This document shows positions 1-64,000 of a stretch of 64,000 bases of DNA, piece by piece. The first letter of the stretch is position 1. The number at the start of each line of letters is the position of its first letter. The notes under the pieces were generated by a model. The model was given only the letters and a program-made list of their open reading frames with translations. It was not told the DNA's origin and did no database searches. Source of the stretch: Alphaproteobacteria bacterium (GTDB lineage: Bacteria > Pseudomonadota > Alphaproteobacteria > JAJFIK01); contig JAJFIL010000306.1 of assembly GCA_021774965.1 (NCBI GenBank), positions 10,741 through 74,740 of the forward strand, given 5' to 3'. Position numbers and translations under genes: made by a program.

Positions 1-832
1 TGAGCTGCGACAAGGCGATGGCAACAATGACGACGCTCATGATGGTGGTCAGGCGGCGCGCAAATTGCTCAAGGCGCAAGACAAGAGGCGGAGAGGTTTG
101 CTTGCCAGCAATAAGCTGCCCGATCCGGCCAACCGCAGTATGGATGCCGGTTTCGCATACGACCCCTGTCCCGCGTCCGGCCAGCACCAATGTGCCTGCA
201 TGAGCAAGGTTGGTTCTATCCGCAAGCCCGACGTTGGCATCGAATTGTACATCTGCGCTTTTCTCGACGGCAGTGGATTCGCCGGTGAGCAATGACTCAT
301 CAAGGCGCAAGCTGTGAGACGAAAGCAGGCGAAGATCAGCGGGAACTGCATCACCGGAACCCAGTAAGACGACATCGCCTGGTACCAGTTCTTCTGAGCC
401 CATTTTCTTTTGCACGCCATTCCGAATGACCAACGTAAAAACCCGCAAGATCTTCCGAAGGGCCGCAACACCTGTCTCAGCCCTCCATTCCTGGACGGTA
501 CCGATGACGGCATTCAAAATAAGTACGCCGAGAATAAAGCCTGCGTCCCCCCAATGGGAAAGGCTCAACGACACGATGCCAGCGGCCAGCAGGACATAGA
601 TGAGAGGGCTTTTGAATTGGCGTAAGAAAAGAATAGCAATGCCCACCGGTGGGCGATCTGGAATTGTATTGGAGCCGTACCTGCTGCGCCGTGTGGCTGC
701 CTCACTGTCACTAAGCCCACCCGCCCGTGCCTGAAGGTTCTTAAGTACGTGCTCAGGGGTTAAGCTGTGCCAGCTTGGGCCATGCGTGTACGGAGCATCT
801 TTGGTCGCATCGGAGCTTTGCGCGCTCTTCAT
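1..832 (-). CDS. P-type (E1-E2) cation-transporting ATPase, N-terminal part; gene continues past the left window edge
   Basis: Not in the ORF track because it has no in-window stop. Manual reverse translation from ATG at 832 gives MKSAQSSDATKDAPYTHGPSWHSL..., a Cation_ATPase_N-like start. The same frame contains DESLLTGES (actuator-domain TGES motif) around 275-298. Confidence 0.75.
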   Translation of the reverse strand, partial: MKSAQSSDATKDAPYTHGPSWHSLTPEHVLKNLQARAGGLSDSEAATRRSRYGSNTIPDRPPVGIAILFLRQFKSPLIYVLLAAGIVSLSLSHWGDAGFILGVLILNAVIGTVQEWRAETGVAALRKILRVFTLVIRNGVQKKMGSEELVPGDVVLLGSGDAVPADLRLLSSHSLRLDESLLTGESTAVEKSADVQFDANVGLADRTNLAHAGTLVLAGRGTGVVCETGIHTAVGRIGQLIAGKQTSPPLVLRLEQFARRLTTIMSVVIVAIALSQL

Positions 833-1053
833 ACTGGCATTCGCCCCCTTATTTCTGCATCTCCGCCAAGCCCTCGATCGACCCTGATCTTCTTAGCCGA
901 ATTCGCACCTGAAACAAAGCCTGGTAGCCCTCCTGAGGCATGGCTTTGAGGAATAGGGTCGCACGCATCTGATCAGAAAGGAATTGTGTTGGATTTGGTC
1001 CCAAATGAGAACTTTTCACACACAGGGGCAATGCGACCTGATAAAACACTGAT

Positions 1054-2436
1054 ATGAAGACGGATGAATCGGGTGCCATCAAACTCACCTTCCTTGGGGC
1101 CGCTGGAACGGTAACCGGCTCAAAGTATCTGCTTGAGGCAAGTGGCCGCCGAATTCTTGTAGACTGCGGTATTTTTCAGGGGCGCAAGGAGATACGGGAG
1201 CGAAACTGGCAGCGACTTCCGTTTCCGCCAAGTTCTCTGGATGCTGTCATCCTTACCCATGCCCATCTTGACCACTCAGGCTATATTCCCGTGCTGGTCG
1301 AGCAAGGGTTCAAGGGCCCCGTGATCTCGACCCATGCAACGCGAGATCTTTGCGAAATCCTTCTTCCCGATAGCGGCTATCTCATGGAAAAGGATGCCGA
1401 CTATGCCAATCGCAAAGGCTTTTCCCGGCACAAGCCAGCTTTGCCCATCTATACAGAAGCCCAGGCGGCTGCCTCTCTGGAAAGCTTCAGACCCATCGAC
1501 TTTGATGAGGAATTTGATCTAGGAGATGGGCTCAGCGTGAAGCTGACCCTTTCAGGGCATATTCTGGGCTCGGCCTTTGTTCAGCTGACGTGGGGCGGGC
1601 GCAGGATCGTCTTTTCAGGAGATTTAGGCCGGCCGAACAGTGCGACCATGCGAAAGCCCGAGGCCTTAAGCCAAGCTGATTACCTGGTCGTTGAATCGAC
1701 CTATGGCAATCGTCACCATGAAAAGACAAACCCCTATGACACGCTCGCGGAGGTGATCACGAGAACCGCCGCGAGAGGGGGCTCGGTTATCATTCCCTCA
1801 TTTGCCGTTGGCCGTTCGCAATCGCTTCTCTATCACATTGCGGAGCTCAAGAAGCAGGGCCGCATCCCTGACCTGCCGGTTTTCCTCGACAGCCCCATGG
1901 CGATCAACGCGAGCGATATATTCTGCGGTCACCTGGGTGAACACCGCCTGACCGCCAAACAATGCAATTCTACATTTCAGCAAGCGAGCTATACGCGATC
2001 TGTCGAGGCATCAAAGGCTCTCGATGAAGGCCCCATGCCGCGCATCATTGTGTCGGCCAGCGGTATGGCTAGCGGCGGGCGCATTCTGCATCACCTGAAG
2101 AGATTTGCCCCGGAAAGCAAGAACACTATTCTGATAACTGGCTTTCAGGCGGAAGGAACACGGGGCGCGCAAATCGCCGATGGTGCAAAGGAAGTCAAAA
2201 TCCATGGACGCATGGTTCCAATTTGCGCAGAGGTCGCTCACTTAAAAACTCTCTCGGCCCATGCGGATCAAGACGAGATTATGGGTTGGTTGGGTCATTT
2301 TGAAAATCCTCCTAAGATGACATTTGTCACCCACGGGGAACCAATGGCCTCGGCGGCCCTTGCGGATCGTATTCGGGATGATCTGAGTTGGGGCTGCGAT
2401 GTGCCCGCTCACGGGGATCAAGTTGAGCTAACTTAG
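1054..2436 (+). CDS. MBL-fold metallo-hydrolase with beta-CASP/RNA-specificity domain (CPSF73/RNase J-like nuclease)
   Basis: 460 aa. Contains the HAHLDHSG metallo-beta-lactamase motif and late SAHAD and THGE motifs typical of beta-CASP enzymes. Confidence 0.8.
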   Translation: MKTDESGAIKLTFLGAAGTVTGSKYLLEASGRRILVDCGIFQGRKEIRERNWQRLPFPPSSLDAVILTHAHLDHSGYIPVLVEQGFKGPVISTHATRDLCEILLPDSGYLMEKDADYANRKGFSRHKPALPIYTEAQAAASLESFRPIDFDEEFDLGDGLSVKLTLSGHILGSAFVQLTWGGRRIVFSGDLGRPNSATMRKPEALSQADYLVVESTYGNRHHEKTNPYDTLAEVITRTAARGGSVIIPSFAVGRSQSLLYHIAELKKQGRIPDLPVFLDSPMAINASDIFCGHLGEHRLTAKQCNSTFQQASYTRSVEASKALDEGPMPRIIVSASGMASGGRILHHLKRFAPESKNTILITGFQAEGTRGAQIADGAKEVKIHGRMVPICAEVAHLKTLSAHADQDEIMGWLGHFENPPKMTFVTHGEPMASAALADRIRDDLSWGCDVPAHGDQVELT

Positions 2437-2452
2437 AAAGACAGATGCAAGA

Positions 2453-3997
2453 ATGAGCAGCAACAAGACATCTGGTGACAGGCAGGGACCTCAGGGCGCA
2501 GCCTCCCTCCGGGCTCGGCGACTTGGTATCGATACATCGCGAGAAGCCGTTATCTACATGCGGCGCGATTGTCATGTTTGCCGCGCGGAGGGCTTTACCG
2601 CCCATCGGCGCGTGGAAGTGTGGAATGGCAAGAAAAGTATTGTAGCGACCCTGAATGTTATCGCCGGGGATTTGCTGCAGCATGGCGAAATGGGTCTTTC
2701 AGAAGCGGCCTGGCAACGACTTGATCTTCGCGAAGGAGCTATTGTGCAGGCGGACCATCCGGTGCCGCTGACATCGCTTGGCCAGGTGCGATCGAAGATC
2801 TATGGCAACCGGCTTGATCAACAAGACTTTGATGCCATCATCCATGATGTGGTGGATGGGCGGTATTCAGATATCCAGCTCTCGGCCTTTGTCTTGGGAT
2901 GTGCCGGCGCCAGTCTAGATCGGGACGAGATGGTCGCGCTAACCAAATCCATGATTGATGTGGGGGAGCGGTTGGAGTGGGGCAGCACACCGATTGTTGA
3001 CAAACATAGCGTCGGCGGCCTCCCCGGCAATCGAACCACGCCCATCATTGTGGCTATTGTTGCGGCGCATGGCCTTACAATGCCCAAAACCTCATCGCGG
3101 GCGATTACCTCGCCTGCGGGCACCGCAGATACGATGGCAACGCTGACGCGTGTTGATCTTGATCTCGCTGCTATGCGGCGTGTGGTTGAAACCGAAGGCG
3201 GCTGTATTGTGTGGGGTGGCGGCATGCGGCTTAGCCCGGCGGATGAAGTATTGATCCGTATAGAACGCGCGCTTGATATTGATAGCGAAGGTCAATTGGT
3301 GGCCTCGGTTCTTTCGAAAAAGGTGGCGGCGGGATCTACTCATGTGGTGCTTGACCTGCCAACAGGACCAACCGCAAAAGTTCGCAACAACAAAGTCGCC
3401 AAGGAACTTTGCAACGATTTGGTCGGCGTGGCGGGGGAGTTGGGGCTGGTGGCCCGCGCTGTTATTACCGATGGGACCCAGCCCGTGGGCCAAGGCATCG
3501 GGCCGGTTCTTGAAGCGCGAGAGGTGCTGGCGGTTTTGCGCGATGAAGAACATGCACCAGCGGACCTGCGCGAGCGTGCTATCCTTCTTGCCGGGGAAAT
3601 AATTGAGATGGCAAACAAAGCGCCCGAAGGCAGCGGCATTCAAGTGGCGCGCGACATTCTGGCTGATGGACGAGCATGGAAAAAATTCCAAGCTATCTGT
3701 GAGGCTCAGGGCGGTATGCGTGACCCGAAGAAGGCGGCTTACACCAATGTGGTAAGTGCTCCGCGATCAGGTCAGGTTGTCAGCTTTGACAATCGTCGCC
3801 TTGCAAAGGTGGCGAAACTGGCGGGAGCGCCGACAGCTCCAGCGGCTGGCATTGATCTCCACGTCTCACTCGGTAGCATGGTTATGAAAGGCGAGCCGCT
3901 GTTTACCGTTCATGCCCAATCACCGGGGGAGCTTTCTTACGCCGGCGAGTTTGTTGTCTTCAACCCTGGCATCATCACGCTTCAGGCTCAATCATGA
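2453..3997 (+). CDS. Thymidine-phosphorylase-family protein of the long archaeal AMP-phosphorylase-like subtype
   Basis: 514 aa. Motifs DKHSVGGLPGNRTT and TSSRAITSPAGTADTM mark glycosyltransferase family 3 / pyrimidine nucleoside phosphorylase. A ~95-aa N-terminal extension precedes the helical domain, as in AMP phosphorylases rather than the ~440-aa bacterial DeoA. Confidence 0.8.
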   Translation: MSSNKTSGDRQGPQGAASLRARRLGIDTSREAVIYMRRDCHVCRAEGFTAHRRVEVWNGKKSIVATLNVIAGDLLQHGEMGLSEAAWQRLDLREGAIVQADHPVPLTSLGQVRSKIYGNRLDQQDFDAIIHDVVDGRYSDIQLSAFVLGCAGASLDRDEMVALTKSMIDVGERLEWGSTPIVDKHSVGGLPGNRTTPIIVAIVAAHGLTMPKTSSRAITSPAGTADTMATLTRVDLDLAAMRRVVETEGGCIVWGGGMRLSPADEVLIRIERALDIDSEGQLVASVLSKKVAAGSTHVVLDLPTGPTAKVRNNKVAKELCNDLVGVAGELGLVARAVITDGTQPVGQGIGPVLEAREVLAVLRDEEHAPADLRERAILLAGEIIEMANKAPEGSGIQVARDILADGRAWKKFQAICEAQGGMRDPKKAAYTNVVSAPRSGQVVSFDNRRLAKVAKLAGAPTAPAAGIDLHVSLGSMVMKGEPLFTVHAQSPGELSYAGEFVVFNPGIITLQAQS

Positions 3998-4881
3998 GTG
4001 CGCTTGTTCTGGCCTTCCCGGGAAATGAAGGCCTTGCGGAAAAAATCGCTGACCAATTGGGAGCAGAGATAGCTCAACTTGAAATTCGGCGTTTTCCCGA
4101 TGAAGAAAGCTATGCCCGGATCGACAGTGATCTTCAGGACCGGCAAGTCATCTTGGTAGCTTCGCTCGACAGGCCGGATGAGAAAATACTGCAGCTTGTA
4201 TTCCTTGCGGCAACAGCGCGGGAGCTTGGGGCCGCATCGGTGGGCCTGGCCGCGCCCTATCTTGCCTATATGCGGCAGGATAAAAGCTTTCATCCGGGCG
4301 AAGCTGTTACGTCGAAATACTTTGCAAAACTTCTGAGCGATTGGGTGGACTGGATCGTGACCATCGATCCGCATCTTCATCGGCGCTCATCTTTGAATGA
4401 GATCTATACGGTTCCAAGTCAGGTCCTTCATGCAGCACCGCTCATCTCTGAGTGGATCAAGGAGAACGTAACCAACCCGGTCCTCATCGGCCCGGACGAG
4501 GAGAGCGCGCAGTGGGTCGGTGCGGTCGCCGCCGGAGCTGGTGCGCCGCACGTGGTTTTGCAAAAAGAACGCCGCGGAGATCGCGATGTGAAGGTCACCG
4601 TTCCTGATCTGGATAAATGGCAAGACTGCGTGCCCGTGCTTGTGGATGACATCATCTCAACAGCACGCACGATGATCGAAACCTTGGGCCATTTGGATGC
4701 GGCAGGAATGAAGCCTGCCCAGTGTATTGGCGTACATGGGGTTTTTGCGGGCGATGCATTTAAGCAGTTGGAAAATCAACATCCGGCTGCGATCATCTCC
4801 ACCAACAGCATTCCGCATACCAGCAACAAGATTGATGTATCGGGCCTGATGGCAGAGGGCATCAAAACTATTTTGAAGTAG
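3994..4881 (+). CDS. Ribose-phosphate diphosphokinase (PRPP synthetase) family protein, short class
   Basis: 295 aa. PRPP-binding loop VLVDDIISTARTM. The start overlaps the upstream stop (ATGA at 3994-3997). Confidence 0.8.
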   Translation: MSALVLAFPGNEGLAEKIADQLGAEIAQLEIRRFPDEESYARIDSDLQDRQVILVASLDRPDEKILQLVFLAATARELGAASVGLAAPYLAYMRQDKSFHPGEAVTSKYFAKLLSDWVDWIVTIDPHLHRRSSLNEIYTVPSQVLHAAPLISEWIKENVTNPVLIGPDEESAQWVGAVAAGAGAPHVVLQKERRGDRDVKVTVPDLDKWQDCVPVLVDDIISTARTMIETLGHLDAAGMKPAQCIGVHGVFAGDAFKQLENQHPAAIISTNSIPHTSNKIDVSGLMAEGIKTILK

Positions 4882-4903
4882 TGTTTTCAGAAGGGATACG
4901 AAA

Positions 4904-5500
4904 TTGATCAACCGAAGAAACTTTATGGGTGCCTCAGCTGCGGGAACTTTGGCCGGTGCCTTGGCACTTGGAGGCTGTGCCAATGCTGCAGCGCCGCGCA
5001 CCATTGCGCCTGAGTTCGGGCGCTATCGAGACAAAACCCGTGCGCCCTTTGGTAGTCAGGTTCCGGCATCCATCGTCAATTATACCAAGATCGCTCCCAA
5101 TGTGGGCTTAGCAGGCAGGCTCACGGAAGGTGGGCTGGAGGCAACGGTGGCGCTCGGCTTCAAGCTCATTATCGATCTGCGTCAACCAGACGAAGATGGT
5201 GTTGCTGAAGAGGTTGCGGCCATTCCGGGGCTGGGAATTCCATATGTAAACATCCCCATGGGGCCCGGCGCACCAAGTGATGAACAAGTCTCTCAATTCT
5301 CAGCTTTCATAAGCGATCCAGCGCATTATCCCATTCTCGCCCATTGCCAGTCTTCAAATCGTTCTGGCGCTATTTGGGCGTTGCACCGGGCTGCCGCGGG
5401 CGTTGATCCGGTCACAGCATTGGAAGAGGGACTTGCTGGGGGCATGACCCGGCGCGAAACTGTGGTCAGAGAAATCCTGGGGCTTCCGGCCTTGCGCTAA
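4904..5500 (+). CDS. Tat-exported lipoprotein with a DUF442-type phosphatase/sulfurtransferase-like domain
   Basis: N-terminus RRNFMGASAAGTLAGALALGGC combines a twin-arginine motif with a lipobox Cys. Active-site-like HCQSSNRSG is a CX4R P-loop, as in DUF442 / Blh N-terminal domains. Confidence 0.6.
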   Translation: MINRRNFMGASAAGTLAGALALGGCANAAAPRTIAPEFGRYRDKTRAPFGSQVPASIVNYTKIAPNVGLAGRLTEGGLEATVALGFKLIIDLRQPDEDGVAEEVAAIPGLGIPYVNIPMGPGAPSDEQVSQFSAFISDPAHYPILAHCQSSNRSGAIWALHRAAAGVDPVTALEEGLAGGMTRRETVVREILGLPALR

Positions 5501-5516
5501 TCTCTGAAAAGATTTG

Positions 5517-6110
5517 TCACTCAGAAGTTTGTATGTCTTGGCGCAGTCTGCGCCGCCCGTCTTGGTATCCTTCAGCATCGCCATATTCCAGGAAGTCGGC
5601 ATATCTGGAATGAACGCCCAAAAGGTGCCGCGCATGTTTAATGGGGCACCAATATTGTTCTGTGCGAGAAATGATCTCTGTCGCGTAGGAAACAACTCCC
5701 GTGGCATAAGAGCAGTACATGCAGTTCAATTTCTCAAAACCGTTGAGATAGCCAAGATAACGCCGGTCAAAAGCGACGTAGCTGCGCCGTGACACTTTCG
5801 CGACTTTGTAAATGGGAAAACAGATCAACTGATAGACACTCACAAAGAGGTCCAAAAGAGCAAAGGGCAGAAGAACCGAATAGATAAAGGGTGAGGTAAG
5901 CAGAATGAATGGGTTGGCGTTCATGAACTGCACCATCATCCCTCTTTTATGAGACGCGTGGCGTTCTGAGGTTTCTTCGTCAAAAACCACCCGCTGATCG
6001 GCGACTTCAAAATCAAATTCTTCCCGCCGCGAGGTGAGAGCCTCATCAAGCTGAACTTGCAAGGCTTCGATTTCGGATACGAGATCAGGAATGCTCTTGG
6101 TCATAGCCAT
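5517..6110 (-). CDS. Hypothetical membrane protein with an N-terminal coiled-coil and a Cys motif
   Basis: 197 aa with a clean ORF. It has a hydrophobic segment (FILLTSPFIYSVLLPFALLDLFVSVYQLICF) and NCMYCSY ... WCPIKHA cysteines. I do not recognise the family. Confidence 0.5.
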   Translation of the reverse strand: MAMTKSIPDLVSEIEALQVQLDEALTSRREEFDFEVADQRVVFDEETSERHASHKRGMMVQFMNANPFILLTSPFIYSVLLPFALLDLFVSVYQLICFPIYKVAKVSRRSYVAFDRRYLGYLNGFEKLNCMYCSYATGVVSYATEIISRTEQYWCPIKHARHLLGVHSRYADFLEYGDAEGYQDGRRRLRQDIQTSE

Positions 6111-6365
6111 CTTTCCTTGTCAGAAGAACCAATACAGCTGATGAGTGCCGGTGATATAGCTGACCACCATGTAAACATGAGATTTGCAATGGTGGAAGGC
6201 AGGCATTTTTTGAACGCCCAATGGTTCCAAATACCCAGACCCAGCCAAAATACACTCAGATTTCGGGAAAGGAATCGCATAGTATCTGCCAATATTTTGG
6301 CGGTCGGCCCTTTTTTGGGGCCTTTTCACAGGTGGAACTCAGACAAGAAAAGAGAAGGGCAGGGA

Positions 6366-6786
<421 letters not shown>

Positions 6787-6789
6787 GGC

Positions 6790-7464
6790 TTAATCCTGCG
6801 TGGATCCGTAAAGACTCACGATGAGGGGTGAAGCTTCCGACCAATTGGCGAACTTGACCGAATGGGAGATGTCCTCCACCGGCACATTACGGTAGCCTTC
6901 GGTGAAAAGAACAAACGGAACGGAAGCCCGCCACGCCGTTTCTGCATCTGTTTCACTGTCCCCGACATAGATCACATTCTCCAGAGGGCAATCAAGTCGG
7001 CGTGCGCATTCAAACAATGGCTCCGGACTTGGCTTCTTCATGGCAGAGGTGTTGCCAGAAACTGATGCACTGAAAAAAGGCGCGAGACTAAACCCTTCCA
7101 GCACCAGATCGGTGAGTTGGTCTGCTTTATTGGTGCAAATACCAAGCGTCCAGCCATCGTTTTTCAAACTGCTCAAGGTTTCCATCACGCCGGGATAAAC
7201 AGTTCCATGGGCCGCAGGCGCGGCAGCGTAAATCTCAACAAAGCGCATGATGCAACGCGCCAGACTCTCGCCCGTGCGCGGTGAGCCCGCCGCCTCAAGG
7301 CACCTTTGTACCAAATTGCCGATACCATGACCGATGAAAGAACGCACCTGATCAAGATCAAGCGAAGTGAAGCCTTTCTCACTCAGCAAGACATTGATGC
7401 AGGCATGCAGATCCGGCGCTGAATCCACGAGCGTTCCGTCAAGATCGAATATGGCAGCTTTCAT
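6790..7464 (-). CDS. cbbZ: Phosphoglycolate phosphatase (HAD family)
   Basis: IFDLDGTLVDS HAD motif I. It is the last gene of the cbb operon, and its start overlaps the cbbS stop by 1 nt. Confidence 0.85.
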   Translation of the reverse strand: MKAAIFDLDGTLVDSAPDLHACINVLLSEKGFTSLDLDQVRSFIGHGIGNLVQRCLEAAGSPRTGESLARCIMRFVEIYAAAPAAHGTVYPGVMETLSSLKNDGWTLGICTNKADQLTDLVLEGFSLAPFFSASVSGNTSAMKKPSPEPLFECARRLDCPLENVIYVGDSETDAETAWRASVPFVLFTEGYRNVPVEDISHSVKFANWSEASPLIVSLYGSTQD

Positions 7465-7841
7465 CAGGCAGCTCTGTGGGTCACCAGCGAGAAACCAATG
7501 GTCTGCTTGATCTTATCAATCGCCGAGATGCGCACATGATGGCCAGGGTTTTGCTTTTGGCATTCTGCGGCTTCCTTGATGATGTTATCGACATCACGTT
7601 CGCCGAACATGGGAAGCTTCCACATGTACCAATAGCTTTTCGAGGCGCGGGCCGGTTCCACGTGTTCCACCACGCAGTCCCAATCCATTTCAAGAGCACG
7701 ATCCATTTGCAGCTTAATCTCATCAGCAGTCATGGGCGGCAGGTAGCTCAGGGCTTCAAACCGTTTTGAGGCTGGATCGTTCAGGCGGCTATCGAAGGGT
7801 TCAATTACCGCCGGATCGGGCTTGTAGGTTTTCGTCGTCAT
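7464..7841 (-). CDS. cbbS: RuBisCO small subunit, form IA (green-type)
   Basis: 125 aa. Contains FEALSYLPPM and YWYMWKLPMFG, typical of form IA small subunits. Confidence 0.9.
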   Translation of the reverse strand: MTTKTYKPDPAVIEPFDSRLNDPASKRFEALSYLPPMTADEIKLQMDRALEMDWDCVVEHVEPARASKSYWYMWKLPMFGERDVDNIIKEAAECQKQNPGHHVRISAIDKIKQTIGFSLVTHRAA

Positions 7842-7883
7842 TGTTTTGTTCTCCCAATTTGGGTTTCGATCAATTAGTGCGAG

Positions 7884-9332
7884 CTATTCAGCGGCCGATT
7901 GAACGGAATCGAGTTTGTCCACCGTGTCGAAATCAAACTTGATTTCCTTCCACGTCTCCATGGCAACGGCGAGCTCTGGTGAGTTCTTGGCTGCATTGGT
8001 CAGGATCTCGCGGCCATGCTTTTCAACCTGGACACCCTCATTACGAGCCTTCACACATGCTTCTGCAGCAACGCGGTTTGCCGTTGCGCCTGCAGCATTG
8101 CCCCAAGGGTGACCAAGGGTGCCGCCGCCAAATTGGAAGCAGGCATCGTCACCGAAGATCGCAACCAGCGCCGGCATGTGCCAGACGTGAATGCCGCCCG
8201 AGGCAACAGGCATCACACCAGGCATGGGACCAAAGTCCTGATCAAAGAAGATGCCACGTGAGCGGTCTTCCTTGATATAGCGCTCCCGCATGATGTCGAT
8301 CCAGCCGAGGGTGGCGTCGCGGTCGCCTTCAAGTTTGCCCACTACGGTCCCTGAGTGCAGATGATCACCGCCGGAAAGGCGCAGCATCTTCGTCAGCACC
8401 CGGAAGTGAATGCCGTGGTACGGATTGCGGTCCAACACGGCGTGAAGGGCGCGGTGAATATGCAGCAGAAGCCCGTTCTCACGACACCAATTGGCCAGCG
8501 AGGTATTGGCGGTAAAGCCTGCCGTCAAGAAGTCATGCATGATGATGCGCGAACCAATTGATTTGGCATATTCAGCGCGCTTGAACATCTCTTCCACGGT
8601 GCCCGCGGTCACATTGAGATAATGCCCCTTGCGTTCGCCCGTTTCCTCTTCGGCCTGGTTGACCGCTTCCATGACGAAATCAAAACGTTGCTTCCAGCGC
8701 ATGAAGGGTTGAGAGTTAATGTTCTCATCGTCCTTGGTGAAGTCCAAACCACCACGCAGGCATTCATAGACGGCGCGGCCGTACTGCTTGGCCGACAGGC
8801 CCAGTTTTGGCTTGATGGTGCAGCCCAAAAGCGGACGCCCATATTTGTTCAAGATATCGCGCTCGTTCTGAATGCCGTGAGGTGGGCCCCCGCAGGTCAT
8901 CACATAGTGAAGCGGGAAGCGGATGTCCTCGAGCCGCAGTGAGCGCACAGCCTTAAAGCCAAACACGTTGCCTGCCAGCGAGGTGATAACGTTTACGACC
9001 GAGCCTTCTTCGAACAGATCAATGGGGTAGGCCACGAAAGCGTAGAAACAAGTGTCGTCCCCTGGCACATCTTCGATGGCGTAAGCGCGACCCTTGTAAT
9101 AGTCCATGTCGGTCAGAAGGTCGGTCCACACAGTGGTCCAGGTGCCGGTGGAGCTTTCAGCGGCCACGGCCGCGGCGGCTTCTTCCCTCGGCACGCCTTC
9201 CTGCGGCGTGATCTTGAAACAGGCGAGAATATCGCTGTCCTGAACAGCGTAGCCTGGTTCCCAATACGTTTCGCGGTAGTCCTTAACACCGGCGTCATAG
9301 CTGCCGCCGCGATTGCTTCCTTGATTGCTCAT
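7884..9332 (-). CDS. cbbL: RuBisCO large subunit, form IA (green-type)
   Basis: 482 aa. Motifs [55 protein letters not shown] and [17 protein letters not shown]. Confidence 0.97.
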
Positions 9333-9363
9333 TTTTCAAACTCCTTTTGCAAAACTGGCGTTA

Positions 9364-10446
9364 TTACTGCGCAGCCATAGCGCTGGTAATTTTCGGGTCG
9401 AACTCTCCTGCGGCATAGCGGGACGCCATGGCCGCAAGGGAGATCGGCTTAATTTTTGAGGCTTTCCCTGCCGTGCGGAATTGCTCATAGCGATCCGTAC
9501 AAAGTGCCTGCATCGCCTCGGTGGAAGGTTTCAGGAATTTGCGTGGGTCAAACTCCGCCTCATTCTCTTGAGCGATCTTCCGGAACTGTCCGGTGATTGC
9601 CAGGCGACAATCGGTATCAATGTTGACCTTGCGCACCCCGTACTTGATGCCGCGCACAATCTCTTCGATGGGCACGCCATAGGTTTGCGGCATGCCGCCG
9701 CCATAAGCATTGAAGATGTCCTGCAGTTCCTGCGGTACGCTGGACGAGCCATGCATGACCAAGTGCGTATTCGGAAGACGGCGGTTGATCGCTTCCACCA
9801 CATTCATGGCCAGGATGTCGCCGTCCGGTTTGCGCGAGAATTTATACGCCCCGTGAGACGTGCCCATGGCAATAGCCAACGCATCCACGCGGGTCGCGGC
9901 AACAAACTCTGCGGCTTGATCCGGGTCCGTCAGAAGCTGGTCAGTGGAGAGCTTGCCTTCAAAGCCGTGTCCGTCTTCGGCTTCTCCTGTCCCTGTTTCC
10001 AGCGACCCAAGGCAGCCTAATTCACCCTCCACCGATGCGCCTATGTCATGGGCCACGGATGTTACCTGCCGGGTGATCTCGGTATTGTATTCATAGCTGG
10101 CAGGTGTCTTGGCATCCGCTTCCAGCGAGCCATCCATCATCACAGAGGTAAAGCCCGCCTGGAGCGCAGAGTAGCATGTGGCGCCATTGTTGCCATGGTC
10201 CTGATGCAAGCAGATGGGGATCTCAGGGTATATGACCTCGGCGGCCTCGACCATTTTGATCAACATAACATCACCAGCATAGGAGCGCGCGCCGCGACTG
10301 GCCTGAAGGATCACCGGCGCATTGCACACTTGCGCGGCGTTCATGATCGCCTGGATCTGTTCCATGTTGTTGATATTGAACGCTGGAACGCCATAGTCGT
10401 GTTCCGCTGCATGATCGAGCAGTTGCCTTAGTGTTATGCGAGCCAT
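9364..10446 (-). CDS. cbbA: Class II fructose-bisphosphate aldolase, Calvin-cycle subtype
   Basis: 360 aa. Begins [27 protein letters not shown] and carries the HQDHGN metal site. Confidence 0.93.
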
Positions 10447-10467
10447 TTTCTCGTCCTTACGATTTAG

Positions 10468-12471
10468 TTAAAGCCGAAGCAGGGCGCGCGCTTTGTCAGC
10501 GACTGCATCTGCAGTGATATTAAAATGGTGATAGAGTTCCTCAGCCGGGGCTGATGCGCCAAATCCGTTCATGCCGACAAATGCATCGGGATTTCTTGTG
10601 TATCTCTCCCAGCCCATTCCGGTTGCCGCTTCGACAGCGATGCGTGGTGCCTTGCCAAGCGTGGTGTTGCGATAGCTTTCGCTTTGTGCATCAAACAATT
10701 CCCAACACGGCATGGAGATGACAGCAGCCCGGACACCTTCTTCACCCAGCGCAATGGCCGCCTCAACGGCGAGGTGAACTTCGGACCCGGTGGCGATGAG
10801 GGTTACGTCTCTGACGCCCTGCGCCTCACGGATCACATACCCGCCCTTGGAAGTGAGGTTTTCTTCCTTGTGCGCCGTGCGCAAGGTAGGCAGTCCCTGA
10901 CGCGAAAGAGCCAACACGCTTGGTGTCGATGTTTCGGTCAATGCGCATTCCCATGCCTCGGCTGTTTCCACCGCATCTGCCGGGCGGAATACATGCATGT
11001 TTGGCAAGGCACGAAGGGTGGCGAGCGTTTCCACGGGCTGGTGGGTCGGGCCATCTTCGCCAAGTCCGATGGAATCATGGCTGAGGACGTAGATCACACG
11101 CTGCTGCATCAAGGCAGACAGGCGCATGGCCCCCAGCATGTAACCGGCAAAAACCAGAAACGTGCCGCCATAAGGAATAAAGCCCTTGTGCACCGCCATG
11201 CCGTTCATGATCGCGGCCATGGCGTGTTCGCGTACGCCGTAGTGAATATAACGTCCCGCAAAATCATCAGGCAGCACTGCGGCAAGCTCATCCGTCTTGG
11301 TGTTGTTGGAGCCTGTCAGGTCTGCGGACCCACCAATTGTATGTGCACAGACATCGTTCACCACTTCCAGTGCCATTTGAGAGGCCTTGCGAGTGGCGAC
11401 CTTTGGAGCAATGGAGGAGAGATCAGCCTTCAGCCTGTTGATACTGGCATGCAGTCCCTCAGGAACTTCGTCGCTCATGGCTTCAGTGAAGACAGCTTGG
11501 CTAGAGGAGTCTTCCAACCGCGCTTCCCAGGCTTTGCGCTCGCTGGTGCTGCGCAGGCCTGCCGCCCGCCACTGATCAAGAAGGGGGGCGGGAATTTCAA
11601 ACGGATCAGCGTTCCAGTTCATCGCAAGGCGCGCGCCTGCGATTTCGGCATCACCAAGGGGGGCGCCATGTACAGAGCTACTGCCTGCCTTGTTGGGTGC
11701 GCCTTTGCCGATGACAGTTTTCATGGCGATCAGAGAAGGCTGGCCGGTCATTTCCTTGGCAGCCACCATGGCCGCATCAATGGCGTCCATATCATGTCCG
11801 TCTACAGATTGAACATGCCATCCAGCGGCCCTGAAGCGGTCCAACTGGTTCATGGAAGTTGAAAGGTTGGTTGCCCCGTCGATGGTGATGGAATTATCAT
11901 CCCACAGAACAACCAGGCGCCCGAGCTTCATGTGTCCGGCAAAATCAATCGCTTCGTGGCTTACGCCTTCCATCAGGCAGCCATCTCCTGCCATGACCCA
12001 GGTGAAATGATCCACTAGGTCATCGCCGAAGCGTGCATTCAGCATTCTCTCGGTAAGGGCCATGCCCACTGCGCTGGAAAGACCCTGGCCAAGGGGGCCG
12101 GTTGTCATCTCAACACCTGCGGCATGGCCGTATTCAGGGTGACCCGCGGTGATCGCGCCAAGCTGGCGAAAGTTTCGCACCTGATCGATGGACATGTCCT
12201 CATAGCCCAGCAAGTAGTGAAGGGCGTATTGCAACATCGAGGCATGGCCAGCGGAAAGAACAAACCGGTCCCGGTCCGGCCAGTTGGGGTTGGTGGGATC
12301 GATTTTGATGTGCTTGGCAAACAGAACTGTTGCCGCATCCGCAAGGCCCATGGGCGCGCCGGGGTGTCCAGAATTGGCGGCCTGAACAGCATCCATTGCC
12401 AGAACACGAATGGCACTTGCCATTTCCTCATTGAGGCTGCCGCTCTCAGGTATCTTGGTCATCAACGTCAT
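10468..12471 (-). CDS. cbbT: Transketolase
   Basis: 667 aa. Motifs GHPGAPMG and GEDGPTHQP. Confidence 0.95.
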
Positions 12472-12480
12472 TTGCCTTCC

Positions 12481-13353
12481 TCAGGTATGGCGCCGCTTGT
12501 TGGTCAGGCGCATGATGAGAGGGGTGAAAATCAACTGCATGGCGAGATCCATCTTGTCGCCGGGAATGACAATAGAATTGGCCCGGCTCATCCAGCTGTC
12601 GTGGATCATTGATGTGAGGTAAGGAAAATCGATCCCGCGCGGATTGGCAAAGCGGATCACCACCAGGGATTCGCCCGCAGTAGGTATCCACCGCGCAACG
12701 AACGGATTGGAGGTGTCCACCACGGGAACTCGCTGGAAGTTGATGTCTGTTTGGGTGAATTGCGGCGTGATGACATGCACATAATCATGCATGCGGCGCA
12801 GGATCACATCGGTAACAGCTTCGGTGGAATACCCCCGGTGGGATTTGTCACGGTGGATCTTCTGGATCCACTCAAGATTGACAACCGGAACCACGCCGAC
12901 TTTCAAATCAGCGTATTTCGCAATGTTGATGTCACCGTTTGCAACGGCCCCATGAAGCCCCTCGTAGAACAAGACGTCCGAGCCTTCCGCCAGGGGTGCC
13001 CATTCGGTGAAATTGCCGGGCGGCACTTCATAGCGCTCGGCCTCTTCATCGTTATGGACATAATGGCGTGTCTTGCCATTTCCGGTTTCACCGTACGTGC
13101 GGAACGTATTTTCCAGCTCGCCCAGGAGATTGGCCTCGATTGAGAAGTGGCTGAAGGAATGCTCTCCCGCATTCGTCCGGCGTTCCAGCTCGGCTTTCAT
13201 ATCTGCGCGGTTATAACGGTGAAAGGCATCCCCTTCGATCGACACGAAGTTGACGTCCTCCCGCCGGAAAATCTGATCAAACGTATGCTTGACCGTGCTC
13301 GTACCTGCACCGGATGAGCCTGTCACGGAGATGATGGGATGTTTGTCCGACAT
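12481..13353 (-). CDS. cbbP: Phosphoribulokinase
   Basis: 290 aa. P-loop VTGSSGAGTST, with bacterial PRK length and position in the cbb operon. Confidence 0.93.
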   Translation of the reverse strand: MSDKHPIISVTGSSGAGTSTVKHTFDQIFRREDVNFVSIEGDAFHRYNRADMKAELERRTNAGEHSFSHFSIEANLLGELENTFRTYGETGNGKTRHYVHNDEEAERYEVPPGNFTEWAPLAEGSDVLFYEGLHGAVANGDINIAKYADLKVGVVPVVNLEWIQKIHRDKSHRGYSTEAVTDVILRRMHDYVHVITPQFTQTDINFQRVPVVDTSNPFVARWIPTAGESLVVIRFANPRGIDFPYLTSMIHDSWMSRANSIVIPGDKMDLAMQLIFTPLIMRLTNKRRHT

Positions 13354-13368
13354 GGGCTTGGCTCCTTC

Positions 13369-14415
13369 CTAGCTGAACAGGCCGCGTTGATTGAACAGTG
13401 GTGCGCGGGCTTCATGGAGTTCGGGGTTGGCGTGATATTCCCCAACCAGGCGCACCAGATCAGATGAGCCGAAAACCAACGGCGTGCGCGCATGAATGGA
13501 TTGGGGCGTTTTGTCGAGAATGCGAACCTTGCCATCGGTTGCTTCGCCGCCGGCCTGTTCCGTCAACATGGCCATGGCGGCGGCTTCATAAAGCAGACGA
13601 AGCCGACCTTGATCGTATCCCTTGCGATCATCGCCGGGATAAAGAAACACGCCGCCGCGAGATAGAATGCGTGTTGCTTCTGCGACCAGAGAGGCGACCC
13701 ACCGCATATTGAAGTTTTTGCCCATGGGGCCGTCTTCACCGGCGCAGAAATCATCAATCAAATATTTGACAGGTGCTGCCCAGTGCCGGTCATTCGATGC
13801 ATTAATGGCATATTCAAATGCCATGACAGGAATGCGCGTCTCGGGAATCGCCAGCTCAAAAGTCTCTGTGGCTGGATTTAGAACATACTGCTCAACCCCA
13901 TCACCCGCCGTAATCAGCAAAGCTGTTTGTGGTCCGTAGACGAAACAGCCCGCAGCAATTTGCTCGTCCCCAGGGCGCATGAAAGAGCCTTCCGGATCAT
14001 CCTTGACGGTCTGAAAGATAGAGAAGATTGTTCCAACCGAAACATTGGTGTCGATGTTGGAAGAGCCATCAAGCGGATCTACCGCGAGGCTGATGGGGGC
14101 GCTGGCCTCAAACGTGCTGATGTCGTCGCGCTCTTCAGAAACATAATAGGCAACAGGAGCCTTGCGCAGGTTGGTGACCACAATATCGTCCGCTTGCACG
14201 TCCAGCGCTTTTTGCTCGTCACCATCCGTATTCTCAGTGCCCACGGCCTTGCCCAAAGCACCGGCGAGGGGGCCCATCGCACACAGGCCAGAAATATCTA
14301 CGGCCGCCGTCGCCAGGGCCTCAACAGTCTGCATCAGTGCCAGCCGCAGCCGGTCATCGGGGATATTCTGCGCAAATCGGTCAGATAGTCGGATTGCCAT
14401 TACTTTGGACCCCAT
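13369..14415 (-). CDS. cbbF: Class 1 fructose-1,6-/sedoheptulose-1,7-bisphosphatase
   Basis: DPLDGSSNID metal-binding motif. First gene of the cbb operon. An alternative start is MAIRL at 14400. Confidence 0.9.
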   Translation of the reverse strand: MGSKVMAIRLSDRFAQNIPDDRLRLALMQTVEALATAAVDISGLCAMGPLAGALGKAVGTENTDGDEQKALDVQADDIVVTNLRKAPVAYYVSEERDDISTFEASAPISLAVDPLDGSSNIDTNVSVGTIFSIFQTVKDDPEGSFMRPGDEQIAAGCFVYGPQTALLITAGDGVEQYVLNPATETFELAIPETRIPVMAFEYAINASNDRHWAAPVKYLIDDFCAGEDGPMGKNFNMRWVASLVAEATRILSRGGVFLYPGDDRKGYDQGRLRLLYEAAAMAMLTEQAGGEATDGKVRILDKTPQSIHARTPLVFGSSDLVRLVGEYHANPELHEARAPLFNQRGLFS

Positions 14416-14542
14416 TTCTGCCCGCAGCCCTTTAAGGGCTGTTTTCCGGGCTGCTGCCGTGAAGCAGCGGTGAACACAATTAGTGGCTGGATACCAATCA
14501 AAAGAAAATTGAATTTTTTCTTCTTTATGATAAAATAAATTT
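14416..14542. promoter_or_regulatory. Divergent cbbR / cbbF control region with candidate LysR (CbbR) sites
   Basis: Contains the palindrome CAGCCC-TTTAA-GGGCTG (about 14425-14441). Also contains an AT-rich TCAA-N7-TTGA dyad (about 14498-14512) just upstream of cbbR. LysR-type regulators typically bind such T-N11-A-like dyads in divergent regions. Confidence 0.5.
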
Positions 14543-15472
14543 ATGCCACAGCGAAAAACCGTTACACTTAAGCAGCTTAGATCTCTCTCAACAGTGCTGA
14601 GAGTGGGCTCTATTGCCGCAGCCTCTGAGGAACTCTTTCTGACGGCCCCGGCGGTCTCAACTCAGCTCAAAACACTGGAAGGGCTCATAGGAGCCAAGTT
14701 GATTGAGCGGGATGGGGCCGGGATGCACCCAACGGCCTGCGGGATGGAACTTCGAGATCTCTATGATCGCATCGATTCGCTGATGGTGACATCGATGGAT
14801 CGCATCAAGGCTCTGAAATCTGGCAAGGCGGGCACAGTCGGTGTGGCGGTGGTCAGCACGGGCAAATATTTTGCACCCATGATCATGGCGGCCTTTATGG
14901 AAGCTTATGCTGACATTGAGCTGCGGCTTTTTATCGGCAACCGGGACGAAGTCATCAAGGCGCTGAAAAACCGGTCTGTCGACATGGCGATTATGGGGCG
15001 GCCTCCGGAAGATCGCGTCACGCTGGAAACCGACTATCTCGGCGAACATCCCCACATCATCATCGCCCCGCCCGATCATCCACTTTGCGCCTACAGCACA
15101 ACTCCGGCCGCAAAGCTTTTGGCACAGACATTTTTGATGCGGGAAGAGGGCTCGGGCACGCGAACCCTCGCCCAGCGGTTCCTCGATCAGTATGGCGGCG
15201 GACGGGCTTATAAATCGATTGAGATGGGAACCAATGAATCCATCAAGCAGGCTGTCATCGCTGGGCTTGGCCTTGCCATGATCTCGAAACACACAGTTCT
15301 GGCAGAGCTTGAGGCTGGGCGTTTGGTGGCCCTAAAAGCGCCGGGCCTGCCGATCATGCGAAAGTGGATATTGGTGCGCCCTTCAGGCGAGCCCATTGCG
15401 GCAGCTGCGGAAAGCTTTAAGGCCTTCCTTGTTCAAAATCGCGGCCGCCTCATTCCCCATGAGGTGGACTAG
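14543..15472 (+). CDS. cbbR: LysR-family transcriptional regulator of the cbb operon
   Basis: 309 aa. N-terminal wHTH LRSLSTVLRVGSIAAASEELFLTAPAVSTQLKTLE, and divergent from cbbF. Confidence 0.85.
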   Translation: MPQRKTVTLKQLRSLSTVLRVGSIAAASEELFLTAPAVSTQLKTLEGLIGAKLIERDGAGMHPTACGMELRDLYDRIDSLMVTSMDRIKALKSGKAGTVGVAVVSTGKYFAPMIMAAFMEAYADIELRLFIGNRDEVIKALKNRSVDMAIMGRPPEDRVTLETDYLGEHPHIIIAPPDHPLCAYSTTPAAKLLAQTFLMREEGSGTRTLAQRFLDQYGGGRAYKSIEMGTNESIKQAVIAGLGLAMISKHTVLAELEAGRLVALKAPGLPIMRKWILVRPSGEPIAAAAESFKAFLVQNRGRLIPHEVD

Positions 15473-15481
15473 AATTGTATG

Positions 15482-16324
15482 CTAGTCGTCGGTTTTGTGC
15501 TGATTGATGGGGTAGTTTCCTACCTTTTTCCGCAAGGGCTGAAACAACATACGGTCAAGCCACAGCTCCCGAGGCTCGCGGAACTGATCAATCCCGATGG
15601 TCATGCCTTCGTGCCCCTCGCAAGGTTGGGCACGGTAGGTTCCAAAGAGCCGGTCCCACCACGGAACGTTAAATCCATAATTGCTGTTGGCCTCATCTGG
15701 AATAACCGAATGATGAACCCGGTGCATATCCGGGGTCACCACAAACAATCGCAATAGCCGGTCCAAGCCCAATGGTATGCGCACATTGCTGTGGTTGAAC
15801 ATGGCCGTTCCGTTTAGCACGATCTCGAACACCAAAACCGCAATGGCCGATGGGCCCAGGGCCGCAACAACCATCAGCTTGATGATCATGGACAAGATGA
15901 TCTCGACAGGGTGGAATCGAGCACCAGTGGTAACATCGAAATCAAGGTCCGCGTGATGCATGCGGTGCAAGCGCCAAAACAGAGGCACTGCATGAAACAG
16001 GACGTGTTGAAGGTAGATCGAAAAATCCAGGATCAAAACAGCCACAACGAATTCCTGCCAGCCAAGCAGATCTAGCTGATTGAGTAGCCCCCAGCTGTTT
16101 TCCTCGGCGAACAGGGCCAGGCCCACTGCTGCTGTTGGGATCACAACACGCAGAACGGCGGTGTTGAGAAAAACGATGCCGAGGTTATTCGTCCATCTTA
16201 TGCGCCGCGAAACTGAGAGATCCCGCCGCGGTGCGAACACTTCCCAAAGCGCCATGATGGCGAAGATCCCCAGGAAAAAAGCCAGACGAACATTAGGCTC
16301 ATTGGCAAGAAGGAAATCTTCCAT
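15482..16324 (-). CDS. Sterol desaturase / fatty acid hydroxylase superfamily membrane protein
   Basis: 280 aa. Histidine boxes LQHVLFH, HRMHHAD and HRVHHS, with several hydrophobic helices. Confidence 0.75.
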   Translation of the reverse strand: MEDFLLANEPNVRLAFFLGIFAIMALWEVFAPRRDLSVSRRIRWTNNLGIVFLNTAVLRVVIPTAAVGLALFAEENSWGLLNQLDLLGWQEFVVAVLILDFSIYLQHVLFHAVPLFWRLHRMHHADLDFDVTTGARFHPVEIILSMIIKLMVVAALGPSAIAVLVFEIVLNGTAMFNHSNVRIPLGLDRLLRLFVVTPDMHRVHHSVIPDEANSNYGFNVPWWDRLFGTYRAQPCEGHEGMTIGIDQFREPRELWLDRMLFQPLRKKVGNYPINQHKTDD

Positions 16325-16583
16325 AGGGGCAATCCGATTTGTGAACTGAGATAATACGAAGATTGTCTCTCGGCGGTATCATCCGGTCGGTTATCGCTGT
16401 GATACCCTTGTACAACGAAAAAACCGACCGAATAATTTGACTAGCATCCCTGCCTGCTGTGGGGCTCATCCGGAAGCTCCCGAAGGAGGCTCCCGGCTGA
16501 TGCCACTCTGGCAATCCACCCTTATGCAGATGGACTTTCCCCGCCATGGCAGGCGATCTACGCCCAAGGCCAAATGGTTGGGC

Positions 16584-17003
16584 TTACTCGACCCGTGGCC
16601 ATTCTTCTGAACGACAGATCAAGCCGCCGACAACACAGCCGGACATACGGATTTCGTTTTCCGAAAGGATCGTGACACGACCGGCATATTCATTCCCGTC
16701 TTCAGGATTGTACATGCGACCACGCCATTGATCGTCACTGTGCTTTTCAAGGTCAAAGAGCATTTGAATGCCAACAACGCTTTCGCCGGTGTTGTCATCA
16801 ACGCCCTCGCCAGAAATGATCTCACCGCAAAGGTAGTCGCCGCACATGGCGAATTCCACGACCCAGCCTTGGTTCGTGCGATTCCACGAACCCAGTGCCT
16901 GGTCTGTAACATCCTGGGCAAACGCAGGTGTTACAACAGATGCAGCAAGAAGGCCTGCTCCAGCCAACACGCCAAGTTTACTTACTTTAGTCAGTAGATT
17001 CAT
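16584..17003 (-). CDS. Secreted DUF2147-like protein
   Basis: I prefer the start at MNLLTKVSKLGVLAGAGLLAASVVTPAFA, a Sec signal peptide. The track ORF's longer N-terminal extension would overlap the upstream gene. Confidence 0.6.
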   Translation of the reverse strand: MNLLTKVSKLGVLAGAGLLAASVVTPAFAQDVTDQALGSWNRTNQGWVVEFAMCGDYLCGEIISGEGVDDNTGESVVGIQMLFDLEKHSDDQWRGRMYNPEDGNEYAGRVTILSENEIRMSGCVVGGLICRSEEWPRVE

Positions 17004-17098
17004 CTGACCCTCCTTTAGATGAATGTGGCCGGTCGTTACCAATTTTTTTATACCGCTACCCTCGACCGAATTGAGTAACGTTAGATAAGACACCTTGC

Positions 17099-18049
17099 TC
17101 ATGCACGTTCCCGCCCATAGTAAAGCGTGACCACGTGCTGAGCTTCTGCAAAAAACAACCATCGCTCTGTGGCAATACCAATACCAGTGGATAACGCAGC
17201 TGGTATCAGCCACAGCAAGGGCGATACAGCATCCAGATTCAGTGCCGCAACCAAGGCGGTTCCAGGGACAATGAATCCCAGTGCGATCGCAATTCGCCGC
17301 AGTTTACTCGCATGTTTGCGCGCAATTTGAAAACCCATTTCCTCGAGCAAATAATTACTCTCAGTATGCGGACCTTCGATTAAACGAACAGTACCGTAGG
17401 AAGCAAGTCCCGTTGCCGTTCCTGATGTTGACCGCGACGGCTCTGATATTCGCGATCTCCAATAGGCTGCCTTTAGGGCCAAGCCAAGGCTAACGAAAAT
17501 CAATGCGTTCGCCAGCACTTTCTCGAGGCCCGGAAAACCCCAGGCCGCAAACAGAAGCGCCATTAAAACAGCGCCAGTGGCAAAGCTCAATACAAGATAG
17601 CCCTGCACCACCCAGCGATTATTCCATGCGGGAATTGACTTGAGCGAGGCATAAATCATTGCAGTGCAAAAAACTGTCACTGTGCTCATGAGGGCGCCAA
17701 TAAGGCCGATCCATCCAGCCAGTCCCTGATTTTCTCCGAAGAACACCCACGAAAGGGCGAAAAAGCCAGTTGGGATAAATGTCAGTATGGCGATTAAACC
17801 TTCCCGCGATAGCCAGGACGAGCGCCACTGGCTGAGCGCACGCCACGCGCGCTTGGGGTGGCCCAAATGCAATGTGGAGGAAAGAAGCCCGCTTCCCACC
17901 AGGAAAAAGGCCAGCCCGAAAGCAAGAAGCCCAAACATTTGATCCGCCGGCAAGAAATCCATCCAGGCAAATGCCGCAAGCCAAAACAATAGCCCGTATC
18001 CCGCACCAGTGGCGGTGGTAAAATATATGACGGACTTTGCTGGATGCAC
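17099..18049 (-). CDS. soeC: Membrane anchor subunit (DmsC/NrfD-PsrC-like) of a cytoplasm-facing molybdoenzyme; SoeC-like
   Basis: 316 aa and polytopic hydrophobic. It immediately follows the FeS subunit gene. Confidence 0.7.
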   Translation of the reverse strand: MHPAKSVIYFTTATGAGYGLLFWLAAFAWMDFLPADQMFGLLAFGLAFFLVGSGLLSSTLHLGHPKRAWRALSQWRSSWLSREGLIAILTFIPTGFFALSWVFFGENQGLAGWIGLIGALMSTVTVFCTAMIYASLKSIPAWNNRWVVQGYLVLSFATGAVLMALLFAAWGFPGLEKVLANALIFVSLGLALKAAYWRSRISEPSRSTSGTATGLASYGTVRLIEGPHTESNYLLEEMGFQIARKHASKLRRIAIALGFIVPGTALVAALNLDAVSPLLWLIPAALSTGIGIATERWLFFAEAQHVVTLYYGRERA

Positions 18050-18063
18050 CGTTTGGACCTTTC

Positions 18064-18819
18064 TTATTCTGACAAGATGCGATCAACCCAACGCGCCAAA
18101 AGGCCTGCGCCGTTCGGTTGATCATCTTTGTGTTGCAACATACGTGGTGATGCCGCGGCCATTTCAGGCCCGCGTGCACGTGGTGGAAGATATCGGTTCA
18201 CCGGCTTGGTGCCTTGCTCTGGCATAAGTGCATACCCCTCACGGGCGGCCACCAGTTTTGAGACATCCGAGTTTGGGTCGCCCAGATCGCCAAAGTGCCG
18301 CGCACCGGGGGGGCAGGTGGAGACGCAAGCAGGAACGCGAGATTCTTCCGGCAGCTCCTTGTTATAGATGCGATCAACACAGAGCGTACACTTCTTCATA
18401 ACGCCTTCGTCTTCGTCAAACTCGCGCGCTCCATACGGGCAAGCCCAGGAGCAAAGTTTGCAGCCGATACAGGTTTCGGCATTGACGAGAACAATGCCAT
18501 CTTCTTCACGTTTGTAGGAAGCGCCTGTCGGACAAACGGTCACGCACGGTGCATCCTCGCAGTGAAGACAAGATTTTGGAAAATGAACTGTACGGCTTGT
18601 CCCGGTTTCAGCACTGACTGCCTCGAACGTATGAATGCGATTGAACCACACACCTTTGGGCTTTGCCCCATAAGGATCAAGGTCGGTAAGGGGTGCGCTG
18701 TGACCGCTGGTGTTCCACTCCTTGCAATTGACCGCACAGGCGTGACAGCCCACGCAAATATCCAGATCAATAACGAGACCAAGTTTCTTGGTTGTTGGGC
18801 TTGTAGGCAGTTGGGTCAT
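18064..18819 (-). CDS. soeB: 4Fe-4S dicluster subunit (DmsB family); SoeB-like
   Basis: 251 aa. Motifs CVGCHACAVNC and CIGCKLCSWACP plus further Cys groups. The start overlaps the soeA stop (ATGA). Confidence 0.8.
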   Translation of the reverse strand: MTQLPTSPTTKKLGLVIDLDICVGCHACAVNCKEWNTSGHSAPLTDLDPYGAKPKGVWFNRIHTFEAVSAETGTSRTVHFPKSCLHCEDAPCVTVCPTGASYKREEDGIVLVNAETCIGCKLCSWACPYGAREFDEDEGVMKKCTLCVDRIYNKELPEESRVPACVSTCPPGARHFGDLGDPNSDVSKLVAAREGYALMPEQGTKPVNRYLPPRARGPEMAAASPRMLQHKDDQPNGAGLLARWVDRILSE

Positions 18820-21800
18820 TTGGAAGAACTACCCTTATTGCCTGTTTTGGTGCTGCCCTTTCTACTGCCTCTGGCGCTTACCCTGGAGCTGTCTTTGCCG
18901 GTCGTCTGATTGCCTCGGCCATCCGCAACCCCGGGCACAGTTTTGGAAATCACATGGCGATGAGCGATCCAGTCCTTTGCGGGAACCATGCCGCCGGTCG
19001 CCTCGGCGGTAAGATCCTTGCCATACCGTAAGGCATCTACCTGAGCTGGAGCATTTGGAATTTTCTGAATGGCTTCAAGAGCAGGCTCGGTTTCACCCGC
19101 TTCATGGGGCAGGCATTTTTCAACACGAACGCGAAGGTCAAACCACGCCGCCTGGCCTGTGACCGGATCAGAGTTTGAAAAGCGCGCACCATCTTTGCGA
19201 GGGGGCAGCAATTCATCGATCAGGTGATTGAGCAGGAACCCGCGTTTGCTTTCCGGGGCATCTTTAGTAAGCCCCCACGTGCCTTTGCGTTTCCCAATGG
19301 CATTCCATGTCCAAACCGTATTGGGGTTTACACCCTCAACAAGGCGCACCTGAGCTTTCACCCGCCCGATGCGGCTTTCAATCCAGACCCAATCATCGTC
19401 CGCAATACCTTGGGCCGTTGCGGTGCCCGTATGCATATGAAGCCGGTTGGCTGCCGTGATCTGGCGAAGCCAGGCGTTCTGCGATCCCCACGAATGATAC
19501 ATGTGCATAGGGCGCTGGGTCAGCGCATGAAGCGGAAATTCATCTACGCCTTCAGCCTTATCCTCAAAAGGGGCATACCAAATCGGTAAAGGGTCGAAAT
19601 AGGTATCCACGCGTGTCTTGTAACGCTCCGGAGGCTGATGATCTCCGTGGCCCTGGGCTGCGAGGCGAAATTTCTGCAAGGTCTCGGAATAAAGCTGAAA
19701 CACAATTGGCTTGGCCTCTGCCATCCAGCCCATCTTGGTGGCATATTCTAAATAAGCTTGGTTTGCGTGTTTGAAATATTGTTGATCGTCCGGCAGCGTA
19801 TAAGACCAGAACGCACCGTTTTCGATATAGTGATCAAGCTGATTGGGGTTGGGACTTCCGCGGCCTTGTTCGGTCCCGTCTGCCCCGCGCCATCCGGCAA
19901 GAGGCCCCAAGCCCGGCGCGCGTTCATGATGGGTGATGTAATCTGAATAGCCGCCGGGGTAGGTGGGGGAGCCATCCTCATTCGCAAGACCGGGCAAACC
20001 CAGTCGCGCGCCAAGATCAATCAACACATCCTGAAAAGGCCGCACGTCACGATCTGGTTTTACAACGGGATGACGGATCGCATCAGCGGGGCCATGGGCG
20101 CTTGAGATTGGCCGATCAAGAAGCGAGATACAGTCCCAGCGCTCAAGGTAAGTTGTGTCTGGTAGGACAAGATCAGCATAGGCCACCATTTCCGAATGGA
20201 ACGCATCGGAATAGATAATCTTTGGGATTTTGTATTCGCCGTCTTCGTTCTTGTCTGTCAGGTATTTAATCGTGCCAGAAATGTTCATGGAAGAATTCCA
20301 GGCCATATTGGCCATGTACATGAACAAGACATCAACAGTCTGCGGATCTCCTGCCCAGGCGTTTTGCAACACCATGTGCATCAATCCGTGGGCGGATAAT
20401 GGATATTCCCATGAATAGGCTTTGTCGATGCGAAGCGGCTCACCTACCTCATCAACGATCAGGTCTTCGGGTCCTTCTGGTGTGCCCAGCGGCATGCCGG
20501 CAAGGGGTTTGCCGGGCTCACAAACTTTGCCCGCAGGCTTTGGCCCGGATGGAATAGGTTTGGGGAAGGGAGACTTGTTCCGCCACCCCCCCGGCACATC
20601 GACCGACCCCAGCAGGGCTTGAAGAATATGAAGCGCACGGCAGGTATGAAAACCGTTTGAGTGGGCAGAGATACCGCGCATGGCATGAAATGAAACCGGT
20701 CGCCCGATCATTTTCTCATGCTTCCGCCCCCAGGCATCGGTCCATGGGGTATCTATTACAATCTCATGCTCAAAGGCAGCTTCTGCAATTTCCGCGGCAA
20801 TGCGCCGAATGGTATCGGCAGAGATACCGGTCTGATCTGCCACGCGATCCGGCGCATATTCATCCGCCATATAACGGCGGGCCAAAAGCTCAAAGGAAGG
20901 CACTGCCTTGCGGCCATCGGGAAGGGTGCGTGTTCCAGCGAAGGCGGGCTTGAGCTCTGCTTCATTGGCGCTTGTTAGTGCGCCCTTGGAAAGATCAAAG
21001 CATAAAGGGTTGCCATCTTCATCGCGCGCAAACAGGCCATCATCCGCTGCGCCTTCATCCTGGATCACCAACCAAGGCGCGTTGGAATATCGCGCGAGGG
21101 AGGCAAAATCGACCTTCTCGGCTTTAAGGAGCTCATGGATCAGGGAGAAGATGAAGAGACCGTCTGTGCCGGGACGAATACCAACCCACTCGTCTGCGAC
21201 GGCGGAATATCCAGTGCGACAGGGATTGACCGAAACGAACTTAGTGTCGTTCCGTGTTTTCAGGCGGCCGATGCCGGCCTTGATAGGGTTTGAGTCATGA
21301 TCCTCGGCGACACCAAACATCATGAAATAGCGCGTCAGATCCCAGTCAGGATCGCCAAACTCCCAGAAGGCGCTGCCAAGTGTATAGAGACCTCCAGCGG
21401 CCATGTTGACGGAACAAAACCCACCATGGGCCGCGAAGTTTCGCGTGCCGTATTGCTTGGCCCACCAACCGGTCATGGATTGGCTTTGGTCTCGCCCTGT
21501 AAAGAAAGCAAGGCGGGCGGGGTCTTTCGCGCGGGTCTCGCCAAGCCACTTGGTGGCGAGATCCAACGCTTCATCCCATTCGATTTCCTTGAATTCGCCC
21601 TTCCCGCGGTCGCCGACCCGCAGAAGCGGTTTCTGGAGGCGAGCGGGGGAATACTGGTTCATGATCCCGGCTGAGCCCTTGGCGCACAGAACGCCCTTGT
21701 TGATCGGGTGATCGGGATTGCCTTCGATGTAGCGGACGCGCCCATTCTTCAGGTGTACCTTGATGCCGCAGCGGCAGGCACACATGTAGCAAGTCGTCGT

Positions 21801-21887
21801 TTTGATCTCGTCCGAGGTCTTCGAGGAAAGCTCAACATCTTCCCTGACCGTCGCGAACGGGTTTAGCGACACGCGCCTCTCCTCCAC
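18816..21887 (-). CDS. soeA: Molybdopterin (bis-MGD) oxidoreductase catalytic subunit without signal peptide; SoeA-like sulfite dehydrogenase (quinone)
   Basis: 1023 aa. N-terminal FeS motif CYMCACRCG ... LCAKG. No twin-arginine leader, so it faces the cytoplasm. The three-gene A-B-C layout matches SoeABC. Confidence 0.78.
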   Translation of the reverse strand: MEERRVSLNPFATVREDVELSSKTSDEIKTTTCYMCACRCGIKVHLKNGRVRYIEGNPDHPINKGVLCAKGSAGIMNQYSPARLQKPLLRVGDRGKGEFKEIEWDEALDLATKWLGETRAKDPARLAFFTGRDQSQSMTGWWAKQYGTRNFAAHGGFCSVNMAAGGLYTLGSAFWEFGDPDWDLTRYFMMFGVAEDHDSNPIKAGIGRLKTRNDTKFVSVNPCRTGYSAVADEWVGIRPGTDGLFIFSLIHELLKAEKVDFASLARYSNAPWLVIQDEGAADDGLFARDEDGNPLCFDLSKGALTSANEAELKPAFAGTRTLPDGRKAVPSFELLARRYMADEYAPDRVADQTGISADTIRRIAAEIAEAAFEHEIVIDTPWTDAWGRKHEKMIGRPVSFHAMRGISAHSNGFHTCRALHILQALLGSVDVPGGWRNKSPFPKPIPSGPKPAGKVCEPGKPLAGMPLGTPEGPEDLIVDEVGEPLRIDKAYSWEYPLSAHGLMHMVLQNAWAGDPQTVDVLFMYMANMAWNSSMNISGTIKYLTDKNEDGEYKIPKIIYSDAFHSEMVAYADLVLPDTTYLERWDCISLLDRPISSAHGPADAIRHPVVKPDRDVRPFQDVLIDLGARLGLPGLANEDGSPTYPGGYSDYITHHERAPGLGPLAGWRGADGTEQGRGSPNPNQLDHYIENGAFWSYTLPDDQQYFKHANQAYLEYATKMGWMAEAKPIVFQLYSETLQKFRLAAQGHGDHQPPERYKTRVDTYFDPLPIWYAPFEDKAEGVDEFPLHALTQRPMHMYHSWGSQNAWLRQITAANRLHMHTGTATAQGIADDDWVWIESRIGRVKAQVRLVEGVNPNTVWTWNAIGKRKGTWGLTKDAPESKRGFLLNHLIDELLPPRKDGARFSNSDPVTGQAAWFDLRVRVEKCLPHEAGETEPALEAIQKIPNAPAQVDALRYGKDLTAEATGGMVPAKDWIAHRHVISKTVPGVADGRGNQTTGKDSSRVSARGSRKGSTKTGNKGSSSK

Positions 21888-22043
21888 CCCGCAGCCTCAA
21901 CGTCTGGCGCTTGAACAAAGCGCCGCTTTTCTTGATCAGCGATTATTATCGTAAATCGCAGTATTCGAATTTTCTAATATGAAAGTGCCAAGAATCTGCA
22001 AGAAATTCAATAGAAAAGCGTCTTAACCAAGACTATATCGCAA

Positions 22044-22081
22044 TGAAAAGGCCCGCCACATCAAATGATGTAGCGGGCCTT
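22044..22081 (-). terminator. Rho-independent terminator after the FadL-like gene
   Basis: On the minus strand, GGCCCGC-(16 nt loop)-GCGGGCC is followed by TTTTCATT, about 30 nt downstream of the stop at 22109. Confidence 0.6.
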
Positions 22082-22108
22082 AGGTAAGCCAAGAAGTGGT
22101 TTAAGCTG

Positions 22109-23383
22109 TTATTGACCCAGAGTATGGGTCCAGCCAATGGTCACAGCGAACTGGGTCATATCAAGTTCAACCCGGCGACCCGTAGCACCAACTGGCGTCA
22201 TTTCAGGGCCAGACACGGTAGATTCCGGTGCAAACATGACCGCAAAATCAAGCGCGTTGCTGTCACTTGCCTGGTAGGTAAATCCGCCAGTAAAGTGCTG
22301 TTCCATGACACCAGGTGCAAGCACGTTCAGGGTCACGTCTTCAGATCCAATAGGGTTTTCGTTATAGCCAACGCCAAGACGAAGAACCAATTGGTCAGTT
22401 GCGTCATATTCTGCGCCGACCTTGAATGCGTCAACGTCATCCCAACCAAAGCCAGGGCCACCGGACGAACCGAATAGCGTGGTCTTGGTTGTTGAGTTTC
22501 CAACTGCAGCAACCTCACTGTAGTTGATGTGACGATAGTCAGCGACCAGCGTCAGACCATCCATCGGCTCAACCGCAATACCAACCTGGTAGTTCGACGG
22601 GATATCAAAAGAGCCCCGCCCTTCGAACAAGCCAGAATAATCGCTCATCTCACTCATGGAGATAGATGACTGGTAGCTGCCGCCAAGGCTGAAGTGTTGG
22701 CCCAATTCAAGGTCTGCACCAACGCGGACACCAAAACCCGAAGAGGTATCGACACCATTGTCGGTCATATTTGATGGACTAACCGAAGCGCCGGCGAATG
22801 CACCCAGGCCTCTTGCTTCAAACATCTGATAAGCAAAGATCGGTGCAATGCCGACGGAAAAATTGTCGGTCAGTCGGCGAGCATAGCCCACCGTGATGAA
22901 CAGCTGGCTCAGATCAACGCCAGCTCCGCCGCCGCAGAAAATGCCGCTTCCACCACCGCATTCAGGAAAGGAGCGGGAAACGTTGCCGTAATCCGTGTTC
23001 ATGCCGCCATTGCCGTAAGCTGCAATGGAAACTGCAGAGCGGCTATCGATTTGACGAACAAGACCGACATTGGGAATTACAAAGTAATCCGAATCGCTTT
23101 CGGTCTCGCCGACAGGTAAAAACCCACCGCCAGGACTGACGGTAAAGCCACGACGAGGGCTAAACACAGTAGCGCCCAGTGAGAACTGATCTCCGCCGCT
23201 AGTGATACCCGCCGGATTAATCGAAAGAGCCATAGCGTCGGTTGCGTCGGCAACCCCGGCTCCAGCCATTGCAGACTGGCGCGCACCATAGCCGTGCGCA
23301 AAGTACCCTTCTGTTGCGGACGCTGTTGAAACCATCAACAGAGTTGCCGCCGCAGCGAGTGTGAAAGTTAAACCTTTTGCCAT
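22109..23383 (-). CDS. Outer-membrane channel of the FadL/OmpP1/TodX family (hydrophobic-compound transport)
   Basis: Signal peptide MAKGLTFTLAAAATLLMVSTASA followed by TEGYFAHGYGARQSAMAGAG. Aromatic C-terminus of a beta-barrel. AGGAGG RBS lies before the ATG at 23383. Confidence 0.8.
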   Translation of the reverse strand: MAKGLTFTLAAAATLLMVSTASATEGYFAHGYGARQSAMAGAGVADATDAMALSINPAGITSGGDQFSLGATVFSPRRGFTVSPGGGFLPVGETESDSDYFVIPNVGLVRQIDSRSAVSIAAYGNGGMNTDYGNVSRSFPECGGGSGIFCGGGAGVDLSQLFITVGYARRLTDNFSVGIAPIFAYQMFEARGLGAFAGASVSPSNMTDNGVDTSSGFGVRVGADLELGQHFSLGGSYQSSISMSEMSDYSGLFEGRGSFDIPSNYQVGIAVEPMDGLTLVADYRHINYSEVAAVGNSTTKTTLFGSSGGPGFGWDDVDAFKVGAEYDATDQLVLRLGVGYNENPIGSEDVTLNVLAPGVMEQHFTGGFTYQASDSNALDFAVMFAPESTVSGPEMTPVGATGRRVELDMTQFAVTIGWTHTLGQ

Positions 23384-23487
23384 TGTCCCCTCCTGGCGTA
23401 AGTACATTCAGTCCCAAGTCCTGCAATCCACCCCATACTCCCCCAATGGGAACGGATGCAGACTTCAAAACACTTTATGCTGCCTGA

Positions 23488-23715
23488 TTAGGCAGCGCGT
23501 CTGAGCACGAAACGGTAGGTTCCACCGCCTTCATCGTGCTCTACGAGTTCGTTCCCCGTTGTCCGGCAGAACGCCTCGAAATCTTTAACCGAACCCGGGT
23601 CTGTAGATAGAATCTCCAGGGTACTACCGGGTTCCATGGCGCCAAGCGCCTTCTTTGCCTTCAGAATGGGCAAGGGGCAATTCAGCCCCTTCGTGTCCAA
23701 AGTTTGGTCAGCCAT
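23488..23715 (-). CDS. tusA: TusA-family sulfur carrier
   Basis: 75 aa. LDTKGLNCPLPILKAKKAL contains the conserved CPxP persulfide-carrying Cys. Confidence 0.88.
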   Translation of the reverse strand: MADQTLDTKGLNCPLPILKAKKALGAMEPGSTLEILSTDPGSVKDFEAFCRTTGNELVEHDEGGGTYRFVLRRAA

Positions 23716-23751
23716 TCAAGTAACTCCTTACGATTATAGGGGCAATTGTTG

Positions 23752-24267
23752 TTAGATATATAGATTAATGTCAGCTTTGAGCGCATTTTCCATATATGTT
23801 GCAGCGCCGCCAACATCGATGTCCTCAATCATGTCGTCTGTTGAGTATTCAAACAGGTCCAGGGTCATCTGACAGGCGATCATGCGCACATCTGACAGCT
23901 GAGCTGCCTCACGAAGCTCTTCGATAGAGGCCACACCCTTCTTTTTAATCATGTTTTTCATCATGCCGGTGGTAAATGCGGTCACGCCGGGGATCATGCC
24001 GACCATGTTAGGCATGGCCATGTGCATTCCTGCCATCGGCATTTTCATCGCAGCGTTGCCAAGAGGTGACACCTGCATGTCAAGATCTTTCTTAAGAAGC
24101 GTAAGACCGTAAAAAGTAAAGAACATCGTCACGTCTACGTCCATGGCCGCTGCGGTGGTCGCAAGGATGAACGGGGGGTAGGCCCAATCAAGGGTTCCCT
24201 TGGTGACGATAATGGACATGGACTTGGCGTTATCCAGGGAGCCCGCCGGGGCTGTTGCGTCTGACAT
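23752..24267 (-). CDS. DsrE/DsrF-like sulfur-relay protein, DsrE2 (DrsE_2) type
   Basis: 171 aa. Contains IIVTKGTLDWAYPPFILATTAAAMDVDVTMFFTFYGL, a Met-rich loop and the conserved Cys in RMIACQMT. It sits directly upstream of tusA. Confidence 0.8.
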   Translation of the reverse strand: MSDATAPAGSLDNAKSMSIIVTKGTLDWAYPPFILATTAAAMDVDVTMFFTFYGLTLLKKDLDMQVSPLGNAAMKMPMAGMHMAMPNMVGMIPGVTAFTTGMMKNMIKKKGVASIEELREAAQLSDVRMIACQMTLDLFEYSTDDMIEDIDVGGAATYMENALKADINLYI

Positions 24268-24445
24268 ATTCCTACCTCTTCACGTATCTAGCTTTGTTGT
24301 TCACTCGATCACTGATTTCTTGTCGAACTTTCGATCCAGTACCATTCTATTAGCAAATTCGAATATTATGCAATATTAGGTGTCTGAATGCCCTGTCGTC
24401 TACAGAAAAATTACGAACTTGACTAAGCCCACTCTCTCCAAAGCC

Positions 24446-25570
24446 ATGAAGAACAAGGCAAAGCGCGGCTCAGCGCTCATATCTCACCCTCTTTTCACGG
24501 CTGCGGATTGGGGGCCGCATCACCCCTTGGGTGCTGGACGGCACCGGAGCGTTACACAGCTTTGTGGCCATTTGGGCTGGATGAGCCCCGATCATCTCCA
24601 CGAAATCGAGCCTGCATCGGTCCAGACGCTCCTGCAACTTCACGACGCTCAATATATAGAGGCGTTTCAGGCGGCCTCAAAGGCAGGCCGTGTCAGCCAG
24701 GAGGCCCGCAAGAAATACAAGTTCGGGACGATGGAAAACCCCATATTTCCTCACGTTTTTGAACGAGCTGCGGCAACGGTCAGCGGCTCGATCAAGGCCG
24801 CTGAACTTGCCATGGAAGGTCAGTTTGTCTTTCACCCTGCCGGCGGCACCCACCACGGCAAACGTGACCAAGCCAGCGGCTTTTGCTATTTCAACGATCC
24901 TGCTTTTGCCATTCTCACCCTGTTGGAAGCAGGCGTTGCCCCGGTACTCTATGTGGATCTGGACGCCCATCACGGCGATGGGGTCGAAGCCATTTTTGCC
25001 AATGATCCCCGGGTCTTCATGATCTCGATCCACGAAGCAGGGCGCTGGCCCTATACTGGATCCTTGGAGGACCGGGCAGGGGGGAACGCCCGAAATCTCC
25101 CCGTCCCCAAAGGCTTTCATGATGCTGAATTGCGCTTCCTGTTTGAGGAGGTAGTCCTCCCAAAAATGGCGGAAATCTGCCCCCAAGCGGTGGTGATGAC
25201 GTGCGGGGCGGACAGTCTTCACGGGGATCCGCTGTCAGGAATGGAGCTTTCCAATGTGGCATTATGGGATGTGATTGAGGAGATCGCGGAGCAGGCCCCG
25301 GCCAGCATCGCCCTTGGGGGAGGGGGCTATAATCCCTGGACCGTCGCACGGTTTTGGTCAGGCCTTTGGGGCCGTCTGGCAGGATTTTCCCCGGCACCAA
25401 ACCCCTTGCCTGCTGCGGCCCTTGAGTTGCTCCAGGGGCTTTCCTCGGATCTGGTGGACGAAGATGAGATCGAGCCTCAATGGCTCAATCAGCTGGATGA
25501 TGAGCCCCAAGCGCCCAAACCCGTGCGCGAGGATATCCGGGGAATAGCCTTGGCCGCTAAGTCAAATTAA
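24446..25570 (+). CDS. Histone-deacetylase-family Zn amidohydrolase (AcuC / acetylpolyamine amidohydrolase-like)
   Basis: Motifs GGTHHG, ASGFCYFND, DLDAHHGDGVE and GGGGYN. The track ORF begins at GTG 24380. I prefer ATG 24446 (MKNKAKRGSALISHP), but this is unresolved. Confidence 0.8.
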   Translation: MKNKAKRGSALISHPLFTAADWGPHHPLGAGRHRSVTQLCGHLGWMSPDHLHEIEPASVQTLLQLHDAQYIEAFQAASKAGRVSQEARKKYKFGTMENPIFPHVFERAAATVSGSIKAAELAMEGQFVFHPAGGTHHGKRDQASGFCYFNDPAFAILTLLEAGVAPVLYVDLDAHHGDGVEAIFANDPRVFMISIHEAGRWPYTGSLEDRAGGNARNLPVPKGFHDAELRFLFEEVVLPKMAEICPQAVVMTCGADSLHGDPLSGMELSNVALWDVIEEIAEQAPASIALGGGGYNPWTVARFWSGLWGRLAGFSPAPNPLPAAALELLQGLSSDLVDEDEIEPQWLNQLDDEPQAPKPVREDIRGIALAAKSN

Positions 25571-25710
25571 GTGCTGAAATTGTCCTTTATCGGACAAAAT
25601 TTTACTTGGAATTGTCCTGAAATTGTTCCGAATTTACCCTAGGGTTTACAAACCCACCAAAGCGCTGGACCTCTCGTTTTTCCCATGCTTTTATATTAGG
25701 TAAATCGAAT

Positions 25711-26757
25711 ATGAGGAATCGCATGAGCTGGCTCGAGCAAATTTCTGAAATCGAGGCTTTGGAAGACGCAGAGCTTGATGGCGCTCTTATTGACAGGATG
25801 GAGGCCCAGGCGGCTCTCATCAAAAACCGGCCCATCCGCTTTTCGACCCCGACCTTCCGTGAGTACGAAAGCACCGAATTATCCGGCTGCGGCAAAAATA
25901 GTTTCCCCGCCTTTTCCATCACGGCGGGGGGCTGTGCGCTCAACTGCGATCATTGCCAGAAGAAGATCCTGGAGCCGATGATCCCGGCCACCAAACCTGA
26001 AATGCTGGATCAGAAAGTCCGTGATCTGATCATGATGCAGGGCCTTCAAGGGTTCCTTCTGTCTGGTGGCTCCAACAAACAAAATGAAATCCGCTACGAG
26101 CGATTTTATCCTGTCGTAGAAGGACTAAAGCGAGACTTCCCTGATCTCAAGATTGCCATTCACACAGCATTGACCGATGAAGCCGGTGCAAAGCGGATGG
26201 AATCTGCCGGTGTTGATACGGCCATGATGGATGTCATCGGATCCGATGAGACCATCAAGCAGGTATACAATCTTGACCGCCCAGTAGAAGACTTCGAAGC
26301 AACCCTCGCGGCACTTACCTCTACAAGCATGGAAATCTCACCGCACATCGTGGTGGGGCTGCACTATGGTGAGATCCTGGGCGAGGAACGGGCGTTGGAT
26401 ATTGTAGCGCGCCACGATGTGAATGCATTGGTGCTTGTGGTGATCATGCCGTTCTATGCCAAGCCTGGTACGTTTAAAACACCCTCCACCAGCGACGTGG
26501 GCAATATCTTTGTTGCTGCAAGGCAGCGTCTTGCGGACAAGCAAGTTCTTCTGGGTTGTGGCCGTCCGGCAGGCATGCACAAGCGCGTTACAGATGCCTA
26601 TGCGGTGATGGCGGGTATCGATGGCATTGCCTTTCCTGCGGATGGTGCTGTCGCTGTTGCGGAAAGCGTAGGCCGGCCGTTCGAGCAGGCTCACTCTTGT
26701 TGCTCGATCAAGCTTGGTGAAAACTCTGGCGCTGCCAAATCAGTTTGCGCTGCGTAG
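25711..26757 (+). CDS. Radical SAM protein, LipS1/LipS2-type (alternative lipoyl synthase component)
   Basis: 348 aa. CX3CX2C as CALNCDHCQ, an extra Cys 15 residues upstream, and a C-terminal CC pair (HSCCS). It lies in an operon with the lipoate ligase. Confidence 0.78.
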   Translation: MRNRMSWLEQISEIEALEDAELDGALIDRMEAQAALIKNRPIRFSTPTFREYESTELSGCGKNSFPAFSITAGGCALNCDHCQKKILEPMIPATKPEMLDQKVRDLIMMQGLQGFLLSGGSNKQNEIRYERFYPVVEGLKRDFPDLKIAIHTALTDEAGAKRMESAGVDTAMMDVIGSDETIKQVYNLDRPVEDFEATLAALTSTSMEISPHIVVGLHYGEILGEERALDIVARHDVNALVLVVIMPFYAKPGTFKTPSTSDVGNIFVAARQRLADKQVLLGCGRPAGMHKRVTDAYAVMAGIDGIAFPADGAVAVAESVGRPFEQAHSCCSIKLGENSGAAKSVCAA

Positions 26758-26784
26758 TCTCTCAAAAGTCATTAGGAAATAGAC

Positions 26785-28083
26785 ATGACGTGTTTGAAAC
26801 CTGAATCTACAATCCCAGGGGAAACCGGCGCCGGGGGAGGGGACTTTAACGCAGCCAGTGCCATGCACCCGCGCGCGCCAGAGGCAATCCCCAGCGATCT
26901 CAAAAACGGTGGTCGGGTAAAATCAAATTCCGTGGCGCCGGAAGGGCTCTATCTGCCCAACAGAAATATCCTGACCCCCCAGATGACTTCGCCTGAATAT
27001 GTTCAGCTCTCAACCGCTGCGGCCATCACCCTTGGCATCATGCCAGGAAAGATGCATGGCTGCGAATGCACGCGCTGTCTCAATATCCTGCTGACCTATC
27101 CTGAAGGCTGCCGTGCTAATTGCGCCTATTGCGGCCTTGCCCGCCACCGCGAGGCGGAGCGGGATTATGCGGACCGGAATTTCATTCGCGTGGATTGGCC
27201 TGCTGTTCCGATGGAACAAATTGCAGAAACGGTTGGCAAGGACCCGGAAGCCAGCCCGTTCCACCGCATGTGCATTTCCATGATCACGCATCCGAAGTCT
27301 GATAAGGATACAGTCTCTGTACTGAAGACCTGGACGAAATATGTAGACCCGGATGCGATCCCCATTTCCATTCTGTCCAACCCTACCACCATGGTCCGGG
27401 ACGATGTGCAAACCCTGCGAGATCTGGGCTCTGACATCTTCACCGTGGCGCTGGATGCAGCGACACCGGAGCTTTTTGACCGCACCCGCGGCAAGGGTGT
27501 TCAATCGCCTCATACCTGGAAAAAATACTGGGAAATTCTCGAAGACGCGCGGGACATTTTCGGGCCCCAGAAATTTGGCGCACATATCATTGTGGGCATG
27601 GGTGAGACCGAACAGGAAATTCTGACCCTCGTTCAGCGTCTGGTGGACATGGGCGGCCACAGTCACATGTTCTGTTTCTATCCCGAACAAGGCTCGCTGA
27701 TGGATCATTTGCCCGCCACCCCGCGCGACCAATGGCGGCGGGTTCAGCTGGCGCGCTATCTGATCGATTACTGCGACGTGCGCGTCGACCACATGAAATT
27801 CGACAGCGAAGGCCGGGTTGCTGATTTCGGTATTCCCAAGGCGGAGCTGGAAATTACCATCGATAGCGGCATTGCCTTCCGCACCAGCGGTTGTCCCGGC
27901 AAATTTGCTGAAGATATCTCTGCCTGTGACCGTCCGTATGGGGATAGTCCAGTTTCTGATATCGCCAGCTATCCCTTCCAGCCAGAGGGTGCGCATATGC
28001 GCCGCATCCGCTCGCAACTTGATATGTTGCGTCCTGGGGAAACCTATGAAGACGGCGAAGAATTCGAGGAGCTTGATAGTTGA
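26785..28083 (+). CDS. Radical SAM protein, LipS1/LipS2-type (second component)
   Basis: 432 aa. CX3CX2C as CRANCAYCG, preceded by an additional CECTRC cluster-like motif. Confidence 0.78.
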   Translation: MTCLKPESTIPGETGAGGGDFNAASAMHPRAPEAIPSDLKNGGRVKSNSVAPEGLYLPNRNILTPQMTSPEYVQLSTAAAITLGIMPGKMHGCECTRCLNILLTYPEGCRANCAYCGLARHREAERDYADRNFIRVDWPAVPMEQIAETVGKDPEASPFHRMCISMITHPKSDKDTVSVLKTWTKYVDPDAIPISILSNPTTMVRDDVQTLRDLGSDIFTVALDAATPELFDRTRGKGVQSPHTWKKYWEILEDARDIFGPQKFGAHIIVGMGETEQEILTLVQRLVDMGGHSHMFCFYPEQGSLMDHLPATPRDQWRRVQLARYLIDYCDVRVDHMKFDSEGRVADFGIPKAELEITIDSGIAFRTSGCPGKFAEDISACDRPYGDSPVSDIASYPFQPEGAHMRRIRSQLDMLRPGETYEDGEEFEELDS

Positions 28084-29183
28084 TGGGCAATCAATTCCGC
28101 ATCATTGATACGGGCGTTCGCGAAGGCCGCGCCAATATCGCGTTCGACCAAGCCATGATTGATGCGCGCCAGGAAGGCGCTATTCCTAACACCATCCGCT
28201 TTATTCATTTTCCCCCGACCGCTCTGGTGGGTCGCCATCAGGCATTGAGCCAGGAATTGAAAGTAGAGCAATGCAAAGCCAATGGGGTGGGTATTGTTCG
28301 GCGCATTACTGGCGGCGGGGCCATTTATTTGGACGAAGGCCAACTCGGCTGGGCCATCGTGTGTGATCGCGCCGCTTTGGGTGTGCCTGACTTAGGCGGA
28401 ATTACAAAAGCGATTTGCGAGGCCGCAGCATTCGGGCTTTCCAAGCTCGGCATTGATGCCCAGTTCCGTCCGCGGAATGACATTGAAGTGGACGGACGCA
28501 AGATCTCCGGGACCGGAGGGTTCTTTGACGGGGAAACATTGATCTTCCAGGGCACCGTGCTGATTGACCTTAACCCTAGCGATATGCTGGCAGCGCTTAA
28601 TGTGCCGGAAGTCAAACTTGCCAAACGCGACTTGGATAATGCCGCCGCCCGGGTGACTTGCCTTAAGGAATTGCTGGGCGAGGCCCCTTCCATGGAGGCG
28701 GTGAAGGGCGCCCTCATCGCCGGGTTTGAGGAAAAACTCGGCCTCACCGTAGAGCACAGCGAGCCCACGCAAGCAGAAGAAGATGCAGCCAAGCAGCTCT
28801 ATGACGAAGAGTTCGGCACGGACGAATTTGTCTATGAGATTGATGACCCTGCCCGAGAAAAAGGTGTCCGCATTGGTTCCTTCGTCGGAGCAGGCGGCAC
28901 CGCCACGGCGCATGTGCGCCTGGAAGGGGTTGGCGGGGACCGCATCCGCGAGGTGCTTCTTACCGGTGATTTCTTTATCGCACCGCCCCGCATTATCTTT
29001 GATCTTGAATCAAGTCTGCGCGGTGTGCGGGTGGAAAAGGCGGGCGAGCATATTGGTGAATTCTTTGAGGAGGCCAATGTGAGCTTGCTCTCCATCACGC
29101 CTTCGGATTTTGCCGCAGCAGTTGATATCGCCACGGGCCAGCGCGCACCGCAGGCAGCTGCCACCAGCGAGCCAGCCACGTGA
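28083..29183 (+). CDS. Lipoate-protein ligase with fused C-terminal accessory domain, sLpl(AB)-type
   Basis: Motifs IRFIHFPPTALVGRHQ, RRITGGGAIYLD and GRKISGTGG (LplA catalytic Lys region). About 367 aa, long enough to include the LplB-like domain. The ATG overlaps the upstream TGA. Confidence 0.85.
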   Translation: MGNQFRIIDTGVREGRANIAFDQAMIDARQEGAIPNTIRFIHFPPTALVGRHQALSQELKVEQCKANGVGIVRRITGGGAIYLDEGQLGWAIVCDRAALGVPDLGGITKAICEAAAFGLSKLGIDAQFRPRNDIEVDGRKISGTGGFFDGETLIFQGTVLIDLNPSDMLAALNVPEVKLAKRDLDNAAARVTCLKELLGEAPSMEAVKGALIAGFEEKLGLTVEHSEPTQAEEDAAKQLYDEEFGTDEFVYEIDDPAREKGVRIGSFVGAGGTATAHVRLEGVGGDRIREVLLTGDFFIAPPRIIFDLESSLRGVRVEKAGEHIGEFFEEANVSLLSITPSDFAAAVDIATGQRAPQAAATSEPAT

Positions 29184-29917
29184 AGACCCTTACGGTACTT
29201 CAGCATACATCCGCAGAATACCTGGGCTTGCTGGAAGACCATTTCGAAGGTCGCCGCATTCGGTTCAATTATGTGCGCCCTTTTACCGAAGGCGTTACCA
29301 TTCCCAATCCACAAGTGATCGGCGATGGCCTTGTGCTTCTGGGCGGGGGGCCGTGGGGTTCTGCCGGAGGGCAAGTGGGTTCTGCAGGCGCGCGTGATGT
29401 TCCCACGTTGGAGAAAGAAGTCCTGGTCGCCAAAGCCTGTTTGATGATGGGCAAACCGATCATCGCTTTTGGGCTGGGGGCTCAAATCTTGTGTCTTGCC
29501 GCGGATGGCGGCGTTGAGGTGGCTCCGCTTGTCTTTGAAGCAGGTTTTGCAACCCGTACGGATGATGAGGCCCTAAACGGTTATTTACCGGCGCGCTTCC
29601 CCCATGTGACCTACATGCGGGATCGTCCGGTTCCGCCGGACTATGCGCAAATTCTTGCGGTCGATAGTCACAATCGCCCTGCGGTCTTTCAGATCGGCGA
29701 AAAGGCGTTTGGCTTTACCGGGCATCCCGGTTTCAAGCTGGCCATGGCTGAAGATTTGATCATGGAGTTTGAGGAGTGCCCGGAAGAGACCGCAAAACCC
29801 ATTTCCGAATTGAGGGAAATGAAGGGGGAAATCGAAGATGCGCTGGTCTCGATTATGACAGGCCTTGTCCAGAAAACCGGGCTTATGGACAGCTCAGACG
29901 ATAAGTCAAAATCCTAA
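29180..29917 (+). CDS. Class I glutamine-amidotransferase-like protein lacking the catalytic Cys and Glu
   Basis: 245 aa. The nucleophile-elbow position reads FGLGAQ (Leu where G-x-C-x-G has Cys). The HPE position reads FGFTGHPGF (Gly for Glu). GTGA start/stop overlap with the ligase gene. Confidence 0.7.
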   Translation: MKTLTVLQHTSAEYLGLLEDHFEGRRIRFNYVRPFTEGVTIPNPQVIGDGLVLLGGGPWGSAGGQVGSAGARDVPTLEKEVLVAKACLMMGKPIIAFGLGAQILCLAADGGVEVAPLVFEAGFATRTDDEALNGYLPARFPHVTYMRDRPVPPDYAQILAVDSHNRPAVFQIGEKAFGFTGHPGFKLAMAEDLIMEFEECPEETAKPISELREMKGEIEDALVSIMTGLVQKTGLMDSSDDKSKS

Positions 29918-29941
29918 ATGTGTAGGAAGGCGGTTGCTTAA

Positions 29942-29957
29942 ATTAGACTTGTCTAAT
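29942..29957. promoter_or_regulatory. Perfect 16-bp palindrome ATTAGACTTGTCTAAT upstream of dsrE3-shdr; candidate operator
   Basis: Read directly from the sequence. It lies in the 150-bp gap between the lipoate module and the shdr operon, about 110 bp before the dsrE3-like start. Confidence 0.35.
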
Positions 29958-30067
29958 AAACTACCCTGAGCGGGCGCAAATATCGCCTAATGCTCTGTAT
30001 TTTGGGCATTTTTTGAAATAATCAACGGCGCAAAAATGCGCTACTATTGACCGGGAGGTTGGGACAA

Positions 30068-30448
30068 ATGTCCAACAGCAAACTTGTAATTATTATGGCG
30101 AATACCAATCCATCTCACCGCGAAGAACTCGGGGCCCCTATTTTTCAGGCCACCGTCGCTGCTGCCATGGAATATGAAGTCGATGTGATCTGCACCGCCG
30201 CCTCTGGCATTCTGATGAAAGTAGGCGAAGCAGAAAAGCTGACCATCAAGGAAGGCTCCCCCAAGACCGTTTATGATTTTATCAAAGATGCTCATGAAGC
30301 GGGTGTGAAGTTTTACAGCTGCTCCCCCAATCTTGAACTTTTCGACATGGAACCTGGTGATTTGATCCCAGAGTGCGAAGGCCTTGTGGGTGGTGCGCAC
30401 CTGATCGAAATGGTCATGGAAGACGACTGCGAAGTTCTGACCTACTAA
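30068..30448 (+). CDS. DsrE-family sulfur-relay protein, DsrE3-type
   Basis: 126 aa from the ATG with a GGGAGG RBS. Begins MSNSKLVIIMANTN and has the conserved Cys in KFYSCSPN. First gene of the shdr operon. Confidence 0.8.
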   Translation: MSNSKLVIIMANTNPSHREELGAPIFQATVAAAMEYEVDVICTAASGILMKVGEAEKLTIKEGSPKTVYDFIKDAHEAGVKFYSCSPNLELFDMEPGDLIPECEGLVGGAHLIEMVMEDDCEVLTY

Positions 30449-30472
30449 GTCAGTTGAGATCTGAGGGACTGG

Positions 30473-31222
30473 ATGTCACACGCGACAACATCACGTAAGC
30501 AGGAACACATCGGCGATCCGGTATCGGACAAACCGCCGGTTTCCCGGGACAAGCTTGAGGAAATCTTCCAGGATATCCAGGCGGACCTGCGCTATGACTT
30601 CGAGCTCAATGGATGTTTGAACTGCGGCATCTGCACGGCAACGTGCCCCTCCGCTCACTATTACGATTACTCCCCTCGCGAGATTGTTCAACTTCTGTGG
30701 ACGGAGAATCTGGAAGGCATCTATGATGCCATGCAGGAAAAGATCTGGTCCTGCGCTCAGTGCTACACTTGCGCCGCGCGCTGCCCGTTTGGGAATTCCC
30801 CGGGCGGGCTGGTGATGTTGATGCGCGAAGTGGCCATCAAGCACGGGATGGAATCAGCCAAGAACGTGCTGCGTCCGTTCTCCCGCGTGATGCTGAAGCT
30901 GATCTCGACCGGCAACCAACTCTCCCCCGATATGATCAACCCGGATCACTTTGCCGACTGGGGCCCGAATATCTCGAAGATCGATGCGCCTCTTGCTGTC
31001 TTAAGACGCGCCATTCCCATGCCGACCCTGAACACGATCAAGACCGCCTGGGAAGTGAACCTGAAAACATCCGTGGAGCTTTACACCATCTGGGAAGCCA
31101 GCGGTGTTCTCGATCAGCTGGAGACGATCGATGAAGATCTCTTCGACGTCATTACCGACATCATGGATGAGAAACGTGAAGACTGGGACGATTTCCTGGA
31201 AGAGCAGGAAGACGAGGACTAA
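30473..31222 (+). CDS. hdrC1: sHdrC1, heterodisulfide-reductase-like FeS subunit C
   Basis: Two ferredoxin-type motifs, CLNCGICTATCP and CAQCYTCAARCP, and an acidic C-terminal tail. Confidence 0.85.
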   Translation: MSHATTSRKQEHIGDPVSDKPPVSRDKLEEIFQDIQADLRYDFELNGCLNCGICTATCPSAHYYDYSPREIVQLLWTENLEGIYDAMQEKIWSCAQCYTCAARCPFGNSPGGLVMLMREVAIKHGMESAKNVLRPFSRVMLKLISTGNQLSPDMINPDHFADWGPNISKIDAPLAVLRRAIPMPTLNTIKTAWEVNLKTSVELYTIWEASGVLDQLETIDEDLFDVITDIMDEKREDWDDFLEEQEDED

Positions 31223-31280
31223 GCCTCGACTAACCTGCCGTATCGGAAATTGAACTCACGAGTTGAGGAAGGAAGAGAAA

Positions 31281-32639
31281 ATGGACAACACCAAAGAACC
31301 CGGCGAACGCTTTACAGGCCATGGCTCCGAGTGGCGAGATTCCAATCTCAGTACGGAAGATGCCACCCGCGCTACAGCCTGGGTTGAGCAAAAGATCAAC
31401 AAACGCTCCATGCTCACCAACAAGGATCGCGTCCATGATGTTCGCGATATCATGTGGGACCTGGAAAAAGACGGCGAGATCGTCGTTCATCGGGTCAAGG
31501 ACGAGCATGAGCCCGTCATGGCCAAGACCCTTTATGGCTGGGACAAGAAAATCCCAACCAATCAGCTGTGGCATCACAAATCCTGCGGCCAGTGCGGCAA
31601 TATCCCGGGCTATCCGGCGTCTCTTCTGTGGCTGATGAACGAGCAAGGCACGCGCTATCTCGACGAGACGGATCAGACCTCGTGCACAGCGTGGAACTAT
31701 CACGGCTCAGGCATTGGCAACATCGTCAGCCTTGCCGCTGTCTTCCTGCGCAATTTCCACCAAGCTTATGTTTCAGCAAAAGCCGAAGGTCTCGACGAAG
31801 GCTATTACTATCCGCTGGTTCACTGCGGCACGTCTTTTGGCAACTACAAGGAAGTGCGCGAGTACCTGATGCATTCCGCCGAATTGCGCGAGCAGGTCAA
31901 AGTCATCTTGGGCAAGCTGGATCGTCTTGTGGACGGCAAGCTGCTGATCCCCGAAGAGATCGTGCATTATTCTGAGTGGACGCACGTCATGCGCCACAAG
32001 ATCGCGGAACGTCAGACAATCGACGCCTCAAACATCCGTGCCACCGTTCACTCTGCCTGTCACGTCTACAAGATGGTGCCGCAGGATGTGATCTATGATG
32101 ATGACGTGCTGGACGGCGAGCGGGTTGCTGTCTCCACCGGCATCATGGAAGCGCTTGGTGCTCAGGCCATCGACTATTCCACCTGGTATGATTGCTGCGG
32201 CTTTGGTTTCCGCCACATTATTTCCGAGCGGGAATTCACGCGCTCCTATGCCATTGATCGCAAGATCAAGGTCATGGTGGAAGAAGCCAACTCAGACGTT
32301 CTGATCGGTCACGATACAGGCTGCATTACCACGTTTGACAAGAACCAGTGGATCGGCAACGCCAAGGGCGAAAGCTACGATCTGCCGGTTCTCGCCGATG
32401 TACAGTTCGCAGCATTGGTGTGCGGCGCGCATCCATACAAGATTGTGCAGTCTCATTGGCATGCGTCATCGACAGAAAAACTGTTTGAAAAGCTCGGCAT
32501 AGATTGGCGGGCAAAGAAGGCAGAGTTTGAAGACTATCTGAAACAAATCGAGGCCGGTGGTGCGCAGGAGAATCTCTATGATCCTCGTCGCATGATCACT
32601 GGTGGCCCCGGATATCAAAAGATTGAACAGGTAAAATGA
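31281..32639 (+). CDS. hdrB1: sHdrB1, CCG-domain subunit
   Basis: About 452 aa from the ATG with a GAGGAAGGAAG RBS. CCG motif WYDCCGFGFRH. Confidence 0.85.
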   Translation: MDNTKEPGERFTGHGSEWRDSNLSTEDATRATAWVEQKINKRSMLTNKDRVHDVRDIMWDLEKDGEIVVHRVKDEHEPVMAKTLYGWDKKIPTNQLWHHKSCGQCGNIPGYPASLLWLMNEQGTRYLDETDQTSCTAWNYHGSGIGNIVSLAAVFLRNFHQAYVSAKAEGLDEGYYYPLVHCGTSFGNYKEVREYLMHSAELREQVKVILGKLDRLVDGKLLIPEEIVHYSEWTHVMRHKIAERQTIDASNIRATVHSACHVYKMVPQDVIYDDDVLDGERVAVSTGIMEALGAQAIDYSTWYDCCGFGFRHIISEREFTRSYAIDRKIKVMVEEANSDVLIGHDTGCITTFDKNQWIGNAKGESYDLPVLADVQFAALVCGAHPYKIVQSHWHASSTEKLFEKLGIDWRAKKAEFEDYLKQIEAGGAQENLYDPRRMITGGPGYQKIEQVK

Positions 32640-33685
32640 CGAAAACCGTTCTTGTTGTAGGGGGCGGGCCAGCCGGGCTGTCCACCGCTCACGCTCTGGC
32701 TCAGGCCGGTCAACATGTGACCCTCGTGGAAAAGGAAGATCGCCTCGGCGGTGCACCTATCCTTGATGGCTATGCCAAACTTGTTCCTTCCGGGGAATGG
32801 GCGAAGGATGCCATCGGCGGCATGGTGGATCGGGTGACCGACAATCCGAATGTCGATGTGCGACTGAACACCAAGGTGGACAAGTTCGACGGCGAGATCG
32901 GTAACTTCACCGCGGCCTTGTCCGACGGCCAGCAAGTCGAAGCGGCCTCAACGGTTCTCACCACCGGCTTTACTCACTTCGATAGCATCAACAAGCCCGA
33001 GTGGGGCTTTGGCATGTACCCCGACGTGGTCACCACCACGCAAGTAGAACAGATGATTTCTTCGGGCAACGGCGTGCGTCGTCCTTCCAATGGCGAAAAG
33101 CCAAAGCGCGTTGCCATCCTGTTGTGCGTGGGCTCCCGCGACCGGCAGATCGGCCGTGAGTGGTGCTCCAAGATCTGTTGCACCGTTTCTGCAAATCTGG
33201 CCATGGAAATTCGCGAAGAGCTGCCCGACTGCCACGTCTATGTCTATTACATGGACATCCGCACCTTCGGATTGTTGGAGACCAAATACTACTGGCGCTC
33301 TCAGGAAGAGTTCAAAGTTAAATACATCAAGGCACGGATCGCTGAGGTCACGTCAGACGGCGACAAGGTCATCGTCAAAGGCGAAGACACGCTTGTTAAA
33401 CGCCCCATCACCATTCCTTTTGACATGGTGGTGCATGCAATTGGTATGGACCCTAATGTGGACAACATGCTGATCTCCACGATCTTTGACGTGAAGCTGG
33501 AGCCAAACGGTTTTCTTGACCGGGAAAATTCCTATGCCGGCATGGGTGCAACAAACCGCCCCGGCGTTTTCGTTGCAGGCTCTGCCACTGGCCCTGAAAC
33601 CATTGACGACAGCATCGCCCAAGGTCAGGCGGCAGCTATCTCGGCACTGAACGTGGCGCGCGGCACAGCATCGGCAGCGGAGTAA
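32636..33685 (+). CDS. hdrA: sHdrA, short FAD/[4Fe-4S] flavoprotein
   Basis: 349 aa. Dinucleotide fold VLVVGGGPAGLS and cluster ligands CVGSRD ... WCSKICC. ATGA overlap with hdrB1. Confidence 0.9.
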   Translation: MTKTVLVVGGGPAGLSTAHALAQAGQHVTLVEKEDRLGGAPILDGYAKLVPSGEWAKDAIGGMVDRVTDNPNVDVRLNTKVDKFDGEIGNFTAALSDGQQVEAASTVLTTGFTHFDSINKPEWGFGMYPDVVTTTQVEQMISSGNGVRRPSNGEKPKRVAILLCVGSRDRQIGREWCSKICCTVSANLAMEIREELPDCHVYVYYMDIRTFGLLETKYYWRSQEEFKVKYIKARIAEVTSDGDKVIVKGEDTLVKRPITIPFDMVVHAIGMDPNVDNMLISTIFDVKLEPNGFLDRENSYAGMGATNRPGVFVAGSATGPETIDDSIAQGQAAAISALNVARGTASAAE

Positions 33686-33694
33686 CCAGCACCC

Positions 33695-34567
33695 ATGGCC
33701 TCGTTCTTCTCCAATCGCAACGCTCGGAGCACTGCCAAGACCCATGAGGTCCTGGAGCGCCCAACCCTCGACTTGAGCGGGCCGGCATTGAGCTATGCGT
33801 TGGAGCAATTAGGCGCGGGATGTGAAGCGGAAGGCGGCATCGACCGTTTTGTCATGGCGCTGAAACTGCGCGGTGATGCGTTCAAGGATATATTGCTGGA
33901 CAAGCCCATGGCAGACGTCACGGCGGAAGAGTTCGCTTCTTTGACGACCTTCATGCCAACGGTGCGCCGACGTATTGGACCCTATCTGGAACCACTTTTG
34001 TTTCCAAAACTCCAAAGTACCTTGGCGACGCTTCTTGAGGGCACCCACGAGCCCACCAAAGTAGACGCGCGTATAGAGGCGTTCTGTACGTCTTATCCAG
34101 CTGACAAGGCCCACCGCTGGGTCAGAGATCTGGCGGCAGAGGTTCTTCATGCGACAGATTCTGATCGCATCCCGCTTATGTGTCGCTGGGTCTGGAACGA
34201 GAAATCCAACACCGGCGTTTTGCGCGAGATTTGGCATGGAGATGTGGATGGCGAGACCATTCGCATCGCGGATAATTACGCGACCTTTGTGATGCTGCGC
34301 GAGGAGCTGTCCCAGTTTCTGACTTCCAAAGGCGTATTTCAGGAAGTGGCCTGCTATATCGATCTAATGTGCGCGCAGGTTTATGCCGAATACATTTCTG
34401 CGCAAGGCGGCAGCTATTTGCGGGCAGATTTTTCGGCGGCAGATGACCCCATGGCCCATGTGCGCCGCCTGTTGGGGCTTGATGGTGTGAAGGCCAAACT
34501 GAACGTAGACAACAATGACAGACAAAATGGTGCGAGTGAAATCACTGCGCTTGTTGAGGGGAGATAG
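33695..34567 (+). CDS. Conserved hypothetical protein embedded in the shdr operon (hyp)
   Basis: 290-aa clean ORF in the canonical position between shdrA and shdrC2. No recognisable cofactor motif. Confidence 0.7.
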   Translation: MASFFSNRNARSTAKTHEVLERPTLDLSGPALSYALEQLGAGCEAEGGIDRFVMALKLRGDAFKDILLDKPMADVTAEEFASLTTFMPTVRRRIGPYLEPLLFPKLQSTLATLLEGTHEPTKVDARIEAFCTSYPADKAHRWVRDLAAEVLHATDSDRIPLMCRWVWNEKSNTGVLREIWHGDVDGETIRIADNYATFVMLREELSQFLTSKGVFQEVACYIDLMCAQVYAEYISAQGGSYLRADFSAADDPMAHVRRLLGLDGVKAKLNVDNNDRQNGASEITALVEGR

Positions 34568-34573
34568 GGCTTA

Positions 34574-35359
34574 ATGCCTATCCATGAAAAAAGCCTGATC
34601 CGGCCAGAGGACCTTACGACCCACGATGATTTGGTCATCGATGGCATTGATGTGTCTGGCGACTGGAGCACCTTCATTAATACCCGCGTTGTGGCGGACT
34701 ACAATGAAGAGATGCAGGATGAAATCGCGGCCCTGCCCGGCGGGGAATACATTCATCGCTGCTGGCAATGTGGGTCTTGCACCAACGCATGCACCATCAA
34801 TGAGCTTAATCCTGATTTTAATCCACGGTACTGGATCTATTTGATCCGCATGGGATATGAATCCGAACTTCTGCGCGACAAGGACCTGATCTGGCAATGC
34901 GTGTCGTGCAATAAATGCACGTCTGCCTGTCCGCGCGATGTGGTGCCGGAAGGCGTCATGAAGGCGACTGCGCACTGGCTGGAGTTGAAAGGCCATACGG
35001 CGAAAACGCCGTCCACAGAGTTTGACGAAGAGTTCAGCCATCAGGTCTTCAAGACCGGCAAGATTGAAGATGGAGAGGTCTTCCTGGGCTTTTTCAAACG
35101 CACAGGCCAGAGCCCTTTTCAGGACTGGATTTTCCAGATGGGCAAGCAGTTGGCGTTCAAGTTTCCCATCACCATGTTGATCAAGATGGGCTGGGCAACC
35201 CTGTTCCACCCTCGCACCCGGAATTGGGGCCCGGCGCGCGATGCCATCAACGAATATATCGAAGAACAGGAAGCAGAGATCAGATTGACGCTCAAACTTG
35301 ATGAGCCCAAGCCTGCTGCCGACAAAGATCCCGCACCTACACAACAAGCGGCTGAATAG
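34574..35359 (+). CDS. hdrC2: sHdrC2
   Basis: Motifs CWQCGSCTNAC and CVSCNKCTSACP. Confidence 0.85.
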   Translation: MPIHEKSLIRPEDLTTHDDLVIDGIDVSGDWSTFINTRVVADYNEEMQDEIAALPGGEYIHRCWQCGSCTNACTINELNPDFNPRYWIYLIRMGYESELLRDKDLIWQCVSCNKCTSACPRDVVPEGVMKATAHWLELKGHTAKTPSTEFDEEFSHQVFKTGKIEDGEVFLGFFKRTGQSPFQDWIFQMGKQLAFKFPITMLIKMGWATLFHPRTRNWGPARDAINEYIEEQEAEIRLTLKLDEPKPAADKDPAPTQQAAE

Positions 35360-35370
35360 GACGAGTACAG

Positions 35371-36300
35371 ATGAGCGAAAAGAAATACAAAAGTGTTGCC
35401 TACTACCCCGGCTGTGCGCTGGAGGGAACGGGCCATGCCTATAACCGCTCTACCAAGGCCCTTGGCAAAACCCTTGGACTGAAACTTGACGAGGTCAAGA
35501 ATTGGAACTGTTGCGGGGCCATGGAAGTCAAGAACACGGACCCCAAGCTTCAGACCTATTTGTCGTCACGGGTGATGTCGATTGCTGCCAATGAGATGAA
35601 ACATGATGTGGTGATGGCGCCCTGCAATGGTTGTTATCATAATCTCAAAAAGGCGGAATACGATCTCACCAATGATGAGGACTCGCGCGCCGTCACCGCG
35701 CGTCTTTCAGAGAAAGCAGGCCATGAGACCTATAAGGCCGGGCAGATTGAAACCATCCACGCGCTGGATTGGATCAAGGATGCCATCGGTGAAGATGGTC
35801 TTCGCGAACGGGTGCGGAACTCCCTCAATGGTCTGAAGGTCGCGAACTACTACGGCTGCATGTACACGCGCCCTCGCCACATCTTCCCCGAAAAGGATCA
35901 GGGGGAGGGAAGTGAGTCGACCTCCAAGCCTCACTTCATGGATGATCTGCTGGAAGCTGCTGGCGCTGACAATGTGGACTTCGCCTTGAAGACAGCATGC
36001 TGTGGCGGTGCTCATACGCTTTCTGACTCAGATACGTCGACGAAACTGGTGCTGAATATTATTGAAGCGGCGGAAGAGTCCGGGGCCGAGGTGATTGCCA
36101 CCGAATGTCCGACCTGCCACACGGGACTTGAGATGCACCAGATTCGGGCCGAGAAGGTTCTGGGCCGAAAGACAAATGTGAAAATCGTCTATTTCACTCA
36201 ATTGCTGGGTCTGGCCATGGGGCTTTCCCCGCGCAAGGTGGGCCTGCAGGAAAATATCTCCAACTCCCATTCTCTGTTTAAAGCCAAGGGCATCGCATGA
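35371..36300 (+). CDS. hdrB2: sHdrB2, double CCG-domain subunit (probable catalytic noncubane FeS site)
   Basis: 309 aa. Motifs WNCCGAME, TACCGGAH and CPTCH. Confidence 0.88.
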   Translation: MSEKKYKSVAYYPGCALEGTGHAYNRSTKALGKTLGLKLDEVKNWNCCGAMEVKNTDPKLQTYLSSRVMSIAANEMKHDVVMAPCNGCYHNLKKAEYDLTNDEDSRAVTARLSEKAGHETYKAGQIETIHALDWIKDAIGEDGLRERVRNSLNGLKVANYYGCMYTRPRHIFPEKDQGEGSESTSKPHFMDDLLEAAGADNVDFALKTACCGGAHTLSDSDTSTKLVLNIIEAAEESGAEVIATECPTCHTGLEMHQIRAEKVLGRKTNVKIVYFTQLLGLAMGLSPRKVGLQENISNSHSLFKAKGIA

Positions 36301-36725
36301 AGACGCTCCAGGCCATTGAAGCTCAGATCGAAAGCTGGGAGCCAGACGTTGAAAACGCCGAGACCCAGGCGGCCGAGCTGTTGACGCTTGCCGAGACGAT
36401 ATTGGAAAACTGGCTTGTGGCCCATGAGCGCAACCCAAAGGACGAAGTGCGCGAGGGGTTTTACCTCCTGTCGCTGCACCGTCAGTCGGCCAAGGGCGAT
36501 CCCAGTTTCAATGCCTGCCGGGAGACCTGCCGGGAGTTGGCTTTTCGCTTCAATCTCATTAAAACGGATTCGGAAGCTGCGGAGACCGAGCAGCGCCTTG
36601 TGATGATGCGGCGACTTGCCCACCATCTGGTGTTGTTTGTTTCTGGTAAGCTGCAAGTCGCAGAGCTTGGCGAGTTTTGCTGTGCTTCGCGCCCGTTGCG
36701 ACAAACTGCGGAAACTCCGCGCTAA
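36297..36725 (+). CDS. Unassigned 142-aa protein between shdrB2 and lbpA
   Basis: ATGA overlap with the hdrB2 stop. Predicted helical. Cysteines occur in NACRETCRE (CX3C) and FCCAS. I do not recognise the family. Confidence 0.55.
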   Translation: MKTLQAIEAQIESWEPDVENAETQAAELLTLAETILENWLVAHERNPKDEVREGFYLLSLHRQSAKGDPSFNACRETCRELAFRFNLIKTDSEAAETEQRLVMMRRLAHHLVLFVSGKLQVAELGEFCCASRPLRQTAETPR

Positions 36726-36742
36726 TATAGGTGACCAAAACC

Positions 36743-37183
36743 ATGACTGATGTACGCGGATGCCACCTCGAAGATAGTCTTCTCTATGACGTGGAAAACC
36801 ACATCTGGTTCAAGGAGCTGGATGATGGAAAGGTGAAACTGGGCATGACCACAATCGCCACGGCCATGGCCGGTGAGATTGTAGCCTTTACCCCTAAAAA
36901 AGTTGGTCGTTCGGTTAAGGAGGGCAAATCCTGCGGCACCGTCGAATCAGGCAAATGGGTGGGACCAGCCAAATCTGCTGCTGCTGGTGAGGTTATCGAG
37001 GTCAATGAGGCGCTTGTGGCCAAGCCAAACATGGCTAATGAAGATCCGTATGATACGGGCTGGATGGTGATTTTGGCCCCGGAAAACTGGGATGCAGTCA
37101 AAGGCACGTTAACCCCAGGAACAGAAGTTGGCCCCAAATATGAGGCCAAAATGGAAGCTGACGGTTTCGAAGGTTGCGGATAG
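36743..37183 (+). CDS. lbpA: LbpA, GcvH-like lipoate-binding protein of the sHdr system
   Basis: GcvH fold length. The lipoyl-Lys context CGTVESGKWVGP fits the ESxKW type found in LbpA rather than glycine-cleavage H. AGGTGA RBS lies before the ATG at 36743. Confidence 0.85.
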   Translation: MTDVRGCHLEDSLLYDVENHIWFKELDDGKVKLGMTTIATAMAGEIVAFTPKKVGRSVKEGKSCGTVESGKWVGPAKSAAAGEVIEVNEALVAKPNMANEDPYDTGWMVILAPENWDAVKGTLTPGTEVGPKYEAKMEADGFEGCG

Positions 37184-37192
37184 TAATGGATT

Positions 37193-37221
37193 AGGCCACC
37201 ATGAAGTGCAGGGGGTGGCCT
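37193..37221 (+). terminator. Possible terminator hairpin after lbpA
   Basis: AGGCCACC-(13 nt)-GGTGGCCT followed by TTTAAGG. The U-tract is weak. Confidence 0.4.
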
Positions 37222-37261
37222 TTAAGGACACCTCTAATTTTATGAGTGAAGCGAGCGTCTG

Positions 37262-37633
37262 ATGGATCAGTTGTCAGAAATGAGTATGGAAAGTATGGCG
37301 GAAAATGCCGGTCAGGCATCGACCCTTCTTCGCTCCATGGCAAATCAGACGCGACTGATGATTCTCTGCCAGTTGGTGGATGGTGAAAAATCAGTTCGGC
37401 AATTGCATGAGACGATCCCGCTTAGCCAATCCGCTCTCTCTCAGCACTTGGCGATTTTGCGCCGGGAACGTCTGGTCTCAACCTCGCGCGTTGCCCAGTC
37501 TGTTTTCTATTCCCTCGCCAGCACAGATGTGGAAGCGGTGCTCTCGACGCTCTATGGGATTTATTGCGTAGCTCCGAATTTAGAGCCCGATGGGGAAGCA
37601 AAAGACGCCCCGACAGATACGCCTTCTGAATAA
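37262..37633 (+). CDS. ArsR/SmtB-family regulator with a conserved Cys pair (sHdrR/SoxR-like)
   Basis: 123 aa. Motifs RLMILCQLVDGEKSV, QSALSQHLAILRRERLV (wHTH) and LYGIYCV. Confidence 0.85.
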   Translation: MDQLSEMSMESMAENAGQASTLLRSMANQTRLMILCQLVDGEKSVRQLHETIPLSQSALSQHLAILRRERLVSTSRVAQSVFYSLASTDVEAVLSTLYGIYCVAPNLEPDGEAKDAPTDTPSE

Positions 37634-37651
37634 TTCTGAAGGCTCTTGCGC

Positions 37652-37948
37652 TTATCGGCAGCAGTAGATCCCGTGCAGAACTTCAATAACCCGCTGGGCT
37701 TCATCGCCTTTGAGTGAATAATAGATCGTCTGTCCGTCGCGGCGCGTTTTCACCAGCCCATCTTTCCTCAAGATCGCCAATTGCTGTGAAGCATTGGTCT
37801 GACTGACGTTCAGAAGCTGACGCAAGGCGCTGACGCTTTTTTCTCCATCCACAAGCTGACACAGCAACATAAGGCGCTTTTCATTGGCCAGCGCCCCCAT
37901 CAGATCAGCCGCGTCCTTGGCTGAATTTTTGAGATTTGTTACATTCAT
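37652..37948 (-). CDS. Second ArsR/SmtB-family regulator, paralogue of the first
   Basis: 98 aa from MNVTNLK. Motifs RLMLLCQLVDGEKSV, QTNASQQLAILRKDGLV and LHGIYCC. It is convergent with the first regulator and divergent from the RND operon. Confidence 0.85.
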   Translation of the reverse strand: MNVTNLKNSAKDAADLMGALANEKRLMLLCQLVDGEKSVSALRQLLNVSQTNASQQLAILRKDGLVKTRRDGQTIYYSLKGDEAQRVIEVLHGIYCCR

Positions 37949-38053
37949 ACTTGCGTATATACAAAGTATCGCATATACAGTCAAGAACTGAATTCTGGCA
38001 AACTTTATCCGTGCCGAATCAGGCTCTCTTTGGTGCGCAAAAAGGATAGCGGC

Positions 38054-39070
38054 ATGTTCAAGACACATTGGTTTCTAGCTGGCTTCGCGGCTTTGGCCTT
38101 CAGCCTCAGCGCGAGCGTAGGTCACGCCCAGAACGAGAGCGCCGTAACCCTGGAAATCCAGGTGGAGACGATTTCGGACTTCAAGGCAGTTTACGCCACG
38201 GTGCAGAGCCAGGATGTGATCGCCGCGCGGGCACGCATCGGCGGAACCATCGCCACTTTGAACGTGGATGACGGCGACAATGTCGAAGGGGGCTCAACCC
38301 TTGCCGTGGTCATTGATGACCGACTGGCTCCCCAAGTGCGCGCGCTGGATGCTCAAGTTGCCGCAACGACCGCAGAGCTGCGCCAGGCGCAATCTGATCT
38401 GGATCGCGCGCGGCAGCTATTTGACCGAGGCGTCATTGCTCAGGCCCGCCTTGATGAAGCAAGCACCCACGTGGACATTGTCACCGGTCAGCTGAACGTG
38501 GTGCGACAGGAACGCAGTGTTCTTATTCAACAGCAACAAGAAGGCGAAGTATTGGCCCCCATGACCGGCGTGGTTCTCAACGTCATGGTCACGGAAGGCA
38601 CAGTCGTCTTTGCCGGTGAGCCCATCGCCAATGTGGCGTCAGAGAATTATGTGCTGCGTCTTCGCCTGCCCGAACGCCACGCGCGCTTCATGGCGGAAGG
38701 CGAAGCGGTGCGGATCGATCAATCCGCTTTGAGTGAAACAACGTCCGATATGATCTCGGAAACCGGCATCATCAGCCAGATCTATCCTGAGATTATCGAT
38801 GGCCGGGTCGTGGCCGATGCGGAAGTTGAAGGCCTGGGAGAATTCCTTGTGGGCGAGCGGGTCCGCGTCTGGGTATCTGCTGGTCAGCGCCAAGCGATCC
38901 TGGTGCCCGGCGATTACATCCACACACGCTATGGCGTTGATTTTGTAACCCTCCTCTCCGGCGATGGAGGTCATCACGAGATGATCGTGCAACGGGGGCG
39001 CGGGGGCGATGAAGGGCGCGTTGAAATTCTTGGCGGTCTTGTCGCCGGTGACGTGATTGTAGCGCCATGA
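38054..39070 (+). CDS. Efflux RND periplasmic adaptor (MFP/HlyD family)
   Basis: Signal peptide MFKTHWFLAGFAALAFSLSASVGHA, a coiled-coil hairpin region, and beta-barrel-like C-terminal domains. Confidence 0.85.
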   Translation: MFKTHWFLAGFAALAFSLSASVGHAQNESAVTLEIQVETISDFKAVYATVQSQDVIAARARIGGTIATLNVDDGDNVEGGSTLAVVIDDRLAPQVRALDAQVAATTAELRQAQSDLDRARQLFDRGVIAQARLDEASTHVDIVTGQLNVVRQERSVLIQQQQEGEVLAPMTGVVLNVMVTEGTVVFAGEPIANVASENYVLRLRLPERHARFMAEGEAVRIDQSALSETTSDMISETGIISQIYPEIIDGRVVADAEVEGLGEFLVGERVRVWVSAGQRQAILVPGDYIHTRYGVDFVTLLSGDGGHHEMIVQRGRGGDEGRVEILGGLVAGDVIVAP

Positions 39071-42000
39071 AGAGCGACATGAAAAAGGGCCTCTCCGGCT
39101 TTCTCACCGAGCGCTTTATTGCCTCAAAGCTCACGCCGCTCATCCTGATCGCATCGTTCGCGCTTGGGCTCTTGGCTCTGTTCACGATCCCGCGGGAAGA
39201 AGAGCCGCAGATCACGGTGCCCATGGTGGATATCTTTGTTCGCGCTGATGGGCTGAGCGCGGCGGATGCGGTCGAGCTGGTCACCGAACCCCTTGAAGCG
39301 ATCATCAAAAGTATCAATGAAGTCGAACACGTCTATAGTCAGACCCAAGATGATCAGGTGGCCATCACCGCGCGCTTCTTTGTGGGCACGGATGCTGACG
39401 ATGCCATTTTGCGTGTGCATGAGGAAATCCGCGCCAATATAGGCCATATCCCCCACGGTATTCCCGAACCCCTGGTCGTGGGGCGCGGTATCAATGATGT
39501 AGCGATTGTGGTGGCAACCCTTAGCCCGGCACCGGAGGCTTCTGATCGTTGGACAGGCACGGCGCTTTATGATGTGGCCGAAGAATTGCGCGTGGAGCTA
39601 TCCACTCTGGAAGAGGTGGGGCTGACATATCTTGTGGGCGGCCAGCCCAGTCAGATCCGCATCGAGCCTGATCCAGAACGGCTTTCCATGTATGGGGTTA
39701 CGCTGCAGCAATTGGCGCGCAAGATTTATGACGCCAATCGATCCTTTGTGACCGGTCAGGTGCGTGAGCTTAACCGCACCCTTCCCGTGGTTGCGGGGCA
39801 GACCCTGGAAGGCATTCCCGACATTGGCTTGTTGCTTGTCACCACCCGCGAAGGTCGCCCGGTCTATGTCCGGGACGTGGCCGATGTTGTTGTGGGCGGG
39901 GCTCCCGCCGATACCGGCGTGTGGCATCTCGCGCGCCAGGAGGAAGAGACAAGCTGGTCCCGCACCCCTGCCATATCGGTTGCCATTGCAAAACGCGAAG
40001 GGGCAAATGCGGTCCTCGTGGCTGAACGCACCATCGAGCGTCTGGAACACCTGCACGGAACGCTGATCCCTCATGACATTGAGATCAACATCACCCGCGA
40101 TTACGGCGAGACAGCGAATGAGAAAGCCAACGAGCTTTTGTTTCACCTGGGCCTGGCGACGCTCTCTATCGTTCTGCTGGTAACTTTCGCTGTGGGTTGG
40201 CGCGAAGGTATTGTCGTTCTTGTTGTTGTGCCGGTCACAATTTTGCTGACGCTTTTTGCCTCCAACCTCATGGGCTACACGATCAACCGAGTCAGCCTGT
40301 TCGCGCTCATCTTTTCCATCGGGATCCTGGTGGATGATGCCATCGTGATGATCGAAAACATCGCCCGCCACTGGGCGATGGCCGATGACCGACCGCGGAT
40401 GAAAGCCGCCATTGATGCGGTGGCGGAGGTGGGCAACCCGACTATCCTTGCCACGCTGACGGTGGTGGCAGCCCTGTTGCCCATGCTTTTTGTCTCCGGT
40501 CTCATGGGCCCTTACATGGCACCCATCCCGGTGAACGCCTCAGCCGCCATGATCTTTTCCTTCTTTGTGGCTGTTATCATTGCCCCGTGGCTCATGCTGA
40601 AGCTGGGTGGTGCGGGAGGATCATCAGCGGGCGGCCATCATGAATCTGAAGCGGGCGGCGTGTTCGGGAAATTATATCGCCGAGTCGCCAGCCCCATTAT
40701 CGCGTCGAAGAAATCTGCCTGGATATTTCTCCTCTCGGTCGGCGTTGCCACCCTTGCCTCCATGGCGCTGGTGGGAATTGGCGCTGTGTCAGTAAAGCTT
40801 TTGCCCTTTGACAATAAGTCTGAAATCCAGGTGGTGGTGGACCTGCCCGAAGGCTCAAGCCTGGAGGGAACCGAACGCGTGCTCGCCAATGCGGCGACAC
40901 TCTTGCTGGAAGTGCCGGAGATTGTTTCCATACAGAGTTATGCCGGAACTGCGGCGCCCTTTAACTTCAACGGTCTTGTGCGGCACTATTATGTGCGGAT
41001 CTCCCCGGAGCTTGGCGATTTGCAAGTCAACCTTACACCAAAGGGAGACAGAAGCCGTACTTCGCACACCATCGCCCTTGAAATTCGCGAACTGCTGGCA
41101 TCATTGGAGACGCCGGAAGGAACTGCCGTGGCAGTGGTCGAGGTGCCGCCGGGACCACCGGTTCTGGCAACGCTTCTTGCGGAGATTTATGGTCCGGATG
41201 CGGAAACCCGCCTTAGCGTGGCTCGCCAGGTGCGAGAGATCTTTGAGGAAACGCCCTTTATTGTTGATGTGAATGACAGCATGGGCGCGCCTGCCCCGCG
41301 CCTTCACCTGGAGATCGATCAGGACAGTCTTGAGTTCTTCGGGGTGGAGCAGGCGGATGTCTATGACACGCTGGAGCTTTTGCTCAATGGTATGACGGTT
41401 GGCTATTCCCATCGGGGCGGTGGTCGTAATCCTGTTGAGATTGCAGTTGAATTGCCCAATAGCGATCTAAGCTGGGGAGAGCGTCTTGCCTCAACCCCCA
41501 TCCCGGCCAACGCGCTGCCGGGGGATCGCCGGATTGCCGAGCTTGGTGATGTTCTTCAGGCCAGCACTCAGGAAGGCAGCTTGAATATTTATCGCCGCAA
41601 CGGGCGTTATGTGAACATGGTCATGGCCGAACTTGCGGGCCGTTATGAGGCTCCCATCTACGGCATGCTGGAAGTTCAAAACAGGATTGCGGAAATGGAA
41701 TGGCCCGAAGGTCATCGCCCCGAAATCCTCATGCATGGTCAACCGGACGATGAAAGCCACCCTTCTTTGCTGTGGGATGGGGAATGGGAAGTCACTTATG
41801 TGACCTTCCGCGATATGGGCGCTGCCTTCATGGTGGCCTTGCTGGGGATTTATTTTCTGGTGGTGGTCCAGTTTGGATCGTTCAAACTGCCATTGGTTAT
41901 TCTCACACCGGTACCTTTGACGCTAATCGGCATTATGATTGGTCACTGGATCTTTGGCGCGGCGTTCACCGCCACCTCCATGATCGGATTTATCGCGCTG

Positions 42001-42276
42001 GCCGGGATTATCGTTCGAAACTCCATCCTGCTGGTGGATTTCATTCGCTCGCGGCAAGGCTCGGACGCGTCGTTGCAAGAAGTATTGCTCGAAGCAGGCT
42101 CGATTCGGTTCAAGCCCATTTTCCTCACCGCCATTGCGGCCATGATCGGGGCCGGGGTGATCCTGTTCGACCCAATTTTCCAGGGCCTGGCGATCTCTCT
42201 GCTCTTTGGATTGGCCAGTTCCACTTTGCTGACGGTACTGGTGATCCCTGCCATTTATCGGGTGTTTCGGACTTAA
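39067..42276 (+). CDS. Efflux RND permease (AcrB/AcrD/AcrF family)
   Basis: 1069 aa with 12-TM architecture and two large periplasmic loops. The start overlaps the adaptor stop. Confidence 0.92.
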   Translation: MKSDMKKGLSGFLTERFIASKLTPLILIASFALGLLALFTIPREEEPQITVPMVDIFVRADGLSAADAVELVTEPLEAIIKSINEVEHVYSQTQDDQVAITARFFVGTDADDAILRVHEEIRANIGHIPHGIPEPLVVGRGINDVAIVVATLSPAPEASDRWTGTALYDVAEELRVELSTLEEVGLTYLVGGQPSQIRIEPDPERLSMYGVTLQQLARKIYDANRSFVTGQVRELNRTLPVVAGQTLEGIPDIGLLLVTTREGRPVYVRDVADVVVGGAPADTGVWHLARQEEETSWSRTPAISVAIAKREGANAVLVAERTIERLEHLHGTLIPHDIEINITRDYGETANEKANELLFHLGLATLSIVLLVTFAVGWREGIVVLVVVPVTILLTLFASNLMGYTINRVSLFALIFSIGILVDDAIVMIENIARHWAMADDRPRMKAAIDAVAEVGNPTILATLTVVAALLPMLFVSGLMGPYMAPIPVNASAAMIFSFFVAVIIAPWLMLKLGGAGGSSAGGHHESEAGGVFGKLYRRVASPIIASKKSAWIFLLSVGVATLASMALVGIGAVSVKLLPFDNKSEIQVVVDLPEGSSLEGTERVLANAATLLLEVPEIVSIQSYAGTAAPFNFNGLVRHYYVRISPELGDLQVNLTPKGDRSRTSHTIALEIRELLASLETPEGTAVAVVEVPPGPPVLATLLAEIYGPDAETRLSVARQVREIFEETPFIVDVNDSMGAPAPRLHLEIDQDSLEFFGVEQADVYDTLELLLNGMTVGYSHRGGGRNPVEIAVELPNSDLSWGERLASTPIPANALPGDRRIAELGDVLQASTQEGSLNIYRRNGRYVNMVMAELAGRYEAPIYGMLEVQNRIAEMEWPEGHRPEILMHGQPDDESHPSLLWDGEWEVTYVTFRDMGAAFMVALLGIYFLVVVQFGSFKLPLVILTPVPLTLIGIMIGHWIFGAAFTATSMIGFIALAGIIVRNSILLVDFIRSRQGSDASLQEVLLEAGSIRFKPIFLTAIAAMIGAGVILFDPIFQGLAISLLFGLASSTLLTVLVIPAIYRVFRT

Positions 42277-42283
42277 AGGTGAT

Positions 42284-42436
42284 GTGCCTTCGGCATCCCC
42301 CCTCCCTAGCCCTCCCCCTCGCTGGGAGGAGGGGACGAATACCGCGAGATCGTGCTAGGAAACATCTCCCCCTTTAGGAGGGGGGAGGTCCGAACGAAGT
42401 GAGGGGTGGGGGTGGCAGGTTATCGTTGGGGCACAG
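42284..42436 (+). repeat. MITE-like intergenic repeat, copy A
   Basis: About 153 bp. Alignable end to end with 50271-50422. Shared perfect blocks are tccccctcgctggg, gggaggtccga, gaggggtgggggtggcagg and atcgttggg. Its termini gtgcc...ggcac are inverted. Confidence 0.8.
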
Positions 42437-42585
42437 ACGAAATTCCAACCTCAATCCTCAAAATCTATAGCTAAGCCAAAGGGAACGATTTCCCTTGGCT
42501 TGACGGGCAGGGGACCGGCGATCTATTCCCCTCTTCGGTGACCGGAGAGGTCAGCAAAGAAATCACGAGATTTGAGGATGACGCC

Positions 42586-43383
42586 ATGGCCGACACCGCT
42601 TCGTTTGTTGAAGCCGCGATCAATGCGAACCGCGACAATTTTATTTCGAAGACCAGCGCATGGGCCAAAGCAGATCCGCTTTTTATCGTTCAGCAATATG
42701 ACGGTGCCACGGCTGTCTTCAGCGGCAGTTCGACGGATACGTTCAATATTCTGGCTCTTGCCCGCGACGCAAAACGTTCAGCATTCGACATTATCGACGA
42801 GGCAAGAAATACGCTTTTTGGCGATAATCACTTTGCGGTCTGGAGTTGGCAGGATGGTCAACTTCAGGACCTGCCTGTCGACAAAAGTGCGATCGAAGAA
42901 AATCTGATCATGGCCTGCGACGCAGCTGGGCTCACCAAAATTCCAGAGACGCGCAAGCCACTGGATACAACGGTCGCGGGCGATCCGCTGCATCTGATGG
43001 ATGTCGGCGCCGTCATTGCTGCCATCTTTGGGGCAGGCGAAGAGGGCTTTATGATCCAATCGGTTTTTGCTGGTCAGGATGAAGGCAGCATCGAGAGATT
43101 GCCCAGTCAATATCTTCTGGCTTACGAAGGTGGCAAGGCCGTTGCGACGGGAAGCTACATTCTGGAAGGTGGCCATGCGGGCATCTACGACATCGCGGTA
43201 CTGCCGGATCAGCAGAAAAAAGGCCTTGGCAGCCGTATGGTCGATGCTGTTCTCAAAGCCGCCATCAGTGACGGTGCGCGTTCCTTCACCCTGCAGGCGA
43301 GCGTCGATGGTGCCGGTATTTATGAGCGCGCAGGTTTCTCGGCGCTTGGTGCCTGCTGGTGTTTGGATATGAGTGCCTCATAA
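42586..43383 (+). CDS. GNAT-family N-acetyltransferase with an unassigned N-terminal domain
   Basis: The C-terminal acetyl-CoA motif QQKKGLGSRM lies in IAVLPDQQKKGLGSRMVDAVL. GAGGA RBS lies before ATG 42586. Confidence 0.7.
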   Translation: MADTASFVEAAINANRDNFISKTSAWAKADPLFIVQQYDGATAVFSGSSTDTFNILALARDAKRSAFDIIDEARNTLFGDNHFAVWSWQDGQLQDLPVDKSAIEENLIMACDAAGLTKIPETRKPLDTTVAGDPLHLMDVGAVIAAIFGAGEEGFMIQSVFAGQDEGSIERLPSQYLLAYEGGKAVATGSYILEGGHAGIYDIAVLPDQQKKGLGSRMVDAVLKAAISDGARSFTLQASVDGAGIYERAGFSALGACWCLDMSAS

Positions 43384-43403
43384 GCAGCGTTGGAAGGCGG
43401 CAT

Positions 43404-44570
43404 CTATTCCACCAAGGGTAACGTCATCTCTTCCAGGCTTGAAGGGCAAGGGGTCAGCGACCTGTTGCCATCGGCTGTCACCAACACCGTATCGGAATGA
43501 CGGAAGCCGCCGACGCCTGGCAGATAGACGCCAGGCTCGATGGTATAGAACATGCCCGGCTCGATGATGCGGTCATAGCCTTCGGCCAGAAAGGGTCCTT
43601 CGTGCCCGGTCACGCCGATGCTGTGGCCGGTTCGGTGGAGAAGGTTATCCCCGTAGCCTGCCTTCTTGAACACCTCATTGACCTGGCGATCCACTTCGCC
43701 CATGTCGTTTCCGGGTACGGATAATTCAAATGCCTTGGCGCGGGCTTCCATCATGGTTTGATACGGCTTTTTCGCAGCCTCAGGTACATGGCCAAGAAAG
43801 AAAGTGCGCTCCACTTCTGTGCCGTATCCGTTCATGATGCCGTTGATGATACTCACATGGGGTCCGCCTTCCTCCATCACCATGTTGATGTTGGTGAAGT
43901 TGTGCGGGTCGTGAGAGATGCCTGGCGGCTGGAACACCACGCTCACATCGGTCGACATGATGTTGGTTTCCGGGTAATCGGTCAGGATCTGGATCATCAT
44001 CATCGCTTTGACCTGCGAGTTGACCTCCATCAGGCTTTGGCCCGGCTTTGCGCCTGCCAACAGCTGGCTCATGCCTTTGGTGGCAAGGTCGCTGGCATAG
44101 ATTATGCGGCTGATCTCATAGTCGGATTTGACCATGCGCATATCGTCGATGATGTCATCGCGCACGCGGGTGCCGGGAACCTCTTCATAGACCTGCAGCG
44201 GGCAGGTGGATTCCACACCAACCATGGCATCGGCTGGAAACAATTCCTCGAACCGATCAGCCCAGGTTTCTCCTTCCGGTGCAGGAAATTCAAAATAGGA
44301 GACAAGTTCAATGTTGCCGATGGACCTTGTCGTCACATGAGGGATCTCAAGCTGCGGTACGACGAATTGAAGCCTTCCAGACCTTGGCACTACCAATACA
44401 AAGGGCCGTTCGTGCACATAATTGGCAAAGTTCGTAAGGTAGAAGACATTGTCCGCACACACCGCAACGTAATAGTCCAGCCCTTGCGCTTCCATTGCCG
44501 CTTGCACCCGGGCAAGACGGCTTTGCATTTCTGAGGTCTCCGGCGGGGTGAAGATTGGTTTTAAGTCCAT
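43404..44570 (-). CDS. M24-family metallopeptidase (Xaa-Pro peptidase / creatinase-like)
   Basis: 388 aa. Creatinase-like N-domain plus a pita-bread C-domain with HRTGHSIG and EPG motifs. Confidence 0.85.
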   Translation of the reverse strand: MDLKPIFTPPETSEMQSRLARVQAAMEAQGLDYYVAVCADNVFYLTNFANYVHERPFVLVVPRSGRLQFVVPQLEIPHVTTRSIGNIELVSYFEFPAPEGETWADRFEELFPADAMVGVESTCPLQVYEEVPGTRVRDDIIDDMRMVKSDYEISRIIYASDLATKGMSQLLAGAKPGQSLMEVNSQVKAMMMIQILTDYPETNIMSTDVSVVFQPPGISHDPHNFTNINMVMEEGGPHVSIINGIMNGYGTEVERTFFLGHVPEAAKKPYQTMMEARAKAFELSVPGNDMGEVDRQVNEVFKKAGYGDNLLHRTGHSIGVTGHEGPFLAEGYDRIIEPGMFYTIEPGVYLPGVGGFRHSDTVLVTADGNRSLTPCPSSLEEMTLPLVE

Positions 44571-44579
44571 TGCTCTCTC

Positions 44580-44912
44580 CTACTGGCTGTGGCCTGTGCC
44601 GTATCCTGCATCAATCACGTCAAATAGTTTTCCTGGCTCGAAATCGACCAGCACATCCATGAGCCGTTCCACCGTACCGGCAGGCGCTTCGCTGGGGCCT
44701 TTTTCTTGCCAGGCCGCATAGGCCGCGGCATCCGCCCATTCTCCGATGACATAATATTCTGATGGATCGCTGGCGCATTTCACCAGCTCGGCCTTGATAT
44801 ATCCTACAAGCTCGACCGGGCGGGTCAGATTGCCGCCTGCTTTGAACGCGCTTTCAAACTCCTGTTCGCGGCCTTGCTTGACCTTAAAGCGGATGATGCT
44901 GCGAACCGACAT
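44580..44912 (-). CDS. Antibiotic-biosynthesis-monooxygenase (ABM)-like small protein
   Basis: 110 aa. The ferredoxin-like beta-alpha-beta pattern (IIRFKVKQGREQEFESAF ... YYVIGEWADAAAYAAW) fits the family. Confidence 0.6.
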   Translation of the reverse strand: MSVRSIIRFKVKQGREQEFESAFKAGGNLTRPVELVGYIKAELVKCASDPSEYYVIGEWADAAAYAAWQEKGPSEAPAGTVERLMDVLVDFEPGKLFDVIDAGYGTGHSQ

Positions 44913-44913
44913 A

Positions 44914-45786
44914 TCAGGTGGCTATACGATTGGCCCAGGCAACAAAATCATCAACGACTTCTGCCCGGTTGGTCTCATTAAAGACTTCATGGCGGGCGTC
45001 TTTATAAAGGCGGAGCTCAACATCCGTAATGCCCGCATCCTTGTATCTCTCGGATACAACCTTCACTAATTCGCCATTAAATCCGACAGGGTCCTGGTCT
45101 CCGGCAAAAAGATAGATCGGCAGGTCTTTGCGAATTTTTGCAATGGCCTCGGGGGCGGCGAAAACCTCACCGGAGGCAGCAAGAGTTCCCAAGGAAGCCT
45201 CGGTAACTGTGAACCCGCACAGGGGGTCAGCCACGTAAAGGTCTACTTGTTCGTCGTCGCGCGAGAGCCAGTCTGCTTCTGTGCGGGTAGGTTCGAAGGC
45301 TGCATTCATCGAAGCAAAAATGTCCGTACCCGGATCGGAAATGGCCGCAGCCAGGCCGTCTACGGCAGAGGTGCCGCTAAGGGCTGCCCCATCGATAAGC
45401 TCGCTGGCCTTTGTGATGAGGTGCTGTGCCACGAACGATCCCATGGAATGTCCAAGGAACAGAAGCGGCAGGCCCGGGTATTCGCTGCGTAGTTGTTTGA
45501 TGAGGTCAATCTGATCGGCTACAAGACCATCCCAGCCCGCCTCGCCATAATCGCCCAATTGTTCTGCAGAGGATACGGCCTGACCATGGCCCCGTTGATC
45601 GGGAGCGAAGACAGCAAACCCTTCTTCCACCATGCGCACGGCCAATGGAGCATAGCGCAAAGCGTGTTCTCCCATGCCATGGGCAATGACAAGCACGGCG
45701 CGAGGGGCTGCGTCGCCTTTCCAGCAATGAACCACAGGGGTTTGGTCTTTGCGCGGGGTCTCTAAATCAAAGTGGCTATAGGTCAT
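44914..45786 (-). CDS. Alpha/beta hydrolase (lysophospholipase / monoacylglycerol lipase-like)
   Basis: Nucleophile elbow GHSMGS and HG oxyanion motif (VIAHGMGEH). I chose the start at MTYSHF to avoid overlap with the upstream gene. Confidence 0.8.
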   Translation of the reverse strand: MTYSHFDLETPRKDQTPVVHCWKGDAAPRAVLVIAHGMGEHALRYAPLAVRMVEEGFAVFAPDQRGHGQAVSSAEQLGDYGEAGWDGLVADQIDLIKQLRSEYPGLPLLFLGHSMGSFVAQHLITKASELIDGAALSGTSAVDGLAAAISDPGTDIFASMNAAFEPTRTEADWLSRDDEQVDLYVADPLCGFTVTEASLGTLAASGEVFAAPEAIAKIRKDLPIYLFAGDQDPVGFNGELVKVVSERYKDAGITDVELRLYKDARHEVFNETNRAEVVDDFVAWANRIAT

Positions 45787-45815
45787 GATCAAATGGATCC
45801 TTGTTCTTATTGTTT

Positions 45816-46997
45816 CTATTGCTGAGATGGTAATTGTTGTTCGGCCAGGTTCACCCAATACCGAACGCCCGTGGCCAAAATCTCGTCATTAAAATCATAA
45901 AGGGGATTGTGGACCATGCAGACGCCATCGCCCTTGCCATTGCCAATAAAGATATAAGCGCCGGGTTTTTCCTGCAGCATGAAGGCAAAATCTTCCGAGC
46001 CCATCACCGGCATCACGTCAGTATCCACATTCTCTGCACCGACGACGGAACTGGCAGCAGCTGCGGTCGCCTCGACTGCATCGTCTGTGTTGATGGTGGC
46101 AGGATAGCCGTGCTCATACTCAAATGAGCAGCTTGCACCGTGGGCGGAACAAATCCCGTCTGCGACTTCCTTCATACGTCGCGCCACCATGGCCTGGGTC
46201 TTGGGCTTGAAAGTGCGGACACCACCGGCCAGCGTGACCTCTTCAGGGATCACATTATAAGCGTGCCCCCCGTTGATCATGGTGGTGGAAATCACAGCGT
46301 TCTCCAGCGGTGGCACATTCCGTGAGACGATGGTCTGCAAGGCCATCACAATCTCTGCGGCAACAACGACGGGATCAACGCCCATATGCGGCATGGCTCC
46401 GTGAGCGCCCACGCCCGTGACCTTTATGTTGAACCGGTCATAGGCCGCCATGATCGGGCCTTTGCGCATGGCGAATGTGCCTGCTGGGATGCCCGGCATA
46501 TTGTGCATGCCGAAGACCAACTCGACAGGAAAAAGATCAAACAAGCCGTCCTTGACCATGACCTCGCCCCCGCCGAAATTTTCCTCCGCAGGCTGAAAGA
46601 TAAAGTGCACGGTGCCATCAAAATTGGGATTTTTCGCCAACTCCTGAGCCGCGCCTAAAAGCATGATGGTGTGCCCGTCATGGCCGCAGGCGTGCATCTT
46701 GCCGTCGATCTTGGATTTATGATCGAACTCATTGGCTTCTTGCATGGGCAAGGCATCGAGGTCCGCTCGCAATCCAATGGCGCGGGAGCTCTTGCCTGCT
46801 TTCAGCGTGCCCACCACGCCGGTCTTGGCGAGGCCGCGATGAACCTTGAGGCCGAACTCTTCAAGTTTCTTGGCGACAAACTCTGCGGTGCGGGTTTCTT
46901 CAAACGCCAGTTCGGGATGCTGGTGGATGTCCCGTCGCCAGGCGGTCAGCTCTTCAACGATTTTTGGGTCTAGATGATCAATGGAATTCTTAAGCAT
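45816..46997 (-). CDS. M20D-family amidohydrolase (N-acyl-amino-acid / hippurate hydrolase-like)
   Basis: 393 aa. Metal-binding region MHACGHDGH and FQPAEE. Confidence 0.88.
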   Translation of the reverse strand: MLKNSIDHLDPKIVEELTAWRRDIHQHPELAFEETRTAEFVAKKLEEFGLKVHRGLAKTGVVGTLKAGKSSRAIGLRADLDALPMQEANEFDHKSKIDGKMHACGHDGHTIMLLGAAQELAKNPNFDGTVHFIFQPAEENFGGGEVMVKDGLFDLFPVELVFGMHNMPGIPAGTFAMRKGPIMAAYDRFNIKVTGVGAHGAMPHMGVDPVVVAAEIVMALQTIVSRNVPPLENAVISTTMINGGHAYNVIPEEVTLAGGVRTFKPKTQAMVARRMKEVADGICSAHGASCSFEYEHGYPATINTDDAVEATAAAASSVVGAENVDTDVMPVMGSEDFAFMLQEKPGAYIFIGNGKGDGVCMVHNPLYDFNDEILATGVRYWVNLAEQQLPSQQ

Positions 46998-47083
46998 GGA
47001 TAAGTTCCCTCAAACGTTTCGATACGGGTCTTCGATATGGGTTTGGGGAACCATAGCCCTTGCAAGGCTTAGATATCCAGTCT

Positions 47084-48250
47084 TTAGCGTTTGAGCCCCA
47101 TAAGATCTCTTGCGACGACCCAACGGTGCACTTCGCTGGGGCCTTCATAGATACGCATGGCGCGCAGGTTCCCTGCAAACAAATGGAACGGCATTTCCTT
47201 TGTCTGGCCCATGGCGCCAAATACTTGTGCTGCCTTGTCCACAAAGTCCCAGGCCATTTCTGTGGCATAGACCTTGGCCATGGATACTTCCGTGCGCACG
47301 CTTTTACCCGCGTCGATCTTTTTCGCAATATCGTGCGCCATCAGGCGGCAGGCATAAATCTGCGTAGCGGCATCTGCCACCCACCACTGGATGGTCTGCC
47401 GTTCGGACAAGGGGGCCCCAAAAGTCTCCCGTTGAGGGGCATATTCAATCACCATGTCCATACAGCGTTGCGCAATACCGACGCAGCGGCTCACCATCTG
47501 TAAGCGTCGGGTGGAAAGTCTCAGCTGCATGGGAGCAAACCCATTACCTTCCGTGCCCAGAAGGTTGTCCGCCGGGATGCGGCAATCTTCAAAGGCAATC
47601 TCATAGGTATATAGCCCCCCGACCATGGGGATTTTACGCAAGATGTTGAACCCCTTTGTGCCTTTGTCCACCAGGAAGGCAGAGATGCCGCCGCGTGCGC
47701 CTTTATCCTTGTCCGTGACCGCCATGACGATGGTGAAGTCCGATTCTTCGGCCTTCGAGGTCCAGATTTTGCGCCCGTTGATGACCCACTCGTCGCCCTC
47801 AAGGACCGCTCTTGTGCTCATGGCAGCAGGGTCCGCGCCCGCGCCGGGTTCTGAGATGGCAATGGCGGAGTGCGTTACGCCCGCCGCATAAGGGGCAAGG
47901 TATGTGGCCTTTTGTTTGTCGTTGCAGGTGGCCACCAACATGCGCAAGTTGGGGCTCTCTGGCGGCAACACATAAGGCACCACGGTCTTGCCCATTTCCT
48001 CGTTCACGCCCATCAAGGCCACCATGGGCAGATCCACGCCGCCAAATTCTTCCGGCGCATCAAGGCCCCACAGGCCAAGGGCTTTGGATTTTGCATCGAT
48101 GCGTTCTAACTCGTCAGCTGCGATGATCATGCCTTGGCCGTTTGCATCGCGCTCCAGCACGGCACTCTCAAGGGGGATCAACTCGTCGGTCACAAACCGG
48201 GCGACAAGATCCTTGATCATTTGATGTTCTTCGCTGAGTTCGACTTCCAT
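47084..48250 (-). CDS. Acyl-CoA dehydrogenase
   Basis: 388 aa with the three-domain ACAD pattern. The C-terminal IYEGPSEV resembles the conserved IYEGT(S/N)E region. Confidence 0.9.
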   Translation of the reverse strand: MEVELSEEHQMIKDLVARFVTDELIPLESAVLERDANGQGMIIAADELERIDAKSKALGLWGLDAPEEFGGVDLPMVALMGVNEEMGKTVVPYVLPPESPNLRMLVATCNDKQKATYLAPYAAGVTHSAIAISEPGAGADPAAMSTRAVLEGDEWVINGRKIWTSKAEESDFTIVMAVTDKDKGARGGISAFLVDKGTKGFNILRKIPMVGGLYTYEIAFEDCRIPADNLLGTEGNGFAPMQLRLSTRRLQMVSRCVGIAQRCMDMVIEYAPQRETFGAPLSERQTIQWWVADAATQIYACRLMAHDIAKKIDAGKSVRTEVSMAKVYATEMAWDFVDKAAQVFGAMGQTKEMPFHLFAGNLRAMRIYEGPSEVHRWVVARDLMGLKR

Positions 48251-48472
48251 GAGGCAGGTCCCTTGTTTGGCTCAACGGAGAATAACTCATATGAGGAGCC
48301 TTGAGATGAGCTGAGTCAAAAACATCTTTCACTCGTATGGCTTACGCGGGGGAACCTCCAGTTTTGCTCCCCGGCTTGTGCTTTCAGGTCTTGGTCTCCG
48401 GCGCGTCCGGCTGTTATAGTCCCTCATTCCAGATAGTGGCCAGATAGTGGCCAGACGCAGGAGATACTTCCC

Positions 48473-49444
48473 ATGAAAACCGCAATTACCGAAATGTTTG
48501 AAATTGAGCACCCCGTCATTCAAGGCGGCATGCACTATGTCGGCTTTGCGGAAATGGCCGCGGCGGTTTCCAACGCGGGCGGGCTTGGTATTATTACGGC
48601 GTTGACCCAACCGACCCCTGCTGATCTGGCAAAAGAGATCGCGCGCTGTCATGAGATGACGGACAAGCCTTTCGGCGTGAACCTCACGTTCCTGCCCGGC
48701 TTTGCGAACCCACCTTATGACGAATATATCGAGGCCATCGTGAAAGGTGGCGTGAAGGCTGTGGAAACCGCAGGCCGTAGTCCCGAAGCCTATTTGCCGC
48801 CCATGAAAGAGGCAGGTATCAAGGTCATTCATAAATGTACTTCCGTGCGACATTCCTTGAAGGCCGAACGCATTGGCTGTGATGCTGTCAGTGTCGATGG
48901 TTTTGAATGCGGCGGCCACCCAGGCGAAGACGATATTCCAAACATGATCCTGCTGCCCCGCGCCGCAGAAGAATTGAAAATTCCCTTCGTTGCTTCAGGC
49001 GGCATTGGCAATGCAGATCAGCTTGCAGCAGCCCTGGCGCTGGGCGCCGATGGTGTGAACATGGGCACGCGCTTTATCGCGACGGTCGAAGCGCCCGTGC
49101 ACCAGAATGTCAAAGACGCCATCGTGGCCGCGGACGAGCGCGACACGCGCCTCATCATGCGGGGCTTACGCAATACGGAGCGCGTGCTCAACAATGCGGC
49201 GGTGGAAAAGATCGTCGCCATTGAAGAGGAGAAAGGCGCAGACCTTCAGATCACTGACATTATGGATCTTGTGGGCGGGGTCTATCCAAAGGTCATGCAG
49301 GAGGGCGACATGGACATTGGCGCCTGGAGCACCGGCATGGTGGTGGGTCTGATCCACGACATTCCAACCTGTAAGGAATTGGTGGAGCGCATGGTCAACG
49401 GTGCCGAGGAAACTATCCGCGGACGTTTGGCCAGCTTTCTTTAG
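48473..49444 (+). CDS. Nitronate monooxygenase / NAD(P)H-dependent flavin oxidoreductase (NMO family)
   Basis: 323 aa. Begins MFEIEHPVIQGGM and contains ASGGIGNADQ. Confidence 0.85.
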   Translation: MKTAITEMFEIEHPVIQGGMHYVGFAEMAAAVSNAGGLGIITALTQPTPADLAKEIARCHEMTDKPFGVNLTFLPGFANPPYDEYIEAIVKGGVKAVETAGRSPEAYLPPMKEAGIKVIHKCTSVRHSLKAERIGCDAVSVDGFECGGHPGEDDIPNMILLPRAAEELKIPFVASGGIGNADQLAAALALGADGVNMGTRFIATVEAPVHQNVKDAIVAADERDTRLIMRGLRNTERVLNNAAVEKIVAIEEEKGADLQITDIMDLVGGVYPKVMQEGDMDIGAWSTGMVVGLIHDIPTCKELVERMVNGAEETIRGRLASFL

Positions 49445-49455
49445 AGGCTGAAACT

Positions 49456-50130
49456 TTACAGCACGTAGAAATAAACCGCGACGAAGTGACAGGCGCTGCC
49501 AGCCATTACAAAGACGTGCCAGACCGCATGCATGTAGCGCACGGATCGGATGGCATAGAAGATCGTGCCCACTGTAAAGCAAAGCCCGCCCGCTACGATC
49601 CAGGCTAGGCCGCCTGGCATCTGCTCATAAAGCGGCTTGAGCATGAAAATGCCTGACCAGCCCATGGCAAGATAGACGCTCAGCGATAAAAGCCAATGTT
49701 CCTTGCCCGCTTTGCGCAGATAGGCAAAGAGCTTCATTGCTGTTCCGATGATGGCTGCAACCCATACCCCGATGAGGATCCAGATCGCCAAGGTGGTTTG
49801 TAAGGTAATGACCACCAGCGGCGTATAGGTGCCGGCGATCTTGAAATAGATGGCGGAATGGTCGAGCAGTTTAAAGAATGGCTGTTGTGGTCTGAGGTGA
49901 AAACCATGATAGAGCGTTGACGCAACATAGAGCAGTACAACGCATGCCGCGTAGATAGAGACCGAAAGAACCGCCGTCGTGTTGTTGAGCCCCGCAACTT
50001 TCAACACCAAAAACACAAGTGCGATAGAAGCCAGAACAGCGCCGATCCCGTGAGTTAGCGCATGCACAAACTCTTCTGCTGCTGTGTGAGGCTCCTTGTC
50101 CTCACCGAACTTGATATTTGTGCCCCGCAT
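49456..50130 (-). CDS. Hemolysin III / PAQR-family membrane protein
   Basis: Seven hydrophobic helices. Motifs EFVHALTHGIG, LDHSAIYFKIAGTYTP and HAVWHVFV. The start could also be 50214. Confidence 0.8.
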   Translation of the reverse strand: MRGTNIKFGEDKEPHTAAEEFVHALTHGIGAVLASIALVFLVLKVAGLNNTTAVLSVSIYAACVVLLYVASTLYHGFHLRPQQPFFKLLDHSAIYFKIAGTYTPLVVITLQTTLAIWILIGVWVAAIIGTAMKLFAYLRKAGKEHWLLSLSVYLAMGWSGIFMLKPLYEQMPGGLAWIVAGGLCFTVGTIFYAIRSVRYMHAVWHVFVMAGSACHFVAVYFYVL

Positions 50131-50270
50131 GTCTGCCCCCGCAGGGGCACTATAGCAGGTCGGTGGGGGTTTGTAGGCGATAGCGTGAAAACTCCTTAAT
50201 GCGTGCTCGTTCATAGCACAGGATTCACTACTGTCCGATTTAGATTCTGATGCTCCCTGAGATGTTCCAA

Positions 50271-50422
50271 GTGCCTACGGCATCCCCCCCATCCTGTCCT
50301 TCCCCCTCGCTGGGGGGAAGGGACGATAACCGCACGGTCAAGGTATAAAACACCTCCCCCTTGAGTAGGCGGGAGGTCCGAGCGAAGCGAGGGGTGGGGG
50401 TGGCAGGCCATCGTTGGGCACA
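50271..50422 (+). repeat. MITE-like intergenic repeat, copy B
   Basis: Same element and orientation as 42284-42436. It lies in the divergent region between the hemolysin III and kefB-like genes. Confidence 0.8.
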
Positions 50423-50578
50423 AATAAAAGCAAAGCTCTCAAGACTTGCAATCAACACTGATCCCGGCAAACCACAGCAGTTGCACAGGATTGCAATGCC
50501 GATTGCAAGTGCGACAGATTGGTGAGAGTCTGAGGCGCTGGCTCATGAATCGGGCCTGTTAGGCCCCGGAGAGTTCGA

Positions 50579-52330
50579 TTGAACGATTCTGATATCCTGT
50601 ACGATGTTCTCATATTTCTTGTGGCAGCCGTTCTGGTGGTTCCCGCCTTTCAACGCCTGCGCACCAGCCCTGTTCTGGGGTACCTTGCTGCGGGAATTAT
50701 TGTGGGGCCCTTTGGGCTGGCCTTGATCCGGGAAACCCACAGCGCCCAGACGCTTGCGGAATTTGGCGTCGTCTTTCTTCTTTTCATGATCGGGCTTGAG
50801 TTTTCGGTCGAGCGATTGCGATCTCTGGGCCGCTATGTTTTCCGCCTTGGGGCGCTTCAGGTCATCGTGACCGGGTGCCTTATTGGCGGCATTGCCTTGG
50901 CCCTTGGGATGAGCACGGAAGCTGCCATTATTATTGGTGGTGGCCTTGCGCTGTCCTCGACGGCGTTTGTCTTGCAACTCCTCATAGAACGAGAGGAGCG
51001 CACGGTTCGCTTTGGCAAGGTCTCGTTTTCCATTTTGCTTTTTCAAGACCTGGCCATTGTTCCCCTGCTGATGCTGGTCACCTTGCTGGGGGAGGGCGAG
51101 GGAAATTTCCTTTTGGCCATGGCCTTTGCCGTTTTGAAGGCCTCCCTTGCATTGGTTCTGGTCATCGCAGTGGGCCGTATCGTGCTGCGACCCATCTACC
51201 GCATGGTGACGGAGACACGCAGCTCTGAGCTTTTTGTGGCCACCACGTTGCTGGTGGTACTGGGCACCGGCTGGCTGGTATCCCTGGTGGATATATCCAT
51301 GGTACTGGGCGCCTTTTTGGCTGGGCTCTTGTTGTCAGAGACGGAGTACCGCTATCAGGTTGAAGCGGACATCAAACCGTTTCGCGGGATCCTTCTTGGT
51401 CTGTTCTTCATGACCGTTGGCATGTCCATCAATATCGGATTGATCTGGAGCCAACCGGTTCAAATCTTTCTGATTGTCTTTGGTCTTCTGATTGGCAAAA
51501 GCGTCGTTACGGCCGCTCTCTGTCGGTTGTTTGGATTGAACTTGCGAGATTCTGTGCGGGTCGGGCTTTTACTTTCCCAAGGTGGAGAGTTCGGGTTCAT
51601 TCTTTTCCTGAGCGCGAATGCTATGGGTCTTCTGCCCAGTGATACGATGCAGATCCTTCTTGCCAGTGTGACCCTGACCATGGCGGCAACGCCCGCTATG
51701 GCTGCTGCCGGAAGCCGGTTCGTTACCTATTGGGAGGGGCGAACAAAGCAGCCGGTCAAAGGTGCAGAGCATATTGGCGAGGACCTGGAAGATCATGTGC
51801 TGATCGCCGGGTTTGGCCGTGTGGGGCAGACGGTGGCGAAGATGCTCACCGCGGGAGATATTCCCTTTGTGGCTCTTGATCTGGATGCCCGCCATATTGC
51901 TGCCTGCCGTGCGGAAGGCCTGCCTGTCTTTTTCGGGGATGCAAGCCAGCTCCAGGTTCTTAAATCCACGGGCGCAAAACAGGCGCGAGGCGCTGTGGTG
52001 ACAATCGACCATCCGGCAGCTGCCGATGGTGTTGTTGCCGCATTGCATGAGTTTTTCCCACACCTGCCGGTGTTTGCCCGTGCAAAGGATTTGCCCCATG
52101 GCCGCGAGTTGGAGGAGGCGGGGGCTGCGCAAGCGGTTCCTGAAACCCTTGAAGCCAGTATTCAGCTCGGCGCCATTGCCATGTCCTCCATGGGGGCAAG
52201 CACCAATGAGGTCATGGAGATCATCGCCGACCTCCGCGAAGATGACTATGCGAGGTTGGGCAGCGGCGAGGTAGGTCAAGACAAAGGCGGCAAAGGCGAC
52301 CAGGGCGAAGCTGGAGAAGTGCAAGGTTGA
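50579..52330 (+). CDS. CPA2 monovalent cation:proton antiporter with a C-terminal RCK/TrkA-N domain (KefB/KefC-like)
   Basis: 583 aa. Polytopic N-terminal domain and Rossmann motif IAGFGRVGQ. Probable TTG start. Confidence 0.88.
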   Translation: MNDSDILYDVLIFLVAAVLVVPAFQRLRTSPVLGYLAAGIIVGPFGLALIRETHSAQTLAEFGVVFLLFMIGLEFSVERLRSLGRYVFRLGALQVIVTGCLIGGIALALGMSTEAAIIIGGGLALSSTAFVLQLLIEREERTVRFGKVSFSILLFQDLAIVPLLMLVTLLGEGEGNFLLAMAFAVLKASLALVLVIAVGRIVLRPIYRMVTETRSSELFVATTLLVVLGTGWLVSLVDISMVLGAFLAGLLLSETEYRYQVEADIKPFRGILLGLFFMTVGMSINIGLIWSQPVQIFLIVFGLLIGKSVVTAALCRLFGLNLRDSVRVGLLLSQGGEFGFILFLSANAMGLLPSDTMQILLASVTLTMAATPAMAAAGSRFVTYWEGRTKQPVKGAEHIGEDLEDHVLIAGFGRVGQTVAKMLTAGDIPFVALDLDARHIAACRAEGLPVFFGDASQLQVLKSTGAKQARGAVVTIDHPAAADGVVAALHEFFPHLPVFARAKDLPHGRELEEAGAAQAVPETLEASIQLGAIAMSSMGASTNEVMEIIADLREDDYARLGSGEVGQDKGGKGDQGEAGEVQG

Positions 52331-52436
52331 AATCTTAGCGCTGCATTCCCTTGCGTCAGGAAGTTCCGCCCCGGGATGATATGCCGATAAAGCAGATTCT
52401 TCTGATTGCCTGGCCCCCGGATAGATGAGAGCCTAG

Positions 52437-54895
<2,459 letters not shown>

Positions 54896-54900
54896 GGTCC

Positions 54901-55395
54901 TCATCCTTGAGCCAGTGAAATGCCTGCGATGAGAAAGCAAACCGCGGATCCGGCAGACGCAATCGCGCGAACATAATTCCAGAAGGTCCAGCGAGGTACA
55001 TAGATGTTTTTCCAGTATGCCGCGGTTTGGTCCCCTGAATACTCCATACGATCAAGACGTTTGTTCATTGGTACATTGAAGATGATTGTGACCATGAACA
55101 CGCCGAGGAAATAGAGAATGCCGCCAGCAACTGTCCATTCGGATACAGAGCCGGCATTGCTGAGATAGGCATAGCTCGCCAAAAAGGGAGAGAATGCAGC
55201 CATACCCAGGAACAAGAACATGAACACCGTCCTGAAAACTTCGCGATTGATGATTTGCATGGACTCAATTCCACCCGCAGGTTTTGCCGCCGCGAGCGAC
55301 TTCATCACAAAGTCCGAGAATGTTAGAAAGACGCCAGCAACCAACGCGCTTGCAATAACTGATACTTCCAGTGTGACCAAGAACCAGGTCGACAT
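54901..55395 (-). CDS. DUF1772 (anthrone-oxygenase-like) membrane protein
   Basis: 164 aa with four hydrophobic helices. The pattern FLTFSDFVM ... NVPMNKRL resembles DUF1772. Confidence 0.55.
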   Translation of the reverse strand: MSTWFLVTLEVSVIASALVAGVFLTFSDFVMKSLAAAKPAGGIESMQIINREVFRTVFMFLFLGMAAFSPFLASYAYLSNAGSVSEWTVAGGILYFLGVFMVTIIFNVPMNKRLDRMEYSGDQTAAYWKNIYVPRWTFWNYVRAIASAGSAVCFLIAGISLAQG

Positions 55396-55439
55396 AAGAT
55401 TACCCTCCGTGTAATGAGTTAAGTATCTAGATGTAAATA

Positions 55440-56075
55440 TTAGTAAGACAGGGCCGGTGCCTGATGCAGATAGGTGTCATCATCAAGCTGCCACAGCATG
55501 AAGTCCGCAACATCGGCATGGGAGATCTTGAGTTTGAGGGATTTGTCGGCAGACTCAAATCCGTGACGGTAGTGCCCTGTGTGCTTGCCTTTTGAAAAAT
55601 TGCCGGGACGCACAATTACCCAATCAAGATCGCTGTTCTGAATGTGGGTTTCCTGATCCTCATGGTCCGCATAGACGTGGTGGAGCATGAGAGGAAAGAT
55701 AATATACTTGTAGTGAAACGGCAGGATGGCCCGGCTGTCACCGGCGCCAAGCCCCGACAGGCAGATGATCCGCTTAACGCCGACCTCTTCCATGGCATCG
55801 ATGATGATTTTCGTGCCCTTCGCCCGGAGCCCATCCTTGTTCATGAGCGGCATGCCCAGGGTGCACACCACGGCTTCGTGGCCTTCGATGGCTTGGCGCA
55901 CGGAACCCGAGTCCAGCACATCACCCTGAACCACGCTCAGGTTCTTGTGGCGAGCCTGGAGTTTCCTGGGATCGCGCACATAGGCCGTCACTTCATGGCC
56001 CAAATCCAGTGCCTGCCCCAACACGTGAGACCCAATTTTACCTGTCGATCCAAATATAATGACCTTCATTTTCAA
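55440..56075 (-). CDS. NAD(P)H-binding atypical SDR (NmrA / BVR-B-like)
   Basis: Begins MKVIIFGSTGKIGS (Rossmann fold). About 211 aa. Confidence 0.8.
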   Translation of the reverse strand: MKMKVIIFGSTGKIGSHVLGQALDLGHEVTAYVRDPRKLQARHKNLSVVQGDVLDSGSVRQAIEGHEAVVCTLGMPLMNKDGLRAKGTKIIIDAMEEVGVKRIICLSGLGAGDSRAILPFHYKYIIFPLMLHHVYADHEDQETHIQNSDLDWVIVRPGNFSKGKHTGHYRHGFESADKSLKLKISHADVADFMLWQLDDDTYLHQAPALSY

Positions 56076-56110
56076 TACCTTATCGTTTTATCTGTCTTGT
56101 TTTCTATCAC

Positions 56111-56166
56111 TTGACACGATGTCAATTGACATTGTGACAAGTATGTGCTCCTTGACACTATGTCAA
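56111..56166. promoter_or_regulatory. Tandem TetR-type operator palindromes
   Basis: TTGACACGATGTCAA (56111-56125) and TTGACACTATGTCAA (56152-56166) are 15-bp dyads with perfect 6-bp arms. A degenerate copy, TTGACATTGTGACAA, lies between them. All lie between the divergent SDR and tetR genes. Confidence 0.55.
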
Positions 56167-56753
56167 GCGATAATTTTGAAACCCGAACACGAATTCTGAA
56201 ATCCTCCCTGGAACTGCTGGAAGCAAGCCAGGGCAAGGGCGTGCGTATGACCGATATCGCCAAGGGGGCAGGGATCTCCCGCCAGGCGCTTTATCTTCAT
56301 TTTGCTACGCGCGCCGAGCTTCTGATCGCAACGACCTATTATCTGGATGAGCTCAATGACAGCGACGCGCACTTGGCAGCCAGCCGAGCGGCGCAATCTG
56401 GCATCGAGCGGCTCGATGCATATATCGAGGCGTGGGGGAGGTACATTCCTGCGATTTATAGTTCCGCACGGGCGCTGATCGCCATGAGCGACACAGACGA
56501 AGCAGCCGCCGAAGCCTGGAGCAAACGAATGCAGGACATGCGGGAGGGCTGCGAAGCAGCAATCCGTGCGCTGAGTGATGATAAGATGCTAACCGCTGAC
56601 CATTCCCTCGATCAGGCGACAGACATCCTGTGGATGATGCTGACCGTACGCAATTGGGAGCAATTGACCCATGAGTGCGGCTGGTCGCAGGAGCAGTACA
56701 TTGACGCACTCAAATCAATGGCGCGACGGCTTTTTGTGATCGATCAGACTTAG
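56145..56753 (+). CDS. TetR/AcrR-family transcriptional regulator
   Basis: HTH MTDIAKGAGISRQALYLHF. The start may instead be ATG 56160, inside the second palindrome. Confidence 0.85.
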   Translation: MLLDTMSSDNFETRTRILKSSLELLEASQGKGVRMTDIAKGAGISRQALYLHFATRAELLIATTYYLDELNDSDAHLAASRAAQSGIERLDAYIEAWGRYIPAIYSSARALIAMSDTDEAAAEAWSKRMQDMREGCEAAIRALSDDKMLTADHSLDQATDILWMMLTVRNWEQLTHECGWSQEQYIDALKSMARRLFVIDQT

Positions 56754-57613
56754 GTTTTTCTGCTACGCCGGATCAAACCTTCTTGCGCGACCGACGCAAT
56801 GAGCCGTCCATCCTGCGTGTAGATCGTGCCGCGGTTCAGCCCACGCGCACCGGACGAGCTTGGGCTGTCTTGCGAATAGAGCAGCCATTCATTGGCCTTA
56901 AAAGGCGCATGGAACCACATGGCATGATCCAGGCTGGCCATCTGCACTTTGCCCGATAGCCAGTTGACCCCATGCGGGCGCGTGCAAGTGTCCAGCAGCG
57001 TCATGTCCGAGGCATAGCTCAAGACGCATTGGTTCAGCGCCATATCATCGCCGATATCCTTGCGCGCCCGGAACCAGACGTTCTGGGTCGGCGGTTTTTT
57101 ATCAGGATTCAGATAGTCCGCTTGATCAATGGGCTTGATCTCGATAGGGCGCGGGCGATTGAAATGCTTGGCCACTTCAGGGTGGAGCTTGTGGAGGATC
57201 TTCTCCCGCAGCTCTCGCTCGCTTGGCACGTCTTCGGGGGCGGGCACGTCCGGCATATCGAACTGATGCTCATAGCCTTCTTCTTCCACTTGAAAGGAAG
57301 CGGCCAGATTGAAAATCTGTTTGCCGTGCTGGATCGCCACCACCCGCCGTGTGGTAAAGCTGCGCCCATCTCTTGCCCGGTCCACCTCATAGATGATGGG
57401 TACTTTGGGGTCGCCTGGGCGAATGAAATAAGCATGCAGGGAATGGCAGAAGCGATCTTCCACCGTGCGATAGGCCGCCACCAGCGCCTGACCGATCACC
57501 TGGCCACCGAACACTCGTTGCCAGGTCACATCGGGGCTATGGCCGCGATAGAGGTTCAGCTCAAGTTGCTCAAGATCAAGGATCTGGAGAAGGTCTTCAA
57601 CAGCATCAGTCAT
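56750..57613 (-). CDS. tesB: Acyl-CoA thioesterase II
   Basis: Double hot-dog length. Begins LLQILDLEQLELNLYRG and contains VFGGQVIGQAL. Confidence 0.88.
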   Translation of the reverse strand: MTDAVEDLLQILDLEQLELNLYRGHSPDVTWQRVFGGQVIGQALVAAYRTVEDRFCHSLHAYFIRPGDPKVPIIYEVDRARDGRSFTTRRVVAIQHGKQIFNLAASFQVEEEGYEHQFDMPDVPAPEDVPSERELREKILHKLHPEVAKHFNRPRPIEIKPIDQADYLNPDKKPPTQNVWFRARKDIGDDMALNQCVLSYASDMTLLDTCTRPHGVNWLSGKVQMASLDHAMWFHAPFKANEWLLYSQDSPSSSGARGLNRGTIYTQDGRLIASVAQEGLIRRSRKT

Positions 57614-57787
57614 GGGGCCACAGGTCTTTGGCAAGGCAGTATTGAGCACCGCCTGCACAGGGGAAAATCTGCCCGATACCTAGCCTGAAATCAGCAATAT
57701 TCAAAGCGTCATGAGGACTTTGACCTGAATCAACAGGGCCTGAGCCCTATCAGATAGCCTGATTTCAAAGCGGCTCATTAAGGCGCA

Positions 57788-59569
57788 ATGGATCACAAAC
57801 AAGGACGAGGTGGAACGGTGGCGCAAACAGGTGGCGATCTTATCGCGCAAATGCTGAAGGCCGAAGGTGTCGATACGGTCTTTGGTATTATTGATGGCTC
57901 TTATGTGGGGCTCAACGCCGCCTTGGGGCAGCACGGCATTCGTTTGATCACGCCGCGTCATGAAACCAGCGCGGCCCATATGGCCGGTGCCTATGCGCGA
58001 CTTACCGGAAAGCTCGGGGTTTGCATTGCCTCCAATGGCCCGGGGGCGGCAAACATTCTGCCTGGGGTCGCGGTGGAAAATGGCGAAGGCAATCGGGTTC
58101 TTGTAATCACCAGCTGGCGCAGGCAGGGCATCGTCAATCCGGACCGGGGCGGCACGTTTCAGTATTTCAATCAGGTGGGTGCCATCAAACCCATGGCGAA
58201 ATGGTCCGGCGCTGCAGAAGACTTTGCGCGCCTTCCAGAGATTATGCGCCGTGCGTTCCGCGTATCCTTCGAGGGGCGCCCCGGCGTGGTTCATGTATGT
58301 GTGCCCGAAGACATCATCAATGCCCCCAGCGAAGCAGAAATGGCGCCGCTGACCCGCCCAGATCAGTATCGCACCACCGAACCTATTTCCCCGGCACTCG
58401 GCCAAGTGCGAAAGGCCGCAGATATGTTGGAACGGGCCCGACTGCCCATGATCCAGGCAGGCTCCGGCGTGCTTCATGCTGGTGCTGCGGAAGAGCTGGC
58501 GGCGGTGGCCGAACTTCTGCAGGCGCCTGTGACCACAAGTTGGGGCGGGCGAGCATCCCTCGACGAACGACGCGCTGTTTCCATCCCGCTGATGCACACC
58601 GAAATGGTGAACAAGATCCGCAACGAGTCAGATGTAGTGCTGGCCTTAGGCACACGCTTTGGCGAAACCGACTGGTGGGGAAAGGCGCCCTATTGGGCAC
58701 AAGCTGATCATCAAGATGTCATTCAGGTGGATTGCGATGGCGAGATCATCGGCCTGAATAAGCCCATAAAACTGGGCATTCTGTCTGATGTAAAAACGTT
58801 TTTGACAGACTTGCGCGCCGAACTGGAACGTCGGGGACTGGACCGAACAGGATCTTCCCAGGAAACAAGAGTTCGCACCTACGATGCAGAGAAAACCGAA
58901 AACGGCGAAGCTGCCATCGCGATAATGGGCAGCATCGATGTGCCGCTTCATACGTTTCAAGTTCCGGTCACGTGCCAAGAAGTCTTCGAGGATGATGCGA
59001 TCATCGTGATCGACGGCGGCAATACGTCGGTCTGGGGAAGCTCCTTTCATCAAATCCGCACCCCGGGCGCGCACATGATGACCTACAAATTCGGCATGTT
59101 AGGAGCCGGTGTCGGCCAAGCCCTTGGTGCTCAAATCGCGTATCCTGACCGGCAGGTCTACGCCATCATGGGTGATGGAGCCATGGGATTTCACATGCAG
59201 GAAATCGAGACGGCGGTGCGCAACAAATTGCCCGTGATCTTCCTTGTGATCGCGGACAAACAATGGGGCATGGTGAAGTTCAGCCAAGGCATGGCGCTCA
59301 ACCCTTCGGGCATGATGGAGCGCCGCGCGCTTTCGTCTAATGAGACCATCAACACAGATCTGGGGGAGATTGCCTTTGATAGGTTGGCCCAGGCCATGGG
59401 CGCCCATGGGGAGCGGGTAAACAAAACCAAAGATCTCAAACCCGCCCTGGAACGCGCCCTTAAAAGCGGCAACTGCGCCGTCATCCATGTGGATGTGGAT
59501 CCCACGGAGCACATGTGGGCCCCGGGCGTGGATACGTTCAAGGCCATGCACCAGGAACCGGAGGGCTGA
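57788..59569 (+). CDS. Thiamine-diphosphate-dependent enzyme (acetolactate-synthase-like family)
   Basis: 593 aa. N-terminal Pyr domain (GGDLIAQMLKAEGVDTVFGI) and TPP motif GDGAMGF ... N. The start may be GTG 57818. Confidence 0.85.
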   Translation: MDHKQGRGGTVAQTGGDLIAQMLKAEGVDTVFGIIDGSYVGLNAALGQHGIRLITPRHETSAAHMAGAYARLTGKLGVCIASNGPGAANILPGVAVENGEGNRVLVITSWRRQGIVNPDRGGTFQYFNQVGAIKPMAKWSGAAEDFARLPEIMRRAFRVSFEGRPGVVHVCVPEDIINAPSEAEMAPLTRPDQYRTTEPISPALGQVRKAADMLERARLPMIQAGSGVLHAGAAEELAAVAELLQAPVTTSWGGRASLDERRAVSIPLMHTEMVNKIRNESDVVLALGTRFGETDWWGKAPYWAQADHQDVIQVDCDGEIIGLNKPIKLGILSDVKTFLTDLRAELERRGLDRTGSSQETRVRTYDAEKTENGEAAIAIMGSIDVPLHTFQVPVTCQEVFEDDAIIVIDGGNTSVWGSSFHQIRTPGAHMMTYKFGMLGAGVGQALGAQIAYPDRQVYAIMGDGAMGFHMQEIETAVRNKLPVIFLVIADKQWGMVKFSQGMALNPSGMMERRALSSNETINTDLGEIAFDRLAQAMGAHGERVNKTKDLKPALERALKSGNCAVIHVDVDPTEHMWAPGVDTFKAMHQEPEG

Positions 59570-59575
59570 TCGCCC

Positions 59576-60565
59576 ATGGCCAGTGATTCCACAACAAAAC
59601 CGAACGTCTTGATCACAGGGGCAGGTGGTCTTGTGGGCGGCAAGGTGCTCGAAGTGATCAGTCGCGATCAGGAGGCATTTGGCACCGTGGTGGCTTTGGA
59701 CATTCGAGAGATCGATGCCGCGCGGCGCCATGCCGATGTTACCTACCTCACCGGCGATATCTGCGATCCGAACATCAAGGATGTCCTCACAAAGCACAGC
59801 ATTTCATCCATCGTGCATCTGGCGGCCATTGTGGCGCCGGGCAAAGACAGCTCTGCAGATTTGGAATATCGCGTCGATGTTCTGGGGACGGGAAATATTG
59901 TCAAGGCGGCGGTGGCCGCTGGCGTTACGCAAATCATCAATCTTTCCAGCGGGGCCGCCTATGGCTATCACGCAACAAACCCGGTGCCGTTGCGGGAGAC
60001 GGACGAGCTTCGGGGCAACGAAGAATTTCCCTATTCCCGGCACAAGCGCCTTGTGGAAGAGATGTTGGCACGCTATCGGCAATCCAATCCCGAATTGTGC
60101 CAACTCATTCTGCGCCCGGGCACTATTCTGGGGGCCGCAGTGCGCAGCCCGGTCAGCGCCATCTTCGAAGGCCCTGTGGTGATCGGTATCCGAGGCGCAG
60201 ACAGCCCATTTGTTATGATCCTGGTCGATGATGTGGCCGCGATTATCAAAAAGGGAATATTGGGATGTCGCGAGGGGATCTATAATCTTGCGGGGGACGG
60301 AGCTCTTTCCTTGCGTGAGATCGCAAAATGCACCCAAAAGCCTTTCGTCCCAATTCGGGCAGGTTTTTTGAAATTCGTGTTGCGCGCCCTAAAGTCGATG
60401 AAGCTCTCCGTGCGAGGACCGGAAGGTGTTGATTTCTTGCAATATCGACCTGTGCTGGCCAATGATCATTTAAAAACAGATTTTGGCTTCACACCGACCA
60501 TGACCAGCGCCCAGGTTTTCGACTACTATCTCCAGAGCATGCAAACGGGAGATGACACTCAGTGA
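59576..60565 (+). CDS. NAD-dependent epimerase/dehydratase family (extended SDR)
   Basis: Motifs ITGAGGLVGG and YSRHK (YxxxK). Confidence 0.8.
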   Translation: MASDSTTKPNVLITGAGGLVGGKVLEVISRDQEAFGTVVALDIREIDAARRHADVTYLTGDICDPNIKDVLTKHSISSIVHLAAIVAPGKDSSADLEYRVDVLGTGNIVKAAVAAGVTQIINLSSGAAYGYHATNPVPLRETDELRGNEEFPYSRHKRLVEEMLARYRQSNPELCQLILRPGTILGAAVRSPVSAIFEGPVVIGIRGADSPFVMILVDDVAAIIKKGILGCREGIYNLAGDGALSLREIAKCTQKPFVPIRAGFLKFVLRALKSMKLSVRGPEGVDFLQYRPVLANDHLKTDFGFTPTMTSAQVFDYYLQSMQTGDDTQ

Positions 60566-61347
60566 GCAAGACAGTGGTGATTACAGGGGCAGGAGGCGGC
60601 ATCGGCGCTGCTCTTGCCCGAGAATATGCATTGGCAGACGCCAATCTGGCGTTGCTGGACATCAATGAAGAGGCTGCCGCTGAGACCGCAAAGATGTGCG
60701 CTGGCCTAGGCGCAGAGGCAGTTTCTATATCTTGCGATGTCACATCTTTTGAGGAGTGCGCCGGGGCCATCAATCAAACCATGGAGCGCTTCGGCGGGAT
60801 TGATGTGCTCATCGCCAACGCCGGGATCACCCACCTGAGCCTCTTTGCAGAAACGGATATCTCCGTCATTCGCCGTGTCATGGAGGTGAATTTTTTCGGC
60901 GCCGTCAATATTGCCAAGGCCGCCCTGCCAGAGCTTTTGCGCAGCAAAGGTCAGATTGTAGTCATGTCCAGTGTTGCCGGCTTCTGCCCGCTGCCTTTGC
61001 GGACAGGATATTCTGCTAGCAAATATGCGCTGCGGGGGTTTTTCGAGACCCTGCGCGCAGAAAACAAACGCAAAGGACTTGGCGTTCTGATCGTGTGTCC
61101 TTCGTACGTGGCAACGGACATTGGCAACAGCGCTCTTGGGGCCGATGGCAACAAGGCCACACTTCATAGACCGGATACCGAAGGGGCCATCTCAGCGGAA
61201 GAGGCAGCACGCAAGATTGTTGCCGCTGCGAACCGTCGCCGTGATTTTCTGCCCGTGGCCAAGGGTGCGGGTCTTGCCCATTTTCTTTCCAGACTGGCAC
61301 CCTCTCTCCTGGAGCGGTTGAGCGCCCAACGGGTGCCGACCGACTAG
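60562..61347 (+). CDS. Classical short-chain dehydrogenase/reductase
   Basis: Motifs ITGAGGGIGAA, NAG and YSASKYAL. GTGA overlap with the upstream gene. Confidence 0.88.
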   Translation: MSKTVVITGAGGGIGAALAREYALADANLALLDINEEAAAETAKMCAGLGAEAVSISCDVTSFEECAGAINQTMERFGGIDVLIANAGITHLSLFAETDISVIRRVMEVNFFGAVNIAKAALPELLRSKGQIVVMSSVAGFCPLPLRTGYSASKYALRGFFETLRAENKRKGLGVLIVCPSYVATDIGNSALGADGNKATLHRPDTEGAISAEEAARKIVAAANRRRDFLPVAKGAGLAHFLSRLAPSLLERLSAQRVPTD

Positions 61348-61352
61348 TCTTT

Positions 61353-62801
61353 TTAATCTGTTGCTACGGCCTCTTCGTCGGGCCTGATCTGGAAATGTAG
61401 GGCCGCATAGATCAACGCAATAATCGGGCTGGCGATATTGAAAACCGCAAAGGGCAGATAACTGATCGTGGCAACGCCTAAGGTCGCAGCCATATAGGCT
61501 CCGCAGGTATTCCACGGCACCAAGGGCGAGGTCACGGTGCCAAAGTCCTCCAGCGCACGGGAGAGGTTGACCTTCGCAAGGCCGCGGCGTTTGAATTCAT
61601 CCGCATACATACGGCCTGAGATCACGATGGACATATATTGGTCCGACGCGATGAGGTTGGCGACGAACGCGGTAAGCCCGGCACTGGCCACCACGGAGCC
61701 GGCACGCTGAAGCCCCCGGGTCAGTGCCTGAACCAAAGTGGTTAGCTGTCCGCTGCCTTCCATCATGCCGGAGAAGAACATGGCGCTGATGATCAACCAG
61801 ATCGTTGTCAACATGCTGCTCATGCCGCCCCGCGAAAGCAGGCTGTCTGCGACTTCGTTTCCGGTCTGCGCTTCATAGCCGCTTGCGATGACAAGCCAGA
61901 TCTCCCGGATGAGTGTCGGTAGGCCACCCTCTTGGCCGCCCAGGATCATCTCGCGCTGAAAAATTATGGCGAAGATGGCCCCAACCCCGATTGAAATCAG
62001 CAATGTGGCCAAGGCAGGAACTTTGCGTTGGGCCAGCACCAGCAAAATGACCAGAGGCGCAAAGAGCCAGGGCGAGATGTTGAAATTACTCGCCAGAGCC
62101 TGGCCCAGCGCGCTCGCTTGTTCTGCGGGCGCGGAAGGTTCTGCCACAAGGGCCGCAATGGTGAAGAAAACAAGTGCGATCAGGATGGCCGGCACCGTGG
62201 TCCACAGCAAAAAACGTATATGCTCAAACAATTCTGCCCCGGCGACGGCGGGGGCCAGATTGGTGGTGTCTGACAAAGGCGACAGCTTGTCGCCGAAGTA
62301 TGCGCCGGAGATCACAGCGCCCGCCGTCATAGCAGGGGACATGCCCGTCGCCTCTGCAATGCCCATCAATGCCACCCCGATAGCGCCCGCCGTGGTCCAG
62401 GAACTTCCCGTAGCCAGAGAGACAACAGCGCATAGAATTAGAGCGCTGGGATAAAACACATTAGGGTTTAAGACCTGCGTGCCATAGAAGATCAGTGTAG
62501 GGATAACGCCGGCAAGCAACCAGACACCAATGAGCGCTCCAATGGTGAGCAAAATCAAGATAGCAACTGTGGCACTTGAGATCGTGGCGATCACGCCTTT
62601 CTCCAGCTCGCTCCAGCGTAGTCCCCGCATTATGGCCAACAGGCCAGCCACGGCACCAGATGCCATAAGTGCGACTTGCGCCGGGCCGCCTGTTGCATCA
62701 TCCCGAAATGCAGCGATAACCAGACCCATGAGAAGGGCAAGGCCCGCAACCGGTATGATGGCCTCAAGCAGTTTCGGCGCGCTTGGTTCAGAATTCCCCA
62801 T
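61353..62801 (-). CDS. nhaC: Na+/H+ antiporter, NhaC family
   Basis: 482 aa and polytopic. The overall pattern is typical of NhaC-family transporters. Confidence 0.8.
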   Translation of the reverse strand: MGNSEPSAPKLLEAIIPVAGLALLMGLVIAAFRDDATGGPAQVALMASGAVAGLLAIMRGLRWSELEKGVIATISSATVAILILLTIGALIGVWLLAGVIPTLIFYGTQVLNPNVFYPSALILCAVVSLATGSSWTTAGAIGVALMGIAEATGMSPAMTAGAVISGAYFGDKLSPLSDTTNLAPAVAGAELFEHIRFLLWTTVPAILIALVFFTIAALVAEPSAPAEQASALGQALASNFNISPWLFAPLVILLVLAQRKVPALATLLISIGVGAIFAIIFQREMILGGQEGGLPTLIREIWLVIASGYEAQTGNEVADSLLSRGGMSSMLTTIWLIISAMFFSGMMEGSGQLTTLVQALTRGLQRAGSVVASAGLTAFVANLIASDQYMSIVISGRMYADEFKRRGLAKVNLSRALEDFGTVTSPLVPWNTCGAYMAATLGVATISYLPFAVFNIASPIIALIYAALHFQIRPDEEAVATD

Positions 62802-63087
62802 GAAGACAATTGCTCTTTGTTATGTGTCGCCCCCACACCGAGCCAAAAGCGGTGCTGAGTTGATCTCGCACCAACCCTAATACCAGAGTCGCTAAATGGA
62901 TATTGATGGTCTGGACCGGTCGCCAGCGTATAAGGCCTAGGGCTGACTGATCTGAACAAGATTTAACGTGCGCCGTTGACCTTGGGGAGCTTATGATGTC
63001 GCGGTCTCGGTAGGGTGCATCCAATGTGGTTTGGGATGCATCTACCTGGATGAGGTGAGTTCTTTGAGTTTCGCAAGGGCGTTTTTG

Positions 63088-63885
63088 ATGGCGAATAACG
63101 ACGGCAACCGGCTGGATACAGCCAGCCGCAGGGTCAGTGTTTACAACAGTCCAAGTCTGGATGTTGTTCTGACTGCCTATGAACCTGATTTGCGGATGCT
63201 GGCCCATGAACATGCAACGCATCAGGTCTCCTATCTTCTTGCGGGCGAGCTGCAGGAAGAAGTCGACTCCCATGAGCAGGATATCTATACCTCCGCTCGC
63301 GGGGTAAAGCCCGCCGGGTGCCGCCACGAGGATCTCATTGGGCCCAATGGCGCTCTCATTCTTTCCATCGATTTTGACGACGATACATTCCACGCAGAAC
63401 CGTTGGAGCTTTCGTGGGGATGGCACTCGCGGACTTCCTGCGGAGGGAAAGGCGCGACGGATACTTCTCTGCTCAATCTTTTAATGTGTGGCGACCAAAC
63501 ATTGAAATCTGATTTTGCCTGGGATCTTGTATCGGCCAGTGAAGGTGAATCGGTATCAAGGCTGGCGCCTGTCCGCCCTTGGTTAAGGCAGGTCCGCGAG
63601 ATGCTCAGTGAGGAGCCGGAAATGTGCGATCTCGCAAGCGCCGCGAATGATGCAGGGGTTCACCCAGTTCATTTGTCTCGTGCTTTCAAGAAAACCTATG
63701 GCTTGCCGCCCAGCCTCTATCGGGCACAGGTGCGAATGGCATGCGGTGTGCGTGAAATTCTCGATGGCGCCAGCCTGGCAGATGCTTCCCTGAGTGCCGG
63801 CTTTGCGGATCAGAGCCATTTCACCCGCACCCTGCGGCGTGAAATGGGGCTTTCCCCAAAACGGCTACAGCGCCTTTTTGCCTGA
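63088..63885 (+). CDS. AraC-family transcriptional regulator
   Basis: C-terminal double HTH (NDAGVHPVHLSRAFKKTYG ... AGFADQSHFTRTLRREMGLSP). The start could be 63031. Confidence 0.8.
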   Translation: MANNDGNRLDTASRRVSVYNSPSLDVVLTAYEPDLRMLAHEHATHQVSYLLAGELQEEVDSHEQDIYTSARGVKPAGCRHEDLIGPNGALILSIDFDDDTFHAEPLELSWGWHSRTSCGGKGATDTSLLNLLMCGDQTLKSDFAWDLVSASEGESVSRLAPVRPWLRQVREMLSEEPEMCDLASAANDAGVHPVHLSRAFKKTYGLPPSLYRAQVRMACGVREILDGASLADASLSAGFADQSHFTRTLRREMGLSPKRLQRLFA

Positions 63886-63969
63886 TCTTCTGACAGGTTA
63901 AATCCGTTCAAGAACGCCGAAGCCAAATCAGGTAGAATCCTCTCAAACAGAATTTGAGAGGAAGTATTG

Positions 63970-64000
63970 ATGAATCCCCAAAAAATGACTGCGGCCTTGG
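63970..64000 (+). CDS. Start of an unidentified gene truncated by the window edge
   Basis: ATG is preceded by a GAGAGGAAG RBS. Only 10 codons (MNPQKMTAAL) are visible. Confidence 0.25.
   Translation, partial: MNPQKMTAAL

Follow-up and report, generated by a model that had tools for sequence, protein, structure and literature searches.

The island at positions 17099-37948 of the window, the 64 kb stretch of DNA analyzed here, is a complete and well-conserved 21 kb version of a known pathway in which an sHdr-LbpA system and a SoeABC enzyme convert protein-bound sulfur to sulfate in the cell. With a probability of roughly 85%, we consider it to be a single regulon that serves to oxidize protein-bound sulfane sulfur to sulfate in the cytoplasm and corresponds to the Hdr and Soe components of the 'Sox-Hdr-Soe' pathway already published. 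This reading is based on gene content, hallmark residues, orientation signals, conserved synteny and a conserved operator. The pathway was already known; what is new is an 18 bp palindrome at all four units, the recurrence of the island with soeABC attached, and an HDAC subfamily tightly linked to the lip operon. Counting against the model are four conserved genes (HDAC, fadL, DUF2147 and the 142-aa ORF) that have no place in it.

The limits given for the island are the stop codon of soeC and, within the second ArsR gene, an internal ATG start. It comprises soeCBA, a FadL-type porin gene, tusA, dsrE2, an HDAC-family gene, lipS1-lipS2-slpl(AB)-lipX, dsrE3C, shdrC1B1AHC2B2, a small hypothetical gene, lbpA and two two-cysteine ArsR genes (Table 1), and the hallmark residues are present for each family. 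Pfam and NCBIfam scans recovered all of the genes listed in the first-pass annotation at their correct coordinates; that inventory had left unnamed the FadL/TodX-family protein, the HDAC-family protein and the 142-aa hypothetical protein, and the conserved DUF2147 gene lies just beyond the start given for the island. Block order is kept across the 65 HdrB1-centered loci that underlie the synteny counts. A soeABC cluster is physically joined to the shdr block in loci L146, L147, L025 and L173, and the island with soeABC attached thereby recurs in Hyphobacterium and several MAG lineages.

Table 1. Genes and operator-like palindromes of the island and its margin (window positions).
Feature	Position	Strand	Evidence
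DUF2147 small secreted protein, directly downstream of soeC	16584..17003	-	PF09917, E 2e-19
soeC, NrfD/DmsC-type membrane anchor	17099..18049	-	PF04976 DmsC, E 5e-17
soeB, ferredoxin-like subunit, four [4Fe-4S] motifs	18064..18819	-	PF13247, E 5e-25
soeA, Mo-bisPGD catalytic subunit	18816..21872	-	PF04879, PF00384, PF01568
Operator-like palindrome 1, ATTCGAATTTTCTAATA	21962..21979	.	Motif scan; equivalents upstream of soeA in L146, L147
FadL/TodX-family outer-membrane channel	22109..23407	-	PF03349, E 2e-27
tusA, sulfur carrier	23488..23715	-	PF01206, E 3e-25
dsrE2	23752..24267	-	NF047629 'sulfur carrier protein DsrE2' (NCBIfam)
Operator-like palindrome 2, divergent dsrE2/HDAC promoter region	24348..24365	.	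Motif scan, window and relatives
HDAC/AcuC-family Zn amidohydrolase, true start possibly ATG 24446	24380..25570	+	PF00850, E 4e-67
Operator-like palindrome 3, just upstream of lipS1	25694..25711	.	Motif scan, window and relatives
lipS1, radical SAM lipoyl synthase subunit, likely start ATG 25723	25711..26757	+	NF053742, 193.5 bits; CX3CX2C
lipS2, radical SAM lipoyl synthase subunit	26785..28083	+	NF053743, 187.6 bits; CX3CX2C
slpl(AB), lipoate/octanoate:protein ligase	28080..29183	+	PF21948, E 4e-44; LplA-type and LplB-type regions both matched
lipX, glutamine-amidotransferase-like	29180..29917	+	Weak NCBIfam GATase matches only
Operator-like palindrome 4, ATTAGACTTGTCTAATA, upstream of dsrE3C-shdr	29941..29958	.	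Motif scan, window and relatives
dsrE3C-type sulfur transferase	30068..30448	+	PF13686; best solved relative DsrE3A structure 3MC3
shdrC1	30473..31222	+	Two CX2CX2CX3C motifs; HdrC family matches
shdrB1, likely start 31281	31263..32639	+	CCG domain; HdrB family matches, all under cut-off
shdrA	32636..33685	+	592 bits, 76% identity to crystallized H. denitrificans sHdrA (PDB 6TJR)
shdrH, conserved hypothetical	33695..34567	+	Same position in 60/65 loci
shdrC2	34574..35359	+	Two CX2CX2CX3C motifs
shdrB2	35371..36300	+	Two CCG domains, E 8e-24; full CX(n)CCX(n)CX2C motif
142-aa conserved hypothetical, between shdrB2 and lbpA	36297..36725	+	Found in 51/65 loci
lbpA, lipoate-binding protein	36731..37183	+	PF01597, E 2e-31
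sHdrR-type ArsR repressor	37262..37633	+	PF01022
Second two-Cys ArsR regulator	37652..37948	-	PF01022

A type I sHdr system has been defined by the order C1B1AHC2B2 together with lbpA, lip, tusA and dsrE genes (PMC11094781), and the recognition of the sHdr complex in the first pass is supported, as a type I sHdr-LbpA system with TusA, DsrE2 and DsrE3C as sulfur transferases. The sHdrB1 sequences are 76-89% identical over the 65 loci, and neither shdrH nor the 142-aa ORF returned a family match in the Pfam and NCBIfam scans. The hallmarks of LbpA are a Lys within ESGKW, an N-terminal Cys and a C-terminal GC(G) (PMC6067878); these correspond to Lys75 and Cys11, each present in 50/50 orthologs, and a terminus kept in 49/50. 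Among the sulfur carriers, TusA has the active-site motif CPLP (34 of 36 orthologs), DsrE2 scores 217.6 bits against a cut-off of 210, and the conserved Cys of DsrE3C is ORF residue 92, with most orthologs having the CC pair that is a feature of H. denitrificans DsrE3C (PMC11094781).

The proposed LbpA maturation set of two radical SAM proteins, a ligase and a GATase-like protein could be equated with LipS1, LipS2, sLpl(AB) and LipX. LipS1 and LipS2 are the best NCBIfam matches of the two radical SAM proteins, both under the respective cut-offs (230 and 270 bits), and slpl(AB) shares 4 bp with each of its neighbors lipS2 and lipX, as in H. denitrificans (PMC10332631). In our own assignment of the motif, LipX reads G-L-G-A-Q where class I GATases have G-x-C-x-G-x-Q, and it seems to lack the nucleophile Cys, whose place is taken by Gly in 53 of 56 orthologs. 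The arrangement of lipS1, lipS2, slpl(AB) and lipX in one operon beside lbpA is that of the sLpl(AB)-LipS1/LipS2 lipoate assembly pathway (Tanabe, 2023; PMC10332631); unlike that pathway, the family scans of the island found no lipT, and an HDAC-family amidohydrolase gene stands immediately upstream.

The assignment of soeCBA to a cytoplasm-facing, signal-peptide-less molybdoenzyme of the SoeABC type is supported; every SoeABC hallmark that could be tested in the sequence is present. SoeA (1018 aa in the public gene call; the longest ORF extends to 21887) has C-x2-C-x3-C-x27-C at its N-terminus, where inspection found no Tat motif and no hydrophobic region, and a Lys/Ser/Gly-rich C-terminal tail about 20 aa longer than in close homologs. 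In an alignment with PsrA (2VPW), its Cys158 falls at the position of Cys173, which we take to be the Mo ligand in the PsrA structure. SoeB contains 16 Cys in four groups and, on inspection, neither a signal peptide nor an RR motif. The hydropathy profile of SoeC predicts eight TM segments and two cytoplasmic termini; by hand count, 21 K+R residues fall on the two termini and loops 2-3, 4-5 and 6-7, and one on the other loops. From this asymmetry the protein is predicted to lie in the membrane the opposite way round to PsrC, the arrangement expected of a SoeC (PMC8076601). The three subunits with [4Fe-4S] and Mo-bisPGD, the 16-Cys SoeB, the lack of a Tat signal and the 8-TM SoeC all agree with the description in the same paper. 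SoeABC of Allochromatium vinosum and Aquifex aeolicus (Dahl, 2013; Boughanemi, 2020) resembles the enzyme in architecture: each is a three-subunit CISM (Mo-bisPGD plus [4Fe-4S]; 4x[4Fe-4S]; NrfD-like anchor) without Tat signals and with an active site predicted to face the cytoplasm. The A. vinosum enzyme differs in serving the rDsr pathway.

Two other identities for these enzymes were weighed. That the Hdr-like proteins form a heterodisulfide reductase of the methanogen or Flx type, with no relation to sulfur oxidation, is hardly conceivable, having been refuted already by sequence and synteny: the top NCBIfam matches do bear the names HdrA, HdrB and HdrC, but all are far under the cut-offs, and sHdrA, with 349 aa, aligns with methanogen HdrA proteins (650 aa) in their core alone (partial matches of at most 190 bits). 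Sequence comparison thus groups these subunits with sHdr and not with methanogen Hdr, and their gene order and lbpA/lip/tusA/dsrE company are those that define type I. It is also very improbable that the molybdoenzyme is a Psr/Phs/Ttr-type reductase facing the cytoplasm, or that it serves organosulfonate catabolism as a general detoxifier of sulfite and only happens to be encoded nearby. Thiosulfate/polysulfide reductases are its top NCBIfam and PDB matches, and close homologs are widespread in heterotrophic Alphaproteobacteria (Mesorhizobium, Azospirillum) with no shdr alongside in the protein comparison. However, those matches are partial and far under the cut-off (210 versus 694 bits), and SoeA falls short of every NCBIfam molybdoenzyme equivalog, including the nitrate, DMSO, thiosulfate, tetrathionate, arsenate and formate families. 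Psr, Phs and Ttr are moreover Tat-exported, unlike this enzyme, and the predicted SoeC topology is inverted; a 71%-identical homolog bears the JGI name SoeA, the linkage to shdr recurs in the four further loci named above, and the operator of soeA is that of the shdr and lip promoters, both here and in L146 and L147.

This palindrome, ATTMG-N6-CTAATA, precedes all four transcription units, including soeABC, where 75-92 bp separate it from the longest soeA ORF downstream and 90-107 bp from the 21872 start. Nine matches were observed against 0.62 expected, a number reached in 0 of 100 shuffles; eight are in island promoter regions (four palindromes read on both strands) and the ninth, with one mismatch, is inside soeC. 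The motif is kept at equivalent promoters in alphaproteobacterial relatives, 58 of its 61 occurrences in 1.2 Mb being upstream of dsrE3, lipS1, dsrE2/HDAC or soeA; the Woeseiaceae loci keep the regulator, and the motif was not found in them. Because the palindrome occurs at all four units and is conserved at the relatives' promoters, a single sHdrR-type regulon is predicted. The first ArsR has Cys36 and Cys102 (both in 34/34 orthologs) 66 residues apart, a spacing identical to that of Cys50/Cys116 in H. denitrificans sHdrR, which binds upstream of lipS1 and dsrE3C in EMSA (PMC12423496). Two Cys-bearing ArsR regulators had been counted as part of the island; both exist, but the second (Cys70-Cys136 in ORF numbering, again 66 residues) is transcribed divergently from a pair of RND efflux genes (38030-42276), and related loci lack a separate ortholog of it. 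Such pumps are reported targets of two-Cys ArsR regulators (PMC12423496), and the second ArsR is probably a separate module with its neighboring pump.

The chemistry, the pairing of regulator and operator, and the sulfur entry route are modeled on characterized homologs. Cytoplasmic sulfane sulfur would be handed on as persulfide among TusA, DsrE2 and DsrE3C and reach the sHdrAA'B1C1B2C2 complex, which with lipoylated LbpA would oxidize it to sulfite. LbpA would have a dedicated maturation route, in which sLpl(AB) attaches octanoate or lipoate from the free pool and the two sulfur atoms are put in by LipS1/LipS2. A membrane-bound, cytoplasm-facing and quinone-reducing SoeABC would then oxidize sulfite to sulfate, removing the need to excrete toxic sulfite as Hyphomicrobium denitrificans does. 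The candidate partner of the palindrome is the sHdrR-type ArsR, which probably binds it at soeABC, dsrE2-tusA-fadL, HDAC plus lip (with an extra copy just upstream of lipS1) and dsrE3C-shdr-lbpA, and would leave the DNA once sulfane sulfur bridges its cysteines.

Among the closest known systems is the type I sHdr-LbpA locus of H. denitrificans (Hden_0682-0698; Cao, 2018; Tanabe, 2023, 2024; Li, 2025). It shares the order lipS1...lipS2-slpl(AB)-lipX-dsrE3C-shdrC1B1AHC2B2-hyp-lbpA, the 4-bp lipS2/slpl(AB)/lipX overlaps, a nearby tusA, the 76%-identical sHdrA, and a two-Cys sHdrR-type repressor with regulatory sites upstream of lipS1 and dsrE3C (putative in the window). By contrast, the window has soeABC attached within the same putative regulon, whereas H. 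denitrificans lacks an efficient sulfite oxidase; it has an additional dsrE2, FadL-type porin, HDAC-family gene and DUF2147 gene, and is without lipT, adjacent sox, the soxT importer and cytoplasmic Rhd442. Its organism carries a form I RuBisCO cbb operon, while H. denitrificans is described as an obligate chemoorganoheterotroph (PMC12423496). The 'Sox-Hdr-Soe' pathway of neutrophilic chemolithoautotrophs (Watanabe et al., 2019; PMC6397845) likewise combines HdrCBAHypHdrCB and cytoplasmic SoeABC in Calvin-cycle autotrophs, every hdr-carrying genome of that survey also having soeABC; there the association is co-occurrence within genomes, whereas here soeABC is contiguous with shdr and has a putative operator in common.

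Claims that reached beyond the island fared less well. The cbb operon (cbbR, then divergent cbbF-P-T-A-L-S and a HAD phosphatase gene) had been placed 0.8 kb away, a figure that applies to the FA_hydroxylase gene; the cbbR stop (15472) and the soeC stop are 1.6 kb apart. This proximity, a similar GC content and the presence of both gene sets somewhere in relatives' genomes would suit one co-inherited, co-regulated chemolithoautotrophy supercluster, yet that proposal is largely refuted and we consider it very improbable. Two unrelated genes (FA_hydroxylase, DUF2147) intervene, the palindrome scan found no operator in the cbbF-cbbR promoter region, and adjacency is not conserved: in the nearest relative, GCA_054033475.1, island (L147) and cbb operon (L150) are on separate contigs with different neighbors, in Hyphobacterium lacteum the genes that come after soeC-DUF2147 are for Moco biosynthesis, and on the Robiginitomaculum MAG chromosome OZ245059.1 island (L036) and cbb (L151) are about 1.8 Mb apart by coordinates. 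The position beside CO2-fixation genes is peculiar to the source genome. It was correctly observed that sox, dsr, apr and sat are absent from the window (non-overlapping ORFs of at least 90 aa, leaving aside those at 49-513 and 6057-6404), but to make sHdr plus Soe the main route was an over-reach, because 64 kb, a small part of the genome, cannot show genome-wide absence of sox. We find it doubtful that the island alone, without Sox, is the main or complete route for external reduced sulfur, even if a hydrophobic sulfur substrate could enter through the conserved FadL-type porin of the regulon. The island encodes no importer for the cytoplasmic membrane, and importer (SoxT/YeeE), SQR and PDO genes, like Sox, were not found in the window; SoxXYZAB occurs in most of 82 surveyed sulfur oxidizers as the component that all three core pathways share, Sox-Hdr-Soe included (PMC6397845), and sHdr of H. 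denitrificans relies on periplasmic Sox and the SoxT importer (PMC12423496).

Of the genes without a place in the regulon model, fadL adjoins tusA or stands downstream of the regulator in 20 of the 65 related loci. The DUF2147 protein has an N-terminal hydrophobic, signal-like segment; its gene also follows soeC in L146 and L147, and homologs are close to the shdr cluster in L019 and L024. The conserved deacetylase-like gene of the HDAC family is the most interesting part of the island. It represents a distinct subfamily in tight linkage to the lip operon, being linked to lipS1 and tusA in related loci, and its nearest solved relative is Aquifex aeolicus HDLP (1C3R, E 7e-56). Judged by the motifs GGTHHG, D-x-DAHHGDG and GGGGYN, invariant across 30 orthologs, its active site is intact. 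Some relatives have a CE4-type deacetylase within the lip operon instead of the upstream HDAC-family gene.

The block of genes at 17099–37948 was confirmed by an ORF listing together with Pfam and NCBIfam scans, and the limits proposed for it in the first-pass annotation coincide with exact gene boundaries. All the parts listed in that annotation are present, but the HDAC-family gene, the FadL-type gene and an ORF of 142 aa had been left unnamed. The island adds a new and unusually complete case to a known system, and it offers a clean reference example: the sulfur carriers, the oxidizing complex, the genes for maturation of the cofactor and for removal of sulfite, and the regulator all fit into a single 21 kb block. 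It leaves existing knowledge of the chemistry of the pathway unchanged.

Genes, putative operator sites and neighboring features of the island and its surroundings (window coordinates)
Feature	Position	Strand	Remark
beta-CASP metallo-beta-lactamase, thymidine-phosphorylase-family and ribose-phosphate-pyrophosphokinase-like genes	1054–4881	+	upstream of cbb region
DUF442 (Rhd442-family, PF04273) gene	4904–5500	+	far side of cbb operon
form I RuBisCO, large and small subunits	7464–9332
DUF2147 gene	16584–17003	-	directly downstream of soeC
soeC	17099–18049	-	DmsC/NrfD family
soeB	18064–18819	-	four Fe/S motifs
soeA	18816–21872/21887	-	Mo-bisPGD
palindrome site 1	21962–21979		upstream of soeA
FadL/TodX outer-membrane protein gene	22109–23407	-
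tusA	23488–23715	-
dsrE2	23752–24267	-	above curated NCBIfam cut-off
palindrome site 2	24348–24365		dsrE2/HDAC divergent promoter region
HDAC/AcuC-family gene	24380–25570	+
palindrome site 3	25694–25711		upstream of lipS1
lipS1, lipS2, slpl(AB), lipX	25711–29917	+	lipX at 29180–29917
palindrome site 4	29941–29958		upstream of dsrE3
dsrE3	30068–30448	+
shdrC1, B1, A, H, C2, B2	30473–36300	+
142-aa hypothetical gene	between shdrB2 and lbpA	+
lbpA	36731–37183	+
ArsR1 regulator gene	37262–37633	+
ArsR2 gene	37652–37948	-
ArsR2/RND module	37652–42276

A type I sHdr system is defined by shdrC1-B1-A-H-C2-B2 in a single syntenic cluster (PMC11094781), and this order was found in the island as well as across 65 related loci. 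The sHdrA protein matched crystallized Hyphomicrobium denitrificans sHdrA (PDB 6TJR) over its full length with 592 bits and 76% identity, whereas matches to methanogen HdrA were partial, reached at most 190 bits and covered residues 100–343; this comparison rules out the methanogen/Flx-type Hdr that the first-pass annotation had named as grounds for abandoning its sHdr assignment. Two CX2CX2CX3C motifs are present in each of sHdrC1 and sHdrC2, sHdrB2 possesses two CC signatures and two CX2C, and sHdrB1 displays a modified site with a single CC and CGQC. LbpA proteins have the GcvH fold and a strictly conserved lipoyl-lysine, and are set apart by an N-terminal and a C-terminal Cys that GcvH lacks (PMC6067878). 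The island protein matched PF01597 with a score under the NCBIfam GcvH cut-offs and contains Lys75 (within ESGKW), Cys11 and Cys149, which are kept in 49–50 of 50 orthologs. The predicted carriers bear the hallmarks of TusA, DsrE2 and DsrE3C sulfur transferases: TusA contains CPLP (family motif CP[LI]P), DsrE2 scored 217.6 bits against an equivalog cut-off of 210, and the conserved Cys of DsrE3, assigned to the DsrE3C type by such hallmarks, aligns with the 3MC3 site, its orthologs mostly having a Cys-Cys pair as described for H. denitrificans DsrE3C.

Genes for LipS1, LipS2 and an LplA+LplB-type ligase are encoded together, the combination by which the sLpl(AB)-LipS1/S2 pathway is recognized. 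LipS1 and LipS2 are the best NCBIfam matches of the two radical SAM proteins, both of which contain the CX3CX2C motif, with 193.5 and 187.6 bits that fall under the curated cut-offs of 230 and 270. The 4 bp overlaps of lipS2, slpl(AB) and lipX are the same as in H. denitrificans (PMC10332631). The FAD oxidoreductase gene lipT, frequent though not universal at ~53% of LipS1/S2-containing bacteria (PMC10332631), was not found between lipS1 and lipS2 of the window, where the spacing is only 27 bp (26758–26784). A gap of ~1.1 kb separates the two genes in many relatives, and in the locus where gene identity was checked (L007, 1792–2898) it holds a lipT-like FAD/geranylgeranyl-reductase-like gene. 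LipX is named as glutamine amidotransferase-like; class I amidotransferases normally have their nucleophilic Cys at a motif position where, by our own placement, the window protein and nearly all orthologs read G-L-G-A-Q (Gly in 53 of 56), so that LipX is probably no glutaminase. Between lipX and dsrE3, some Robiginitomaculum loci, such as L041 (6964–8577), have a gene for an AbgT-family transporter, possibly of the type described as lipY, a putative fatty acid transporter (PMC10332631).

Known SoeABC enzymes comprise an A subunit with Mo-bisPGD and an N-terminal [4Fe-4S] cluster, a B subunit with four [4Fe-4S] clusters, and an NrfD-like anchor, SoeC, of eight transmembrane helices (PMC8076601). 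The domains and motifs of this architecture were all found in the three window proteins, including an N-terminal CX2CX3CX27C cluster motif in SoeA. SoeA Cys158 aligns with the position of Cys173 in PsrA, which we take to be the Mo ligand of that protein. Inspection of SoeA and SoeB revealed neither a twin-arginine signal nor a hydrophobic N-terminal region ahead of the Cys cluster. A hand count on the hydropathy profile of SoeC, with eight predicted helices, placed 21 Lys and Arg residues at the N-terminus, even loops and C-terminus versus one in the odd loops, which predicts an N-in/C-in topology. This is the reverse of PsrC, both termini of which are on the P-side, and agrees with the inverted orientation expected of SoeC (PMC8076601); SoeAB is accordingly predicted to face the cytoplasm. 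SoeA scored far under the curated NCBIfam equivalog cut-offs of the rival Psr/Phs, Dms, Ttr, Nap/Nar/Nas, Fdh and Arr molybdoenzyme families; the best rival match, to PhsA, reached 210 of the 694 bits required, and all others were lower. Against solved structures only partial matches were obtained (best, 2VPW), and the PDB held no SoeABC structure; a homolog with 71% identity carries the JGI name "sulfite dehydrogenase (quinone) subunit SoeA". At the level of sequence and scores, these data uphold the earlier assignment of a SoeABC-type enzyme lacking a signal peptide. The C-terminal ~60 aa of SoeA (18816–18990) form a Lys/Ser/Gly/Thr-rich low-complexity tail outside the coverage of close homologs (~996–998 aa). 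Rfam returned nothing in the window, and hence no Moco riboswitch ahead of soeA. The small secreted DUF2147 protein is also encoded directly downstream of soeC in L146 (14785–15201) and L147 (12324–12743).

A scan centered on sHdrB1 yielded the 65 related loci, with identities of 76 to 89%, from Robiginitomaculum, Hyphobacterium, Parvularculaceae, Hellea, Sphingomonadaceae, Methyloligellaceae, Woeseiaceae and other Gammaproteobacteria, and tblastn with all island proteins recovered the same block order across them. The best matches came from Robiginitomaculum, Hyphobacterium and Parvularculaceae, the source group being marine Alphaproteobacteria; our literature search returned nothing relevant that connects Robiginitomaculum to this pathway. 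At ~80% protein identity, the block is shared by Alpha-, Beta- and Gammaproteobacteria; so close a match of the alpha- and gammaproteobacterial copies suggests horizontal exchange of the block as a unit. The soeABC genes were attached to it in four loci, namely those of Hyphobacterium lacteum (L146), the nearest relative GCA_054033475.1 (L147; SoeA 83% identical), a Sphingomonadaceae MAG (L025) and a Rhizobiaceae MAG (L173). A SoeA pattern scan, in which the matches listed were distant genomes and not the closest ones, was left out of this assessment of linkage.

Both ArsR proteins matched PF01022 and contain two Cys residues 66 positions apart, a spacing like that of Cys50/Cys116 in H. denitrificans sHdrR (PMC12423496); in ArsR1 both are kept in all 34 orthologs. 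Inspection of the intergenic regions led to an 18 bp palindrome, ATTMG-N6-CTAATA. An initial 10-mer motif search allowing one mismatch was not significant, and only the extended form was: nine matches in the window versus 0.62 expected, a count that none of 100 shuffles reached. The four sites of the table, each counted on both strands, account for eight of these matches. Across 67 related loci (1.2 Mb) the palindrome occurred 61 times, and 58 of these occurrences lie 25–151 bp upstream of dsrE3, lipS1, dsrE2/HDAC or soeA; one of the other three precedes a gene for a DUF442 (Rhd442-family) protein of cytoplasmic type (L065, 16851–17264). Alphaproteobacterial relatives keep it at the same promoters, and the gammaproteobacterial loci, those of Woeseiaceae included, lack it. 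Scans of the window with promoter and terminator consensus sequences gave background levels. In H. denitrificans, the fragments bound by sHdrR come from upstream of lipS1 and dsrE3C (PMC12423496); the palindrome at the corresponding promoters is therefore most simply read as the putative operator of the sHdrR ortholog, with soeABC as a member of its regulon. Sulfite oxidation by SoeABC would appear to be wired into sHdrR control, and the defined 18 bp site could serve in the prediction of other members of the regulon. The palindrome is missing from the cbb promoter and from the ArsR2/RND intergenic region. ArsR2 is divergent from an RND membrane-fusion/AcrB pair and had no counterpart in related shdr loci; RND pumps are among the targets reported for ArsR regulators that respond to sulfane sulfur (PMC12423496).

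The HDAC-family protein contains all the catalytic motifs, invariant in 30 orthologs, and its best solved relative is HDLP of Aquifex aeolicus, itself an sHdr-carrying sulfur oxidizer; to our knowledge, the natural substrate of HDLP was never established. Of the 41 informative loci of the sHdrB1-centered set, 25 have the gene; in 21 of these 25 it immediately precedes lipS1 in the same orientation, at a distance of -2 to 159 bp. When the scan was centered on HDAC itself, 26 of the 28 homolog loci with the best scores, spread over Alpha-, Beta- and Gammaproteobacteria, had it among genes of the lip, tusA or shdr sets, with tusA/dsrE2 and/or lip genes adjoining it, versus none of the remaining 52 lower-scoring loci. 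The protein belongs to a distinct subfamily, whose genes show a tight and widespread linkage to lipS1 and tusA-dsrE2 within shdr clusters. Among loci without a gap of lipT size (lipT identity being checked in L007), 19 of 21 have the HDAC gene. Three Robiginitomaculum loci without it (L021, L032 and L058) show a ~1 kb gap between lipS2 and slpl(AB). In the locus scanned (L021, 5884–6867), this gap is occupied by a gene of the CE4 "polysaccharide deacetylase" family (PF01522), which may have taken the place of the HDAC-type amidohydrolase without being homologous to it. A 715-aa HDAC-LipS1 fusion considered for two Woeseiaceae loci was rejected, as translation revealed a stop codon with the lipS1 start four codons later.

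We take the linkage pattern, the invariant catalytic residues, the presence of the gene in nearly all loci without lipT and the HDLP of A. aeolicus as support for a role in LbpA acylation, a plausible hypothesis. Encoded directly upstream of lipS1 under the same putative operator, the protein is a tentative candidate for an unrecognized component of LbpA lipoylation, a proposal that we put forward while considering it more apt to fail than to hold. The ligase sLpl(AB) uses only free octanoate or lipoate. As an N-acyl-lysine deacylase, the HDAC protein might release octanoate or lipoate bound to other proteins; alternatively, it might edit or recycle the LbpA lysine. Three papers on sHdr and lipoate that were searched for the term make no mention of a deacetylase (PMC11094781, PMC10332631, PMC6067878), and a literature search gave no relevant report tying sHdr to HDAC/AcuC. 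The FadL/TodX gene is next to tusA in Alphaproteobacteria and follows the regulator in Woeseiaceae; its product could let in a hydrophobic sulfur compound as substrate, or else octanoate/lipoate, and no relevant report tying FadL to sulfur oxidation was retrieved. Four conserved genes, encoding the HDAC-like, FadL-like, DUF2147 and 142-aa proteins, are candidates for missing steps, namely octanoate/lipoate supply and substrate entry.

By analogy with homologs, for which the steps are established, persulfide sulfur would be relayed by TusA, DsrE2 and DsrE3C to sHdr-LbpA and oxidized there to sulfite, which SoeABC would turn into sulfate on the cytoplasmic face with reduction of quinone. LbpA would be lipoylated by sLpl(AB) plus LipS1/S2, and loading of sHdrR with sulfane sulfur would derepress the genes. 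The main difference from H. denitrificans is the integrated sulfite oxidase of the island; H. denitrificans excretes sulfite (PMC12423496).

While the interpretation of the island was correct, two further claims of the first-pass annotation were overstated. One was a "supercluster" with the cbb operon (cbbR and divergent cbbF-P-T-A-L-S plus a HAD phosphatase gene), said to lie 0.8 kb away. In fact cbbR ends at 15472, and the gap of 1.6 kb is filled by FA_hydroxylase and DUF2147 genes. An earlier CbbR pattern scan had given two irrelevant matches, and relatives were instead found by protein search and contig look-ups. The closest CbbR (84% identical) and the closest SoeA share an assembly, but the CbbR is encoded on a different contig, flanked on both sides by unrelated genes, and on the Robiginitomaculum MAG chromosome OZ245059.1 cbb and shdr are located at 2.49 and 0.67 Mb, respectively. 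Given these separate positions and the lack of the putative operator at the cbb promoter, the adjacency is peculiar to this genome and does not amount to a functional unit. The other claim was that sHdr plus Soe may be the main, Sox-independent route. No sox, dsr, apr or sat genes were present among the scanned non-overlapping ORFs of at least 90 aa in the window (ORFs 49–513 and 6057–6404 left out), as had been stated; however, Hdr and Soe (with Sox) have already been published as a core pathway (PMC6397845), so that the absence of sox from this window is no argument for a route independent of it.

Several observations concern the cbb region itself. The cbb operon of GCA_054033475.1 is without a transketolase gene. 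The window encodes a form I RuBisCO, in contrast to OZ245059.1 (L151, 3454–4836), where a 460-aa large subunit without a small-subunit gene looks like form II. The DUF442 protein of the window has a twin-arginine/lipoprotein-like signal and an HCQSSNR motif, and the three genes at the start of the table are co-directional.

Follow-up and report, generated by a model that had tools for sequence, protein, structure and literature searches.

Background

Lipoylation of LbpA by way of sLpl(AB), LipS1 and LipS2 was described by Cao et al. (2018; PMC6067878), who also reported that the canonical lipoylation machinery leaves LbpA unmodified, and by Tanabe et al. (2023; PMC10332631). In Hyphomicrobium denitrificans the genes follow the order lipS1-(lipT)-lipS2-slpl(AB)-lipX with GTGA/ATGA overlaps, and an in-frame deletion of slpl(AB) provided genetic evidence for the pathway; the enzymes of Thioalkalivibrio sp. 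K90mix, supplied on the helper plasmid pACYC-Tklpm, modify LbpA in E. coli (Tanabe 2023, PMC10332631). The auxiliary-cluster ligands of T. kodakarensis LipS1 and LipS2 have been defined by mutational data, and neither enzyme needs LipT in vitro when dithionite is supplied (Neti 2022, PMC9585515).

Here we describe a lip module found in a 64-kb window, the whole stretch of alphaproteobacterial DNA that was analysed. We read it, with a probability of about 0.85, as the putative LbpA maturation module of a sulfur-oxidising, CO2-fixing alphaproteobacterium akin to Parvularculaceae/Hyphomonadaceae, from which lipT has been lost between lipS1 and lipS2. The route is the known sLpl(AB)/LipS1/LipS2 one, in an ordinary bacterial copy for a sulfur-oxidising complex.

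The lip module and its operon neighbourhood

Four co-directional genes, all on the + strand, make up the module: lipS1 (25711-26757, 348 aa), lipS2 (26785-28083, 432 aa), slpl(AB) (28083-29183, 366 aa from ATG) and lipX (29180-29917, 245 aa, GTG start). A spacer of 27 bp with an AGGAAA ribosome-binding site (26758-26784) separates lipS1 from lipS2, the start of slpl(AB) overlaps the stop of lipS2 in a TGATG (28081-28085), and the start of lipX overlaps the stop of slpl(AB) in a GTGA (29180-29183). The open reading frames, the gap and both overlaps given in a preliminary description of this DNA were reproduced to the nucleotide, as was its placement of the shdr operon directly downstream. The dsrE3C-shdrC1B1AHC2B2-hyp-lbpA operon sits immediately 3' of the lip genes, opening with a dsrE3C-like sulfurtransferase gene (30047-30448, +; Pfam DrsE_2, 36.8 bits), followed by shdrC1-shdrB1-shdrA-shdrH-shdrC2-shdrB2 (30473-36300, +; HdrC/HdrB/HdrA family matches with CCG and Fer4 domains), a hypothetical gene, and lbpA (36731-37183, +), which encodes a GcvH-like lipoate-binding protein (Pfam GCV_H, 108.9 bits) with its target lysine, K75, within VESGKW. 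At the gene level, the window holds both parts of an sHdr-LbpA system, shdrC1B1AHC2B2 and a GcvH-like LbpA with a lipoyl-lysine site, and LbpA is the presumed substrate of the lip module. An ArsR/BigR-type regulator gene, sHdrR/SoxR-like, follows at 37262-37633 (+; NCBIfam BigR, 82.4 bits; Pfam HTH_5, 49.8 bits). The top LipS2 match, 83% identical, comes from a Parvularculaceae MAG. A promoter and terminator scan of 23600-30600 gave nothing clearly above shuffled expectation, and the repeated AATTGTCC 5' of lipS1 is no more frequent than expected by chance.

LipS1, LipS2 and their cluster ligands

The gene products had earlier been named as two LipS-type radical SAM proteins, an sLpl(AB) ligase and a GATase-like protein, and NCBIfam, Pfam and PDB profile matches agree on these identities. 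LipS1 scores 193.5 bits on NCBIfam NF053742 (E=5e-57), the next family reaching only 28.8 bits, and LipS2 scores 187.6 bits on NF053743 (E=3e-55); sequence searches of the PDB returned nothing at E<0.01 for either. It could be argued that both are members of BioB, HydE, PqqE or some other family with a different role in sulfur oxidation, since close homologues carry the label 'biotin synthase' or plain 'radical SAM protein' in public sources and both scores fall below the equivalog cutoffs (230 for LipS1, 270 for LipS2). However, the lipT-carrying relative L006 scores alike, with 188.3 bits for each protein, and the sub-cutoff scores are therefore a property of the clade; another LipS2, P0123, reaches 180.5 bits and the archaeal P0257 304.2 bits. 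The NCBIfam LipS1 model fits archaeal-type sequences best, and the low score is a clade-wide effect. Moreover, LipS1 and LipS2 lead the NCBIfam matches by a wide margin, with 188-194 bits where BioB gives 18-27 bits, so that the clustering with unrelated families which the preliminary description had held up against its own assignment is not seen. Together with the conservation here of every experimentally defined auxiliary ligand of T. kodakarensis LipS1/S2, and with the LbpA modification in E. coli by the Thioalkalivibrio orthologues (PMC10332631), this leaves a reading other than lipoyl synthases largely refuted and, in our estimate, very improbable.

All cysteine motifs that had been pointed out are present in the translations at the residues reported. 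The radical SAM motif CX3CX2C of LipS1 (C75/C79/C82, CALNCDHC, residues 75-82) is kept in all aligned sequences, and that of LipS2 is CRANCAYC (residues 109-116). Three distant LipS1 domains, taken from natural fusion proteins, share C283, C330, C331, H151 and H212 with LipS1 of the window, and so do the 66 clade sequences, apart from a single one that lacks H212; in the two Thermoplasmatota loci retrieved for the archaeal-type LipS2 P0257, no lipS1 lies nearby. Among 41 diverse LipS2 sequences, C113, C163, C370 and C381 are invariant, and C109, C116 and H267 are each found in 40. By residue offset from the radical SAM motif, with archaeal-type representatives, C283/C330/C331/H212 of LipS1 (+208/+255/+256/+137) correspond to C230/C276/C277/H159 of T. 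kodakarensis LipS1 (+203/+249/+250/+132), and the LipS2 ligands were mapped in the same way to C39/43/46, C85, H178, C276 and C279 of T. kodakarensis LipS2, whose pattern of +46/+139/+237 with a CX2C is kept by distant LipS2 representatives. Judged from these alignments, the family-wide auxiliary ligands are predicted to be C283/C330/C331/H212 in LipS1 and C163/C370/C381/H267 in LipS2. The earlier proposal for the auxiliary clusters thus stands in part: the CC of HSCCS in LipS1 (C330/C331) matches experimentally defined ligands, but the lone Cys60, 15 residues upstream of CALNCDHC, and C93/C95 of the LipS2 CECTRC (C93/C95/C98) are not family-conserved, Cys60 and CECTRC being conserved within this clade only.

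sLpl(AB) and LipX

The ligase matches Pfam LplA-B_cat (PF21948; 151.6 bits, residues 16-216) and TIGR00545 (154.6 bits, residues 7-333), and has a fused LplB-like C-terminus (residues 285-350) whose 47.1 bits are under the LplB cutoff of 65. It carries GRKISGTG, in agreement with the catalytic-lysine motif RK[VI]SG; we take this lysine to be the equivalent of E. coli LplA K133. LipX matches NCBIfam PRK07053 with 46.8 bits and nothing in Pfam at E<0.01, and a profile search of the PDB places it in the class-I glutamine amidotransferase fold (9xfs, E=1e-15; 1o1y, E=4e-11; also 3l7n and 3m3p). Gly98 of LipX aligns with the nucleophile Cys of GICLGAQ and Gly184 with the Glu of H-x-E, and both glycines, with the retained His182, are invariant among 14 orthologues. 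LipX accordingly has the amidotransferase fold without the catalytic Cys and Glu, and a Cys-His-Glu triad is not found.

Recurrent absence of lipT

No lipT homologue was found in the 64-kb window, as the preliminary description had noted: the best tblastn hit had E=0.84, and a profile HMM of LipT, searched against every ORF in the six frames of the window, gave at most 19.9 bits, from Rossmann-motif matches to sHdrA and an OYE-type flavoprotein (the reference LipT of L006 has 190.5 bits on TIGR02032). That this absence is out of the ordinary, as had been implied, is not borne out. Only ~53% of the bacteria with LipS1/S2 encode LipT, the other ~47% being without lipT genome-wide (Tanabe 2023, PMC10332631), and lipS1 directly adjoins lipS2 in 19 of 66 related alphaproteobacterial loci, the three closest relatives included. 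The absence of lipT is a common variation, documented before in the literature; our local sample mirrors the table of Tanabe et al., in that many lineages can dispense with LipT or replace it.

In most relatives lipT occupies the site of the 27-bp spacer, as a ~1.1 kb ORF overlapping both neighbouring genes, while the loci without lipT have short spacers that are unrelated to each other. Since the spacers differ between the lipT-less lineages, independent deletions are indicated. A LipS1+LipS2 tree of the 66 loci, with lipT present at the root, calls for at least 9 independent changes of lipT state, and an HDAC-lipS1-lipS2-slpl(AB) cluster without lipT is also found in a Xanthomonadales MAG. 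The recurrent loss argues that LipT is an accessory and not a core component. The window does derive from a metagenome-type contig of ~83 kb, and an assembly or binning artefact at the lipS1-lipS2 junction might be suspected of having removed lipT; but neither of the flanking ORFs is truncated, their native ends are identical in type to those in lipT-carrying relatives, and the lipT-less architecture recurs in 18 independent assemblies, which makes such an artefact scarcely credible.

A different explanation is that the pathway still uses LipT and that lipT has moved outside the 64-kb window. Maturation genes unlinked to hdr-lbpA can be encoded elsewhere (Cao 2018, PMC6067878) and the gene order of the module is plastic, with lipT preceding a fused lipS2-lipS1 gene in locus L203 and after slpl(AB) in Thioalkalivibrio (Tanabe 2023, PMC10332631). 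Against relocation, the search of the window was empty, no lipT was found within ~8 kb on either side of lipS2 in 18 lipT-less relatives, and none of the lipT-less assemblies is among the best 80 of at least 562 LipT-encoding loci; the share of LipS1/S2 bacteria without lipT genome-wide points the same way. Another scan for a relocated copy found none among the 51 loci listed. We think relocation unlikely, and prefer loss of lipT from this site.

Three candidates for a LipT substitute within the locus were considered and rejected. The LipS2 N-terminal extension does not replace LipT because the LipS2 of the lipT-carrying L006 matches that of the window in length and in its N-terminal cysteines, as do the LipS2 proteins of 118 other close homologues; neither does LipX nor the HDAC-like gene described below, because both are found with and without lipT.

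An HDAC/AcuC-type deacylase gene upstream of lipS1

Adjoining lipS1 upstream is a gene for an HDAC/AcuC-type Zn-dependent deacylase (24380-25570, +; Pfam Hist_deacetyl, 227 bits), the start of which is called ~22 codons further downstream in public data. The best PDB match of its product is Aquifex HDLP (1c3r, E=7e-56), and the catalytic motifs are intact (HH158, DLDAHHGDG193, GAD276 and GGGY314, giving the His pair, Zn ligands and tyrosine). Of 61 related loci, 35 have the gene immediately upstream of lipS1 and another 11 have it at some other place in the locus; it is missing in the five Hyphomicrobiaceae/Methyloligellaceae loci with sufficient upstream sequence (L027, L035, L041, L051 and L076). 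It adjoins lipS1, in a like gene order, in two MAGs, one from Xanthomonadales and one from Burkholderiales, and in an unclassified metagenome contig from ENA; Alpha-, Beta- and Gammaproteobacteria thus all include loci in which an intact copy directly precedes lipS1. The deacylase gene is probably the first of the lip operon, and its place beside lipS1 is unmentioned in the literature searched. One may tentatively envision a larger module, possible but in our view doubtful, in which the deacylase is a conserved leading lip gene possibly acting on the LbpA lysine, LipX is a catalytically dead partner, and LipS1/S2 without lipT run on general reductants. On the LbpA lysine the deacylase could, for instance, clear a blocking acetyl group, or acyl groups that are wrongly attached or thiolated only in part; it could also be a lipoamidase. 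Both the HDAC-like gene and a LipX without its triad offer inexpensive, testable starting points in the search for missing accessory functions of the pathway.

A proposed pathway

Under the LbpA maturation reading, we infer the following order of reactions, substrate and electron source. Using ATP, sLpl(AB) would activate free octanoate, or else lipoate, and attach it to the LbpA lysine of VESGKW. LipS2 would act second, using SAM and a sacrificial auxiliary [4Fe-4S] cluster held by C163, C370, C381 and H267, and would insert sulfur at C8; LipS1 would act last, inserting sulfur at C6 from an auxiliary cluster held by C283, C330, C331 and H212. The lip genes are translationally coupled and immediately precede dsrE3C-shdr-lbpA. 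LipT is the proposed electron donor where it is present; with its apparently clean loss here, the electrons for SAM cleavage would have to come from a general ferredoxin/flavodoxin system or by way of a LipT encoded at another place in the genome. Canonical LipA/LipB encoded elsewhere in the genome may also serve LbpA. By itself the locus matters little: it extends the record of a published pathway by one uncultured, autotrophic sulfur oxidiser of the Alphaproteobacteria. Recurrent clean lipT loss across the sample does, however, sharpen the question of the in vivo reductant of LipS1/S2.

Comparison with known systems

The E. coli LipB/LipA or LplA pathways share with the route proposed here the lipoyl-lysine end product and the radical SAM insertion of sulfur from a sacrificial cluster; however, in E. 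coli a single enzyme, LipA (auxiliary CX4CX5C), adds both sulfurs, C6 first, whereas the window route has two. T. kodakarensis LipS1 (TK2109) and LipS2 (TK2248) have the CX3CX2C and, in each protein, an auxiliary [4Fe-4S] cluster with three Cys and one His (PMC9585515), at offsets equivalent to those in the window, although identity is ~30% and the T. kodakarensis lipS genes are unlinked. LipS2 of the window departs further in that a CX10C replaces the CX2C between the last two ligands, and in its N-terminal extension of ~70 residues and five extra clade-invariant Cys (C3, C93, C95, C98 and C297). The lipS1-slpl(AB)-lipT-lipS2-lipY cluster of Thioalkalivibrio sp. K90mix has the three core enzymes in common with the window, but in another gene order, with lipT and lipY and without lipX. 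The lipS1-lipT-lipS2-slpl(AB)-lipX cluster of H. denitrificans (PMC10332631, PMC6067878) shares with the window its genes, their order, the stop/start overlaps of the ligase gene, the site upstream of dsrE3C-shdrC1B1AHC2B2-hyp-lbpA and an ArsR-type regulator close by, and what sets the window apart from it is a 27-bp spacer instead of lipT and an HDAC/AcuC-like gene ahead of lipS1.

Identity of the lipoate-assembly genes

Four open reading frames run in one direction from 25711 to 29917, with exactly the coordinates that the preliminary description had assigned to them: lipS1 (25711-26757, + strand, 348 aa), lipS2 (26785-28083, + strand, 432 aa), slpl(AB) (28083-29183, + strand, 366 aa from its ATG) and lipX (29180-29917, + strand, 245 aa, starting at GTG). 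As described, 27 bp separate the two radical SAM genes, and overlaps are present at 28081-28085 (TGATG) and 29180-29183 (GTGA); every Cys motif quoted earlier was found in the translated proteins. In NCBIfam, the first protein matches LipS1 (193.5 bits, E=5e-57) and the second LipS2 (187.6 bits, E=3e-55), and the next best families reach no more than 39 bits. BioB was rejected as an identity for either protein, scoring merely 18-27 bits against these values. Both proteins fall under the curated equivalog cutoffs of NCBIfam (230 bits for LipS1 and 270 bits for LipS2). This is a trait of the clade and not of the window, since the LipS1 and LipS2 orthologues of L006, a relative that has lipT, score 188.3 bits each and P0123, a representative at 50% identity, scores 180.5 bits, as opposed to 304 bits for the archaeal-type LipS2 P0257. 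The third protein contains an LplA/B catalytic domain (151.6 bits) and fits the full-length lipoate-protein ligase model, including the LplB-like C-terminus. The family and ligase-domain matches thus support the proposal of a lipoate-assembly module using the ligase plus LipS1/LipS2 route. With LipX included, the module is the sLpl(AB)/LipS1/LipS2 pathway that Cao 2018 (PMC6067878) described and Tanabe 2023 (PMC10332631) demonstrated.

Distribution of lipT and plasticity of gene order

No lipT was found in the 64-kb window, as had been claimed: tblastn with the L006 LipT (371 aa, geranylgeranyl-reductase family) gave a best E of 0.84, and a LipT profile HMM based on 22 sequences returned just generic FAD-motif matches of at most 19.9 bits. 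What did not survive was the view of this lack as a peculiarity. LipT is encoded by ~53% of bacteria and 17% of archaea with LipS1/S2 (Tanabe 2023, PMC10332631). In our survey of 80 related alphaproteobacterial loci, 65 had both lipS1 and lipS2; with the window added, lipT stood between the two genes in 47 of 66 loci and was lacking there in 19. The latter include the closest three relatives, the Parvularculaceae-type MAGs L001-L003 (LipS2 81-83% identical), and when assemblies of lipT-less relatives were scanned for LipT, none was among the matches listed. One Xanthomonadales (gammaproteobacterial) lip cluster is likewise without lipT. Mapped onto a neighbour-joining LipS1+LipS2 tree, the lipT state changed at least nine times by parsimony, with lipT present at the root. 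The spacers between lipS1 and lipS2 in the lipT-less lineages are unlike each other, as would be expected from independent clean deletions of lipT. The lack of lipT is a documented, frequent variant.

The gene order of the module is plastic in further ways. Natural fusions exist in both orders, LipS2-LipS1 (683 and 675 aa) and LipS1-LipS2 (645 aa), represented by P0125, P0135 and P0201; the fusion gene of locus L203 lies at 5001-7052. One fusion gene stands 3' of a LipT-like flavoprotein gene, and the P0125 cluster, tusA-dsrE2-flavoprotein-fusion-ligase(+DUF116), was seen on two metagenome contigs. Five Hyphomicrobium-type loci (L056, L057, L058, L062 and L071) carry LipS2 homologues at 75-76% identity, with no lipS1, ligase, lipX or shdr genes within 8 kb, and may represent a paralogue or an alternative genomic context of LipS2. 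One genome of that set, JALHOW01, has lipT on a separate contig (L197).

Cysteines of LipS1 and LipS2

The ligands of the auxiliary [4Fe-4S] clusters have been defined by mutagenesis in Thermococcus kodakarensis, as C230, C276, C277 and probably H159 in LipS1, and C85, C276, C279 and probably H178 in LipS2 (Neti 2022, PMC9585515). When the window LipS2 was aligned with 40 diverse full-length representatives (29-50% identity), C113, C163, C370 and C381 were invariant, and C109, C116 and H267 were each missing from just one of the 41 sequences. The T. kodakarensis spacing (+46, +139, +237, CX2C) recurs in distant LipS2 representatives, whereas the last two cysteines have 8-10 residues between them in the clade of the window instead of forming CX2C. 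For LipS1, comparison with three distant domains taken from natural fusion proteins showed conservation of C75/C79/C82, H151, H212, C283 and C330/C331, and not of Cys60. Within the CECTRC motif of LipS2, C93 and C95 are confined to 2-3 of the 41 diverse sequences, and the C98 column holds Cys in 14 and Thr in 24. C98 aligns with T28 of T. kodakarensis LipS2, which is near the auxiliary cluster and whose mutation was without effect (Neti 2022, PMC9585515). Judged by conservation in these family alignments, the earlier suggestion of auxiliary ligands was right for the CC of HSCCS in LipS1, and wrong for Cys60 of LipS1 and CECTRC of LipS2 as canonical ligands.

In the alphaproteobacterial clade, C93, C95 and C98 of LipS2 are invariant (119 sequences), C3 and C297 are present in 117-118 of 119, and C60 of LipS1 in 66 of 66, while most of the wider family is missing these extra cysteines. 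A clade-specific role is possible, and they could make an additional metal or sulfur-relay site.

LipX, the HDAC/AcuC-type gene and the surrounding genes

LipX, a "putative glutamine amidotransferase" with the GATase1 fold, is distant kin of the class-I glutamine amidotransferases by NCBIfam, and a profile search against the PDB matched 9xfs (E=1e-15). Gly98 occupies the position of the nucleophile (catalytic Cys) and Gly184 that of the triad Glu, both invariant in 14 orthologues. These substitutions make amidotransferase activity unlikely, and LipX is probably not an amidotransferase.

Directly 5' of lipS1 is a gene for an HDAC/AcuC-type Zn-deacylase (24380-25570, + strand) with all catalytic motifs intact. 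Of 61 alphaproteobacterial loci, 35 have this gene type adjoining the 5' side of lipS1 and a further 11 have it at another place in the locus; it still accompanies the lip genes in Rhodobacterales-type loci without nearby shdr genes. One MAG each from Xanthomonadales and Burkholderiales, and an ENA metagenome contig without classification, likewise have it immediately 5' of lipS1. Coordinates of the gene outside the window are 7001-8197 (L200), 7001-8242 (L201) and 7001-8239 (L202). Neither Cao 2018, Tanabe 2023 nor a full-text literature search yielded any mention of it. The deacylase gene may belong to the lipoate-assembly module as an accessory that has so far gone unrecognised.

In the 140 bp 5' of lipS1 (25571-25710), AATTGTCC occurs twice (25578 and 25610) and an imperfect palindrome, TTGTCC-N6-GGACAA, lies at 25580-25597; this may be a candidate operator for the ArsR-type regulator, with a repeat count that is not above chance. 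Downstream of the module are a dsrE3-like gene, shdrC1, shdrB1, shdrA, shdrH, shdrC2, shdrB2 and a hypothetical gene, then a GcvH-like lbpA, with the expected lysine within VESGKW, and an ArsR/BigR-type regulator. Two ArsR-type regulators face each other at 37262-37633 (+ strand) and 37652-38068 (- strand), and an RND efflux pair (HlyD-type adaptor, AcrB-type pump) comes next (region 37262-42276).

At 22109-24267 (- strand), divergent from the HDAC-lip operon, one gene encodes a 432-aa outer-membrane transporter of the FadL/TodX type and another DsrE2, which scores 217.6 bits, over its cutoff; by analogy with LipY, the transporter could be linked to the uptake of octanoate or lipoate. The region 17099-21887 (- strand) encodes a 1023-aa molybdopterin oxidoreductase together with a 4Fe-4S subunit and a membrane anchor of the DmsC type; these may form a SoeABC-like sulfite dehydrogenase matching the sHdr product. 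The Calvin-cycle (cbb) cluster at 7464-15472 (- strand) encodes the RuBisCO large subunit, class-II FBP aldolase, transketolase, phosphoribulokinase and FBPase. It has a 125-aa ORF at the small-subunit position (a putative small subunit), and a divergent LysR (CbbR-like) regulator lies beside it. This gene content (RuBisCO Calvin operon, molybdoenzyme, FadL-type protein and DsrE2) fits a chemolithoautotrophic sulfur oxidiser.

Discussion

By homology, sLpl(AB) would ligate octanoate or lipoate to LbpA, LipS2 would then carry out thiolation at C8, and LipS1 that at C6. The electrons for SAM cleavage would presumably be supplied, as they are to LipA, by a general system based on ferredoxin or flavodoxin; LipS1/S2 of T. 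kodakarensis are active with dithionite alone (Neti 2022, PMC9585515). The HDAC/AcuC-type gene and LipX are modest leads. The module itself adds another example of an already known pathway, and its stop/start overlaps around the ligase gene are as in the lipS1-lipT-lipS2-slpl(AB)-lipX cluster of H. denitrificans (Tanabe 2023, PMC10332631).

Follow-up and report, generated by a model that had tools for sequence, protein, structure and literature searches.

Identity of the nine-gene cluster

A nine-gene stretch at positions 30068-37183 of the analysed DNA (the window, 64 kb in all) raises the question of whether it encodes a complete sHdr-LbpA sulfur-oxidation system and, if so, of which type. 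We consider it very probable that it is a complete, intact orthologous copy of the type I system. Demonstrated were the genes, their order, their cofactor-ligand residues and the conservation of both the translational coupling and an upstream palindrome, and nothing in the sequence contradicts this assignment. The cluster is of an already well-described kind, not a novel system; by analogy with described clusters, it would be a cytoplasmic system that oxidises sulfur bound to proteins, yielding sulfite. The host is an otherwise unrepresented alphaproteobacterium, with Hyphobacterium lacteum (Maricaulaceae) as its nearest named genome.

All nine ORFs were found co-directionally on the + strand, where a sequence-only reading had placed an sHdr-LbpA core operon. 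That naming was correct in every testable part, including the gene order dsrE3-like, hdrC1, hdrB1, hdrA, hyp (here shdrH), hdrC2, hdrB2, orf142 (here shdrI), lbpA. Type I systems are defined by syntenic shdrC1B1AHC2B2 (PMC11094781), which is what 30068-37183 contains. The full order, dsrE3C-shdrC1B1A-H-C2B2-I-lbpA, exactly matches that published for Hyphomicrobium denitrificans, from which a dsrE-hdrC1B1A-hyp-hdrC2B2-hyp-lbpA construct was described in 2018 (PMC6067878). As the system is reported from 397 GTDB assemblies (PMC11094781) and the locus is a typical member, the sequence-only reading had overrated its interest.

Dozens of loci keep the wider layout, tusA/dsrE2 beside HDAC-lipS1-lipS2-slpl(AB)-lipX-dsrE3C-shdr-lbpA-arsR, with identities of 45-92%, and it recurs across Alpha-, Beta- and Gammaproteobacteria. 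Occurrence in these classes at similar identity is compatible with lateral spread, and hence with an intact but cryptic or dispensable cluster, recently acquired or silent, while another pathway, such as Sox or rDsr encoded elsewhere in the genome, oxidises sulfur. Against such a copy, the sHdr-LbpA genes carry no frameshifts or stops, their ligand residues and the lipoyl-Lys are all intact, and the locus does not differ in GC content (0.53-0.56) from the rest of the window.

Cofactor-binding subunits

The Fe-S Cys ligands were invariant throughout 62-76 orthologous loci, so the loss of ligands on careful alignment that could have overturned the assignment was absent. Every motif quoted earlier (WYDCCGFGFRH, WNCCGAME, TACCGGAH, CVGSRD...WCSKICC and ESGKW) was present in the translations. 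The ferredoxin-like subunit sHdrC1 (30473-31222; Fer4_8 E = 2.7e-10, HdrC models E~1e-24) has two CX2CX2CX3CP motifs, with all eight Cys invariant in 62/62 orthologs. Its counterpart sHdrC2 (34574-35359; Fer4_8 E = 3.1e-10, Fer4 dicluster/HdrC) likewise keeps all eight Cys (76/76 orthologs). Two CX2CX2CX3CP motifs had been claimed for both subunits; this holds for three of the four motifs, but the first motif of sHdrC2, CWQCGSCTNAC-T, ends in CT (CX2CX2CX3C-T), and this T74 is invariant in 76/76 orthologs. Both proteins aligned with methanogen HdrC 7bkb_C, sHdrC1 through both ferredoxin motifs.

The sHdrB1 protein (31281-32639, 452 aa; HdrB model E = 2.5e-30 over residues 97-410) aligned with methanogen HdrB from the PDB, and its CCG domains depart from the canonical pattern: the N-terminal one carries C102, C105, C135 and C182 without a CC pair, and the C-terminal one C260, C305, C306 and C348, with D345 replacing the first Cys of CX2C. 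In 68/68 orthologs, nine Cys as well as T136, S185 and D345 are unchanged. The canonical HdrB-like sHdrB2 (35371-36300; PF02754 E = 8e-24 in two stretches) has two full CCG domains with 10 Cys, all invariant in 69/69 orthologs, and aligns over its full length with methanogen HdrB 9sfi_C and 5odc_B (E~1e-34).

For the FAD/[4Fe-4S] flavoprotein sHdrA (32636-33685, 349 aa), the alignment with 6TJR, a crystal structure of the H. denitrificans protein, runs end to end (6TJR_A, E = 3.3e-177, residues 3-344). It is the sole sHdr subunit for which our PDB search found a structure. The GGGPAG motif is kept, and 76/76 orthologs have C164, C177, C181 and C182 in place. In methanogen HdrA chains (643-671 aa) sHdrA matches about residues 315-577 only, so the extra ferredoxin domains are missing, and these alignments bear out the earlier description of a short HdrA lacking them.

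These subunits resemble methanogen HdrABC (5ODC, 7BKB, 8RVU) in the two CCG noncubane-cluster motifs of sHdrB2, the two ferredoxin motifs of each C subunit and the thioredoxin-reductase-like FAD/[4Fe-4S] core of sHdrA. They differ in that HdrA is half as long and without ferredoxin domains, B and C each occur as two paralogs, the ligand set of sHdrB1 is altered, and sHdrH, sHdrI and LbpA occur in addition; the complex is proposed to work oxidatively, and a CoM/CoB context is absent. An alternative is that the genes encode another CCG/HdrABC-type complex: a type II sHdr, a Flx/Qmo/Lut/GlcF-type oxidoreductase or a true CoM-S-S-CoB heterodisulfide reductase. In its favour, methanogen Hdr provides the nearest solved B and C subunits, and NCBIfam models for HdrA, HdrB and HdrC as well as QmoC, GlcF, TfrB and SdhE gave significant matches. 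These were sub-threshold, however, and all fell far under the curated cut-offs (e.g., HdrA2, 234.9 vs 1100). The short HdrA also speaks against such a complex, as do the presence of sHdrH, sHdrI, LbpA, lipoylation genes, DsrE3C and TusA and a proteobacterial host with form I RuBisCO. Type II clusters (shdrC1B1AHB3-etfAB-emo) have sHdrC1, B1, A, H and LbpA in common with this one (PMC11094781), whereas in the present cluster C2 and B2 each have their own gene, and neither an sHdrB3 fusion nor etfAB and emo occur in 17-42 kb. The membership tests effectively refute this alternative, to which we give next to no probability.

DsrE3C, LbpA, sHdrH and sHdrI

The sulfur transferase DsrE3C (30068-30448, 126 aa; PF13686 DrsE_2 E = 3.9e-9) has its active-site Cys85 within YSCSP, invariant in 61/61 orthologs. 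The preceding residue, Ser84 here, is Cys in 58/61 orthologs; in HdDsrE3C, the conserved residue is Cys84 (PMC11094781).

The GcvH-like lipoate-binding protein LbpA (PF01597 GCV_H E = 2e-31) carries lipoyl-Lys75 in TVESGKW, and T-x-ESGKW is invariant in 65/65 orthologs. Two extra Cys are a hallmark of LbpA (PMC6067878); the N-terminal Cys11 is kept in 65/65 and the C-terminal Cys149 in 64/65 orthologs.

The names sHdrH and sHdrI are established in the literature without assigned functions (PMC11582611), which, together with a PDB that holds sHdrA alone of the sHdr subunits, agrees with the earlier remark that mechanistic questions are open in the field. The soluble sHdrH (33695-34567, 290 aa) matched no Pfam or NCBIfam family and has 3888 homologs; its AF2 model is all-alpha (pLDDT 77), with no match in a fold search of the PDB (TM<0.2). 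For sHdrI (36297-36725, 142 aa; no family, 4363 homologs), the AF2 model (pLDDT 89.5) is a five-helix bundle whose tail, starting near residue 125, is of low confidence, and a fold search of the PDB returned nothing significant. Its C74-x3-C78 pair is nearly invariant (C74 in 68/68, C78 in 64/68 orthologs), and the C-terminal tail GEFCC(A/S)SxPxR is conserved, with an invariant C128-C129 pair.

Gene junctions

The 4-bp ATGA overlaps reported at B1/A (32636-32639) and B2/shdrI (36297-36300) are both real. The same start/stop overlap occurs in 40/68 related loci for B1/A and in 57/67 for B2/shdrI. Elsewhere in the shdr core it is rare, C2/B2 (14/68) excepted. The two overlaps are thus more than a local accident, and their conservation argues further against a cryptic copy. 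Gaps elsewhere had been given as 6-40 bp; the range is 5-40 bp with the longest ORFs. The shdrB1 ORF opens at TTG 31263, but the most likely start is ATG 31281, which sits 3' of GGAAGGAAG and gives 452 aa, as annotated in the closest relative; the C1-B1 gap is then 58 bp. The lbpA ORF (36731-37183) opens at a GTG, and its start is probably ATG 36743 instead, 3' of AGGTGA, which yields 146 aa like LbpA of the closest relative and leaves a 17-bp gap after shdrI. The claim of stoichiometric co-expression went too far: two A subunits per B1 are predicted for the complex, sHdrAA'C1B1C2B2 (PMC11094781), so coupling does not imply a 1:1 ratio.

Palindrome and repressors

Simple promoter and terminator scans performed no better than on shuffles. 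An operator-like perfect palindrome, ATTAGACTTGTCTAAT (ATTAG-N6-CTAAT), lies at 29942-29957, 111 bp upstream of dsrE3C, and its 3' arm merges into a -10-like TAATAA. The window holds five matches with at most one mismatch, where 0.61 would be expected, a number not attained in any of 100 shuffles; three other sulfur promoters in the window also carry it. Of 64 related loci, 54 have it in the 150 bp upstream of dsrE3C (shuffle mean 0.5), whereas internal operon junctions lack it (0-1 loci); its conservation again speaks against a cryptic copy.

Downstream of lbpA lie two ArsR/SqrR-type repressors. The first (sHdrR/SoxR-like, 37262-37633, + strand; HTH_5 E = 3e-13; HTH_metalloreg 78 bits, cut-off 55) has Cys36 and Cys102, both invariant in 44/44 orthologs and 66 residues apart, the spacing of Cys50/Cys116 in HdsHdrR. 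The second (37652-38068, - strand, probable start ATG 37948) is a paralog with 44% identity to the first, with Cys70 and Cys136 likewise 66 residues apart. The palindrome is probably the operator of these adjacent two-Cys repressors, and EMSA has shown SoxR of H. denitrificans to bind the lipX-dsrE3C fragment (PMC10451225). An RND efflux system adjoins the regulators.

Linked genes

Upstream on the same strand, a block for LbpA lipoylation (24446-29917), conserved in order across related loci, comprises an HDAC/AcuC-like gene (24446-25570; Hist_deacetyl E = 4e-67), lipS1 (25711-26757; LipS1 E = 5e-57), lipS2 (26785-28083; LipS2 E = 3e-55), slpl(AB) (28080-29183; LplA-B_cat E = 4e-44) and the GATase-like lipX (29180-29917). 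LipS1 and LipS2 score below the curated NCBIfam cut-offs (193.5 vs 230 and 187.6 vs 270). The HDAC/AcuC-like gene heads the block and is not mentioned in the sHdr/lipoate literature that we searched; lipT was not found in the block. The lipS2/slpl(AB) and slpl(AB)/lipX start/stop overlaps are the same as in H. denitrificans. Divergently transcribed are the sulfur-carrier genes dsrE2 (23752-24267, - strand; SulfCarrDsrE2 217.6 bits, cut-off 210) and tusA (23488-23715, - strand; TusA E = 1e-17, CPLP motif), a pair whose position is kept in many related loci.

A SoeABC-like molybdoenzyme (17099-21887, - strand; 1023 + 251 + 316 aa; Molybdopterin, Fer4_11 and DmsC Pfam matches) has PsrA (2vpw) as its closest solved relative. 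Its A subunit lacks a hydrophobic Tat signal, an operator-like palindrome lies 76 bp upstream of its genes (21963-21978), and the neighbourhood is repeated in locus L083. On the basis of its architecture, the missing signal peptide and the palindrome in common with dsrE3C, we infer a cytoplasm-facing sulfite:quinone oxidoreductase. The window also contains a Calvin-cycle operon with form I RuBisCO; no sox genes or SoxT importer were found within its 64 kb. The sHdr-LbpA cluster is thus linked to regulators of its own, to lipoylation genes and to a SoeABC-like enzyme; all in all, a cryptic or dispensable copy is highly unlikely.

The H. denitrificans locus (Hden_0683-0696) reads lipS1-lipT-lipS2-slpl(AB)-lipX-dsrE3C-shdrC1B1AHC2B2-shdrI-lbpA2, with regulators sHdrR and SoxR. 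[quoted passage not shown] Unlike in H. denitrificans, lipS1 and lipS2 are not separated by lipT here, the lip block is headed by an HDAC/AcuC-like gene, a tusA-dsrE2 pair lies divergently upstream, a SoeABC-like enzyme is linked, both regulators lie downstream of lbpA, neither sox, soxT nor rhd442 adjoins the cluster, and DsrE3C has Ser-Cys instead of Cys-Cys at 84/85. H. denitrificans is an obligate chemoorganoheterotroph, whereas the present host has a Calvin-cycle operon.

Proposed function

A role other than dissimilatory oxidation to sulfite, such as persulfide detoxification or homeostasis or a reductive or lipoate-redox function, draws on the still undefined biochemistry of the sHdr substrate and electron acceptor, on regulators that belong to SqrR/BigR, a class controlling sulfide detoxification as well, and on the neighbouring RND efflux system. 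We hold it to be very improbable: H. denitrificans orthologs, including lbpA and dsrE3C, are required for the oxidation of thiosulfate to sulfite and sulfate (PMC11094781, PMC6067878, PMC11582611), and the linked SoeABC-like enzyme and Calvin-cycle operon fit an energy-yielding oxidation. The type I sHdr-LbpA system shares with the rDsr/DsrC pathway a TusA/DsrE-type persulfide relay that feeds a cytoplasmic oxidising enzyme and the release of sulfite. It differs in the absence of dsrAB and dsrC, with lipoylated LbpA (perhaps also sHdrI) as the carrier instead of DsrC. In both pathways, the released sulfite is reportedly oxidised by SoeABC.

For sulfur relay, oxidation, lipoylation and repression, the mechanism that we propose is drawn from work on H. 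denitrificans and Aquifex. Sulfane sulfur would enter the cytoplasm as a protein persulfide and be relayed by TusA, DsrE2 and DsrE3C. The sHdrAA'B1C1B2C2 complex and lipoylated LbpA would then oxidise the persulfide sulfur to sulfite, with the non-canonical noncubane clusters of sHdrB1 as the proposed catalytic site, the canonical double CCG of sHdrB2 as the proposed disulfide reductase, and electrons passing via sHdrC1 and sHdrC2 to sHdrA. LbpA would be lipoylated by sLpl(AB), LipS1 and LipS2, encoded just upstream. When sulfane sulfur is lacking, the two-Cys repressors probably silence the unit via the palindrome at 29942-29957, and a sulfur bridge between both cysteines would release them. 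The final step is our own proposal: the SoeABC-like enzyme would oxidise the sulfite and so supply electrons to what, given the Calvin-cycle operon in the same window, may be an autotroph.

Identity of the core operon

Translation of the region 30068-37183 gave nine co-directional ORFs: a DsrE-family protein, two HdrC-like dicluster ferredoxins, two HdrB-like proteins with CCG domains, a 349-aa HdrA-like FAD protein, a GcvH-like protein and two proteins without a family. These family hits agree with the gene labels of the sequence-only reading, and its interpretation of the region as an sHdr-LbpA core operon was right. The motifs that it quoted all occur in the translations, except that the first ferredoxin motif of sHdrC2 ends in C-T and not in C-P. 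For HdrB1, the most likely start is the ATG at 31281, which is preceded by GGAAGGAAG, gives a protein of 452 aa and is called in the same way in the closest relative; LbpA probably starts at ATG 36743, preceded by AGGTGA, and has 146 aa.

Membership of the type I sHdr system, the sulfur-oxidising Hdr-like system studied in Hyphomicrobium denitrificans, is defined by syntenic shdrC1B1AHC2B2 (PMC11094781). These genes lie in a single syntenic cluster in the window, and the same order was found in more than 60 related loci. The gene order is exactly identical to that of the H. denitrificans expression construct (dsrE-hdrC1B1A-hyp-hdrC2B2-hyp-lbpA; PMC6067878). The system has been reported from 397 GTDB assemblies (PMC11094781), and our own scan returned at least 410 confirmed matches. 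The closest assemblies were GCA_054033475.1 (69-94% identity across the core proteins) and Hyphobacterium lacteum (62-92%).

Two other Hdr-type systems were compared. The hallmarks of type II sHdr are sHdrB3, a fusion of C2 and B2, and etfAB-emo in the cluster (PMC11094781); here C2 and B2 are separate genes, and no Etf or EMO genes were present within 17-42 kb. In methanogen-type HdrABC, HdrA is 640-670 aa long and has ferredoxin domains at both termini and as an insertion; the window sHdrA has 349 aa, matches no more than roughly residues 315-577 in PDB chains of methanogen HdrA (643-671 aa) and scores 185-235 against NCBIfam Hdr models with cut-offs of 1100-1400. The operon at 30068-37183 is a textbook member of the known type I sHdr-LbpA system. 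Conversion of sulfane sulfur to sulfite by the complex, and the need for the complex in thiosulfate oxidation, are known only from H. denitrificans genetics (PMC11094781, PMC6067878, PMC11582611).

Scans for promoters and terminators between 23.4 and 38.2 kb gave counts near the shuffled level (10 versus 8.6 and 24 versus 15.4), none of them usable for setting operon boundaries, and Rfam and tRNA scans of the whole window found nothing.

Conservation of cluster ligands

An sHdrH alignment was used to fetch 80 related genome loci, from which ortholog alignments were built for each protein. No loss of cysteine ligands was seen, and all conserved ligand residues are kept in the window. All eight cysteines of sHdrC1 (62/62 orthologs) and of sHdrC2 (76/76), all 10 of sHdrB2 (69/69), nine in sHdrB1 (68/68) and the four cluster cysteines of sHdrA (76/76) are conserved.

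Residues 3-344 of sHdrA align to the crystal structure of H. denitrificans sHdrA (6TJR, E = 3.3e-177), and the protein is, like 6TJR and as in type I systems, a short FAD protein with one [4Fe-4S] cluster. A PDB search with the remaining subunits left sHdrA as the only solved sHdr subunit. The other subunits also carry type I features. sHdrB2 aligns over its full length with methanogen HdrB, and both of its CCG domains are canonical (2 x 5 Cys), while sHdrC1 and sHdrC2 have two [4Fe-4S] ferredoxin motifs apiece, both of which are spanned by the alignment with methanogen HdrC. The Thr that closes the first motif of sHdrC2 is invariant (76/76 orthologs).

The pattern in sHdrB1 is different from that of methanogen HdrB. 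C102, C105, C135 and C182 are found in its N-terminal domain, which lacks a CC pair. The C-terminal domain contains C260, C305-C306 and C348; where the methanogen CX2C has its first Cys, Asp345 is invariant. Along with D345, T136 and S185 are invariant in 68 of 68 orthologs. Judged from its sequence, sHdrB1 is a non-canonical paralog with a conserved, altered cysteine pattern, as in type I systems; two noncubane clusters are its proposed ligands.

Translational coupling and the sHdrH and sHdrI proteins

The ATGA overlaps described earlier are real and lie at 32636-32639 (B1 to A) and 36297-36300 (B2 to sHdrI). A 4-bp start/stop overlap recurs at the B1-A junction in 40 of 68 loci and at the B2-sHdrI junction in 57 of 67, the most conserved junction of the locus; the remaining core junctions are short gaps in most cases. 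Because the overlaps recur across related loci, coupling at both junctions is a conserved family trait. It does not carry the stoichiometric co-expression that had been read from it, since the predicted complex is sHdrAA'C1B1C2B2 (PMC11094781), and a 1:1 ratio is thus not implied.

The two proteins without a family, sHdrH and sHdrI, match no Pfam or NCBIfam family and have 3888 and 4363 homologs, respectively. The AF2 model of sHdrH is all-alpha (pLDDT 77) and had no fold match in the PDB (TM < 0.2). For sHdrI, the model shows a helical bundle at high confidence (pLDDT 89.5) and a C-terminal tail at low confidence; its PDB search gave nothing significant, the best matches being generic or HEPN-like helical bundles (E > 0.3). 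The folds point to no function.

In sHdrI, the C74-x3-C78 motif is nearly invariant (C74 in 68/68 and C78 in 64/68 orthologs). The C128-C129 pair, within a conserved GEFCCxSxPxR motif on the C-terminal tail, is invariant. A profile search of 1.84 billion representatives showed the family to be narrow (159 hits) and included four fusions of CCG(B2) with sHdrI and one of sHdrI with GcvH. These fusions weigh as weak evidence, because frameshifts at the 4-bp overlap on short metagenomic contigs may have produced them as artefacts. Together, the conserved overlap and the occasional fusions hint that sHdrB2 is the partner of sHdrI. DsrC and SoxY likewise join a compact domain to a tail that carries cysteines, a resemblance only; given its CX3C motif, the CC pair on its flexible tail and the conserved coupling of the two genes, sHdrI may partner sHdrB2 as a DsrC-like cysteine arm.

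LbpA, its putative lipoylation genes and an HDAC-like hydrolase

LbpA is defined by a GcvH fold, a lipoyl-lysine and strictly conserved N- and C-terminal cysteines that are absent from GcvH (PMC6067878). The window protein has all of these: it matches GCV_H (E = 2e-31) but falls under the cut-offs of the gcvH equivalog models (106 versus 117 and 71 versus 116), and K75 within T-x-ESGKW and the N-terminal C11 are conserved in 65 of 65 orthologs and the C-terminal C149 in 64 of 65.

The sLpl(AB)-LipS1/LipS2 lipoate assembly pathway is defined by linked genes for two radical-SAM lipoyl synthases and a lipoate:protein ligase that has an LplB domain. The genes of the lip block, which would serve LbpA lipoylation, had their best full-length matches to LipS1 (E = 5e-57), LipS2 (E = 3e-55) and lipoyltransferase/LplB, all under curated cut-offs. 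Their synteny and the start/stop overlaps of lipS2 with slpl(AB) and of slpl(AB) with lipX are those published for H. denitrificans. In contrast to H. denitrificans and three related loci (L082-L084), which carry the FAD oxidoreductase gene lipT between lipS1 and lipS2, no lipT was found in that interval of the window (25711-28083), and the electron donor of LipS1/S2 must therefore be encoded elsewhere.

An HDAC/AcuC-like Zn-hydrolase gene with intact catalytic motifs is located at 24446-25570 on the plus strand, in an ORF that opens at 24380. The closest match of the protein is Aquifex HDLP (1C3R, E = 7e-56), and it keeps the THHG His pair, DLDAHHGDG, GADSLHGD and GGGGY, which we take to serve catalysis and zinc binding. 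The gene lies directly 5' of lipS1 in all 25 related loci with enough upstream sequence and in all three contigs sampled independently via its own homologs. In all three of these contigs, lipS1 and lipS2 flank a gene for a LipT-like FAD oxidoreductase, and in one the lip block is downstream of shdr. The idea that the hydrolase substitutes for LipT was rejected because of this co-occurrence of both genes in other loci.

We found no mention of a deacetylase in the sHdr or lipoate literature searched. The HDAC-like gene is absent from the model organism H. denitrificans, which may be why the papers searched pass over it. We hypothesize that the hydrolase may be an undescribed, dedicated part of the LbpA-lipoylation module. 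As an N6-acyl-lysine amidohydrolase, it may take acetyl, octanoyl or damaged lipoyl groups off Lys75 of LbpA and so edit or recycle the acylation of this residue. Taken jointly, this editing role and, as a second possibility, that of sHdrI as a DsrC-like arm for sHdrB2 are tentative proposals, which we rate as rather unlikely.

A candidate operator and two ArsR-type repressors

At 29942-29957, 111 bp 5' of dsrE3C, the sequence ATTAGACTTGTCTAAT forms a perfect palindrome. The pattern ATTAG-N6-CTAAT with at most one mismatch has five sites in the window against 0.61 expected, a number reached in none of 100 shuffles. Four of the five lie in sulfur-gene promoter regions: the site upstream of dsrE3C, one upstream of lipS1 (25695-25710), one in the divergent region between dsrE2 and the HDAC-like gene (24349-24364) and one 76 bp upstream of a SoeA-like gene (21963-21978); the fifth (7873-7888) is probably due to chance. 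The palindrome was present within 150 bp upstream of dsrE3C in 54 of 64 related loci from three proteobacterial classes (shuffle mean 0.5), compared with 0-1 loci at internal operon junctions. A first inverted-repeat search, with a minimum length of 8, had missed the 7-bp arms of the palindrome and found only the GCATTTTT/AAAAATGC repeat at 30006-30039, for which the relatives showed no conservation.

Two convergent ArsR-type regulators lie downstream of lbpA (37262-38068) and are paralogs with 44% mutual identity. Both score above the HTH_metalloreg cut-off. They missed the equivalog cut-off for BigR itself (82 and 95 versus 155). Their cysteine pairs, 36/102 and 70/136, each have a spacing of 66 residues, which equals that of Cys50/Cys116, the sulfur-bridging pair of H. 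denitrificans sHdrR. On these features, the two-cysteine repressors are classed as SqrR/BigR/SoxR-type, with sulfur bridging predicted. An 11-bp-arm hairpin separates the two genes at 37621-37643, and the probable start of the second is ATG 37948. An RND efflux pair at 38030-42276 is divergent from the second gene; its ORF and the arsR2 ORF overlap if the latter is read in its long version.

EMSA has shown that H. denitrificans SoxR binds two fragments, lipX-dsrE3C and one from upstream of lipS1 (PMC10451225). Because the palindrome is conserved upstream of dsrE3C and SoxR binds the corresponding fragments, we infer that ATTAG-N6-CTAAT is a candidate operator of the adjacent sHdrR/SoxR-type repressors. 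The HDAC-like gene appears to be co-regulated with shdr through this shared candidate operator.

Neighbouring genes and the host

The layout tusA/dsrE2, HDAC-lipS1-lipS2-slpl(AB)-lipX-dsrE3C-shdr-lbpA-arsR was found in dozens of Alpha-, Beta- and Gammaproteobacteria. In the window, the HDAC-like gene and the lip block precede the core operon on its own strand, and dsrE2 and tusA are divergent from and upstream of them. The sulfur relay is defined by an active-site Cys in DsrE3C (HdCys84) and a CPxP motif in TusA with Leu or Ile at x (PMC11094781); here C85 of DsrE3C is invariant and TusA has CPLP. DsrE3C (30068-30448, plus strand) has Ser84-Cys85 where 58 of 61 orthologs have Cys-Cys, and the equivalent Cys83Ser exchange in H. 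denitrificans slowed thiosulfate oxidation (PMC11094781).

Beside tusA-dsrE2, a FadL/TodX-family outer-membrane protein is encoded at 22109-23407 on the minus strand, and many relatives have it next to their shdr loci as well; it may correspond to LipY, a 'putative fatty acid transporter' (PMC10332631), or a route for the uptake of hydrophobic sulfur. A three-subunit molybdopterin oxidoreductase (1023, 251 and 316 aa; 17099-21887, minus strand) has a Mo-bisPGD/FeS/NrfD-like membrane architecture without a signal peptide and PsrA as its closest solved relative, and is probably SoeABC, the cytoplasm-facing sulfite:quinone oxidoreductase. The protein encoded at 4904-5500 on the plus strand belongs to DUF442 (PF04273), the rhodanese-like Rhd442 family, and has a CQSSNR loop. 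Because of its signal peptide with a lipobox (LGGC), the protein was rejected as the cytoplasmic Rhd442 and is probably periplasmic.

A Calvin-cycle operon at 6790-15472 on the minus strand encodes HAD phosphatase, cbbS, cbbL, FBP aldolase, transketolase, phosphoribulokinase and FBPase, with a LysR/CbbR gene divergent from it. This makes it probable that the host, unlike H. denitrificans, is an autotroph that oxidises sulfur.

Significance

The window adds one intact type I sHdr-LbpA locus, from a probably autotrophic alphaproteobacterium of marine type, to a system for which hundreds of genomes are already on record. As its sequence is that of a typical member, it has no bearing on the questions of substrate, acceptor and structure. 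The residual value of the locus lies in three modest leads: the deeply conserved candidate operator ATTAG-N6-CTAAT for sHdrR/SoxR-type repressors; the conserved sHdrB2-sHdrI coupling which, with the occasional fusions, suggests that sHdrI partners sHdrB2; and the HDAC-family hydrolase that travels with lipS1.
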